32,896 nucleotides of DNA, taken from IMG/VR virus record IMGVR_UViG_3300020166_000007. One strand, 5' to 3'. The position numbers were made by a program, and so were the translations under genes. Positions 1-32,896 of this stretch are shown here, piece by piece. The notes below the pieces were generated by a model. That model did no database searches. It was not told where the DNA came from and saw only the letters and a program-made list of their open reading frames with translations. The DNA comes from a virus. Within the stretch, counting starts at the first letter, position 1, and each line of letters starts with the position of its first letter.

Positions 1-127
1 TAAATAATACAAACACAAAAATAGTTACAAATAATATGGATACAATTATGATTTTTTTAGCAATTATTATAGTGATTTCAGCGGTTGCAATAATTTTGGC
101 GTCACGTAAAATCCTCAAAGATGACAA
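1..127. repeat. Terminal direct repeat, copy 1. It is an exact duplicate of 32770..32896, so the unique circle is about 32,769 bp.
   Basis: Base-by-base comparison shows both copies read TAAATAATACAAACACAAAAATAGTTAC...CTCAAAGATGACAA. A 127-nt exact overlap fits a circular contig closed by an assembler end overlap, or a terminal redundancy. Confidence 0.95.
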
Positions 128-203
128 TGGAAATAAAATTCCAGACTGGCTAGAGGATAAATTTTCAGATATTAAAGAAGAGATTAAAAAATTAAAAAAA
201 TAA
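3..203 (+). CDS. 3' part of a junction-spanning ORF. With the circle closed it encodes an 83-aa single-pass membrane protein and forms part of the lysis cassette.
   Basis: The reading frame from ATG 32721 continues through the repeat to TAA 201..203. The product is MIKNVGNTGTVGNT...MDTIMIFLAIIIVISAVAIILASRKILKDD...KKLKK, with one hydrophobic helix. An internal ATG at 36 is an alternative start. The ORF track missed it because the contig end splits it. Confidence 0.5.
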   Translation, partial: NNTNTKIVTNNMDTIMIFLAIIIVISAVAIILASRKILKDDNGNKIPDWLEDKFSDIKEEIKKLKK

Positions 204-206
204 GCA

Positions 207-668
207 ATGAGATATATCAGCAAACATATCAGCTGGAGGGAGGCGAGTCACTCAGCGACAGCGGAGAAAAAAGAAATCGAAAACACACCGACAGAATCGG
301 CTGTGGTAAATATGAAAAAGCTTGCGAAAAATGTATTCGAGCCGCTCAGAGAATGGGCAAGCGAGCCAATTCGTGTGAATAGTTTTTATAGATCGCCAGA
401 TTTATGTGATGCAATAAGATCATCCAGGAACTCACAACATACTAAAGGTCAAGCTATAGATATTGACGCTACAGGTGAGAAAACAAACGCTGAATTATTT
501 CATTACATAAAAGACAACCTACCTTTTGACCAGTTAATATGGGAGTTTGGTGATGGTGAAAACCCAGACTGGATTCACGTATCTTATGTGGGACCATCTG
601 GTAATAGAGGCAATATTTTAAAGGCGGTTAAAAAAGGTAAAAAGACAAAATACGAGTTCTATGCTTAA
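207..668 (+). CDS. Endolysin, zinc peptidase M15 family (VanY / D-Ala-D-Ala carboxypeptidase-like)
   Basis: 153-aa ORF. The motifs SFYRSPDLCDAI..NSQHTKGQAIDID and DWIHVSY give the H-x6-D...H metal-ligand pattern of M15 peptidoglycan peptidases. The gene is flanked by small membrane-protein genes. Confidence 0.8.
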   Translation: MRYISKHISWREASHSATAEKKEIENTPTESAVVNMKKLAKNVFEPLREWASEPIRVNSFYRSPDLCDAIRSSRNSQHTKGQAIDIDATGEKTNAELFHYIKDNLPFDQLIWEFGDGENPDWIHVSYVGPSGNRGNILKAVKKGKKTKYEFYA

Positions 669-1035
669 AATGTTATTATCTCTTTTAGGAAAAGGTGACA
701 GCGGTAAATCAAATATCGGTGGTTTAGCTTTGGATATAAGAGAGGCAATAAAAGGCAAAGAGATGGATCCTCAGCGCCTTATAGAACTCCAGGCAGAGAT
801 TAATAAAGTAGAGGCTCAGAGTCGACATTGGTTTGTTTCGGCTTGGAGACCTTTTATAGGATGGATTTGCGGTTTAGCTTTTGGATTTCATTACATAGTG
901 ATGCCGCTGCTTATATCTTATACTGACATTAATCCTCCAGAGTTTGATACCAATAGTCTTTTTACTGTACTTATGGGGATGCTAGGTTTGGGCGGATTAA
1001 GAACATACGAGAAATTAAAAGATAAAACTAAATAA
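661..1035 (+). CDS. Holin candidate, resembling the GTA-type 3-TM holin family
   Basis: 124 aa, overlapping the endolysin stop by 8 nt. Hydrophobic segments WRPFIGWICGLAFGFHYIVMPLLI and LFTVLMGMLGLGGL are followed by RTYEK. The resemblance to the GTA holin family is from memory. Confidence 0.55.
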   Translation: MLKMLLSLLGKGDSGKSNIGGLALDIREAIKGKEMDPQRLIELQAEINKVEAQSRHWFVSAWRPFIGWICGLAFGFHYIVMPLLISYTDINPPEFDTNSLFTVLMGMLGLGGLRTYEKLKDKTK

Positions 1036-1313
1036 TGGCAACAAAACAACTTTATAGCGCTAACCTTTTTCATAGGATGTCATTCGGTGATTTTGGTTTT
1101 AGGCATTTAGGACCAGGAGAGACTTCAGTAAGTGGAGAGCGGTTTTGTTTAATTGAGGCGCTTAATAATACTAACGTGGATTTTACAAATAATACCACTG
1201 GAGGGGATACCACTTTGACCGGTTTAGTTTTAAAAGATTTTCACAGCGTAAGGGGGGATATTACTGATATAACTGTAAACAGCGGTTACGTAATTGCATA
1301 CCTTAGAAATTGA
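1035..1313 (+). CDS. Hypothetical protein (92 aa)
   Basis: ORF coupled to the upstream gene by a TAATG overlap. No recognisable motif. Confidence 0.5.
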   Translation: MATKQLYSANLFHRMSFGDFGFRHLGPGETSVSGERFCLIEALNNTNVDFTNNTTGGDTTLTGLVLKDFHSVRGDITDITVNSGYVIAYLRN

Positions 1314-1314
1314 T

Positions 1315-1322
1315 TAAATTTG
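1315..1322 (+). promoter_or_regulatory. Bacteroidota-type -7 promoter box, TAAATTTG
   Basis: Matches TAnnTTTG and lies 14 nt upstream of ATG 1337. The box plus leader, TAAATTTGTAGAAAATAAATAGATGGCTACA, is almost identical to the one at 5129. Confidence 0.45.
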
Positions 1323-1336
1323 TAGAAAATAAATAG

Positions 1337-4018
1337 ATGGCTACATTCACTGGAAATAAAATAAAAGATACCTATCAATCAATAGTAAAAGCTATTGACA
1401 ATCTTGAGGTGGGTGCAACTGATAAAATTTTAACCGATGGAGTTGGTAATGAGTTAGGGCTTCACGTAAATACAGAGGGTGATTTTAGAATCGAGGGTGA
1501 TCTCAGAATCGATGGAGCAATAAAAGATTCTTTAAACTCGCCAGGAACTACAGGGCAACTTTTAAAAAGTACGCTAACAGGAACTGACTGGGTTGATGTT
1601 TCTAGCCTAGCAGTTACATCCTTAACAGCTACCACTGGAATAGATGCTGATTTCAGCCAGGGCGATGTGACCATCTCATTAAATACAGAAGGTTTTCAGG
1701 ATATTATAGGAGCTATGGTTTCTGGAAATACGGAAACAAATATTACAGTAACCTATGACGACGTTAATGGAAAATTAAATTTTTCAGTTGATGACTTAGG
1801 CGAGGTTTATACAGCCGATGGATCTACAATAGCTTTAAATTTATCAAATCAATTTAGTATTCCAAATGGAGGGATAGGCACCGATCAAATCGCTGACAGG
1901 TCTATCACAAATGATAAAATAGCTTATCAGTCAATTGGACCAAATGAGATGAAGATAGGCGGTGACATTGGTAGTTCAGGCGAAGTATTGACCTCAAATG
2001 GTGATGGGAACTTTTCCTTTCAAACTTCCGTTTCTAGTATTACAACTGATGGCATAATAGTAGCGGATGACAGTACAGGAGACATAGAGCTCTCAATTGG
2101 ACTGGCAACAATTACTACTTTTCAATTAGTAGATGATGCCATTACAAGCGTTAAAATAGCCGCTAATACAATTGGACCTAGAGAATTAAAAATTGATACA
2201 AACGGAAATGCAAACCAGGCGATAGTATCCGATGGCGATGGTACTTTTTCTTATTCAAATATAGTTAGTTCAATATCAACTGACTCAGTTTTGAGCGCAG
2301 ATGTTTCCATTGGAGCTGTAACAATCTCTTTAAATAATAACTCAATCACTACTGATCAGCTAGATTTATCTGGTTACGGCACGCCTGGTCAAATGCTTAT
2401 CTCTGACGGAGACGGCTCATTTTCCTGGACAAACGCTCCTGGAGTAGATGGCGAAACTAGTGTCAATGTAGATATAACTACAGTCACACAAACTGGCGAT
2501 AATTCAGCCAATACTGTAACTCTCCCTGTATCAATGTCAGATGAGAACGATATAATGGTTTACTTGGATGGGGTTTACCAGACAAAAGATAATTTTTCTG
2601 TAAGCGGCACAACTTTAACACTTGTTGATACTCCAGCAACTGGAGTCGCTATCGAAGTAGTATTATTCACATCTACAAGCGTTACATTAGTGGGCGGATC
2701 TGGATCAGTGAATCATTTACCAATTTTCACACAATCGACAGAGGTTGGCTCTTCTAGTGTTTCTGAGGCTAATGAAATTTTAGATATTGATTTAACTGGT
2801 GCCCTAACTATTCCAATAGGTACAACGTTAGAGCAACCAGCAACGCCTGGAGTTGGGATGATTAGATATAATTCTACATTAACAAAATACGAGCTTTATA
2901 ATGGCTCTGCATTTGTAGATTTACAAAACGTTTACACCGCTGGGAATGGTATCTCAGTGGCTAATAATATTTTTACAGTTGCGGCTGGTAGCGGATTAAC
3001 TCAAGACACTAGTGGACTGAGTCACGATGACACCTCTACACAATCATCAATAACTGCAAGCTCTAGGACTTACGTTACAGGCGTAACTCTAGATACTTTT
3101 GGGCACGTTACTGGATTAACTACAGGGACTGAAACTGTAACATCAAACACCTATACTAATGGCTCTGGATTGACGCTTTCTGCTAATGAGTTTAGTCACG
3201 CAAATACTTCAGATGCCTCCTCTGTAAGTGCCTCAACAAGAAGATATATTAAGTCAGTAACTTTAGATCAATTTGGTCACGTTACGGCACTAACTACAGG
3301 AACCGAAACTGTCACAGATACAACGTACAGCGCCACTGGAAATGGTCTGGATTTGGCTGGGACTGAATTTAGTCACTCCGACACTTCTACGCTGTCAGAT
3401 ACTGTAAATTCTGGCAGAACGTATATTCAAAACGTGACAGTAGATGAGTTTGGACATTTGACTGGAGTAACTACAGCAACTGAGACCGCTGGAGAGGGTT
3501 CTATTTATACCGCTGGAAATGGTTTAGAATTATCTCAATCAAATGAGTTTAGAATAAGCGAGGATATATATGGAATCAGGATAATAGGTACTGGCGATCA
3601 ATCTAATTTTATTTACTTTTTAGAGGATAATTCTATTCAGTTTTTTGTAAATGGTCAGTATATAACTAAAATGGAATCGGATGGCGATTTGCACGTTGAT
3701 GGCGATGTGATAGCTTTCTCTAGCTCAACCTCTTCAGATGAGCGCCTAAAAGACAATATTAAAACAATTGAAAACGCCTCAGATAAAATAAAACAACTAA
3801 AAGGAGTTGAGTTTACTTGGAAAAAGAACGGAAAAAATGGAGGCGGAGTAATTGCCCAGGATGTCGAGAAAGTACTTCCAGGAGCCGTTAAAGAGGTTAA
3901 TTCACTAAATGGTGAGCAAACATATAAAACAGTTGATTACAATGCTGTAATAGGGCTCCTAATTGAAACTAACAAAGAACTTTTAAAGCGTATTGAGCAA
4001 CTTGAAAATAAAAAATAA
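1337..4018 (+). CDS. Tail fibre 1 with a C-terminal S74 intramolecular chaperone (endosialidase-chaperone) domain
   Basis: 893 aa. The N-terminal half carries repeated G(Q/E)xLxSDGDGxFS(W/F/Y) motifs. The middle has three tandem repeats of about 58 aa. The C-terminus, SSDERLKDNIKTI...GVEFTWKK...GVIAQDVEKVLPGAV...YNAVIGLLIE...IEQLE, is the classic autocleaving chaperone signature. Confidence 0.85.
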   Translation: MATFTGNKIKDTYQSIVKAIDNLEVGATDKILTDGVGNELGLHVNTEGDFRIEGDLRIDGAIKDSLNSPGTTGQLLKSTLTGTDWVDVSSLAVTSLTATTGIDADFSQGDVTISLNTEGFQDIIGAMVSGNTETNITVTYDDVNGKLNFSVDDLGEVYTADGSTIALNLSNQFSIPNGGIGTDQIADRSITNDKIAYQSIGPNEMKIGGDIGSSGEVLTSNGDGNFSFQTSVSSITTDGIIVADDSTGDIELSIGLATITTFQLVDDAITSVKIAANTIGPRELKIDTNGNANQAIVSDGDGTFSYSNIVSSISTDSVLSADVSIGAVTISLNNNSITTDQLDLSGYGTPGQMLISDGDGSFSWTNAPGVDGETSVNVDITTVTQTGDNSANTVTLPVSMSDENDIMVYLDGVYQTKDNFSVSGTTLTLVDTPATGVAIEVVLFTSTSVTLVGGSGSVNHLPIFTQSTEVGSSSVSEANEILDIDLTGALTIPIGTTLEQPATPGVGMIRYNSTLTKYELYNGSAFVDLQNVYTAGNGISVANNIFTVAAGSGLTQDTSGLSHDDTSTQSSITASSRTYVTGVTLDTFGHVTGLTTGTETVTSNTYTNGSGLTLSANEFSHANTSDASSVSASTRRYIKSVTLDQFGHVTALTTGTETVTDTTYSATGNGLDLAGTEFSHSDTSTLSDTVNSGRTYIQNVTVDEFGHLTGVTTATETAGEGSIYTAGNGLELSQSNEFRISEDIYGIRIIGTGDQSNFIYFLEDNSIQFFVNGQYITKMESDGDLHVDGDVIAFSSSTSSDERLKDNIKTIENASDKIKQLKGVEFTWKKNGKNGGGVIAQDVEKVLPGAVKEVNSLNGEQTYKTVDYNAVIGLLIETNKELLKRIEQLENKK
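3020..3550 (+). repeat. Three in-frame tandem repeats of 58-60 codons within tail fibre 1
   Basis: Units start at 3020, 3194 and 3371. Each reads SHxDTS...S.R.Y(V/I)..VT(L/V)D.FGH(V/L)T(G/A)(L/V)TT(G/A)TET...Y(T/S).(G/N)GL.L...EF. Confidence 0.8.
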
Positions 4019-5121
4019 TGGCATTACCTACTAGCGGAAGTTTGAGTTTATCTGAAATCGCTACGGAATATGGTGTCGCTCAGGCTAATATTTCTTTAGC
4101 AACTATGTCAACGAATATTAGTTTAACAGCGCCACACGCTGTAAGTGAATTTTATGGCTTGTCATCTGGTCCAGCTTATACACCTTTAACTTATTCAGTT
4201 GTTGAGCAGGGCGGAACCTACACGCCTTTTAGGGTTTATTACAACAATAGTCGCTGGTTTGTTACTACTTCAAACGATAATCAATTTGATATTTCTGACA
4301 ACAACGCTACTTCATTTTCCCAGGGCGCTGTTTATTTGAAAAAGAATGCGGCTTTAGCTTTTAATGGAAATACTGTTTGCAGTATTGACTTATCGGATAA
4401 TGCTGGTGATTTTAGGATTAGTAGATCCACAAATAATGGCACGAGCTGGAGTACAATTTTCACCGATGTCGATGGGAATTTTAGTTCAAATTTAGATAAT
4501 ATCCATATTTTTTACCAGGGCAGTAATCGCTGGGTTGCATTTTCGGATTACACGACTTATATTTCTACAGATAATGGAGCTAGTTGGTCATTTAGTTTAG
4601 GCAGTCCTAGTGTTTCTGGAAATGGCGGAGGCGCTCAATCTGGATCAAGAATTATAATAAATGACAACGCAAATTTCTACGTTTCAGATAATGGCTTTGC
4701 TACAAAAACAGTGATTAGTTTACCTTTTGTAAATGGATCTAAATACGCCCCTAATAACATAGCAACAAACGGCTCAGGAACGTGGCTGGCTTGGAAATAT
4801 ATACCGCTAGGCAGGATGTTAAAGTCTACTAATAATGGAAGCACCTGGAGCGCCATAACTACGGATTTACCAAGTTATGAAAATGGAACTACGATAAAAT
4901 ATAACCAGGGAACCTATGGGGATAGCAAGTTTTTTATAGCTGCTAGCGCCTACGCTGGAAATTTAATTGGAGGGGTTTATAGTTCAGGAAATAACGGATC
5001 TAATTTTAACGCAAATCCATTAGTTGGAAGCCCCACAACAAACAAGGGAGCAATAGGAGTGCATCATAATGGTACAGATTTAGTTGCGGCTGGTCAATAT
5101 GATAACTATAAAATCAATTAA
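4018..5121 (+). CDS. BNR/Asp-box beta-propeller protein (sialidase-like fold), probably a tail-associated receptor-binding or glycan-degrading protein
   Basis: 367 aa. Asp-box motifs (S-x-D/N-x-G-x-x-W) recur: STNNGTSWS, STDNGASWS, STNNGSTWS, plus degenerate SDNGFAT and GNNGSNF. The gene lies between the two fibre genes and is coupled by TAATG. Confidence 0.65.
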   Translation: MALPTSGSLSLSEIATEYGVAQANISLATMSTNISLTAPHAVSEFYGLSSGPAYTPLTYSVVEQGGTYTPFRVYYNNSRWFVTTSNDNQFDISDNNATSFSQGAVYLKKNAALAFNGNTVCSIDLSDNAGDFRISRSTNNGTSWSTIFTDVDGNFSSNLDNIHIFYQGSNRWVAFSDYTTYISTDNGASWSFSLGSPSVSGNGGGAQSGSRIIINDNANFYVSDNGFATKTVISLPFVNGSKYAPNNIATNGSGTWLAWKYIPLGRMLKSTNNGSTWSAITTDLPSYENGTTIKYNQGTYGDSKFFIAASAYAGNLIGGVYSSGNNGSNFNANPLVGSPTTNKGAIGVHHNGTDLVAAGQYDNYKIN

Positions 5122-5128
5122 AAAACCT

Positions 5129-5136
5129 TAATTTTG
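5129..5136 (+). promoter_or_regulatory. Bacteroidota-type -7 promoter box, TAATTTTG (TTTGTATAA class)
   Basis: Matches TAnnTTTG and is followed by TATAAAATAAAATA and ATG 5151. Same architecture as 1315, 8461, 20494 and 23429. Confidence 0.45.
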
Positions 5137-5150
5137 TATAAAATAAAATA

Positions 5151-7640
5151 ATGGCTACAACTCAAGTTTCAACCTCGGTATTAAAAGATGGATCAGTAAC
5201 CTCAGCAAAGCTGGATACTAATATAGCTATTACAGGAAATTTAATAGTAGACACAAACACTTTATACGTTGATAGTGCTGACAATAGAGTAGGAATAGGG
5301 ACTACGAGTCCAAGCACACGACTTCACGTTTACGAATCTACCGCTTTAGACCATATTACTATTGATGGTAATGCGGGGGATAATAGAAATTTAAGATTTG
5401 CAACTGAAGATAGCACAAGATGGAATATTTATGCAACAAGTTCTGCTGAAGTTGGTTCTAATGCAGGAAGTGATTTATCATTTACAAGATATTCGGATGC
5501 AGGAGGTTTTTTAAGCGCTGCTATGTTAATACAAAGAAGCTCTGGCAACGTAGGAATAGGTACTTCGAGTCCTGCTGAAAAACTATCTGTGCAAGGAGCA
5601 ATTATAAGCACAGGCGGAATAACAGGACACGGAGCAAATAGAGCAACATTATCTCAAGAGGGAGCAAACGGAGCATTTTTACAATCTTATGGAGCAAATA
5701 CTTCAACTTACGGCTCTTTTCAATTTAGACAGGCAAGTAGTGATTTTAGCTTAGTAAGAACACCCTTAATTATTAATTCAAGTGGCAACGTAGGAATAGG
5801 GACTACGAGTCCTAGTGCTAAGATTGATTTAGTCGGCGGAGATATTACAGGGGGTTTAAAAATATCAGCAGATAAAGTAACATCAGCATTTTTTGCTTTT
5901 GGTGCTGACGCAAATGAAACAAGAATAACTAGCACATCTTATGGGGGTTATAAGCCTTTAACTATCCATACTGGAGGTTCTGAAAGTATGCGTATTGATT
6001 CTAGTGGGGTGGTACAAGTGCGTAATCAAACTCCTACTGTTCAGCTTTATAATACTGATGCTTCTTTAGTTGCAAACCAAATAATTGGGGATATTGACTT
6101 TTATCAATCAGACCCAAGCGGTGTTGGTGTAGGTGTTGTTGGTAAAATAAGAAGTATAAATGATAGTAGTTTTCAAGGAGAAGCAAGTTTAACTTTTCAC
6201 ACAGGCACATCAACATCTTTAACAGAACGTATGCGTATTACTTCCAGTGGCAACATTGGGATAAATGAAACAAATCCACTTGCTGAGTTACACGTCACAG
6301 GAAGTATTAGAAGTGTTATAAATTCAACCGCAGGGGGAAATACTTTTATCGGTGCTATAAATGGTGTTAGTAATGGTCACGCAATATCAACAGACACAAG
6401 TAACAATATTACCTACAGTTGGAATACAGGAACTAATGCTCGTGCTTTGACCATTAGCCCTAGTGGCGACGTAGGAATAGGGACTGATAGTCCTGCTACT
6501 ACGCTCGAAGTATCAACTATAGGAACAGGAAATAGCGAAGGGCAAGTTTTAGCTGAAACACAAGGTGCAAATGGTAACGCAGGATATGGCTTTAGAACCA
6601 ATGGAACTACAAGATGGACTATAGTTACAATAGGAACGGATGGAGCTAATGATTTACGTTTTTATAATGTTGATAACAGTGCAGAACGAATGCGCATTAC
6701 AAGTGCAGGTGCTATTCACTTATCACAAGGTTCGGGTAATGCTTTTGTAGGTACTAATGCAGGTAATTTAGGAACTTCTACAGGGACTAATAATAGTGCG
6801 TTTGGAGAAAGTGCTTTAAGGAGTAACACTACGGGAGGCGCTAACACCGCTGTCGGCAGATTTTCTTTAGATGCTAACACTACAGGAGCAAATAATACGG
6901 CTAACGGCTATGCTACTTTATATGCTAACACTACAGGACTACGTAATACGGCTAGCGGATACTCTGCTTTATTTAATAACACTGAGGGAAATTACAATAC
7001 AGCTACTGGTTATACGGCTTTATATAATAACACTACAGGAAGCTATAACACAGCCACTGGATATGGTGGATTAAATAATAACACTACAGGTGGTTTTAAC
7101 ACAGCTACTGGAAGAAATGCTTTATTTGCTAACACTACAGGAGATCAAAATACTGCTTGCGGATACGCTGCTTTAGGTAATAACACTACAGGAAGTAATA
7201 ACACTGGAATAGGTTATGGTGCCCAATTATCCTCTGCTATTGCAAGTAATGAAGTTATACTTGGAAACAGCAGTGTCACTACTTTAAGATGTAACACTCA
7301 AACAATATCCACTTTGTCAGATATAAGAGACAAGAAAGATATTAAAGAATTACAGGGTGCTGAAGCATTTATAAAAGAATTAAAACCAGTATCTTTTGTT
7401 TGGAATCAAAGAGATGGCGGAAGGGTTGATATTGATGACAACGGATTTATTGCACAAGATTTAATTGAAGCACAAGAAAAATCAGGTCATAAAATACCTA
7501 ACTTAGTTTTAGAAAATAATCCTGAAAAACTAGAAGCAGCTTATGGAGCTATGCTACCAAGTATGGTTTCCGCTTTACAGTCTGCATTAAAAGAAATTGA
7601 TTTATTAAAAACTGAAATAGAAACATTAAAAAATAAATAA
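5151..7640 (+). CDS. Tail fibre 2 with a C-terminal S74 intramolecular chaperone domain and YadA/Hep_Hag-like repeats
   Basis: 829 aa. There are five (N/R/D)(V/I)GIGT.SP..(K/R)L.V modules. About nine NTTGxxNTAxGYxAL repeats follow. The C-terminus reads LSDIRDKKDIKEL...FVWNQ...GFIAQDLIE...AYGAMLPSMV...LKTEIETLK. Confidence 0.85.
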   Translation: MATTQVSTSVLKDGSVTSAKLDTNIAITGNLIVDTNTLYVDSADNRVGIGTTSPSTRLHVYESTALDHITIDGNAGDNRNLRFATEDSTRWNIYATSSAEVGSNAGSDLSFTRYSDAGGFLSAAMLIQRSSGNVGIGTSSPAEKLSVQGAIISTGGITGHGANRATLSQEGANGAFLQSYGANTSTYGSFQFRQASSDFSLVRTPLIINSSGNVGIGTTSPSAKIDLVGGDITGGLKISADKVTSAFFAFGADANETRITSTSYGGYKPLTIHTGGSESMRIDSSGVVQVRNQTPTVQLYNTDASLVANQIIGDIDFYQSDPSGVGVGVVGKIRSINDSSFQGEASLTFHTGTSTSLTERMRITSSGNIGINETNPLAELHVTGSIRSVINSTAGGNTFIGAINGVSNGHAISTDTSNNITYSWNTGTNARALTISPSGDVGIGTDSPATTLEVSTIGTGNSEGQVLAETQGANGNAGYGFRTNGTTRWTIVTIGTDGANDLRFYNVDNSAERMRITSAGAIHLSQGSGNAFVGTNAGNLGTSTGTNNSAFGESALRSNTTGGANTAVGRFSLDANTTGANNTANGYATLYANTTGLRNTASGYSALFNNTEGNYNTATGYTALYNNTTGSYNTATGYGGLNNNTTGGFNTATGRNALFANTTGDQNTACGYAALGNNTTGSNNTGIGYGAQLSSAIASNEVILGNSSVTTLRCNTQTISTLSDIRDKKDIKELQGAEAFIKELKPVSFVWNQRDGGRVDIDDNGFIAQDLIEAQEKSGHKIPNLVLENNPEKLEAAYGAMLPSMVSALQSALKEIDLLKTEIETLKNK
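6775..7235 (+). repeat. Tandem 16-17-codon repeats (NTTG..NTA.GY.AL) inside tail fibre 2
   Basis: GCTAACACTACAGGAG and AATAACACTACAGGA recur about every 51 nt. These repeats also create the spurious alternate-frame ORF 6871..7074. Confidence 0.75.
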
Positions 7641-7642
7641 AA

Positions 7643-7852
7643 ATGGAAATTACAGAACAAAACGTATCGGCACTTTATGATTCAGTTAATTTGATTAACG
7701 AATTACAGGCTATTGAATCCCCTACAGAAGAACAAACGGAAACAATAGAGCGAAATACTAAACACCTTGAAATAATGATGGGTAAAGAAGATTTTGTTGC
7801 TTTACTTACAGAGGCGCAGATAACAGAAATTAATCAACTAATAACAGAATAA
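7643..7852 (+). CDS. Hypothetical acidic protein (69 aa)
   Basis: ORF packed tightly after fibre 2. No motif recognised. Confidence 0.45.
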   Translation: MEITEQNVSALYDSVNLINELQAIESPTEEQTETIERNTKHLEIMMGKEDFVALLTEAQITEINQLITE

Positions 7853-8172
7853 TGACTTACACTTGGAATAACAAAACAGTTGACACTTATCCTACACTAG
7901 AGGGTAATAATGATGTAATCTTTAATGTACACTGGAGACTTACAGGACAGGATGAAAATGGAAACGTAGGTAGTACTTACGGAACTCAATCTTTAGAAAC
8001 CTCAGACCTTTCTAATTTTACAGCATTTGCTGATATTACAGAAGAAGATATTAATGGATGGGTTGAGACAGCATTAGGAGAAGAAAAAGTTACTGGATTA
8101 AAAGCTAGTATAGATGCTCAAATTGCAGAGCAAGTAAACCCTACAGTAGTAACGAAAACTATTGGAGAATAA
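7852..8172 (+). CDS. Hypothetical protein (106 aa)
   Basis: ORF coupled by TAATG. No motif recognised. Confidence 0.5.
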   Translation: MTYTWNNKTVDTYPTLEGNNDVIFNVHWRLTGQDENGNVGSTYGTQSLETSDLSNFTAFADITEEDINGWVETALGEEKVTGLKASIDAQIAEQVNPTVVTKTIGE

Positions 8173-8204
8173 AAATAATTAACTAACCTTTAAATTTAAC
8201 TAAA

Positions 8205-8447
8205 ATGGCAAAACAAGAAAAAAACACCATTACAATTGACGGAGTAGAACACAATTTCGAAGATTTAAACCAGGAGCAGCAAACCATAATAAATCATATT
8301 GCTGACCTAGAGAGAAAAATTAACGGATCTCAATTTAACTTACAACAACTAGAATTTGGAAAAGCTGCCTTTATAAAAGCATTAAAAGAAAGTATGGAAA
8401 ATGAAGCTGGCGAAGTTGATGGCGTTGCTGAAGAGATCAAATCATAA
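8205..8447 (+). CDS. Hypothetical protein (80 aa)
   Basis: ORF with a predicted helical, acidic product. No motif recognised. Confidence 0.5.
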   Translation: MAKQEKNTITIDGVEHNFEDLNQEQQTIINHIADLERKINGSQFNLQQLEFGKAAFIKALKESMENEAGEVDGVAEEIKS

Positions 8448-8460
8448 ATAATAAAATAAC

Positions 8461-8468
8461 TATATTTG
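8461..8468 (+). promoter_or_regulatory. Bacteroidota-type -7 promoter box, TATATTTG (TTTGTATAA class)
   Basis: Matches TAnnTTTG and is followed by TATAAAATTTATAACTA and ATG 8486. Confidence 0.45.
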
Positions 8469-8485
8469 TATAAAATTTATAACTA

Positions 8486-8896
8486 ATGGCGACTACAGGA
8501 GTATTCAACGGAACTAACCTAATATTGAAGATTGAGGACACAGCACTAGGACACACAACTAGCTGCTCATTATCCCTAAGTAATGACTTACCAGAGGCGA
8601 CTACTAAAGACAGTAGCGGATTCCAGGAGGTTATTGCTGGAGTAATGTCTGGAGAACTTTCATTTGATGGATTAGTGGCTTATGATGACACTGCCAATGG
8701 TATAGAATTAGCTGACTACTTACTAGGTAGGACTCAACTTACTTGCGTTTTTGGAACAGAGGTAACTGGCGACGCTGTTTACACCGCTGAGGGATTCCTT
8801 AGCTCTGTAGAAATGAGCGCTGAAATGGAGTCACCAGTAAGCTACAGCGGATCTATCACATTGACAGGAGCGATCACTAAGTCTATCAACGCTTAA
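8486..8896 (+). CDS. Major tail (tube) protein, siphovirus type
   Basis: 136 aa. The sequence MATTGVFNGTNLILKI...ATTKDSSGFQEVIAGVMSGELSFDGLV resembles the TP901-1/phi13-like major tail family. It sits immediately upstream of the chaperone and tape-measure genes. Confidence 0.65.
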   Translation: MATTGVFNGTNLILKIEDTALGHTTSCSLSLSNDLPEATTKDSSGFQEVIAGVMSGELSFDGLVAYDDTANGIELADYLLGRTQLTCVFGTEVTGDAVYTAEGFLSSVEMSAEMESPVSYSGSITLTGAITKSINA

Positions 8897-8913
8897 TATA
8901 AAGCAACTACATT

Positions 8914-9297
8914 ATGGCAAACAAAAGGAGAGGGTATTATACCACTAAACTGGGTGGGCGTCAACGAACGCTTCACTTTAGTATGAATTTCTGGGCTAAC
9001 TTCACAGATATTATGGATGTGCCACTGGATAAAATAGGAGAGCTATTTTCTGGTGGCGTTTCTATTTCAGCTATTCGAGCTTTGGTTTACAGTGCTATTT
9101 TAGCATTTGACCAGGAGGAGGGTAATGAGATAGACTATAATGAATTTAAAGTAGGTTCCTGGCTTGAGGATATAAACCAGGAAGGGCTGGAAAAAATGAT
9201 AGGCGCAATGATGGAATCTCGTATTTTAGGGAATGACCTTAATATGGGAATTGATCGCCAGGCTAAAACTGTTTCCAATACTAAGGGAAAGCAGTAG
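8914..9297 (+). CDS. Tail assembly chaperone, G-like (zero-frame product, 127 aa)
   Basis: Located between the major tail and tape-measure genes. It ends ...AAG GGA AAG CAG TAG, with a slippery heptamer 6 nt before the stop. Confidence 0.7.
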   Translation: MANKRRGYYTTKLGGRQRTLHFSMNFWANFTDIMDVPLDKIGELFSGGVSISAIRALVYSAILAFDQEEGNEIDYNEFKVGSWLEDINQEGLEKMIGAMMESRILGNDLNMGIDRQAKTVSNTKGKQ

Positions 9298-9626
9298 CCG
9301 ACTCCCTGACCTGGGATGACTTAGAGGATTATTATATTGGGCAAGTCGGCATAGATCCAGATAAGTTCTGGATTTACACCTGGAGAGAAAATCAACTACT
9401 AGGCGAATCCTATATGATAAAACAGAATCTGGAATGGGAGCGGATTAGATATTTGGCGACTATGTTACACAATGTAAATTGTCAAAAGCGCCAACATATG
9501 ATTAAACCAGAGAAATTATTTCCATTGCCCCAGGATAAATTTAACAAGATTCAAAAACCTAAAGGCACAAAACAGGATTATGAGTCATTTAAAGAGAAAG
9601 CTATAGCAGCTGGCGTTAAATTCTAA
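8914..9626 (+). CDS. Tail assembly chaperone GT-like frameshift product (about 236 aa, with a -1 shift at 9285..9291)
   Basis: After the slip the frame reads GGG AAA GCA GTA GCC GAC..., giving ...KAVADSLTWDDLEDYYIGQ...MIKQNLEWERIRY...AAGVKF. This absorbs track ORF 9414..9626 and the otherwise unexplained gap 9298..9413. Confidence 0.65.
9285..9291 (+). promoter_or_regulatory. -1 programmed ribosomal frameshift slippery heptamer, G GGA AAG
   Basis: X_XXY_YYZ in the zero frame of 8914..9297. The -1 frame is open only from 9285, after stops at 9252, 9264 and 9282, and runs to TAA 9624..9626. As I recall it, this is the same heptamer as the phage lambda G/GT site. Confidence 0.75.
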
Positions 9627-9639
9627 CGCCTTTTTTTTT
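9612..9639 (+). terminator. Rho-independent terminator
   Basis: GGCGTTA-AATTC-TAACGCC forms a perfect 7-bp stem followed by T9. It overlaps the GT stop codon. Confidence 0.65.
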
Positions 9640-9641
9640 AG

Positions 9642-9649
9642 TATTTTTG
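9642..9649 (+). promoter_or_regulatory. Bacteroidota-type -7 box, TATTTTTG, only 4 nt from ATG 9654
   Basis: Reads TAnnTTTG-TACT-ATG. The same 4-nt spacing occurs at 21882, 27303 and 29993. Confidence 0.4.
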
Positions 9650-9653
9650 TACT

Positions 9654-12137
9654 ATGCAAGATCAAAAATTAAGATTTCAAATTACAGGGGATGCAACCAA
9701 GCTGACTAAGGCGCTTAACACTGCATCTGGCAAACTACAATCATTCGGATCTAAGGTTTCCGCACTAGGCAGAAATTTATCAACTAAATTGACTTTGCCT
9801 CTAGCATTAGCTGGAGGAGCTGCAATTAAAATGGGACTTGACTTTGATAAGTCAATGACTAAGATTAAAACTTTAGTTGGTATCGCCTCGGATGAGGTTG
9901 ATCAAATGGGAAAAGCAGCTATTCAGATGGCTAAAGAAACTGGGATCAGTTCAAGAGATGCGGCTGACGCCTTGTTTTTTATTACTTCCGCTGGTTTGCG
10001 TGGGGCTGATGCAATGGCTGTATTAGAACAGTCTCTAAAGGCTTCTGCAATAGGCTTAGGGGATACTAAAACAGTTGCTGATTTAGCGACCTCCGCTCTT
10101 AATGCCTATGGAGTAGAAAATCTTTCAGCTTCACAAGCTACCGATGTTTTAACCGCTGCAATTAGAGAGGGTAAATTAGAAGCAGACTCATTATCACAAT
10201 CAATGGGCACTGTTTTACCAGTTGCCTCACAATTAGGAGTTAAATTTAGCGAGGTCGGTGCTACATTTGCAGCAATGTCCAGAACAGGGACAGACGCCTC
10301 AATGGCAGCAACTCAAATAAGAGGGGTACTTTTTGCATTATTAAAGCCAACTAAACAAGCTAATGACACTTTAAATGAATTTGGACTTTCTGCTGCTGGT
10401 TTAAGGGAAAAAATACAAGATGATGGACTTTTAGCTACTTTAAAACTATTAACTCAAACCTTTGGCGATAATGAGGAGGCTCAAGGTAAAGTATTTGCAA
10501 ACACCAGGGCGCTTTCTGGAGTTTTAGATTTAATGGGTAAAAACCTTGGATCTACTGAAAAGATTTATTCTAGAATGAATAATACTCTTGGAATTACAGC
10601 GGAGGCATTTACTGAACTTGAAAAATCAGCGTCTTACAGACTAGAAAAATCACTCAAAAATTTACAAAATTCTTTTACAGACATAGGCGTTACATTATTA
10701 AATACTTTCACTCCAATAATAGAAAAATTATCTGGAGTAATTACAAGTTTATCGCCTAAAACAATACAGCTAGGGCTGGCTTTTGGAGCAGTCGCAGCTG
10801 CAATGCCAATAATTTTAACAGTTGGCGGGTCTTTACTTACTGTTTTTGGTGCTATGCTGTCGCCTATTGGTTTGATTGCCGCTGGATTAGCAGCCATTGC
10901 AATAACGATATATAGTCAATGGGATGGCTTTAAAACTATTTTAGTCAAAATTGTAAATTATTTTATTGATTTATATAATGAATCCCTAGCATTTAGAATG
11001 ATTATACAGGGAACTATTAGTTATTTTAAAGCGTTTTATAGGGTTGCTAGCTCAGCATTTTCAACTGTTTGGAATGTTATAAAAGGTTTTGTATCAAACT
11101 CGATAGAGGCTTTTAAAGGACTTGGAGACATTATTACAGGAGTTTTTACTTTCGACTTAGACCTTATTAAAGATGGATTTAAAAAAGCTACAAAAGCAGC
11201 TTTTGATAATTTAGAAAACATTGCATCTGAGGGCGGTAAGTTAATGGATGAGGCATCCAAAATAGTTGCTGAGGAGTTTACTGATGGATTTAAAAAAGCA
11301 TATAAAGCAGAGCCGATATCTAATATTGTTGAGGATGATATACAAAATTTAGCAAATAAAGTAGGCGGAGCAATATCTAAATTTACATCAAATTTTGCTC
11401 CATCTGGTGGTGGTGGTGGTGGTGGTGCATCTCCTGAAGTAGATCAACCTTCAGTAGCTGATGCTTTTGGAGGTGGCATTATTGGTAATCCTTTAGATGC
11501 TCCAATTAAAGAGTTAGCAACTTCTAATAGTTGGGATCTTTTAAATTCAAAAATTACTGAAGCAAGAGACAGTTTTGATGATTTAGCTGGGGACAGGTTG
11601 GCTAAACACCAGGAAAAAATGAAAGAATTTAGTCAGGTAGTGGGAGGTCAATTGTCTGGAGCATTTTCAGAATTAGGAGGCGCAATGGTCGCATCTCTAG
11701 GATTGGGAGAGGGTGCTTTAGGATCCTTTACAGCTTCATTTTTAGCAGCTGCTTTGGATGCTGTAGGAGCTGCATTATCTGTATCAGTTGCTAATGCAAT
11801 CGCTGGAGCATCCGCTGGATCTTTATTAGCTGGACCAGTAGCGCCAATAGTTTTGCCAGCGTTAATAGCTGGTATGGTAGGACTTGTTAAATCACAGTTT
11901 GCCTCAGTTCCAAAATTCGCCAATGGAGGTATCGTATCTGGTCCAACTATGGGACTGATGGGAGAATATCCAGGAGCTAAATCAAATCCAGAAGTAATTG
12001 CTCCACTAGATAAACTACAGGGAATGATGGGAGGCAAAAGTCAAAACGTAAACGTAGGCGGACAGTTCAAAATTAATGGACAGGATTTAGTAGTTGCACT
12101 GCAAAGAGCAGACAGAAATCGAAGCAGAATAAAATAA
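9654..12137 (+). CDS. Tail tape measure protein
   Basis: 827 aa. The N-terminal core (GLDFDKSMTKIKTLVG...ITSAGLRG...) resembles the TP901-type tape-measure core. The protein is long and Ala/Gly/Leu-rich, with a Gly7 run, and lies in the canonical position after G/GT. Confidence 0.9.
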   Translation: MQDQKLRFQITGDATKLTKALNTASGKLQSFGSKVSALGRNLSTKLTLPLALAGGAAIKMGLDFDKSMTKIKTLVGIASDEVDQMGKAAIQMAKETGISSRDAADALFFITSAGLRGADAMAVLEQSLKASAIGLGDTKTVADLATSALNAYGVENLSASQATDVLTAAIREGKLEADSLSQSMGTVLPVASQLGVKFSEVGATFAAMSRTGTDASMAATQIRGVLFALLKPTKQANDTLNEFGLSAAGLREKIQDDGLLATLKLLTQTFGDNEEAQGKVFANTRALSGVLDLMGKNLGSTEKIYSRMNNTLGITAEAFTELEKSASYRLEKSLKNLQNSFTDIGVTLLNTFTPIIEKLSGVITSLSPKTIQLGLAFGAVAAAMPIILTVGGSLLTVFGAMLSPIGLIAAGLAAIAITIYSQWDGFKTILVKIVNYFIDLYNESLAFRMIIQGTISYFKAFYRVASSAFSTVWNVIKGFVSNSIEAFKGLGDIITGVFTFDLDLIKDGFKKATKAAFDNLENIASEGGKLMDEASKIVAEEFTDGFKKAYKAEPISNIVEDDIQNLANKVGGAISKFTSNFAPSGGGGGGGASPEVDQPSVADAFGGGIIGNPLDAPIKELATSNSWDLLNSKITEARDSFDDLAGDRLAKHQEKMKEFSQVVGGQLSGAFSELGGAMVASLGLGEGALGSFTASFLAAALDAVGAALSVSVANAIAGASAGSLLAGPVAPIVLPALIAGMVGLVKSQFASVPKFANGGIVSGPTMGLMGEYPGAKSNPEVIAPLDKLQGMMGGKSQNVNVGGQFKINGQDLVVALQRADRNRSRIK
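11406..11426 (+). repeat. (GGT)7 trinucleotide microsatellite, in frame (Gly7) within the tape measure
   Basis: Direct reading of GGTGGTGGTGGTGGTGGTGGT. Confidence 0.9.
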
Positions 12138-12141
12138 ATAA

Positions 12142-14220
12142 ATGGCATACGGAGCAAAATTCAGATTAGTATTTTCCGATGTAAAAGGGAATCTAAGGAG
12201 GGTCGAAATACTACAGAAAGATTACCAGGGTGATGTTTTTCCTTTAGTTGGGCAAGGCAATCCAGTGGTGATAAAATGGGATGGCGATGATGACTTTTAT
12301 TCACCCATAATAGGCTCAAGCTGTGAGTTAAATTTATTTGAAACTGAGACAACTCAATACGATCAATTTTTTTTATCTGGAGAGCGTGAGTATAAAGTAC
12401 GTGTTTCAACTGGATCAAATGAGGATAAAATATGGAATATAGAATCTGACCAGTGGGAGCAAGCGAATTATGAATGGGATGAGGAAAAAAGTTTTGAGAT
12501 TTATTGGGAGGGCTGGCTACAGGTTGATCAATATCAAGAAAGTTTGCAGCCATATCCAGTGCCAATCAAATTGGTTGCCTATGATGGCTTAGGGACTTTA
12601 GACGCTTTTGATGCGCCTTATTCTAATGCTCCAGATGGCGGATATGATGGGAATACTGATTCGATGTTTTTTTATCTGTATTATATTTTAAATAATTTGC
12701 AGCTGGATTTTGATATTTATGTTTCAAATGCTATAAGAGAAAGCAACGGCAACGCTAATGAAACGCTTTATCACGACATTATTTTAAATGAATATGGCGT
12801 ATTTGATGACTTAGATTTTAGAAATGCCAAAGATGTTTTAGAGTCTTTTTTAAGAGCTACAAATTCCAGGGTTTTCCAATCTCAGGGGCGCTGGTATATT
12901 ATATCAAATAGTAATTTAATAGATGTAAATATTGATCAGCTTTTTAATTATGACATAGGGTTTTCTATTGAGGATCAACTAGCCACAACTGGAGAGGAAA
13001 TAATCGAATACAAAGCTTTTGACCGCTTAGGGAATTATTTATTTACTACTACAGAAAACATACTGTTAAAAGCGCCAACCGATTTGAAGCCAGTCGGTGC
13101 TGATTTTTATAGAGAATATTTGCGCCCTTATCATAAAGTAAAATATGATGTCAAGCTGACAAATGACAAGATAATTAATCTAAATCCGCAGCTCCTATAC
13201 GATGATCACGATTATACACTAGGACCGAACACCTCTATAAGTATTGATCCAAATTATGCGCTAGTAGGTAGTAAGTCAATAAAAACTACTATACACGCCA
13301 GGGAAAATATTGATTTTGATGAGACTTATGAAGTCATTTTAAATACAGTGACTACAGATGACAGTAAAAAATTAAAAGTTGGGTTTTCGTTTTTAGTTGA
13401 ACCATATTATAATTTGATTAATTTCTCGGATGTTTTTGAATATGAGATAGCTGTTATTGTGTACGCTTACGATGCAAATAGTGATTTGATTTATTACAAC
13501 TGGAAAACAGATGAGTGGCAAACAGGAACTGGAGTTGGCGCTATTAATGAAAAAAACAGAACTAAACTGCCACAATTTAAAAAGGTAGGGACCTGGCAAA
13601 ATGTAGAGCTGGAGTTAAATGCTTACGAGGAGGTTGAGGGTGATTTAGATGTTACCATAAACATACACTATCCAAGATTTACAGTTTATCCAACTGAGAC
13701 TGGTTTGGGATTAATTAGCGCAACTTATTTTGATAAAATATTTATTTCAGAGGTTAATGACAACGCCAGTGAAATGATTGTTACAAATACACAAAACGTC
13801 AATAAAACCACTACCGCTGTTTACGATGTAAAAGATATATTTATTTCAAATTATTTAGGATCTAACGCCTCCCAAGGTGGCTATGATGGATATTTTTCAC
13901 GCCCTAGAGATTTCACTATACAGGCGTCTGACTATCCTACAGTTGACAATATTGTATCACAGGAAATATTAAACGATTTTAGAGACTTTGTAAAGCGCTA
14001 TGAGGGTACATTTCGAAATTTAATAAGCGAGCCAATACCAGTATCACTGCATAATAAAATATGGATTGATTTCGGTTCAGGAACTTTCAGAGAAGGCGCC
14101 AGCTGTTATATAGATTCTATGAATTATGATGTGAAGGCTAATGAATATGAGATATCTATGCACGTGCCAAACCAAACCAATGACGTTGATTCTACATTTA
14201 GCGTAAAACTCACAAAATAA
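12142..14220 (+). CDS. Large tail-tip / distal tail (baseplate) protein; function inferred from position only
   Basis: 692-aa ORF directly after the tape measure, followed by a terminator. I could not name a catalytic motif. Confidence 0.45.
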   Translation: MAYGAKFRLVFSDVKGNLRRVEILQKDYQGDVFPLVGQGNPVVIKWDGDDDFYSPIIGSSCELNLFETETTQYDQFFLSGEREYKVRVSTGSNEDKIWNIESDQWEQANYEWDEEKSFEIYWEGWLQVDQYQESLQPYPVPIKLVAYDGLGTLDAFDAPYSNAPDGGYDGNTDSMFFYLYYILNNLQLDFDIYVSNAIRESNGNANETLYHDIILNEYGVFDDLDFRNAKDVLESFLRATNSRVFQSQGRWYIISNSNLIDVNIDQLFNYDIGFSIEDQLATTGEEIIEYKAFDRLGNYLFTTTENILLKAPTDLKPVGADFYREYLRPYHKVKYDVKLTNDKIINLNPQLLYDDHDYTLGPNTSISIDPNYALVGSKSIKTTIHARENIDFDETYEVILNTVTTDDSKKLKVGFSFLVEPYYNLINFSDVFEYEIAVIVYAYDANSDLIYYNWKTDEWQTGTGVGAINEKNRTKLPQFKKVGTWQNVELELNAYEEVEGDLDVTINIHYPRFTVYPTETGLGLISATYFDKIFISEVNDNASEMIVTNTQNVNKTTTAVYDVKDIFISNYLGSNASQGGYDGYFSRPRDFTIQASDYPTVDNIVSQEILNDFRDFVKRYEGTFRNLISEPIPVSLHNKIWIDFGSGTFREGASCYIDSMNYDVKANEYEISMHVPNQTNDVDSTFSVKLTK

Positions 14221-14248
14221 CAGCACAAAGATTCCCTTTTGTTTGCTG

Positions 14249-14288
14249 ATCCCCAGGATAGTTTCGACTTGAATGGGGATTTTTTTTT
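14249..14288 (+). terminator. Rho-independent terminator ending the late (tail) operon
   Basis: ATCCCCA...TGGGGAT forms a 7-bp stem with an 18-nt loop, followed by T8. Confidence 0.6.
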
Positions 14289-14367
14289 AAAAATAATTCC
14301 GAATATATTTGGAAATTCCCCAAATATTCGTAATTTAGCTGAACAAACAAACAAACAATTAGAAATT
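14289..14367 (+). promoter_or_regulatory. Early-region promoter/operator module, copy A
   Basis: It contains a -7 box TATATTTG (14304..14311). An inverted repeat ATATTTGG-N7-CCAAATAT (14305..14327) includes the core TTTGGAAATTCC. An A/C leader AACAAACAAACAAACAA (14342..14358) follows. The module is about 70% alignable with 29290..29369. Confidence 0.55.
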
Positions 14368-14565
14368 ATGACAAATACAGATAAAAAAACATTAAATGTC
14401 AATTACAGACAAAAAGCTATTGATTTATTAGAGGACTTAGAAATAGAGGCTTTTAATTATTCTAAAAACTCTGGATATTATGATGGAGTTAGTTTTTCAA
14501 GTTTAAGTGAAAGCGAACAAATAGACGTTTTAGAAACGCTTTTTAAAAATAAAGCAATAGAGTAA
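14368..14565 (+). CDS. Hypothetical early protein (65 aa)
   Basis: I moved the start from track ATG 14239 to ATG 14368. The upstream 43 codons run through a terminator and the promoter/operator module. Confidence 0.5.
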   Translation: MTNTDKKTLNVNYRQKAIDLLEDLEIEAFNYSKNSGYYDGVSFSSLSESEQIDVLETLFKNKAIE

Positions 14566-14570
14566 TAACC

Positions 14571-14596
14571 CAGGGGAGGCAACTCCCCTATATTTT
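14571..14596 (+). terminator. Rho-independent terminator
   Basis: AGGGGAG-GCAA-CTCCCCT forms a perfect 7-bp stem with a tetraloop, followed by ATATTTTT. Confidence 0.65.
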
Positions 14597-14602
14597 TAAT
14601 AT

Positions 14603-14794
14603 ATGAATAACTTAGAATTAGAATTTGTAAACGAGATAAAACGCCTAGGGCTTAAAAGGTTAGACGTAGCGGATCATTTAGGATTTTCCTATGAAACGCT
14701 AAAAAGAAAACTACAGGATCCTGGGCGGTTTACACTCAAAGAATTACAGAAATTAAAACAATTAAAATTAAATTTAAATCAACTAAAACTATGA
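14603..14794 (+). CDS. Small helix-turn-helix DNA-binding protein, a candidate regulator
   Basis: 63 aa. The segment LKRLDVADHLGFSYETLKRKLQ looks like an HTH. It is the second gene of the early region. Confidence 0.5.
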   Translation: MNNLELEFVNEIKRLGLKRLDVADHLGFSYETLKRKLQDPGRFTLKELQKLKQLKLNLNQLKL

Positions 14795-15279
14795 AATCAA
14801 TTAACATTAAAGGCAGTAATTATATTACTGTAAACGAGCGTTTAAAATACTTTAGAAGTGAGGAAACTTTTAATGGATGGCGTATTAATGAGGATGTCAT
14901 TGACCTTAATGAAAAAGAGGGAATTTTTAAAGTAACAATTTTTGACTCATCTGGAGAGCCTATTACGTCAGCGCACGCTCAAGAGTACAGGGATAATAGC
15001 TACATAAATAAAACGTCTTTTTTAGAGAATGGGTTTACCTCAGCACTTGGAAGAGCCTTGGGATATTTAGGTATTGGAATAGATACTTCTATAGCTTCAG
15101 CCGATGAGGTTACAAATGCAGTAAGCAATCAAAGTAAGGATAACACTCCCTGGCTAAAAGAAACTGAATTAAAAGCGCTTATTGAGAAAGGCACTAAAGC
15201 ACAGGCGGTAAAAGTACTCGCTGCCTATAAAATGAAAACTGAGTACAAAAATCAAATAACTAGTAAATTTAAAATTTAA
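14791..15279 (+). CDS. Candidate single-strand annealing protein (Rad52/Sak-like)
   Basis: 162 aa. The segment ENGFTSALGRALGYLGIGIDTSIASADEV resembles the conserved (E)TSA.GRAL..LGIG motif I associate with Rad52-like phage SSAPs. The gene sits next to an SSB-like gene and a PD-(D/E)XK exonuclease gene. Confidence 0.4.
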   Translation: MKSINIKGSNYITVNERLKYFRSEETFNGWRINEDVIDLNEKEGIFKVTIFDSSGEPITSAHAQEYRDNSYINKTSFLENGFTSALGRALGYLGIGIDTSIASADEVTNAVSNQSKDNTPWLKETELKALIEKGTKAQAVKVLAAYKMKTEYKNQITSKFKI

Positions 15280-15283
15280 AATT

Positions 15284-15553
15284 ATGACACAAGAAAAAGT
15301 ATTTGCAGATGGGTTCAGCTTTAAACGTAGAGCTGGAGCGCCAGACTTTGTAGTGGGAAACATCAGCGTAAAAGTAGATGATGCTGTAACATTTCTACAG
15401 AAAAATGCTAAAGGTGGCTGGGTAAACCTGGACATTTTAACCGCTAAGAGCGGAAAGCAGTACATTGAATTAAATCAATGGGAGCCTAATGGCGATACAC
15501 AAACTGTAAAACAAGTCAATCCTGTAGCCCAGGATAATGATTTGCCATTTTAA
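15284..15553 (+). CDS. Small SSB-like protein with an acidic C-terminal DNDLPF tip
   Basis: 89 aa, ending ...VAQDNDLPF. This resembles the bacterial SSB C-terminal tip DDDIPF. The gene lies in the recombination module. The fold was not verified. Confidence 0.4.
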   Translation: MTQEKVFADGFSFKRRAGAPDFVVGNISVKVDDAVTFLQKNAKGGWVNLDILTAKSGKQYIELNQWEPNGDTQTVKQVNPVAQDNDLPF

Positions 15554-15560
15554 TTTAACC

Positions 15561-15596
15561 AGGGCGGCTCGAAAGGGTTGCCCTTTTATTTTTATA
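15561..15596 (+). terminator. Rho-independent terminator
   Basis: AGGGCGGCTC-GAAA-GGGTTGCCCT forms a 10-bp stem (including G-U pairs) with a GAAA tetraloop, followed by TTTTATTTTTAT. Confidence 0.65.
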
Positions 15597-15599
15597 AAA

Positions 15600-15911
15600 A
15601 TGAGTGATATAAGGGATTTAAATAATAAAGACACTTATTATTGTGTTTTTTATGATTACAAAAATAATGGCAAAATAATAAGGGAATTTAGTTTACCTGT
15701 TATTTATAAAGAACATTATATAAGTCACGATTTTGGATTTGGATCTGGCGAACAAGTTATAATTTATGACGTTGATTTAAAACTGTCATCATTAGAATTT
15801 GAGGAATTTATTATTAAATATGATATTGCTATTGATTATATAAATTATTGGCTAGAAAATGAAATCCATTATTTGTATTCTCATCCTATAGAAAATACAA
15901 TTAAAATTTAA
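15600..15911 (+). CDS. Hypothetical protein (103 aa)
   Basis: I moved the start from 15537 to ATG 15600, because the first 21 track codons overlie the terminator hairpin. The gene is very A/T-rich. Confidence 0.5.
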   Translation: MSDIRDLNNKDTYYCVFYDYKNNGKIIREFSLPVIYKEHYISHDFGFGSGEQVIIYDVDLKLSSLEFEEFIIKYDIAIDYINYWLENEIHYLYSHPIENTIKI

Positions 15912-15917
15912 TTAATT

Positions 15918-16103
15918 ATGTCTGAACATTTTACACCAGCCGATTTGTACGACAGCACTCCAGAGGATGACAAAAGATTTATGGAGGAAAGAATTACAGT
16001 ATTATTAGAATACTTGGCAAATTCAAGAAACGAGGTGACTATGCTAACTGGTCAGCTTGAATATTTAAAAAGAAAACTAAACGAAAATGGAATTGATTAC
16101 TAA
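15918..16103 (+). CDS. Hypothetical protein (61 aa)
   Basis: ORF with a predicted helical, coiled-coil-like product. Confidence 0.45.
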   Translation: MSEHFTPADLYDSTPEDDKRFMEERITVLLEYLANSRNEVTMLTGQLEYLKRKLNENGIDY

Positions 16104-16851
16104 ACAAGATACAAATGAGGAGTATCACTCGCACAAATCTATCTCAGCGAGTGGACTTAAAATGATTTATAAAAAATCAGTAAAGCATTATTTAAAGGCA
16201 AAGTTTACAGAAACGCCAGCAATGGCTCTGGGTACAGCTGTTCATACTATAATGCTAGAAGGTCAAAAACAATTTGACCAGGATTACTATTTGATGCCTG
16301 ACTATGATGGCAGAACAAAAGAGGGAAAGCAAATAAAAGCAAAACACGAAAAGTTAGCTGGGAATCGCAAAGTATTAAGAGATGCGGATATGGATAAAAT
16401 ATCTGGAATAATGCAAAATCTAAGACAGCACGATCTAGCGCAAAAATATTGTACAGGAACTGTAGAGCTGTCACACTATGGCAAAATGAATGGAATACCT
16501 ATTAGGGTGCGCCCAGATGTGTTTGGCGACAATTGGATTGGTGATGTTAAAACGTGCCAGGATAATTCGCCTATAGCATTTAGGAGAGATCTTTTTAAAT
16601 ACGCTTATCATTTACAGGCGTGTTTTTATTCTGACGTGCTAGGTTTTCCTCCAGAAAACTTTCGCTTTGTAGCTGTAGAGACTAATTATCCATACAGTAT
16701 TGAGGTTTATGCTTTAGATGATGATATGATTTCTATAGGGAGACAGGCATATCAAAAGGCATTATCTGACTGGGGTTTTTATTTAGCCTCTGGAATAGAG
16801 AAAGGATACCAGGCAGCTGGATATATGGATGATGGCGCTTTAATATTATAA
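16087..16851 (+). CDS. PD-(D/E)XK recombination exonuclease (RecB/Cas4-like nuclease domain)
   Basis: 254 aa. The motifs are RVRPDVF (D), IGDVKT (D/E-x-K) and YHLQACFY (QxxxY). Confidence 0.65.
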   Translation: MELITKQDTNEEYHSHKSISASGLKMIYKKSVKHYLKAKFTETPAMALGTAVHTIMLEGQKQFDQDYYLMPDYDGRTKEGKQIKAKHEKLAGNRKVLRDADMDKISGIMQNLRQHDLAQKYCTGTVELSHYGKMNGIPIRVRPDVFGDNWIGDVKTCQDNSPIAFRRDLFKYAYHLQACFYSDVLGFPPENFRFVAVETNYPYSIEVYALDDDMISIGRQAYQKALSDWGFYLASGIEKGYQAAGYMDDGALIL

Positions 16852-16853
16852 CT

Positions 16854-17288
16854 ATGAAAAAAAAGCAAATTATTAAACTTAAAGACATAGAGTCGATAGT
16901 TGAAACCTATACTAGTTTAAAACTAAACGTTAAGTCAAGGAGGAGAAACATAGTGGATGCAAGGAAAATGTATTTTGGACTTTGCAGGGAATTCACTCAT
17001 AAAAGTCTGGCATTTATTGGAGAAACTATGAACAGGGATCACGCTACAGCACTACATAATATTAAAAGCTGCTATGATTTAAGAAAAACCGACAAAGAAT
17101 TTAACGAAATATATATAGTTTTGCATAACTTAGTAAGTGATTTAGATCCAAGCACTAAGAAAAAAGAAGGATATGACATCCAAAGAATTAAACATCCTGG
17201 CTACTATAGATATGCAGAAAAAAAATCCATTCGAAAAGTATTTAACCAAAGAAGATCGTTTGCAAAACAGCGTTATGAATTATATTAA
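16854..17288 (+). CDS. DnaA domain IV-like DNA-binding protein (stand-alone DnaA C-terminal domain homologue)
   Basis: 144 aa. RRRNIVDARKMYFGLCREFTHKSLAFIGETMNRDHATALHNIKS aligns with DnaA domain IV, R..IV.PRQIAMYL.RELT..SL..IG..FG.RDHTTV.HA..KI. There is no AAA+ domain. Confidence 0.65.
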   Translation: MKKKQIIKLKDIESIVETYTSLKLNVKSRRRNIVDARKMYFGLCREFTHKSLAFIGETMNRDHATALHNIKSCYDLRKTDKEFNEIYIVLHNLVSDLDPSTKKKEGYDIQRIKHPGYYRYAEKKSIRKVFNQRRSFAKQRYELY

Positions 17289-17586
17289 GATGCAATATCC
17301 AGGAACTTTTGCAATTCACGTACCTAATGAAGGTAAGCGTTCGCCATTTGAACGTTACAAATTTAAATACTTAGGAGGTTATGCAGGTATCCCAGATGTT
17401 TTAGTATTTGTAGCAAAAAGTAATTACAGCGGTTTAGCGCTCGAATTAAAAGTCGGATATAATAAACCTACAGAAAACCAATATAATTGCTTAGAGAGGC
17501 TTAAAAACGCCTCCTGGGATGCGCACTGGTGCAATACATTTGATGATGCAAAAGAAATAATTGATAATTTTATGAATTATGAGTGA
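17212..17586 (+). CDS. VRR-NUC domain nuclease (start uncertain: 17173, 17212, 17275 or 17290)
   Basis: The motifs are LQNSVMNYIKMQYPG..HVPNEGKRS...GIPDVLVF...GLALELK. The conserved N-terminal helix (EDRLQNSV) favours a start that overlaps the upstream gene. Confidence 0.6.
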   Translation: MQKKNPFEKYLTKEDRLQNSVMNYIKMQYPGTFAIHVPNEGKRSPFERYKFKYLGGYAGIPDVLVFVAKSNYSGLALELKVGYNKPTENQYNCLERLKNASWDAHWCNTFDDAKEIIDNFMNYE

Positions 17587-17830
17587 ATATAGAAATGTTT
17601 TTTGGAGCGAAATTGACCAGCGTATGTGGCGTACAACAACTACAATAGGTGATGTTTCTGTCAGATATGAGTATGTCGGCACAATGACTGGTGCTGAATA
17701 TGACTTATTAATTGAGACGCTATGGGAATTATTTGATGATAACAAAATAACCCTGGAGGAGTTCCAAAGAATATTTGGAGACATTAGATCTTTTTGTGAC
17801 CAGATTAAAAATATAGTAGATAAAGCATAA
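17579..17830 (+). CDS. Hypothetical protein (83 aa)
   Basis: ORF overlapping the upstream stop (ATGAGTGA). Confidence 0.45.
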   Translation: MSEYRNVFWSEIDQRMWRTTTTIGDVSVRYEYVGTMTGAEYDLLIETLWELFDDNKITLEEFQRIFGDIRSFCDQIKNIVDKA

Positions 17831-17833
17831 ATT

Positions 17834-18559
17834 ATGAAACCAAACTATTATGCAGTAATACCAGCTGAGGTTAGGTATAACGAAAAACTGACCGCCAATT
17901 CCAAATTATTATTTGGAGAGATAACCGCCTTATGTAATAAAAAAGGCGTTTGCTGGGCAACCAATAATTATTTTGCTGAACTATACAAAGTAGATAAGAA
18001 AACTGTATCTAATTGGATTAAGCAGCTCCAGGAACAAGGCTTTTTAAAAACTGAGTTGGAATATGATAAAAAGACTAAACAAGTAACTCAAAGAAACATT
18101 ACAATTTGCACTACAGGGGGTAGTAATAAAAATATGACCAGGGGGTCACAAAAATATGACCAGGCTGGTAATAAAAATATGGAGGTTAATATATATAATA
18201 ATAATATTAATAATATAAAAGATAATACCGACACCTACAATAAGGTGTCAGATTTCCGTAAAGATTATATTTTAGCTTATGATCATATTATAAAATTATT
18301 CCACGAGAGAAACAGACCTAAAGACACTAGGCAAAAAATACAATGGCTGGATGCAATTCGATTATGCGATGTAAAAGACAAAGTAAAACCTCAGCAACTT
18401 TGGTGGTTATGTAATGAAGTTAAAAGAGACAGCTTTTGGGGAAAGCATTTTCAGTCACTTTTAAAATTAAGAAAATCCAGGGATGGCGAAATGTATCTAA
18501 ATAAATACATTGGAATTTTTGGAAATGAGCAATTTGAAATTCTAGGATCTGAAAATTAA
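17834..18559 (+). CDS. Replication initiator/organiser with an N-terminal winged-HTH; it contains the candidate origin
   Basis: 241 aa. The N-terminus YYAVIPAEVRYNEKLTANSKLLFGEITALCNKKGVCWATNNYFAELYKVDKKTVSNWIKQLQEQGFLK is typical of phage replication/DnaD-like HTH proteins. The central low-complexity linker is encoded by iterons plus an AT tract. Confidence 0.6.
   Translation: MKPNYYAVIPAEVRYNEKLTANSKLLFGEITALCNKKGVCWATNNYFAELYKVDKKTVSNWIKQLQEQGFLKTELEYDKKTKQVTQRNITICTTGGSNKNMTRGSQKYDQAGNKNMEVNIYNNNINNIKDNTDTYNKVSDFRKDYILAYDHIIKLFHERNRPKDTRQKIQWLDAIRLCDVKDKVKPQQLWWLCNEVKRDSFWGKHFQSLLKLRKSRDGEMYLNKYIGIFGNEQFEILGSEN
18116..18185 (+). repeat. Three direct iterons of about 22 bp (origin-of-replication candidate)
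   Basis: AAAAATATGACCAGG occurs at 18128 and 18150, and AAAAATATGGAGG at 18173. The spacings are 22 and 23 bp. The flanks GGGGGTAGTAAT, GGGGGTCAC and GGCTGGTAAT are related. Confidence 0.6.
18186..18227 (+). other. AT-only tract (candidate DNA unwinding element) next to the iterons
   Basis: TTAATATATATAATAATAATATTAATAATATAAAAGATAATA contains a single G in 42 nt. Confidence 0.55.
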
Positions 18560-18600
18560 TTTTTATATTTAACACCGAAACAAACCAAACAAACAAAACA

Positions 18601-20280
18601 ATGACAAACGAATTTTTAAATATTGGCATCACTCCCAGGGGAAATGCCGTTGAGCAAAAGGCAATCTGTCCAAAGTGCTCACATACCAGGAAAAATAAAA
18701 AAGACCCTTGCTTATCTATAAATTTAGAAAAAGGCGTTTACAACTGTCACAATTGTGGCTGGAGTGGGAATGTGAAGTTTAAAGAAAAAAAAGAATTTGT
18801 AAAACCTCCAAAAGCTGTTATAGATTTATCGGATCGTACACTTTCCTGGTTTCATAAAAGAGGCATTACTGAGGCAACTTTAAGCCATTGGAAAGTAGGC
18901 GAGTCTATAGAGTATTTTCCTCAAGTTCAGAAAAAACGTAAAGCAATTAACTTTAATTATTTCAGGCAAGGCGAAATCGTAAACTGCAAATTTAGAGATG
19001 CCGAGAAGAATTTTAAAATGGTGTCTGGAGCAGAGCTTATATTCTATGGCTTAGATAATATTAAAACTATGGAAACCATTTACATAGTTGAAGGCGAAAT
19101 GGATGCACTATCACTACACGAGGCTGGAGTTTATTCTGTTTGCTCTGTACCTAATGGAGCATCTAAAGGCAATCAAAGACTGGAGTATTTAGATAATTGC
19201 TGGGAATTTTTTAAAGATAAAAAAGAGATAGTTCTCTGCACCGACAATGATCAGCCTGGATTAGCATTAAGAAACGAACTCGCCAGGAGGTTCGGACAGT
19301 ATCGTTGTAAGTATGTCGAATTTGGCGATTTTAAGGATGCTAATGAGGTTTTAACAGAAAAAGGCGCTGAGGTACTACGAAACATTTTAAAGACCGCTAA
19401 ACACTTCCCTTTAGATGGAGTCGTAAATATTGATGATATTTGGAAAGACGTTTTAAATTATAACGATTATGGAATTAAAAATTTCAGTATTGGTTTGGGT
19501 GATAGTGATGATTACTATAAAGTTGATTTTGAAGGGAGCTGGACTGTAGTTACAGGGATTCCAAACTCTGGAAAATCTGACGTAGTGGATCAAATTTCCT
19601 GTAATATGGCTGTAAAATTTGGACATAGGACTGCTTTCTTTGCTCCAGAGTCATTTCCTTACGAGGGTCATATAAAAAGAATCGCCAACAAATTAAATGA
19701 GCGCAACTGCTCTAATGATGATTTAAATAAAACTAAAAACTTTATTGAGGAGCATTTTTATTTTATTAAAATTGACCTGGATAACCTCACTTTAGATGGG
19801 ATATTAAATGCCTTTAGAGATTTAGTATTCCAAAAGGGCGTTAATTTATTAGTGATAGATCCCTGGAATATGCTGGACCATTCAGCACAAAGAGATCATA
19901 GTTACGTTGGGCAAATGTTATCTAAAATAACCCAGTTTTGTCAGCAAACGAAAACCCATTTATTCCTGGTTGCACACCCTAGAAAAATGGAGTCTAATGA
20001 GAGGGGTAACTACAAAGTTCCAACGCCTTATGATATTTCTGGATCCAGTGACTTTTTCAATAAGGCTTTTAATTGTGTTACTGTATTTAGAAGTCTAGGT
20101 GAGATGACACAATACAAATCGGATGCTGTACAGATACACGTTCAAAAAGTAAAGCGTAAAGAAAATGGTCAACAAGGCAGTTTTACAGTAGCACCAGATT
20201 TCAAGTCTGGGGGTATTTATAAGCCTATAGATGAGAAAAAACAAAGATTTACAGTGGTTAAAGATCAAATACCTTTTTAG
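18601..20280 (+). CDS. Bifunctional primase-helicase (zinc finger + TOPRIM + DnaB/RepA-like ATPase), T7 gp4-like architecture
   Basis: 559 aa. The motifs are CPKC...CHNC, TOPRIM EGEMDALS / CTDNDQPG, Walker A GIPNSGKS, Walker B LLVIDPWN and LVAHPRK. It ends in ...VVKDQIPF. Confidence 0.85.
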   Translation: MTNEFLNIGITPRGNAVEQKAICPKCSHTRKNKKDPCLSINLEKGVYNCHNCGWSGNVKFKEKKEFVKPPKAVIDLSDRTLSWFHKRGITEATLSHWKVGESIEYFPQVQKKRKAINFNYFRQGEIVNCKFRDAEKNFKMVSGAELIFYGLDNIKTMETIYIVEGEMDALSLHEAGVYSVCSVPNGASKGNQRLEYLDNCWEFFKDKKEIVLCTDNDQPGLALRNELARRFGQYRCKYVEFGDFKDANEVLTEKGAEVLRNILKTAKHFPLDGVVNIDDIWKDVLNYNDYGIKNFSIGLGDSDDYYKVDFEGSWTVVTGIPNSGKSDVVDQISCNMAVKFGHRTAFFAPESFPYEGHIKRIANKLNERNCSNDDLNKTKNFIEEHFYFIKIDLDNLTLDGILNAFRDLVFQKGVNLLVIDPWNMLDHSAQRDHSYVGQMLSKITQFCQQTKTHLFLVAHPRKMESNERGNYKVPTPYDISGSSDFFNKAFNCVTVFRSLGEMTQYKSDAVQIHVQKVKRKENGQQGSFTVAPDFKSGGIYKPIDEKKQRFTVVKDQIPF

Positions 20281-20282
20281 AT

Positions 20283-20525
20283 ATGCAAAAACAACAATAT
20301 AAACAGCCAGTAGTTAATACAGAGGAAAAGCATTACAGGGCTTTTAAGTGGTGCGATGACAATGGAGTAAGAATATATCCAAAGCCCAGGAATGGAAAGT
20401 TTATTTTAGTCTATGTAGTCAATGACCAGGCGCATACTACTAACAAACTACACGATCCTAAAGACTATCAACAAGCTGTCTGGGATTTTTACGTATTTTT
20501 GTATAATAAATTAAACAATGACTGA
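20283..20525 (+). CDS. Hypothetical protein (80 aa)
   Basis: ORF 2 nt after the primase-helicase stop. Confidence 0.5.
   Translation: MQKQQYKQPVVNTEEKHYRAFKWCDDNGVRIYPKPRNGKFILVYVVNDQAHTTNKLHDPKDYQQAVWDFYVFLYNKLNND
20494..20501 (+). promoter_or_regulatory. -7-type box TATTTTTG (TTTGTATAA class) inside the 3' end of 20283..20525
   Basis: Matches TAnnTTTG and is followed by TATAATAAATTAAACA and ATG 20518. Confidence 0.3.
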
Positions 20526-20652
20526 AATTCAAATTTATCCTTTGATGGGAATAGTTTTCGGAGTTGAGTATTTAAACTCATTCGAGGATAATACAATGAA
20601 AAGCATTGATATATATCTTTTTATTATTGGAGTCAGTTTTAGATGGGGATAA
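20518..20652 (+). CDS. Small hydrophobic ORF (44 aa), not in the ORF track
   Basis: ATGACTGA overlap with the upstream stop. The product MTEIQIYPLMGIVFGVEY...IDIYLFIIGVSFRWG fills the 20526..20678 gap. Evidence is weak. Confidence 0.3.
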   Translation: MTEIQIYPLMGIVFGVEYLNSFEDNTMKSIDIYLFIIGVSFRWG

Positions 20653-20678
20653 TATAATAGCAAACAACAAAAGGAAAA

Positions 20679-21794
20679 ATGGTAAAAAAAGTAAACATTT
20701 CGGCTATAAAGCCAAATGAGGAAAATCCACGCTACATAAACGATTCAAAGTTTAAAAAACTGGTAAAATCAATAAAAGAATTTCCAGAAATGCTAGAAAC
20801 TCGACCACTTGTAGTGGATGAGGATATGATAGTTTTAGGCGGTAATATGCGCCTTAAAGCATTAAAATCAGCTGGAGTCTTTGAAGTACCAGTACACCAG
20901 GTTAAAGGATGGACAGAAGACCAGAAAAAAGAATTTATAATAAAAGACAATATTGGATATGGCGAATGGGATTGGGATCTTGTTGCTAATGATTGGGATT
21001 TAGATAAACTTACTGATTGGGGTTTAGATTTACCAGATTTTCCACAGCTAGAGCCAGAGGCAGAGGAGGATGATTATGAGGAGCCAGATGATTTGCAAGT
21101 TGATGTAGTATTAGGGGATTTAATCGAAATAGGAGAGCATCGTTTATTGTGTGGCGATTCTACAGATTCAGATCAAGTTGCTAAGCTAATGGATGGAAAA
21201 AAAGCTGATATGGTTTTTACTGATCCACCTTATGGAATAGGATATGAATACAATTCACACAAGGACAGTAAAGGAGATGAATATTTAAAATTCTGTGATG
21301 AATGGTTTAATGTTTTGCTGTTAAATTCCGATTTTATATTTATATCAACCGGATGGGCTTATAACAAATTTTGGTGGAATAAAAATCCAAAAGATTGTTT
21401 TTATTGGTTAAGCAGAAACAAAAGGAGTGGAGGTTCTATTAGTCATTTTAGAAAAGTCGAGCCATTGTATATCTGGGGAAAACCTAAAAATAAATATGAT
21501 TTTGATTTTTTTGAGGAAAATACAAAACAAATAGAGGGATTAAGGGATTTGCATAGTTGTCCTAAACCAATAGATTTAATTTCATCAATATTAAAAGGAG
21601 TAAATCAAAACGATTTAATAATGGATATTTTTCTAGGAAGTGGAACTACTATGATAGCAGCACACCAACTTAAAAGAAAATGCTACGGAATGGAGCTTGA
21701 TCCTAAATACTGTCAAGTTATAATTGATAGGATGCAAAAACTTGATCCTAGTTTAGAAATAAAAATAAATGGCGAAAAATATAAAAACCTATAA
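20679..21794 (+). CDS. ParB-like nuclease domain fused to a DNA methyltransferase (beta-class amino-MTase, N6A or N4C)
   Basis: 371 aa. The N-terminus ISAIKPNEENPRYI...LVVDEDMIVLGGNMRLKAL is a ParB/Srx fold. An acidic linker EPEAEEDDYEEPDD follows. Motif IV is DPPY (21222..21233), then motif I DIFLGSGTT. No cognate endonuclease gene lies adjacent. Confidence 0.8.
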   Translation: MVKKVNISAIKPNEENPRYINDSKFKKLVKSIKEFPEMLETRPLVVDEDMIVLGGNMRLKALKSAGVFEVPVHQVKGWTEDQKKEFIIKDNIGYGEWDWDLVANDWDLDKLTDWGLDLPDFPQLEPEAEEDDYEEPDDLQVDVVLGDLIEIGEHRLLCGDSTDSDQVAKLMDGKKADMVFTDPPYGIGYEYNSHKDSKGDEYLKFCDEWFNVLLLNSDFIFISTGWAYNKFWWNKNPKDCFYWLSRNKRSGGSISHFRKVEPLYIWGKPKNKYDFDFFEENTKQIEGLRDLHSCPKPIDLISSILKGVNQNDLIMDIFLGSGTTMIAAHQLKRKCYGMELDPKYCQVIIDRMQKLDPSLEIKINGEKYKNL

Positions 21795-21848
21795 CGTTCT
21801 TTAGTAAAAAAAAGTAACTAGACAGTCAGCTAGTTAATTAGTTTTTAA

Positions 21849-21878
21849 AACGTAGTTTGGATAGGTTCTGCGTTTTTT
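21849..21878 (+). terminator. Probable terminator hairpin, preceded by a second hairpin at 21815..21836
   Basis: AACGTAG-N12-CTGCGTT forms a 7-bp stem with one G-U pair, followed by TTTTT. The upstream hairpin is TAACTAG-N8-CTAGTTA. Confidence 0.4.
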
Positions 21879-21881
21879 ACC

Positions 21882-21889
21882 TAATTTTG
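21882..21889 (+). promoter_or_regulatory. -7 box TAATTTTG, 4 nt from ATG 21894
   Basis: TAATTTTG-CAAT-ATG is identical in layout to 27303 (TAAATTTG-CAAT-ATG). Confidence 0.4.
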
Positions 21890-21893
21890 CAAT

Positions 21894-22268
21894 ATGGAAG
21901 AATCAACAAAATCCAACACAATATTTAAAAAAAAGGCATTTCTCGAGGCTTATAAAAAAGCATTTGGCAATGTAACTCAAAGCTGCAATGCTATTGGAAT
22001 TGATCGCACTACATATTATGACTGGATAAAAAAAGATTTGAAATTTAAAAAACAAGTTGAGGAGCTAGAGCCAGAGGAGAGGTTTATGGACTTTTTGGAA
22101 AGTAAACTTGTAGAAAGAATAAATAAGGGGGATACTACATCTATAATTTTTGCGCTAAAGACTAAAGCTAAAAAAAGAGGATATGTTGAACGCCAGGAAA
22201 TAGAACACTCATCTAATGTTGAAACAGACGTAACTTTTGAAATACACGAAAGAAAAAAAGAATCTTAA
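21894..22268 (+). CDS. terS: Terminase small subunit (HTH type)
   Basis: 124 aa. The N-terminal HTH is FLEAYKKAFGNVTQSCNAIGIDRTTYYDWIKKD. It lies immediately upstream of, and overlaps, the large terminase gene. Confidence 0.6.
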   Translation: MEESTKSNTIFKKKAFLEAYKKAFGNVTQSCNAIGIDRTTYYDWIKKDLKFKKQVEELEPEERFMDFLESKLVERINKGDTTSIIFALKTKAKKRGYVERQEIEHSSNVETDVTFEIHERKKES

Positions 22269-23424
22269 AGCTAACGTACAACTTAGGCATTTACTAGAAT
22301 CTAAAAAGCGTTTTGCTGTTTTACAGGGTGGGACTCGTTCTGGAAAAACTTATGCAGTATGTCAATACATAGCTTATCTAATTAGGACAGAAACTAAGCC
22401 GTTAATAATTTCAGTTATAAGAAAAACACTCCCAGCCTTAAAAGGATCAGTTCAGCGTGATCTTATATCTATACTAGAGGAGATGGGTACTTATTACACT
22501 GGCGTACACAATAAGTCAGAAAATACATTTAAATACAGGAATCATTTAATTGAATTCCTATCAGTTGATGAGCCCCAAAAAATACGTGGTCGTAAAAGAA
22601 ACATAGCTTTTTTAAATGAGGCAAACGAATTAACCTTTGAAGATTTCCAGCAAATAAATATGAGGTGTACTGATAAGATGATACTGGATTTTAATCCATC
22701 CGATCCAATACACTGGATTTATGATGAGGTAATACCTAGAGAGGATGCCGATACCTGGATAACAACCTATAAAGACAATTTATTTTTATCAGATGATTTA
22801 ATATTTGAAATAGAGCGAATGCGAGAACGTGATCCAGACTACTTTAGGGTTTATGGAGAGGGTCAAAAGGCAGTATTCTCAGCACGCCAGATATTTAATA
22901 ACTGGACATTTATACCTTATAGCGACTTTCCAGAGTTTGATAGAGATACTGAGGGAGTGGTAGGCTTAGACTTTGGATATACAAATGATCCAACTGCGGC
23001 ATCGTATATAGTACGCAAAGGCGATACTATTTACATACACGAACTAATTTATAAGACAGGACTTACAAACAGCGACATAGTAGAGGAGCTTAAAAGATTA
23101 GGATATGATCAGACACTAATTTTCTACGATGCTGCCGAGCCTAAGTCTGGTGAGGAAATGAAACGCCTGGGAATGTACGTTAAACCAGCTGTAAAAGGTA
23201 CAGGATCAATTAACGCTGGAATATCACTGCTAAAGGAATTTAACATAGTAGTAAGCCAGGAATCAAAAAACATAATAAAAGAATATAACAATTACTACTG
23301 GACAGAATTAAAGGATGGCACTATAATAAATAAGCCAATGGATCGATTTAATCACCAGATGGACTGTATTAGATATGGCGTTTATAGTCAATATGGCAAA
23401 CGTTCTGAATTCTTTGTAATATAA
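22237..23424 (+). CDS. terL: Terminase large subunit (PBSX/Terminase_3-like)
   Basis: 395 aa. Walker A is LQGGTRSGKT and Walker B is IAFLNEANE. The nuclease domain shows GLDFGYTNDPTA and MDCIRY. Confidence 0.85.
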   Translation: MKYTKEKKNLKANVQLRHLLESKKRFAVLQGGTRSGKTYAVCQYIAYLIRTETKPLIISVIRKTLPALKGSVQRDLISILEEMGTYYTGVHNKSENTFKYRNHLIEFLSVDEPQKIRGRKRNIAFLNEANELTFEDFQQINMRCTDKMILDFNPSDPIHWIYDEVIPREDADTWITTYKDNLFLSDDLIFEIERMRERDPDYFRVYGEGQKAVFSARQIFNNWTFIPYSDFPEFDRDTEGVVGLDFGYTNDPTAASYIVRKGDTIYIHELIYKTGLTNSDIVEELKRLGYDQTLIFYDAAEPKSGEEMKRLGMYVKPAVKGTGSINAGISLLKEFNIVVSQESKNIIKEYNNYYWTELKDGTIINKPMDRFNHQMDCIRYGVYSQYGKRSEFFVI

Positions 23425-23428
23425 TTAC

Positions 23429-23436
23429 TATTTTTG
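23429..23436 (+). promoter_or_regulatory. -7 box TATTTTTG (TTTGTATAA class)
   Basis: Matches TAnnTTTG and is followed by TATAATTAAAAATTTTCGTATTGG and ATG 23461. Confidence 0.4.
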
Positions 23437-23460
23437 TATAATTAAAAATTTTCGTATTGG

Positions 23461-25089
23461 ATGGCTAGTTTCTTAGATAGATTCAAAAACATTGTTTCTA
23501 AAAGCGCACAAAAAACTCATATAGATTTCAACAAAGCAATCTATAATTATTTAGGTGATACTCTGGTATGGAATCCAGAGAACGATGATACTTACATCGA
23601 CAAGGGCTATCGATACAACGCCACAATCTATTCTATTATAAATTTGATTACTAAGTCAGCGACAAACATTCCTTTCCAGGTCTATGAGGTGCAAAAATCA
23701 AATGATCTAAAAAGATACAAGGCGCTCACCTCTGGAGACTTTAACTCAAACACTATTCTACAAGCTAAGATGCTACAGAAAAAGGCACTAGTAGAGCTAG
23801 AGGATACTGAGCTGCATCAATTACTAGATAGACCAAACCCAGCACAGGGATATAATGCCTGGATTCAAGAGATCATAGCCTTTGGGAAACTTACAGGAAA
23901 CCGATACATCTATGGTATTGGACCAGATACAGGAGCTGGAGTTGGAAAATTTAAAGAACTTTATGTATTGCCATCTCAAAAAGTAGAGATTAACTCTGGC
24001 GGTATTATGGAGCCAGTAAAAGAATATACGCTATCCTACAATGGAACTTATAGAATTGCAGCTGATGAGGTTTGCCATATAAAAGATACAAACCTTTACT
24101 ACGATGGGACAGGATCGCATTTATATGGAATGTCACCTCTAAAGGCTGGACTTAGGGTAATGGATGCTAATAACCAGGCATTGACTACTGGCGTTAAGTA
24201 TTTACAAAATCAAACAGCGAGAGGGATCTTAATGTCTGAGGAGGGCGATTTAAACGAGGTCCAGGCTAAACAGTTAAAAGATAAATTCCGCCAACAATAC
24301 CAGGGCAGCGATAATGCTGGAGACGTAATCATTACTCCTAAGAAACTTTCGTGGGTAAATTTTGGGCTTAATGCCTCTGATTTATCGCTCATAGAACAAT
24401 ACAACGGAACTATAAAGGATCTATGTAATATTTACAATGTACCAGTACAGCTGCTAAACAATACTGAAAGCACTACTTACAACAATATGAAAGAGGCTAA
24501 AAAGGCACTCTATCAAAATGCTGTTATCCCAGAGCTTAATAAAATTAGAGATGAGCTGAATAGATGGCTTGCTCCACAATATGGCGATAAGATTTATATA
24601 GACTTTGACTACTCAGCTATCCCAGAACTCCAGGAGGAAATGGATAAGGTAGTTGGACAGATGAGCCAAGCCTGGTGGATCACGCCAAACGAGAAGAGAG
24701 CCGCTATGTCTTATGGTTTAGATGAGGAAAATGATAAACTAAATGACTACTATGTCCCAGCTAATTTAATGCCCATTAATGGTGATATTATTCCAGAGGC
24801 GGCTGATAAGGGTTTGGATTTAGATATATCTAAACTATTTAAAACCGCTGTAATTAATACAGTTGACACTTACACTACTATAGAGGAGGCTCAAGCTAGA
24901 GCAATCGAAATGGGAGGCACTGGGTATCACGAGCATTTATTTAACGGCTCGACAGTCTTTATGCCATTTGCAACTCACGCTGAATATGAGGCAGCTAAAA
25001 ACAACCGCCTAGATGAGTTCTATGCAGCTCAGAGACGTGATGAGGGATATAATGAGGATATAGATTTTGACTCTATAGAAACAAAATAA
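23461..25089 (+). CDS. Portal protein with a C-terminal extension of about 100 aa
   Basis: 542 aa, positioned after TerL with a portal-like core. The C-terminal extension contains GGTGYHEHLFNGSTVFMPFATHAEYE. Confidence 0.75.
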   Translation: MASFLDRFKNIVSKSAQKTHIDFNKAIYNYLGDTLVWNPENDDTYIDKGYRYNATIYSIINLITKSATNIPFQVYEVQKSNDLKRYKALTSGDFNSNTILQAKMLQKKALVELEDTELHQLLDRPNPAQGYNAWIQEIIAFGKLTGNRYIYGIGPDTGAGVGKFKELYVLPSQKVEINSGGIMEPVKEYTLSYNGTYRIAADEVCHIKDTNLYYDGTGSHLYGMSPLKAGLRVMDANNQALTTGVKYLQNQTARGILMSEEGDLNEVQAKQLKDKFRQQYQGSDNAGDVIITPKKLSWVNFGLNASDLSLIEQYNGTIKDLCNIYNVPVQLLNNTESTTYNNMKEAKKALYQNAVIPELNKIRDELNRWLAPQYGDKIYIDFDYSAIPELQEEMDKVVGQMSQAWWITPNEKRAAMSYGLDEENDKLNDYYVPANLMPINGDIIPEAADKGLDLDISKLFKTAVINTVDTYTTIEEAQARAIEMGGTGYHEHLFNGSTVFMPFATHAEYEAAKNNRLDEFYAAQRRDEGYNEDIDFDSIETK

Positions 25090-25095
25090 AAGCAT

Positions 25096-25512
25096 TTGCA
25101 AATCCAGGATGTACATAACCTAGAAAAATCAATTGTCACATTATTCAATCTCGATGGCTGGGATTTACAGTGGTGTGGTGGCGGTTATGATCATTATGAT
25201 GCAAAAGGAAAGACGCCAAATGGTAGTAATTGCGTGATAGAAATGAAATTCCGAAACAAATACTATAATACTAAAATCTTAGAAAAATACAAATATGATC
25301 AAATAATGGCTTTGCCAGATGATGTGATTAAATTGTATTTTGTAGATGACCCTAAAGCCAACTATCTATTCTGGTTAAATGATTTAACTATTCCAGGGAT
25401 TAAAGAGATTGAATGCCCTAGCACTACTCTATGGGATCAAAAAAAGAAAACTAAAGAGCTGTATTTGCTTAATGAGTCCCAGGCGATTGTTATAAATAAA
25501 AACCAGGAATAA
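25096..25512 (+). CDS. Small putative PD-(D/E)XK-fold nuclease (138 aa, non-ATG TTG start)
   Basis: The motif YDHYD...(16 aa)...VIEMKFR fits D...E-x-K. The first in-frame ATG lies inside this motif, so a TTG start at 25096, 7 nt after the portal stop, is needed. Confidence 0.4.
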   Translation: MQIQDVHNLEKSIVTLFNLDGWDLQWCGGGYDHYDAKGKTPNGSNCVIEMKFRNKYYNTKILEKYKYDQIMALPDDVIKLYFVDDPKANYLFWLNDLTIPGIKEIECPSTTLWDQKKKTKELYLLNESQAIVINKNQE

Positions 25513-27119
25513 TGTTACTAAAAAAAGCTAAAGAATCCTGGAAAAATAACTTTGATAAAGTTCTGGCTAGTGCAGAGCGTAAAGAGTTTGCTAATGCTAG
25601 ACGCTACTATGAGGGTGAGTACCTTAAAGCAATAGATGATTTTTTAAACACTAGGAAAGCCACTGGATTTGATGGGTTATTTAGATTAGCCGATTTATCT
25701 GAAATATATCGCCAGGTCTATGTAAACATAGGACTCAAGTTTGCAAAATGGTATTCTCAAAACTTTGATAAGGTAATATCTAAGCAAGTGGATGTAACTG
25801 GCTATGATGATATTTGGGCGGAGCGTTTTAACAGAGTCAGCCAGCAAATAGCAGCCGAGAGAGTAACACTAGTCCAGGGGACTGCTAAGGCTACTCTAGT
25901 GAATGTATTCAAACGTTTATCCTCAAATCCAGAGTTTATGACTATGGGTGAACGTGAAGGCGGAAAGTTATTACGCCAGAAGTTTAGCCAATACAGCAAA
26001 AGCCAGGCAGAAAGATTAATCAGGACTGAGTCAACGAATGCTGCTAATTATGCAACGCTACAGAGCGCAACTGATATGTTTGGACAGGAAAGTTTACAAA
26101 AGGAATGGATGACTTCAGTAGATGGCAGAGAGCGTGCAGCTCATAGGTTTGCAGATGGGCAAATAGTAGGTTTTAAAGAAAGGTTTTTAGTAGGTGGCGA
26201 ACAGTTATTCCATCCTGGTGATCCATCTGGAAGCGCCAGAAATGTTGTCAATTGTAGATGCTCTACAGCGCCTTTCCCTAAACCAGAGGCTCAAGCTACA
26301 GGAACTATCCAGGGATTTGGAATAAGACCTCCAGGGCAAGGTATTGGAACTCAGCCTACAGGACCATCAACTCAAAGCGTACTAAGAACTCCTAAGCCAG
26401 TTCGAGAGGTTGTGGAGGAGGTTAAACCTAAGAAGCCACAATTCTATCCAGAGGAGTTAGATAGAATGATTGAGGATGGGTATTTAGTAGGAAATACCGA
26501 ATACTTAAATTTATTAATTGAGCCAGTTAAATTAATTAGAGTGAAAGGTGAATCTGAGCAATTAGCAAATATTATAAAAATTGGAGTTAATAGATTTAAA
26601 CCAGGCTCTAAAACGTTTAGTAATGTTTTAAGTCACGAATTTGGTCACGCTATACATAACCAAAGAAATTGGGCTGTCTTTAATCCTTTTGACAAAAAAA
26701 ATCCAATTGTAGATCCTATAGTGAAAAAATACTTTAATAAATGGCAAAAAATGCTGGGACACAAAAAAGGAAGAGATATTCAAAGAGCTATTCGTAATAA
26801 ATATCATCCTGGGAAATTAGAATATGATTTTGAGCGATTAAAAAAAGAATTTCCAAATTTAAGTTTAAATGAGATTAGAGAATATCACGGATCTATGGCA
26901 GATTTTTTTGGCGCACTAACTAAAAACAGATTAGGCGGAGGACATTCAAATTTTTATTACAATCAAAGGGGTGTTTATGGGCAATATTCAGAGGTTTTAG
27001 CGCATACTTTTGAAAATTACTACGATGTAAATCCAATATTTAAAAAGTATTTTCCTGAGCTATTTGAGGAAACTAAAGAATTAATGAGAGAACTTTTAAA
27101 ACAAGTAGATGGAATTTGA
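25512..27119 (+). CDS. Head morphogenesis protein (Mu F / SPP1 gp7 family) fused to a C-terminal HExxH zincin-like domain
   Basis: 535 aa. The MuF core is AERLIRTESTNAANYATLQS...EWMTSVDGRERAAHR...PGDPSGSARNVVNCRCS. A P/G/Q-rich linker follows. The C-terminal domain carries SHEFGHAIHN, with HEFGH at 26634..26648. Confidence 0.75.
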   Translation: MLLKKAKESWKNNFDKVLASAERKEFANARRYYEGEYLKAIDDFLNTRKATGFDGLFRLADLSEIYRQVYVNIGLKFAKWYSQNFDKVISKQVDVTGYDDIWAERFNRVSQQIAAERVTLVQGTAKATLVNVFKRLSSNPEFMTMGEREGGKLLRQKFSQYSKSQAERLIRTESTNAANYATLQSATDMFGQESLQKEWMTSVDGRERAAHRFADGQIVGFKERFLVGGEQLFHPGDPSGSARNVVNCRCSTAPFPKPEAQATGTIQGFGIRPPGQGIGTQPTGPSTQSVLRTPKPVREVVEEVKPKKPQFYPEELDRMIEDGYLVGNTEYLNLLIEPVKLIRVKGESEQLANIIKIGVNRFKPGSKTFSNVLSHEFGHAIHNQRNWAVFNPFDKKNPIVDPIVKKYFNKWQKMLGHKKGRDIQRAIRNKYHPGKLEYDFERLKKEFPNLSLNEIREYHGSMADFFGALTKNRLGGGHSNFYYNQRGVYGQYSEVLAHTFENYYDVNPIFKKYFPELFEETKELMRELLKQVDGI

Positions 27120-27297
27120 AAAACTAAGAAATAAATATTTAGAAAAACATCCTGATAGTGAGGATCCAATTAACTATACATATCAATTCGGTTTTGATTT
27201 TGTAACAGATTTTTTAAAAAATGCTAATGATAGAGAAATAGCTTACCAGGATGATCCATTTATGGCTGATGATGGAGGATCACTCATTTATTTATAA
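27109..27297 (+). CDS. Small acidic protein (62 aa), translationally coupled to the MuF-zincin gene
   Basis: ORF overlapping the upstream gene by 11 nt. No motif recognised. Confidence 0.5.
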   Translation: MEFEKLRNKYLEKHPDSEDPINYTYQFGFDFVTDFLKNANDREIAYQDDPFMADDGGSLIYL

Positions 27298-27302
27298 TTA
27301 AT

Positions 27303-27310
27303 TAAATTTG
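27303..27310 (+). promoter_or_regulatory. -7 box TAAATTTG, 4 nt from ATG 27315
   Basis: Reads TAAATTTG-CAAT-ATG. Confidence 0.4.
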
Positions 27311-27314
27311 CAAT

Positions 27315-28007
27315 ATGAACACAATCATTTATAAATCAACCCAGATAGGCGAGCTGTTAGACGCTGACACCTCCGCTGGAGTTGTAAAGGGATATGGATC
27401 TGTTTTTGGTAATGTCGACAGTGATGGCGATATAATCAATAAGGGAGCATACAAAAAGACAATCCAGGAAAACGCTAAGAGAGTTAAATATTTATATCAG
27501 CACGATATGGATAAGCCTCTAGGCAAAATGGTACACCTGGAAGAGGATGACAAAGGTTTAGTTTTTGAGGCGCATATACCTAAAACACAATTAGGGAAAG
27601 ATGTCGTTGAACTTATGAAGGCTGGAGTAATCACTGAAAACTCAGTGGGAATATTGCCTCTACAAAAAGAAATGGGACACGATGGATACAGACACCTCAA
27701 CGAAGTAAAACTCTTTGAGATTAGTGCCGTAACATTAGCAGCGAACGACCAGGCAATGATAATGGATGTAAAAGGTAATATAGATCCAGAAAAAATTGCT
27801 AAAAGGTTCGATAAAATGGCTCAATTAATCAGAAAGGGAGAGATCTCAGATGATTTGGGATACGCCCTGGAGGCGGAAATACTAAAGCTAAAATCTATTT
27901 ACATAAATGTCACTCAGCCGACCGATATTGAAGTCACTGAGCCGATTGTAGTAAAGGCAGACAATAGCGAAATTTTTAAATATTTGTTTAACACTCTAAA
28001 AAAATAA
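27315..28007 (+). CDS. Prohead maturation protease, HK97 family (S78)
   Basis: 230 aa. The motifs are VKGYGSVFGNVDSDGDIINKGAYKKTI, YQHD..KPLGK and EISAVTLAANDQA. Confidence 0.8.
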   Translation: MNTIIYKSTQIGELLDADTSAGVVKGYGSVFGNVDSDGDIINKGAYKKTIQENAKRVKYLYQHDMDKPLGKMVHLEEDDKGLVFEAHIPKTQLGKDVVELMKAGVITENSVGILPLQKEMGHDGYRHLNEVKLFEISAVTLAANDQAMIMDVKGNIDPEKIAKRFDKMAQLIRKGEISDDLGYALEAEILKLKSIYINVTQPTDIEVTEPIVVKADNSEIFKYLFNTLKK

Positions 28008-28009
28008 AA

Positions 28010-29215
28010 ATGGAGGATAACTTAAAAAAAGAACTTGATCAGATCGGAAACATAGTTGATGAGAGAATCGAGAAAGCATTTAACCAGGCTAAAGATAACG
28101 CCAAAGGTGAAATGGAATCATCTCTAAAATCAGAGATTGATAACTTGACTACACAGTATGTAGAGAAGAGCGAAGCTCTTAACAAGAGAATGGATGAGAT
28201 GGAAATGGCTGCAAAGAAAACTATTTCTGGAGCTACTCCACAGACATTTAAATCAGCTATCCATACAGCTTTAAAAGATGGCGCAATTGACGCAATGCTT
28301 AAAGGTAATGCAAACGCTGCTCGCTTTGAAGTAAAAGCTGATATGAGCCTTGGTGCTGATGTTACTGGAGTAGTTGCTGGAGAAACTATCGTGGATCAAA
28401 TCAAATACGATCCTAGTCGTTCAACTCATATTCGTTCTTTGCTTTCTTTAGGATCAACAGATGCTCAAACTATCCGTTATCCAAAAGAGTCTGCTTATAG
28501 CGATAACGCTGGAACTACTGCAGAAGCCGCTGCATTTGGACAGTCAGATTTTGATCTTGCTGCTTCAACTGTAAACGTTGAGAAAATTGGTACTTATATG
28601 AGAATCACTGGAGAGATGTTGGATGATATCAAGCAATTGACTTCTTACCTTTCTGCTAGAGTTCCAGAAAAAGTGCTATCTGTAGAGGATAACCAGATCT
28701 TAAATGGGGATGGATCATCACCAAACTTAGATGGATTATTCACTGACGGAGCTGCATTTGCCGCTGGAGGATTTGCGAACGCTATTGAGTCTGCTAATGA
28801 GTTTGACGTGCTTACAGTTGCTTTAAACCAACTTGCATTGGCTAACTACCAGGCTGATACTATCGTATTAAACCCAACTGATTTACACAAAATGATTTTG
28901 TTGAAATCTACTGCTAATGAGTATTTGAGAAATCAAATCTTTAGCGGTTTACAACCAACAATCAACGGAATCCCTGTAACACTTAATACAGCCGTTACAG
29001 CTGGAAAATTCTTATGTGGAAATTTACGTCAAGCGTCTCAGCTTTGGATTCGTGAGAATCTAGCTGTAGAGTTTAGCCGTGAGGATTCGGATAACTTCCA
29101 AAAGAATTTCGTGACTGTACGTGCAATGGAGAGAGTAGCTTTAACTAACTACCTACCTAATGCAATTGTACAGGGAACTTTCTCAACTGCTAAAGCTGCT
29201 TTAGAGACTGCATAA
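28010..29215 (+). CDS. Major capsid protein, HK97 fold
   Basis: 401 aa. It has an N-terminal coiled-coil delta-like region, follows the protease, shows HK97-family-like sequence and is followed by a strong terminator. Confidence 0.85.
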   Translation: MEDNLKKELDQIGNIVDERIEKAFNQAKDNAKGEMESSLKSEIDNLTTQYVEKSEALNKRMDEMEMAAKKTISGATPQTFKSAIHTALKDGAIDAMLKGNANAARFEVKADMSLGADVTGVVAGETIVDQIKYDPSRSTHIRSLLSLGSTDAQTIRYPKESAYSDNAGTTAEAAAFGQSDFDLAASTVNVEKIGTYMRITGEMLDDIKQLTSYLSARVPEKVLSVEDNQILNGDGSSPNLDGLFTDGAAFAAGGFANAIESANEFDVLTVALNQLALANYQADTIVLNPTDLHKMILLKSTANEYLRNQIFSGLQPTINGIPVTLNTAVTAGKFLCGNLRQASQLWIRENLAVEFSREDSDNFQKNFVTVRAMERVALTNYLPNAIVQGTFSTAKAALETA

Positions 29216-29260
29216 TAACAGTTAATACAGCTCATTTAATAGTGAGAATTTTATTTAATA

Positions 29261-29289
29261 GGGTAGCCTTAATTGGTTACCCTTTTTTT
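29261..29289 (+). terminator. Rho-independent terminator after the capsid gene
   Basis: GGGTAGCC-TTAATT-GGTTACCC forms an 8-bp stem followed by T7. Confidence 0.7.
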
Positions 29290-29369
29290 ATGCTTTATAA
29301 AATAATTTCCCCATAAATTTGGAATTTCCAAATAAATCTGTAAATTTGGGGAAACAAACTTTAAATATT
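29290..29369 (+). promoter_or_regulatory. Promoter/operator module, copy B (paralogue of 14289..14367)
   Basis: It has -7 boxes TAAATTTG at 29314 and 29341. A perfect 17-bp palindrome ATTTGGAATTTCCAAAT lies at 29317..29333. It is flanked by TTTCCCC (29307) and GGGGAAA (29348). The leader is GAAACAAAC. Confidence 0.55.
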
Positions 29370-29534
29370 ATGAAAAAATTAGTACAAAAAATTACAAACT
29401 CAACTGAGTGGATTGTATTGGCTGAGATGTCAAAAGCAAAGATTTTATTAGGCGCATTTGCCGTAAATGTAGCTGGCTTCTTTTTTATGTATGCCATACT
29501 AGATGTTATTTTATTTATCAACTACGACCTATAG
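29370..29534 (+). CDS. Small membrane protein (54 aa)
   Basis: I moved the start to ATG 29370, because the track start at 29319 lies inside the operator. The hydrophobic C-terminus is ILLGAFAVNVAGFFFMYAILDVILFI. Confidence 0.45.
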   Translation: MKKLVQKITNSTEWIVLAEMSKAKILLGAFAVNVAGFFFMYAILDVILFINYDL

Positions 29535-29537
29535 ATT

Positions 29538-29684
29538 ATGGATTTGCAGCAAAAGGTAAGGGTTGTCTTGATAATAGGGTTTATCGCCTGGGGGTTTTCC
29601 CTGGGCTTTAGATTCCAGGCTTTGTGGGATGCTCTTGTAATGTTTATTTTATCATTTGTTTTATACCGATATAATAATGGATGA
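29538..29684 (+). CDS. Small membrane protein (48 aa), not in the track
   Basis: The product is MDLQQKVRVVLIIGFIAWGFSLGFRFQALWDALVMFILSFVLYRYNNG, with two hydrophobic segments. Its stop overlaps the next start (ATGGATGA). Confidence 0.4.
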   Translation: MDLQQKVRVVLIIGFIAWGFSLGFRFQALWDALVMFILSFVLYRYNNG

Positions 29685-29811
29685 GCCTTACGATTTTTAT
29701 TTAAACAGCATTAGAGACCTGACTGACAAAATGAATGCAGTAGATTATATGTATCTTAGTGAAAAGATATGGGATTTTACAGAAAGATTAGACGAAATTA
29801 AAAAACGATAA
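29677..29811 (+). CDS. Small acidic protein (44 aa), not in the track
   Basis: The product is MDEPYDFYLNSIRDLTDKMNAVDYMYLSEKIWDFTERLDEIKKR. It is coupled to both neighbouring ORFs. Confidence 0.35.
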   Translation: MDEPYDFYLNSIRDLTDKMNAVDYMYLSEKIWDFTERLDEIKKR

Positions 29812-29812
29812 T

Positions 29813-29935
29813 ATGGAATTTTACGACCACACACCGCCAGATGATTACGAGGGAGGCTATTGCAGAGTATGTGACCGCCCTAGTTATGGTGACGACATTT
29901 GTAGCGCTACTTGCTTTGAGGCTTATATGCTATAA
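29813..29935 (+). CDS. Small Cys-rich (CxxC...CxxxC) protein (40 aa), not in the track
   Basis: The product is MEFYDHTPPDDYEGGYCRVCDRPSYGDDICSATCFEAYML. It starts 1 nt after the previous stop and is followed by a terminator. Confidence 0.35.
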   Translation: MEFYDHTPPDDYEGGYCRVCDRPSYGDDICSATCFEAYML

Positions 29936-29960
29936 ATACTTTGTTTCATTTTGATAGGGA

Positions 29961-29991
29961 AACCCTGGATTTAACGTCTAGGGTTTTTTTT
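29961..29991 (+). terminator. Rho-independent terminator
   Basis: AACCCTGGA-N7-TCTAGGGTT forms a 9-bp stem with one G-U pair, followed by T8. Confidence 0.65.
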
Positions 29992-29992
29992 G

Positions 29993-30000
29993 TAGCTTTG
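29993..30000 (+). promoter_or_regulatory. -7 box TAGCTTTG, 4 nt from GTG 30005
   Basis: TAnnTTTG-ATAT-GTG has the same 4-nt layout as three other genes. This supports the GTG start. Confidence 0.35.
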
Positions 30001-30004
30001 ATAT

Positions 30005-30379
30005 GTGGATAATAATCAACAAGGCTGTTTGGCGGAATACTTATTCGCCACTGAGTGTATGAAAAGAAACTACCAGGTCTCTATGCCTTTGATGGACTCA
30101 TCACTTTATGACTGCATCGTGGATACAGGAAAACAACTACTAAGAATACAAATAAAATCATCCGCAAAAATTCCAGAAAATGATAGACTCAGTAATGTAC
30201 ATATTCCGCTGCAAAATAATAAGCGCAACTACACTAAAGAAAAGATTGACTACTTTGCTGTCTGGTCTGATTTTTTTAATGGTTGGTTTGTTTTTAAAAA
30301 TACTGGAGATATGCAATCAATAAGAGTTTCAATAACAGGTAAGAATAAGAAATTTTTTAATAACTTTGCATTTGAGTAG
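30005..30379 (+). CDS. Stand-alone PD-(D/E)XK endonuclease (Hjc/PDDEXK-like), GTG start
   Basis: 124 aa. GCLAEYLFATECMKRNYQVSMPL..SLYDCIVDTGKQLLRIQIKSS matches the G..aE....l...G..V..P....YD.iv......RiQVK pattern. The gene has its own promoter box and terminators on both sides. Confidence 0.6.
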   Translation: MDNNQQGCLAEYLFATECMKRNYQVSMPLMDSSLYDCIVDTGKQLLRIQIKSSAKIPENDRLSNVHIPLQNNKRNYTKEKIDYFAVWSDFFNGWFVFKNTGDMQSIRVSITGKNKKFFNNFAFE

Positions 30380-30418
30380 AAATTTTTTCTATTTCATAGT
30401 TTGTTTGGTTTCACTAAA

Positions 30419-30449
30419 AGCGTCACAATTACAGTGGCGCTTTTTTTTT
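30419..30449 (+). terminator. Rho-independent terminator
   Basis: AGCGTCAC-AATTACA-GTGGCGCT forms an 8-bp stem with one G-U pair, followed by T9. Confidence 0.7.
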
Positions 30450-30456
30450 ATCTTTG
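30449..30456 (+). promoter_or_regulatory. -7 box TATCTTTG
   Basis: Matches TAnnTTTG, 16 nt upstream of ATG 30473. Confidence 0.4.
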
Positions 30457-30472
30457 TTGTAAATAATATATT

Positions 30473-30670
30473 ATGAAGATAAAAATCATAAAAGACGTTT
30501 ATTCTGGATCAGGATGGCGCAAAGAAGGCGACATTATAGAAGTAGATCCAAAGATCGGTCGCCACTATTTAATCAGGGGCATAGGAGTGGAATACAAAGA
30601 GGAAAAAATAGTCAAAGAAACTAAAGAGGCTAAGACTCCAAAAAAGCGCATAACTAAAGCTAAGAAATAA
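30473..30670 (+). CDS. Hypothetical protein (65 aa) with a Lys-rich C-terminus
   Basis: First ORF of the head-tail joining operon, coupled by TAATG to the next gene. Confidence 0.5.
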   Translation: MKIKIIKDVYSGSGWRKEGDIIEVDPKIGRHYLIRGIGVEYKEEKIVKETKEAKTPKKRITKAKK

Positions 30671-31176
30671 TGCACGACATTAAAATCAACTCTACGACTG
30701 GTAGCGAATTAGTTACTACTCAGGAGGTAAAAGACTTTGTCCGTATTGACACCAGCTCAGATGATGCAATCATAAGTAGAATGATTGTCACTGCTAGAAT
30801 CTGGTGTGAGAATTACATAGGCAAGGACATAGTTGCTAAAAATAGAACGTTTTATTTGCAGGAGGTTGATGACAGATTTACGCTACCATTTTCGCCAATA
30901 GCTTCTATTAGCTCAGTAACTTCCAAAAATACTGCAATAGCTTTTGAGTCCTATGGATTAGATGATACTATTATTGAAATAGGATCACTCCCAGCGGATG
31001 AGGTCAAGGTGACTTATATTACTACAGGGATTTCAGATGATTTAATCAAAGAGGCTATTTTGCATTTGGTTTCAACTTACTACGATAATAGAGCGGATTT
31101 TATTGAGGGCAATATAAGTGAAATACCTACCAGCGCAAAAAACATTTTGCAATCCTATAAAACAATGTATTTTTAA
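30670..31176 (+). CDS. Head-tail connector (gp6-like, Phage_connect_1 type)
   Basis: 168 aa. ELVTTQEVKDFVRIDTSSDDAIISRMIVTARIWCENYIGKDIV is the typical N-terminal signature of this family. Confidence 0.65.
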   Translation: MHDIKINSTTGSELVTTQEVKDFVRIDTSSDDAIISRMIVTARIWCENYIGKDIVAKNRTFYLQEVDDRFTLPFSPIASISSVTSKNTAIAFESYGLDDTIIEIGSLPADEVKVTYITTGISDDLIKEAILHLVSTYYDNRADFIEGNISEIPTSAKNILQSYKTMYF

Positions 31177-31502
31177 TGAATGCAGGAAAATTAAATACTA
31201 GAGTTGAGGTTAAGAGATTAACTAAGACGCCAGATGGATTTGGAGGAACCACTTCGACTACAGCAACTGTAGAGACTCTATGGGCAAATAAAAAGGATAT
31301 GAAGGGCGATATTTCAGATACTGAAGGCAAACGTGGTCGATCAGTAATGATTGAATTAGAGCTAAGAAAAAAGGCGGCTGATTTAATCCAGGATAATGAC
31401 ATTTTAAAAATAGAAAATAAACCAGGGAATTATCGTATAAATGGTATTTACGATAGTGACCAGGATTTTTTTACTGTAATCAAAGCCACAAAACTAGATT
31501 AA
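31176..31502 (+). CDS. Head-tail adaptor / head closure protein (SPP1 gp16-like)
   Basis: 108 aa. The sequence is MNAGKLNTRVEVKRLTKTPDGFGGTTSTTATVETLWANKKDMKG. The assignment rests on this pattern and on synteny. Confidence 0.65.
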   Translation: MNAGKLNTRVEVKRLTKTPDGFGGTTSTTATVETLWANKKDMKGDISDTEGKRGRSVMIELELRKKAADLIQDNDILKIENKPGNYRINGIYDSDQDFFTVIKATKLD

Positions 31503-31861
31503 TGAAAGTAGAATTTAATAAATCCGACTATAATAAACTACAGGCAAAATTAACAAAATTAAAGGCTATTGACAGAACGCTGTTATCTACTGAAATAGGA
31601 AGAGGCGCTTTAAATATTGCTAGAGATATGAAAAGAAATGCGCCAGTAGATAATGGGGATTTAAAAAAATTAATTAAATCTGTTGTAAATAATAAGCAAG
31701 CTGAAATTAGATCGGATGCTGATTATTCTGCATATGTAGAATTTGGCGGAGGCACACCTAGAAAAACTGGTGAGATTCCTTTCTTTTACCCAGCTATAAA
31801 TAGAGGAATGCCTAAAATGATAGCTAGTATTAATAACACAATTAAAAAACTACTCAAATGA
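31502..31861 (+). CDS. HK97 gp10-family tail-completion/neck protein
   Basis: 119 aa. The motif DNGDLKKLIKS...DADYSAYVEFGGG is the gp10-family signature. Confidence 0.6.
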   Translation: MKVEFNKSDYNKLQAKLTKLKAIDRTLLSTEIGRGALNIARDMKRNAPVDNGDLKKLIKSVVNNKQAEIRSDADYSAYVEFGGGTPRKTGEIPFFYPAINRGMPKMIASINNTIKKLLK

Positions 31862-32298
31862 TAGAGGCAATCCATTTTATAAGAAAGGCGATTATAACAC
31901 GTCTAACAAACGCAATTACATCCAATGGGGTAACTGTGCCAATTTATAATAGAGTGCCTAACGATGCCTCTGAGCCTTATATAAGAGTATATTCAGTTGA
32001 CTCTACAGAGGTTGATCAAAATTCAGATACTTTTATGTTGGAATGCTCTACTAGGATTGAGGTGGTAACTTCATTTGTTGGTGATGATGGCGGAGAGTTG
32101 CAAGCGAATCAAATTGCATCGGACATTTTAACCCTAATTAGAACACGCTCTGGATCCTATTTCGATCTAAGTGCGGATGGATTTAATGTTTACACTTGCA
32201 CAAACCAGGGAACGAGTTATCTATATGAGGATGGCGGAGAGAAAACATATTTTAGAGCGATTTTAAATATTACCAATAGAGTAGAACAACCTAATTAA
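31858..32298 (+). CDS. Tail terminator-like protein (DUF3168 / SPP1 gp17-like)
   Basis: 146 aa. The pattern VPIYNRVPNDASEPYIRVY...IEVVTSF and the gene's position support the call. Confidence 0.5.
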   Translation: MIEAIHFIRKAIITRLTNAITSNGVTVPIYNRVPNDASEPYIRVYSVDSTEVDQNSDTFMLECSTRIEVVTSFVGDDGGELQANQIASDILTLIRTRSGSYFDLSADGFNVYTCTNQGTSYLYEDGGEKTYFRAILNITNRVEQPN

Positions 32299-32299
32299 A

Positions 32300-32440
32300 A
32301 TGGAGCAATTGAAAATATATTTTTTTAATGGAATAGCTTTAGCTATAAGCGTGACATCTATAAACCCATTTTTACAAACAATCAGTCTAGTGCTGGCAAT
32401 ATTATACACTGGAATTTCAATTTATAAAAAAATAAAATAA
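32300..32440 (+). CDS. Small membrane protein (46 aa), not in the track
   Basis: The product is MEQLKIYFFNGIALAISVTSINPFLQTISLVLAILYTGISIYKKIK. It is the first of three small membrane proteins upstream of the endolysin. Confidence 0.4.
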   Translation: MEQLKIYFFNGIALAISVTSINPFLQTISLVLAILYTGISIYKKIK

Positions 32441-32443
32441 AGT

Positions 32444-32740
32444 ATGTCCCCAAAAATTGATATTAATAACGATGGAAAAGCGGATTTTAGTATTTCGCCT
32501 ATGCAAATAATTACAATAGGAGCAATGTTTGCCTCAGTAATCGGATCATATTACACTCTAAACAATAGAACTAGTTTACTGGAGGAGGAGGTTTCTAAAT
32601 TACAATACAATCAAAAAGAGTACACTTGGAAAAATCAAAGAGAGCTTGAGGACCAGGTGAAACAAATTGAGCTGACTCTTAGAGATTTTATGAAGGATTT
32701 AGAATACCTAGGAAAAGACAATGATAAAAAACGTAGGTAA
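32444..32740 (+). CDS. Bitopic membrane protein with a C-terminal coiled coil (i-spanin-like or holin-accessory candidate)
   Basis: 98 aa. The TM segment is MQIITIGAMFASVIGSYYTL, followed by LLEEEVSKLQYNQ...LEDQVKQIELTLRDFMKDLEYL. Confidence 0.5.
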   Translation: MSPKIDINNDGKADFSISPMQIITIGAMFASVIGSYYTLNNRTSLLEEEVSKLQYNQKEYTWKNQRELEDQVKQIELTLRDFMKDLEYLGKDNDKKRR

Positions 32741-32896
32741 TACAGGAACTGTAGGAAACACCTTAAATTTAAATAATACAAACACAAAAATAGTTACAAA
32801 TAATATGGATACAATTATGATTTTTTTAGCAATTATTATAGTGATTTCAGCGGTTGCAATAATTTTGGCGTCACGTAAAATCCTCAAAGATGACAA
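32721..32896 (+). CDS. 5' part of the junction-spanning 83-aa membrane-protein ORF (continues at 128..203)
   Basis: ATG 32721 overlaps the previous gene by 20 nt. The frame stays open to the window end and matches the frame of 3..203. Confidence 0.5.
   Translation, partial: MIKNVGNTGTVGNTLNLNNTNTKIVTNNMDTIMIFLAIIIVISAVAIILASRKILKDD
32770..32896. repeat. Terminal direct repeat, copy 2 (identical to 1..127)
   Basis: Exact 127-nt identity with the window start. Confidence 0.95.

Follow-up and report, generated by a model that had tools for sequence, protein, structure and literature searches.

A clade-restricted excess of the palindrome CCWGG in a phage genome that the known explanations tested here do not account for

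Introduction

In Escherichia coli, which carries the Dcm and Vsr functions of very-short-patch (VSP) repair, synonymous positions give rise to an excess of the pentamer CCWGG, while CCAAG/CTTGG is depleted. Both features recur in the genome of the uncultured marine phage analyzed here, a single stretch of 32,896 nt that is called the window throughout. E. coli, however, purges the inner-position neighbors only and keeps the outer C at baseline, whereas in the phage all four positions are raised and neither CTAGG/CCTAG nor CTAG is depleted. The phage effect is also much stronger than that of VSP repair, reaching up to 91% saturation at 36% G+C.

Restriction-type palindromes should tend to disappear from phage genomes, and the family of the window has indeed lost several such words completely. 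CATG, GGCC, CGCG and CCGG are purged from the window, as is CCWGG itself from sister lineages. In the clade of the window CCWGG goes in the opposite direction and is over-represented, so that the same short word is strongly favored in one clade and removed in its sisters. Within the literature library searched, no report was found of the enrichment of a palindrome of the restriction-modification (R-M) type in phages.

Genome-wide short motifs with a small additive advantage per copy are described in the form of Chi (including Chi in phages), DNA uptake sequences and KOPS, which are likewise lineage- or host-specific and whose copies turn over. These motifs differ from the present one in being asymmetric, in being read directionally or on one strand, and in occurring mostly in cellular genomes, whereas CCWGG is an R-M-type palindrome whose reader we infer. 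Phage systems of motif-specific post-replicative modification, comprising C5-methyltransferases with TET/5mYOX enzymes and ParB-dependent T-dioxygenases, offer a further parallel, as the relative L002 carries ParB, FkbM and TET/JBP genes at the methyltransferase locus of the window (PMC13229309). In such systems, the more target motifs a genome carries, the more densely it would be modified. The characterized enzymes nevertheless prefer NTC or NTG rather than CCWGG, the cassette is variable and absent from equally enriched relatives, and the window has an adenine-type methyltransferase only.

Site counts and null models

An exact count on the + strand of the window, which has a G+C content of 35.7%, gives 70 CCAGG and 32 CCTGG, i.e. 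102 CCWGG sites or about one per 320 bp. The original prediction had reached the same counts by hand and had placed the G+C content at 35-40% by eye. Markov models of order 0, 1, 2 and 3 predict 20.7, 26.2, 46.4 and 65.5 sites, respectively. For the codon-based nulls, ORFs were defined by a simple longest-ORF rule. When codons are permuted within each gene with the protein kept (1000 runs), 41.0 sites are expected (sd 3.7, maximum 56), which makes CCWGG 2.5-fold over-represented (z=16.5). The original prediction had expected 20-30 sites.

The excess is specific to this word. Under codon shuffling, CCAGG is the strongest outlier among all 1024 pentamers (z=13.9), and CCWGG ranks first (z=16.5) of the 80 strand-symmetric classes made of four G/C and one A/T, whose median observed/expected ratio is 0.985. 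A codon-swap null in which the words CATG, GGCC, CCGG, CGCG, CCCG, GGACG and ACGGT are forbidden yields an expectation of 42.7 (sd 3.5). The excess of CCWGG is thus real and strong, and it stands after exact counting, Markov modeling and codon shuffling. The flanks of the sites were examined for a base preference and for a longer motif, and show neither. Gaps between sites are Poisson-like (CV 1.28 in the window and ~1.0 in relatives), which argues for an effect that is additive per site rather than positional.

Reading frames and wobble positions

CCWGG is enriched in all three reading frames and in both W variants. The classes are exemplified by the following positions:

8621..8629, + strand: TTC CAG GAG, an example of the dominant class NNC-CAG-GNN, which holds 48 of the 70 CCAGG
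18685..18690, + strand: ACC AGG, an example of the class NCC-AGG
2423..2428, + strand: TCC TGG, an example of the class NCC-TGG

Within C-CAR-G, the codon is CAG 48 times and CAA twice (Fisher p=3e-20), and 48 of the 106 possible X-Gln-[VADEG] contexts are realized as CCAGG. C-CAG-G outnumbers T-CAG-G by 48:5. NCC stands before AGG in 65% of cases versus 8% before AGA; the ratio of NCC-AGG to NCT-AGG is 11:4 and that of NCC-AGG to NCC-AGA is 11:2. Before the Trp codon NCC is found in 11/18 cases (61%), compared with ~10% of NCN codons overall (p=5e-8). The AAR codon family, used as a control, is unaffected, and relative to its neighbors at all four C/G positions only the complete pentamer is raised. 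The enrichment in every frame and in both W variants supports the earlier proposal of a DNA-level cause that acts through covarying wobble positions. The example sites given with that proposal (423, 4903, 8621 and 18685) are all correctly placed; the single C-CAA-G that it reported at 13872 is in fact one of two in-frame occurrences, at 13873 and 24667.

Distribution along the genome

The degree to which synonymous opportunities for CCWGG are used varies among the following features of the window:

5151..7640, + strand: tail-fiber gene with a Peptidase_S74 chaperone domain
9654..12137, + strand: tape-measure gene
14239..29215, + strand: replication and head-morphogenesis genes
29538..29684, + strand: small hydrophobic ORF of 48 aa, called as a gene in the relative L083
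29950..29992, + strand: terminator-like hairpin

Saturation is highest in the replication and head-morphogenesis genes (~42/77 opportunities) and low in the tape-measure gene (2/13). The tail-fiber gene contains no CCWGG despite 16 synonymous opportunities (P(0/16)=1.6e-4), and is probably a module exchanged too recently to have gained any. Tail modules are mosaic in these phages: in one genome with 99% identity elsewhere, the tape measure is 66% identical. Toward the end of the window, sites cluster at 29587, 29600 and 29615 within the small hydrophobic ORF, and a further site at 29964 lies in the stem of the hairpin. This stem has changed from CCTAG to CCTGG in the window lineage only, which constitutes a gain of CCWGG outside coding sequence. 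Because nearly all apparently non-coding sites fall in small ORFs or in the terminator stem, they do not provide an independent non-coding test.

Clade pattern and site dynamics

The saturation of Y-CAR-G as CCAGG, compared among lineages whose members are phylogenetically non-independent, is 0.64-0.91 in relatives with a portal identity of at least 87%. Intermediates have 0.27-0.59 and neutral lineages 0-0.10, while in others the value is exactly 0. In the sister lineages L044-L053, L068 and L071-L074, CCWGG is under-represented or removed. The pattern is present in dozens of independent metagenome assemblies.

Sites turn over within the enriched clade, and three sublineages continue to gain them independently, with 14-17 private CCWGG sites each versus 5-9 private absences; the window lineage accounts for 17 gains versus 9 losses. 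Some gains are transversions, and some need two steps, as in the change from CTAGA to CCAGG. Approximately half of the sites are common to genomes at 80% nucleotide identity. Among close relatives, G/C wobble differences occur at an equal rate inside CCWGG (12/118) and in the background (163/1815), an MK-like contrast of modest power whose 12 polymorphic in-site positions leave a wide interval on the short-term odds ratio. At 80% identity such differences are fewer inside sites (0.32 versus 0.47), with an odds ratio of 0.52 in L012 (p=0.001). Long-term retention, normal short-term mutation (from 12 polymorphic positions) and independent gains in sublineages together form the signature of selection on copy number.

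Alternative explanations

A Vsr-like repair bias in a Dcm-positive host, which would convert CTWGG to CCWGG, was among the explanations put forward originally, and the depletion of CCAAG/CTTGG (0.51x) and the E. coli-like excess of CCAG/CTGG tetramers (350 versus 225) accord with it. The outer C nevertheless leads to its rejection: the preceding wobble is C in 0.69 of Y-CAR-G versus 0.19-0.24 in other contexts (p=1.5e-9), and a T:G repair specific to position 2 cannot lift the outer C above baseline. The deamination products expected under VSP repair are not depleted either, as CTAGG and CCTAG total 40 versus 27.8 expected (1.44x), and the CTAG tetramer is near expectation (96 versus 105-116). 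The exact counts of these two pentamers, 21 and 19, lie slightly above the hand counts of ~19 and ~18, and the earlier remark that they do not fit a conversion of CTWGG to CCWGG holds. In 150 kb of E. coli K-12, analyzed as a Dcm+/Vsr+ control, the picture is the opposite: CTAGG occurs 3 times and CCTAG 4 times, TCAGG (253) exceeds CCAGG (220), and the preceding wobble is C in 0.40 of Y-CAR-G versus 0.44-0.48 elsewhere. An excess of CCAGH extends across the family to lineages without any CCWGG, which again speaks against a VSP origin, and a Pfam scan of the 30 larger window proteins (~15 small ORFs of 51-146 aa lay outside it) detected neither PF00145 nor a Vsr domain. VSP repair is thereby excluded as the cause, and we assign it almost no residual probability. 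Scarcely any credence is left for the view that the excess is an artefact or arises secondarily from heterogeneous GC3, from codon-pair bias or from a compensation for words that are avoided. Such an origin would be in line with the part of the excess that higher-order Markov models absorb (65.5 at order 3) and with the approximately twofold enrichment of other GC-rich words such as GGCG/CGCC, but the codon-shuffle and avoidance-constrained nulls predict only 41-43 sites, comparable GC-rich words have a median ratio of 0.985, and the excess draws on all frames, is clade-specific and recurs in dozens of independent assemblies. Codon bias and by-products of avoidance are accordingly excluded.

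Enrichment could serve modification by the methyltransferase of the phage, with CCWGG as its target:

20679..21794, + strand: ParB_N-N6_N4 DNA methyltransferase gene, adenine-type with a DPPY motif, in a variable cassette

The window has an intact copy of this gene, N4-cytosine methyltransferases occur among the PF01555 enzymes, and methylation at CCWGG is reported in marine viral MAGs (PMC9516812). The DPPY motif and the closest matches, which are the adenine methyltransferases M.MboIIA, DpnA, CcrM and YhdJ, speak against such a target. The cassette is moreover swapped among relatives, with ParB, FkbM and TET/JBP in L002 and a different methyltransferase in L024. No ORF with an amino- or C5-methyltransferase motif was found in the merged contigs of L003, L005 and L012, which cover 25-31 kb of the ~33-kb genome and carry 3.0-3.9 CCWGG per kb, equal to or above the density of the window. 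Within the window, none of the proteins besides the ParB-methyltransferase has an amino- or C5-methyltransferase catalytic motif. The hypothesis is thus largely contradicted and very improbable, and the enzyme is excluded as the cause; of the original suggestion that CCWGG is a selected functional site linked to this enzyme, the first half describes the best-supported class of explanation, whereas the link is not supported. A selected motif unrelated to R-M systems, either a Chi-like signal stopping a host exonuclease on permuted headful ends or a recognition site of the primase-helicase, is improbable to a lesser degree. Motif gain has a known precedent in the phages that are enriched in Chi, and the 5-mer Chi of Bacillus subtilis reaches a density in its host similar to the one site per 320 bp seen here. 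The phage proteins include a T7 gp4-like primase-helicase and a RecE-like exonuclease but no obvious RecBCD inhibitor; CCWGG also contains CTG/CAG, a DnaG-type trinucleotide. Chi and primase sites, however, are asymmetric and read on a single strand, while here a palindrome is enriched with CCAGG and CCTGG both raised on the same strand, where strand bias is confounded by the one-strand layout of the genes. Sister lineages remove exactly CCWGG, which points to restriction-type recognition, and the primase is kept at 64-75% identity in lineages without any CCWGG. A mutational or repair drive on the whole site, in which an undescribed host or phage activity corrects mismatches or prevents mutation at all four C:G pairs with no fitness benefit, is unlikely but has to be given some weight, since strong bias of this kind also predicts high saturation, Poisson spacing and turnover, and relatives encode uncharacterized nucleases, including a PD-(D/E)XK-like protein of 243 aa in the most saturated genomes. 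The sites are not mutational cold spots, as close relatives differ there as often as at background G/C wobbles, and gains by transversion and double change speak against the drive. Vsr, the sole known site-specific repair, acts at one position only with a different signature, and the window lineage lacks the N-domain of the 243-aa protein yet shows its surplus of gains. We infer selection rather than whole-site repair bias.

Proposed selection for site number

Direct positive selection on the number of CCWGG sites in the duplex DNA of this phage clade, through a host-linked reader of the R-M type, is the explanation that we favor over the others, although we give it no more than even odds. Under such selection, each synonymous or otherwise cheap opportunity would be driven toward the full pentamer and sites decaying under AT-biased mutation would be purged. 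Since marine phage populations are very large, even a tiny additive advantage of each site would suffice. The reader would be a symmetric protein with affinity for duplex DNA, either provided by the host or linked to it; its R-M kind is suggested by the palindromic form of CCWGG, by the common occurrence of this R-M specificity and by the removal of the same word in sister lineages. Near-saturation of silent opportunities points to a reader with a positive, density-scaled effect on the phage. As the leading guess, modified or protein-bound sites may shield the genome or label it as tolerated, with an effect that scales with how densely they occur. Cytosine methylation at CCWGG is reported only in marine viral MAGs (PMC9516812). 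It counts against selection that we know of no benefit of extra R-M-type sites, and that in classical restriction more sites are worse. As all genes lie on one strand, an RNA-level reading of CCWGG is formally possible. A host-wide process may also lie behind the excess, the MAG bins for the host being unreliable.

An undescribed host-phage interaction, with the virus profiting from a dense array of an R-M-type palindrome, is a tentative possibility that falls somewhat short of even. A host factor or an unrecognized phage factor would modify or bind CCWGG, and a defense or repair pathway would spare or favor DNA according to how densely it carries such sites. One phage lineage would then come to be saturated with the very motif that its sisters lose altogether. 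Should the reader prove to be a methyltransferase of the host, a binding protein or a defense that recognizes ‘self’ by motif density, phage-host coevolution would gain a new axis and host prediction a new type of signal.

Motif-level selection is demonstrably effective in this family, given its complete purging of other words: CATG (0/42), GGCC (0/27) and CGCG (0/20) are absent from the window, and CTTC/GAAG is absent from L012 (0/124). The excess of GGCG is family-wide, whereas that of CCWGG is limited to one clade. Across sublineages, which are phylogenetically non-independent, CCWGG saturation correlates with the depletion of CTTC/GAAG (rho -0.94), which is the relation to be expected when both are imposed by a single host environment.

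Genome, relatives and probable host

The window is the circularly permuted genome of an uncultured marine siphovirus, complete or nearly so. An identical sequence exists as a 32.9-kb ENA metagenome contig, and both ends of the window are spanned by alignments to relatives. The approximately 45 genes are all on the + strand and include the following features:

Head genes (+): terminase, portal, MuF, prohead protease, HK97-type capsid and a PDDEXK_5 protein
Tail genes (+): tail tube, tape measure and two Peptidase_S74 tail-fibre proteins
Lysis genes (+): endolysin and holin
Replication genes (+): RecE-like exonuclease, DnaA-C-like HTH, VRR-NUC and T7 gp4-like primase-helicase
Modification gene (+): ParB_N-N6_N4 methyltransferase
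8914-9297 and 9414-9626 (+): two ORFs between tail tube and tape measure that resemble a chaperone pair for tail assembly; the stretch separating them contains two CCTGG (9310, 9379) and may be read via a programmed frameshift
29216-29330: intergenic region 3' of the capsid gene, with a hairpin followed by a T-run at about 29262-29290
30005-30379 (+): PD-(D/E)XK endonuclease gene flanked by those for the capsid and the head-tail connector; it belongs to PF11645, which includes an intron-encoded homing endonuclease, and is kept family-wide, including in lineages with zero CCWGG

The window's portal has about 600 relatives in IMG/VR. A megablast search with 25 kb of the window returned no cultured phage, and the nearest relatives in culture are siphoviruses of Cellulophaga and Flavobacterium with 28-35% portal identity, among them Cellulophaga phage phi12:1, which lacks CCWGG enrichment (63 vs 48). 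A GTDB genome search located six family members in MAG bins of mixed taxonomy, three of which are binned as Bacteroidota; none of the six belongs to the enriched clade described below. Two TAAATTTG elements, which we take to resemble the Bacteroidota -7 promoter box, lie 5' of 29319 within the intergenic region after the capsid gene. Because of the nearest cultured hosts, these promoter-like boxes and the three MAG contigs, the host is probably a marine member of the Bacteroidota.

CCWGG excess and its construction in coding sequence

An exact count gives 70 CCAGG and 32 CCTGG sites at 35.7% G+C, identical to the hand count of the original prediction. Markov models of order 0, 1, 2 and 3 predict 20.7, 26.2, 46.4 and 65.5 CCWGG sites, all below the 102 observed. 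The excess is likewise not reproduced by 1000 codon shuffles in which each protein sequence and each gene's codon usage were held fixed (41.0±3.7 sites, maximum 56). Under these shuffles CCAGG is the strongest outlier among the 1024 pentamers (70 vs 23.2 expected, z=13.9), and CCTGG is also raised (32 vs 17.7). A by-product of word avoidance is ruled out, as a constrained null, consisting of a codon-swap Markov chain that never creates the window's avoided words, predicts only 42.7±3.5 sites. Generic inflation of GC-rich words is ruled out by the median observed/expected ratio of 0.985 over the 80 strand-symmetric pentamer classes with four G/C and one A/T. All enriched hexamers are CCWGG plus one arbitrary base and the flanks carry no information; therefore the motif is exactly CCWGG. 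The window's sites are neither periodic nor clustered, and no longer motif or flank preference emerged.

Most CCAGG sites (48 of 70) have the form NNC-CAG-GNN. The original prediction that Gln between C and G is nearly always CAG holds (48 codons, 96%), with two CAA codons rather than the single one reported. The CAG share is 25% after T and 12-59% in other contexts, and the control codon family AAR has no such context effect. In Y-CAR-G, a Gln codon preceded by a C or T wobble base and followed by a codon starting with G, that preceding wobble base is C in 69% of cases vs 19-24% in other contexts. Arg AGG and Trp codons feed sites in the second frame as first proposed, with NCC used in 11/17 cases before AGG and 11/18 before TGG; as a baseline, NCC accounts for about 10% of all NCN codons and for 8% where the next codon is AGA. 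Pro-Gly is always encoded as CCW-GGN. Sites are realised in 45% of X-Gln-[VADEG] and 46% of [SPTA]-Trp contexts, vs 6-10% expected. Those that appear non-coding fall in a 48-aa ORF (29538-29684), an unlisted ORF (17173-17586), a terminator stem and a tail-chaperone extension that is a probable frameshift product.

Distribution across the phage family

The clade comparison used 80 portal-containing loci, many of them fragments, with ORFs called by a longest-ORF rule; the lineages share ancestry and hence are not independent data points. In loci with at least 87% portal identity the CCWGG density is 2.4-5.0 per kb, around 5x what the order-0 model predicts, and loci with 68-79% identity are at baseline. 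Zero sites, vs 5-14 expected, occur in L044-L050, L052, L053, L068 and L071-L074. Saturation of the most frequent site context is given in the table.

Table. Fraction of Y-CAR-G opportunities reading CCAGG in the window and related loci
Window: 0.69
L003, L005, L016: 0.74-0.77
L009, L010, L012, L025: 0.82-0.91
Intermediates L021, L023, L029, L041, L057: 0.27-0.59
Neutral lineages: 0-0.10

Codon shuffles also place CCWGG first among pentamers in L005 (z=14.1) and L012 (z=13.7). Scores this high are not attained by any word in other lineages, the next strongest words being CAWTG, with z about 9 in L068 and L072, and CCSGG, with z=6.6 in L043. Among tape-measure matches no unrelated phage carries the CCWGG signature, all enriched loci belonging to the same family, and no account of phages enriched in an R-M palindrome turned up in the literature library searched.

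Gain and loss of sites

Roughly half of the window's sites are common to a relative at ~80% nucleotide identity. Three-way comparisons give 14-17 private sites vs only 5-9 private absences per sublineage. Among those private to the window are transversions (ACAGG to CCAGG) and two-step gains (CTTAG to CCTGG, TCAAG to CCAGG and, in three cases, CTAGA to CCAGG). Sites are therefore still being gained independently in the sublineages, that of the window among them. Where near-identical genomes have recently lost a site, the change is mostly C>T or G>A and can affect any of the four positions.

Inter-site distances follow an exponential distribution (CV about 1), which means that selection acts neither on position nor on even spacing. 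Genes differ in saturation, with 0/16 in the tail-fibre gene at 5151-7640 (p=1.6e-4), 2/13 in the tape measure at 9654-12137 and about 55% in replication and head genes. The tape measure of L002 is only 66% identical in a genome that is otherwise 99% identical, so the mosaic tail module appears to have been horizontally exchanged and to have a composition that is not yet adapted. Together, the uneven saturation and the mosaic tail modules suggest that the longer a gene has resided in the lineage, the more sites it has gained. The tail-fibre and tape-measure genes, with almost no CCWGG, also have the lowest GC3 in the window (0.19-0.21).

Candidate causes

The Vsr-like very-short-patch (VSP) repair option raised in the original prediction is ruled out. 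Vsr corrects T:G mismatches at the inner cytosine only. In a four-state model of Y-CAR-G even an infinite bias at the inner position leaves the outer C at baseline, and saturation is therefore capped at about 25%, vs 69-91% observed. As a control, 150 kb of E. coli K-12 (Dcm+, Vsr+) shows the opposite pattern to the window. There the inner-position neighbours are purged (CTAGG 3, CCTAG 4, CCAAG 27), the outer C is not boosted (0.40 vs 0.44-0.48) and TCAGG (253) exceeds CCAGG (220), whereas in the window the outer C is boosted, TCAGG is depleted (15 vs 37.9) and CTAGG/CCTAG is not. CTAGG and CCTAG, placed near expectation in the original prediction, stand at 1.44x expectation, and CTAG is near expectation. 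An excess of CCAG/CTGG outside CCWGG is family-wide, including in lineages with zero CCWGG.

The proposed link to the phage's own methyltransferase also fails. The ParB-METHYLTRANSFERASE (20679-21794) has a DPPY motif, typical of N6-adenine methyltransferases, and its best matches are M.MboIIA, DpnA, CcrM and YhdJ. Its predicted target is an adenine motif, perhaps GAAGA- or GRRGA-like, rather than CCWGG. It is located in a variable cassette between the primase and small terminase subunit genes (20525-21894) in which the same ParB N-terminal domain always comes first; in the window this domain is fused to the N6_N4 methyltransferase. The cassette locus is empty in L003, L005, L010, L012 and L025. 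For L003, L005 and L012, portal-anchored and tape-measure-anchored loci were merged into 25-31 kb contigs that lack 1-7 kb of the tail-fibre region; these have 3.0-3.9 CCWGG per kb and no ORF of at least 90 aa with a (D/N/S)PP(Y/F/W/H) or PPC motif, and a methyltransferase is very likely absent from all three. The adenine-type motif, the variable cassette and these enriched contigs rule the enzyme out as the cause. L024 (1055-3390) encodes a 220-aa C5-methyltransferase and a different ParB-methyltransferase; the former is rejected as the cause because it also occurs in the zero-CCWGG lineages L073 and L074. In L002, at 96% nucleotide identity, only the ParB domain remains, and an FkbM methyltransferase and a TET/JBP dioxygenase come after it (5609-8324). 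The TET/JBP cassette occurs in L002 only, and its layout is that of ParB-dependent phage 5mYOX pathways described recently (PMC13229309).

An 80-aa protein of the window (20283-20525) corresponds to the C-terminal dsRBD-like domain of a 243-aa protein (L012 7569-8300) carried by L003, L005, L008, L010, L012, L016 and L025, which include the most saturated relatives. The N-domain of the longer protein has conserved GE..GDDGTDF..QVK residues and is PD-(D/E)XK-like in appearance. The best PDB fold match to its model (pLDDT 80) comes from the N-domain of Eco15I, an m5C-dependent restriction enzyme of the BisI family. This protein is not put forward as the cause, since the match is weak (E=0.02, TM 0.29/0.44) and the window lineage gains sites without the N-domain.

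Proposed explanation

The force needed is one that reads the whole pentamer on duplex DNA, favours its presence, acts additively per site, is confined to one clade and is still active. Selection for CCWGG site number in a very large phage population would fit all of these requirements, and we give it about an even chance of being correct. The reader would be a symmetric protein of the R-M kind, host-linked rather than encoded by a conserved phage gene; this is suggested by the palindrome, by CCWGG being a common R-M specificity and by the purging of the exact word in sister lineages. Such enrichment is unusual because additional sites would be a disadvantage under classical restriction. The main rival is an as yet undescribed repair bias acting on the whole site, which we consider unlikely. 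G/C wobble differences among close relatives affect 12/118 positions in sites vs 163/1815 elsewhere, and at 80% identity the corresponding values are 0.32 and 0.47 (L012 odds ratio 0.52, p=0.001). Taken together, the two comparisons look like purifying selection and not like a mutational cold spot, although their power is low. An RNA-level effect may also be considered, all genes being on one strand.

A modification-based role of the sites is plausible. In a marine SMRT study, cytosine methylation at CCWGG was reported from viral MAGs alone, the majority of them without methyltransferase genes (PMC9516812); these MAGs are not linked to the window's clade. Across sublineages, CCWGG saturation is strongly and inversely correlated with CTTC/GAAG content (rho=-0.94, without phylogenetic correction), which fits the view that high CCWGG and low CTTC/GAAG have both accumulated as adaptations to a single host environment.

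Other avoided and enriched words

The family is clearly under very effective motif-level selection. CAGG/CCTG, a non-palindromic word, is at 0 in L048, L049, L070 and L092, and CTAG and GATC are at 0 in L030-L034. In the window, relative to codon shuffles, CATG (0 vs 42.5 expected), GGCC (0 vs 27.5), CGCG (0 vs 19.7), CCGG (2 vs 18.7), CCCG/CGGG (4 vs 29), GGACG/CGTCC (0 vs 13.7) and ACGGT (0 vs 12.2) are avoided. The purge of CATG is recent, since the word is present in L003 and L005 at 92-94% identity. CTTC/GAAG occurs 121 times in the window vs 207 expected and is absent from L008-L012 (0 of 80-124 expected; 0/124 in L012). The MboII-type site GAAGA/TCTTC is at exactly 0 in L003, L005, L016 and L025, and the window sublineage, with its adenine-type ParB-methyltransferase, tolerates more GAAGA. 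On this sequence pattern the enzyme may protect GAAGA sites, with L016 as a counter-example.

The family-wide excesses of GGCG/CGCC and CCAGH are unrelated to the one-clade CCWGG excess. The former is about twofold (181 vs 103 in the window, with 114 GGCG and 67 CGCC on the + strand), and GCGCC/CGCCA is in family-wide excess as well. Enrichment of W- or S-centred 5-bp palindromes may recur more weakly within the family, with CCGG and CCSGG 2.7-4.6x enriched in L043, CAWTG about 2.1x in L068, L072 and L074, and GGWCC at 25 vs 8 in L070.

Follow-up and report, generated by a model that had tools for sequence, protein, structure and literature searches.

The gene for a minor head protein in the virus record IMGVR_UViG_3300020166_000007 ends in a stretch that resembles a zinc metallopeptidase and runs into a short acidic open reading frame. 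This raises the question of whether the two encode an effector that leaves the capsid with the phage DNA, together with its inhibitor, as the initial annotation had proposed from the sequence alone, or whether the enzyme serves the assembly of the head itself. We addressed this question in the window, i.e. the whole 32,896-nt stretch of DNA analysed, and in related loci.

The head module and its MuF protein

The positions given in the initial annotation were all correct: both ORFs are present, they overlap by 11 nt and the HEFGH motif lies at 26634..26648. All features of the window described here are on the plus strand. The gene for an HK97-type portal protein (23461..25089; PF04860, Pfam E=8e-58) lies upstream of the MuF-zincin fusion gene (25512..27119; ATG start, 535 aa, pI 9.4), which overlaps the gene for a 62-aa acidic protein (27109..27297; ATG start, pI 4.2). 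An S78 prohead protease (27315..28007; Pfam E=1e-28), which forms the conserved right flank, and an HK97-fold major capsid protein (MCP; 28010..29215; Pfam E=2e-40) follow. As MuF proteins are portal-associated, the portal gene sets the head-module context. In most relatives the MuF gene comes immediately after the portal gene; in the window the portal gene ends at 25089, the MuF gene starts at 25512 and one 138-aa ORF of unassigned function (25096..25512) intervenes. This ORF, which the window shares with L001 and L006 alone and which is missing from the 70%-identical L007 and L008, is an accessory indel outside the exchanged cassette described below, and it matched no family in Pfam, PHROG, NCBIfam or PADLOC and nothing in the PDB. 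Distant relatives lie in large bacterial contigs, with Mu-type portal genes alongside, and searches of 50,697 GenBank phage records (blastn, tblastn) gave no match to either the locus or the C-terminal domain. Current annotation pipelines name these genes only ‘head morphogenesis protein’ or ‘minor head protein’.

The assignment of the N-terminal part to a MuF/SPP1 gp7 minor-head domain was confirmed. Residues 18-261 (25563..26294) match phrog_2468 ‘head morphogenesis’ (E=2e-35) and the Pfam core PF04233 covers residues 153-252 (25968..26267; E=1e-10, over the curated cut-off), with a TIGR01641 match that stays under its cut-off. The MuF landmarks TESTNAANY and NCRCS correspond to residues 172-180 and 247-251, respectively. 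The P/G/Q-rich linker described after this domain is likewise evident from the composition of residues ~252-312 (26265..26447), a presumably flexible segment rich in P, T, G and Q.

A zincin-like domain without a Pfam description

The C-terminal domain (residues 301-535, 235 aa, 26412..27116; pI 9.17) is the polymorphic part of the protein. It represents a real family without a Pfam description, comprising at least 357 representative clusters, it forms the extreme C-terminus of its ORF in 85 of 85 related loci, and it matches the C-terminal part of phrog_4728 (E=1e-6). Its HEFGH motif (H375-E376-x-x-H379) is predicted to provide two zinc ligands and the catalytic base. The H, E and H, on whose conservation among homologues the initial annotation had made its reading depend, are invariant in 109/109 homologues spanning the region, and HExxH is carried by 135 of the 152 homologous proteins listed; those that lack it are nearly all fragments missing the region, and one has HEAGGH. 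Judged from these alignments, HEFGH is not a chance HExxH. Besides the catalytic motif, eight other positions are invariant among the 109 homologues, the invariant residues including H375, E376, H379, D464, G477, H478, Y482 and E494. The D464...G475-x-G477-H478...Y482 block (26901..26957), made up of invariant or nearly invariant columns, is predicted to hold accessory residues of the active site. Further downstream, a helix with the pattern E494-x-x-A497-H498-x-x-E501, followed by N507 and FPELF (26991..27065), carries the invariant E494 as the predicted third zinc ligand. The two motifs that had been singled out for their acidic and His positions, EYHGSMADFFG (residues 457-467) and EVLAHTFENYY (494-504), overlap these elements, and the invariance across the 109 homologues bears out the description of a C-terminal HExxH domain with further conserved acidic and His positions.

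An AlphaFold2 model of the domain (pLDDT 89.3, pTM 0.88; model residue 1 is protein residue 301) has strands at 40-44, 49-51 and 54-58, and after this three-stranded sheet a helix at 68-84 that bears H75-E76-x-x-H79. E494 sits on the helix at 180-204 and is aligned with the corresponding Glu of MtfA. As modelled, three strands, HExxH helix and Glu helix show the layout of a zincin. The family also includes an HExxxH variant (P0036), a 6205-aa protein with tandem copies of the zincin domain (P0083), proteins in which the same domain is joined to ADP-ribosyltransferase toxin domains, and a portal-MuF-zincin fusion.

Among the weak Pfam matches of family members, the recurrent ones are all to zincin families. 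M90 (MtfA, PF06167) comes first, with a weak match in 17 of 37 members (best E 1e-7), followed by M78, Zn_peptidase_2, MPTase-PolyVal and SprT; MPTase-PolyVal (PF18818) was matched weakly by 6 of the 37 (best E 3e-4) and ATLF (PF07737 / M34) by one (E 0.047). The M90 matches that we inspected scored 17-25 bits against a cut-off of 26.2 bits. The window protein itself matched neither M90 nor PF18818 and passed no curated Pfam or NCBIfam peptidase threshold, and its C-terminal domain had no match in NCBIfam or PADLOC. A profile search of the PDB with the domain gave myroilysin (E=0.008), lethal factor (0.11) and ArdC (0.43). The hhalign alignment to Escherichia coli MtfA is co-linear, at a probability of 22%, with HExxH and the third-ligand Glu in register: HEFGH is aligned with HEVAH at 149-153 of MtfA, and the Glu helix and FPELF with AECFAVLSEYFF..FPSLW. 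Foldseek comparison of the model with the PDB gave no match with E<=1e-3 and hence no significant solved metallopeptidase, lethal factor and Certhrax being the recurrent weak matches (E 0.9-7; TM 0.25-0.33). Against BFVD, all matches were to viral proteins of ~520-630 aa that are uncharacterised or bear a generic name, in one case ‘minor capsid protein’. The sole result of a phmmer search of the PDB, a match to an EF-hand, was spurious. The likeness to MtfA/M90, anthrax lethal factor and the polyvalent-protein metallopeptidase (MPTase) is therefore weak and below threshold.

The invariant motifs, the AlphaFold2 model and the recurrent weak metallopeptidase matches support a domain that would behave like an active zincin. 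One could argue from the lack of any curated peptidase threshold reached and of a significant Foldseek match that the domain has a structural role without catalysis and that its HExxH is a relic. Relics decay, however, and here the presumed metal-binding and catalytic residues are all invariant across alleles that are 20-45% identical elsewhere, so that we give this explanation hardly any credence.

Exchange of the domain together with its small gene

Zincin domain and small ORF move together, swapped as one sharply bounded cassette. In several phage pairs, flanking DNA is 90-100% identical and identity falls to 30-70% exactly across the domain and the small ORF. Between L087 and L025, nucleotide identity is 97-100% up to about residue 302 of the MuF protein and then 32-71%; the low identity stops at the end of the small ORF, from where it is 100% once more. 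The same pattern with sharp breakpoints is seen in L012/L028, L088/L022 and L089/L033, i.e. in four co-directional pairs in total. The left breakpoints of relatives, at about aa 285-385, are located in or just past the region equivalent to the linker, and on the right DNA identity is back at, or just ahead of, the start of the S78 gene. For L012/L020, identities by gene are 94% for the portal, 86% for the MuF N-terminal part, 49% for the C-terminal domain, 48% for the small ORF, 91% for S78 and 93% for MCP, and in some pairs the C-terminal domain is 26-57% identical despite 83-99% identity of the MuF N-terminal part, which holds for convergent-type loci as well. A comparison of synonymous sites among L012, L020 and L028, bearing on hypermutation versus import by recombination, gave an ambiguous pattern; for the L087/L025 pair, the 97-100% identical flanks show that the replacement was by recombination and not by in-situ hypermutation.

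The divergence of the C-terminal domain follows that of the small ORF closely (r=0.93), and the partial correlation with MuF N-terminal part, S78 and MCP controlled is 0.80, a value equalled by 0 of 1000 permutations. In 98% of 120 pairs, S78 and MCP are each better conserved than the domain, whose dN/dS is ~0.2 compared with 0.03-0.13 for its neighbours. The small ORF is more than a neighbour, as this co-variation shows its partnership with the zincin domain; the earlier view of it as a coupled partner was borne out by co-exchange in the cassette and by co-divergence beyond that of the flanking genes. Over the protein as a whole, the N- and C-terminal halves also co-diverge (Mantel r 0.79), and the fusion is therefore old and stable and not freely shuffled.

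A fusion of this age, inherited mostly vertically with MuF, could also belong to a housekeeping enzyme, a morphogenetic or autoprocessing protease acting in the procapsid on the MuF linker or on other head proteins, with the small protein as a chaperone of folding or assembly and no role as an effector in the next host. The gene lies within the head-assembly operon beside the prohead protease, the domain is preceded by a long flexible linker, and autoprocessing has been proposed for the MPTases of packaged polyvalent proteins (Iyer et al., PMC5512222). Still, one would not expect an enzyme of this kind to diverge more than anything else in the head module or to be replaced with its partner amid 97-100% identical flanks, the dedicated S78 prohead protease is already there, and the same domain is joined elsewhere to ADP-ribosyltransferase toxin domains, all of which makes a housekeeping role unlikely in our view. 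Far less probable still is that the ejected metallopeptidase helps the DNA through the cell envelope by digesting peptidoglycan or periplasmic proteins, a role suggested for the metallopeptidase domain of the virion polyvalent protein gp47 of phage phi24B (bioRxiv 10.64898/2026.04.10.717836). None of the searches revealed a likeness to known cell-wall peptidase families, the window encodes an endolysin as a separate gene, and a conserved cell-wall substrate would leave both a cytoplasmic allele-specific partner and rapid diversification unexplained.

As read from the DNA, the 62-aa ORF is translationally coupled to the MuF-zincin gene through the 11-nt overlap. Its product (pI 4.21) is modelled by AlphaFold2 (pLDDT 93) as three helices followed by two short strands and has 44 stand-alone homologues. 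It showed no similarity to a known inhibitor or immunity protein in Pfam, PHROG, NCBIfam, PADLOC or, by Foldseek, the PDB, where nothing was significant and the best matches were Cro-like topologies (E>1, TM 0.38). Given the acidity of the protein, we considered DNA binding an unlikely role. A small gene abuts the 3' end of the zincin gene in 85/85 complete loci, co-directionally in 31 and convergently in 54. The window-type small ORF is kept directly 3' of the zincin gene in 31 loci; its family is confined to one clade and missing from 54 of the 85 loci, and in other clades the small genes are different ones that lie on the opposite strand. Co-variation with the C-terminal domain is of the same kind for the convergent families (r=0.97), two of which, M1 and M2, are joined by hhalign (probability 84%). 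Between the window-type ORF and the convergent families M1-M3 no homology was demonstrable (hhalign E 0.05-0.3), and we therefore make no claim of one universal partner family. Charge complementarity was also considered as a marker of partner-bearing loci, but the difference in pI of the C-terminal domain (8.5 vs 7.8) is slight and uninformative.

Because domain and small gene are exchanged together, as toxin-antidote pairs are, they make strong candidates for an effector delivered by the capsid and the partner cognate to it. The explanation that we favour, with a probability of roughly 0.6, is that the MuF protein bears a competent gluzincin that is delivered from the capsid and has an allele-specific small partner, the two forming a polymorphic cassette. 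The portal-associated minor head protein would carry, on its flexible linker, a gluzincin-type zinc metallopeptidase most like MtfA, anthrax lethal factor and polyvalent-protein MPTases, with H375, H379 and E494 as predicted zinc ligands and E376 as predicted catalytic base. Its MuF part would bring a few copies into the procapsid, the protein would exit the capsid with the DNA, and in the newly infected cell the protease may have a host protein, a defence protein or its own linker as its target; we infer this chain of recruitment, ejection and action from what is known of MuF proteins and SPP1 gp7. The product of the overlapping 62-aa ORF would be the partner specific to each allele of the protease domain and, most probably, its inhibitor or immunity protein, silencing the enzyme in the producing cell, and recombination between related phages would replace the two as a unit. 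The initial reading as a virion-delivered effector with its inhibitor is thus supported at the level of sequence, where delivery, proteolysis and inhibition are what we infer.

Co-swapping and co-divergence tell specificity and not the direction of the effect, and the small protein might instead be a cognate activator of its own allele, a substrate adaptor or a co-packaged cofactor. MtfA-like zincins are under the control of a protein partner, Mlc, whose binding activates MtfA, and the charges of the two proteins are complementary (pI 4.2 vs 9.2). Against this, immunity genes of polymorphic toxin and MuF toxin loci canonically sit directly 3' of the C-terminal effector domain (PMC5576092), and a convergent small gene, as in 54 loci, would suit independent expression, which an immunity gene should have, better than stoichiometric co-production. 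We regard a non-inhibitory partner as possible but doubtful.

The inhibitor reading can be extended to a colicin-like specificity system in capsids, a speculation that we consider improbable as a whole. In it, the injected protease would cut a fast-evolving host-defence or rival-phage protein, the inhibitor would shield cells already occupied by kin phage, diversification would drive kin discrimination and superinfection outcomes among phages of marine Flavobacteriia, and the orientation of the partner, either co-directional within the late operon or convergent with transcription of its own, would reflect lytic versus lysogenic use.

Relation to known systems

Packaged proteins that vary between related phages are known from the internal proteins of T4 (IPI*) and the Dar proteins of P1, whose presumed role is to counter host defences early on, and the module resembles them as a head-internal candidate. 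A capsid-targeting sequence or Dar partners, and not a fusion to MuF, direct those proteins to the head, and we know of no zincin with a small cognate partner among them. If the target here were a defence protein, the module would represent a new class of packaged anti-defence enzyme. With colicin E DNases and their Im proteins, and with CdiA-CT/CdiI, it shares a catalytic C-terminal domain that diversifies and recombines as a unit with an adjacent small gene while the delivery part is conserved; it differs in that delivery would be by ejection from a phage capsid and in that its toxicity and immunity are putative.

Among metallopeptidases, MtfA (M90) and lethal factor (M34) share with the domain HE[FV][GA]H and, further on, a Glu helix of the pattern E-x-F-A-x-x-x-E-x-[FY]-[FY] with F-P-x-L-[FWY] after it, and the activity of MtfA, too, is governed by a protein partner. 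The domain differs from both in a helical insert of ~70 residues between the HExxH helix and the Glu helix and in the additional invariant D, GxGH and Y block, which is this family's own, and all scores against them are under significance (hhalign probability 22%, Foldseek E>0.8, TM <=0.33). Among polyvalent proteins delivered by virions, the MPTase (PF18818) forms the main hub (Iyer et al. 2017, PMC5512222), and the modelled three-stranded sheet, HExxH helix and Glu helix resemble it. So do the links to MuF, portal and ADP-ribosyltransferase domains, the HExxxH variant and the tandem copies; the architecture here is a simple one of two domains and not a giant protein. To our knowledge, no dedicated small partner gene has been described for polyvalent-protein MPTases.

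MuF-fused ‘toxins’ are widespread, and we know of no metallopeptidase among them that has been studied experimentally. Our analysis defines a large conserved protease family and its cognate small partners beyond Pfam. The natural allele swaps in near-isogenic backgrounds, such as L025 and L087, are ready-made specificity controls, so that injection of the protease, its substrates and the role of the partner as inhibitor or immunity protein are directly testable.

The closest comparison is with the MuF polymorphic toxins of Jamet et al. 2017 (PMC5576092), of which metallopeptidases made up 20% of the set and in which a small ORF lay directly 3' in 89%. Shared features are an N-terminal MuF domain of the PF04233/PF06152 type beside the portal gene, an enzymatic C-terminal extension, a small ORF (<150 aa) directly 3' and the exchange of C-terminal domain and ORF together. 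The description of those toxins confined them to temperate phages and associated them with Firmicutes, whereas the window ORFs that were scanned included no integrase and the species-named relatives here are Flavobacteriia. In most related loci here the small gene is convergent and not co-directional, variation is allelic within one fold and does not consist in replacement by unrelated toxin folds, and the zincin and partner families lack a Pfam description. With these differences, the module fits the known MuF polymorphic toxin/immunity kind, to which it adds new domain families.

A MuF minor-head protein within a phage head module

The window reads as a single phage genome of ~33 kb, with all ORFs examined on the + strand and no integrase among those scanned. 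Endolysin, holin and tail fibres are followed by tail tube and tape measure, a replication module, and the small and large terminases; then come the portal (23461..25089), a 138-aa ORF (25096..25512), the MuF-zincin gene (25512..27119), a 62-aa ORF (27109..27297), the S78 prohead protease (27315..28007), the HK97-fold capsid protein (28010..29215) and the head-tail connectors.

The 535-aa MuF-zincin protein comprises a MuF/SPP1-gp7 domain at residues 18-261 (PF04233, E=1e-10; phrog_2468, E=2e-35), a linker rich in P, T, G and Q (residues ~252-312) and a C-terminal domain formed by the final 235 residues (hereafter the C-domain), with HEFGH at residues 375-379 (nt 26634..26648). The 62-aa ORF overlaps the gene by 11 nt and its product has a pI of 4.2. 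The initial annotation had described this succession of minor-head domain, P/G/Q-rich linker, HEFGH-bearing C-terminus and overlapping acidic ORF, and on recheck all of it, coordinates included, proved correct. In L001, a 71%-identical relative from JGI sample 3300000973, two frameshifts break the MuF-zincin gene (1051..2565) into three ORFs and leave the downstream small ORF intact, which could reflect sequencing error or a pseudogene.

Other genes of the window also deserve mention. The 138-aa ORF, which has a TTG start just after the portal stop and overlaps the MuF start by 1 nt, was found only in the window and the related loci L001 and L006, being missing from the 70%-identical L007 and L008, and matched nothing in Pfam, PHROGs, NCBIfam, PADLOC or PDB; from its D...E-x-K-like string (YDHYDAKGKT...VIEMKFR) one might guess at a PD-(D/E)XK nuclease. 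Portal length ranges from ~458 to 770 aa among close relatives (window, L001, L007 and L022 compared), and the L001 portal is extended at its C-terminus by ~110 aa with no counterpart in the window portal. Immediately upstream of the terminase genes, a 371-aa protein (20679..21794, + strand) joins a ParB-like nuclease at its N-terminus to a DNA methyltransferase at its C-terminus (PHROGs 498, 620 and 940). Two tail-region ORFs (12142..14220, 692 aa, and 4018..5121, 367 aa, both + strand) had no Pfam or PHROG match.

The zincin-like domain and its relatives

The C-domain had no match in the curated families of Pfam, NCBIfam and PADLOC, nor in GenBank phages, and it matches the C-terminal part of phrog_4728 (‘head morphogenesis’, E=1e-6). 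An exhaustive HMMER search found it in at least 357 representative clusters at E<=1e-3; in the majority of the 150 clusters listed, the proteins are ~450-615 aa long with the domain at the C-terminus. In 85 of 85 loci from viral, metagenome and genome collections it forms the extreme C-terminus of a 445-775-aa ORF, and PF04233 was present in every full-length match of a second homologue search. Named distant relatives come from Flavobacteriia (Wenyingzhuangia and Flavobacterium). Despite an overall identity of just 20-45%, H375, E376, H379, D464, G477, H478, Y482 and E494 are invariant among 109 sequences, contrary to the loss of His and Glu residues that would have spoken against a peptidase, and G378, G475, A497, H498, E501, N507 and P515 are almost invariant. 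In one relative HExxH is replaced by HEAGGH, of the HExxxH type that polyvalent-protein MPTases also show (PMC5512222). Borne by a MuF minor-head protein, the C-domain represents a genuine, conserved family of zincin-like type not described in Pfam, and at sequence level it shows every hallmark of an active zincin.

The confident AlphaFold2 model of the C-domain (pLDDT 89.3, pTM 0.88) places short N-terminal helices before a three-stranded sheet, the HExxH helix, a helical insert of ~70 residues and, last, the helices carrying D464 and E494/H498/E501, and this predicted fold is a zincin core with a gluzincin-type Glu helix. Against PDB, the family profile matched myroilysin (E=0.008), anthrax lethal factor (0.11) and ArdC (0.43), then BepA and FtsH. 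When 37 diverse members were scanned singly, the recurring families were all metallopeptidases, M90/MtfA (17 of the 37, best E 1e-7) along with M78, Zn_peptidase_2, MPTase-PolyVal, SprT, M91 and M48, the matches inspected lying below curated cut-offs. Alignment to E. coli MtfA by hhalign was single and co-linear at a probability of only 22%, with HEFGH on HEVAH(149-153), FPELF on FPSLW and E494 on the Glu in AECFAVLSEYFF. Foldseek returned nothing significant from PDB, lethal factor and Certhrax being the recurring weak matches; among predicted viral structures the significant matches were uncharacterised ~520-aa proteins and a single ‘minor capsid protein’ of 630 aa. The metallopeptidase proposal is supported by profile matches that are weak and consistently of that class, and not by structural comparison with PDB. 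As the similarity to known peptidases runs in one consistent direction and is weak, we call the C-domain a zincin of the MtfA/lethal-factor/polyvalent-MPTase neighbourhood that belongs to no curated family.

Other architectures contain the domain as well: it lies upstream of ADP-ribosyltransferase exotoxin domains in P0047 (810 aa) and P0099 (1035 aa), is part of a single portal(Mu)-MuF-zincin polypeptide in P0129 (942 aa), and is repeated as three to four distant tandem copies in P0083 (6205 aa). These arrangements link it to the capsid-delivered effectors described by Iyer et al. (PMC5512222).

A small partner gene in two orientations

Using an iterated HMM, we found the family of the 62-aa ORF immediately downstream of the zincin gene in 31 loci, the window among them (offsets -53 to +6 nt), with no copy elsewhere in those loci. 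Its 23 distinct sequences are 61-76 aa long with a pI of 4.1-4.9 in nearly all, and a database search added 44 homologues, every one a stand-alone hypothetical protein (55-83 aa). Two types of head module carry the pair, HK97-portal/S78 and Mu-portal/ClpP-like. The small protein, acidic where the zincin domain is basic, is confidently modelled by AlphaFold2 as three helices followed by two short strands (pLDDT 93); neither structural nor family searches gave it a significant match, Cro-like topologies at E>1 being the best.

All 54 loci without this window-type ORF (L004, L005 and L034-L085) have a small gene on the opposite strand, for example at 4467..4700 in L035 and 4672..4971 in L083 (both minus), with a product of 72-101 aa once cut back to the conserved Met. 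With its 3' end this gene adjoins or overlaps the zincin stop codon in nearly every locus (offsets -14 to +29 nt), the exceptions being L004 and L039, where it lies ~175 nt off, beyond another small ORF. These convergent genes form three families, M1 (28 loci), M2 (10) and M3 (16). By hhalign, M1 is related to M2 (probability 84%), and no link to the window type reaches significance (E 0.05-0.3), although a similar LLExxxxGKKI-like motif recurs. Since the convergent genes break up a series of head genes otherwise read in one direction, we suggest that they are transcribed independently, e.g. from a prophage.

Joint exchange of the zincin domain and its partner

Compared gene by gene, zincin domain and small ORF diverge in step and far faster than the genes around them. 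Between L012 and L020, identity is 94% for the portal, 86% for the N-terminal MuF part, 91% for S78 and 93% for the capsid protein, and falls to 49% for the C-domain and 48% for the small ORF; L012 and L028 give 93%, 83%, 91% and 90%, with 46% and 50%. L010 and L009 are 85% identical in the C-domain and 81% in the small ORF, with 58% for the MuF part, 78% for S78 and 84% for the capsid protein (portal not comparable).

Sliding-window DNA identity showed sharply bounded low-identity islands in four pairs: L012/L028 (27-69%, flanks 80-95%; from ~45 aa into the C-domain to the small-ORF end), L088/L022 (37-62%, flanks 80-97%; aa ~285 to the small-ORF stop), L089/L033 (45-69%, flanks 93-100%; aa ~347 to the stop) and L087/L025 (32-71%, flanks 97-100%; aa ~302 of the MuF gene to the stop, 100% beyond). 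The last pattern rules out divergence in situ and demonstrates that recombination replaced the segment.

Across 16 distinct loci (120 pairs), C-domain and small ORF correlate at r=0.93, and at 0.80 given the MuF part, S78 and the capsid protein, a value reached by 0 of 1000 permutations, the remaining partial correlations all lying between -0.21 and 0.23. C-domain conservation was below that of both S78 and capsid in 98% of pairs, and in closely related pairs dN/dS came to ~0.2 in the C-domain and 0.1-0.3 in the small ORF, compared with 0.03-0.13 in portal, protease and capsid. This co-variation shows that the small ORF is the cognate partner of the zincin domain. Among L012, L020 and L028, fourfold-degenerate sites at conserved C-domain residues, few in number, are 57-62% identical (17-34% in a saturated cross-gene comparison) while protein identity is just 46-49% (apparent dN/dS 0.6-0.7), hinting at diversifying selection besides recombination.

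Co-variation with the zincin domain is just as tight for the convergent genes as for the window type (r=0.97; 0.88 given the MuF part), and L034 and L051, 99% identical in the MuF part, are 56% identical in the C-domain and 57% in the partner. As a small gene sits at the 3' end of the zincin-coding region in 85 of 85 complete loci, abutting in nearly all, the architecture is general and both parts are exchanged together in either orientation. Zincin domain and adjacent small gene thus make up a polymorphic cassette, moved as one by recombination.

By analogy with MuF/SPP1-gp7 proteins, polymorphic toxins and polyvalent proteins (PMC5576092, PMC5512222), the MuF part would target the protein to portal and capsid, from which it would be ejected with the DNA, and the protease may act early in the next host, with the small protein as its putative cognate inhibitor or immunity factor. 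Less probably, the small protein would be an activator or adaptor. The main rival reading, a purely morphogenetic or autoprocessing protease, seems less likely, given the cassette-like hypervariability and a dedicated S78 protease already encoded, and such a role could coexist with that of an effector.

Among the 191 MuF toxins of Jamet 2017, 20% have metallopeptidase C-termini and in 89% a small ORF follows (PMC5576092), so loci of this kind had already been catalogued in bulk. To that catalogue we add the definition of the present zincin family and the families of its partners, the finding that they occur in phages from marine metagenomes, among them an apparently integrase-less genome of siphovirus type, direct evidence of cassette exchange and partner co-evolution, and a partner gene in two alternative orientations.
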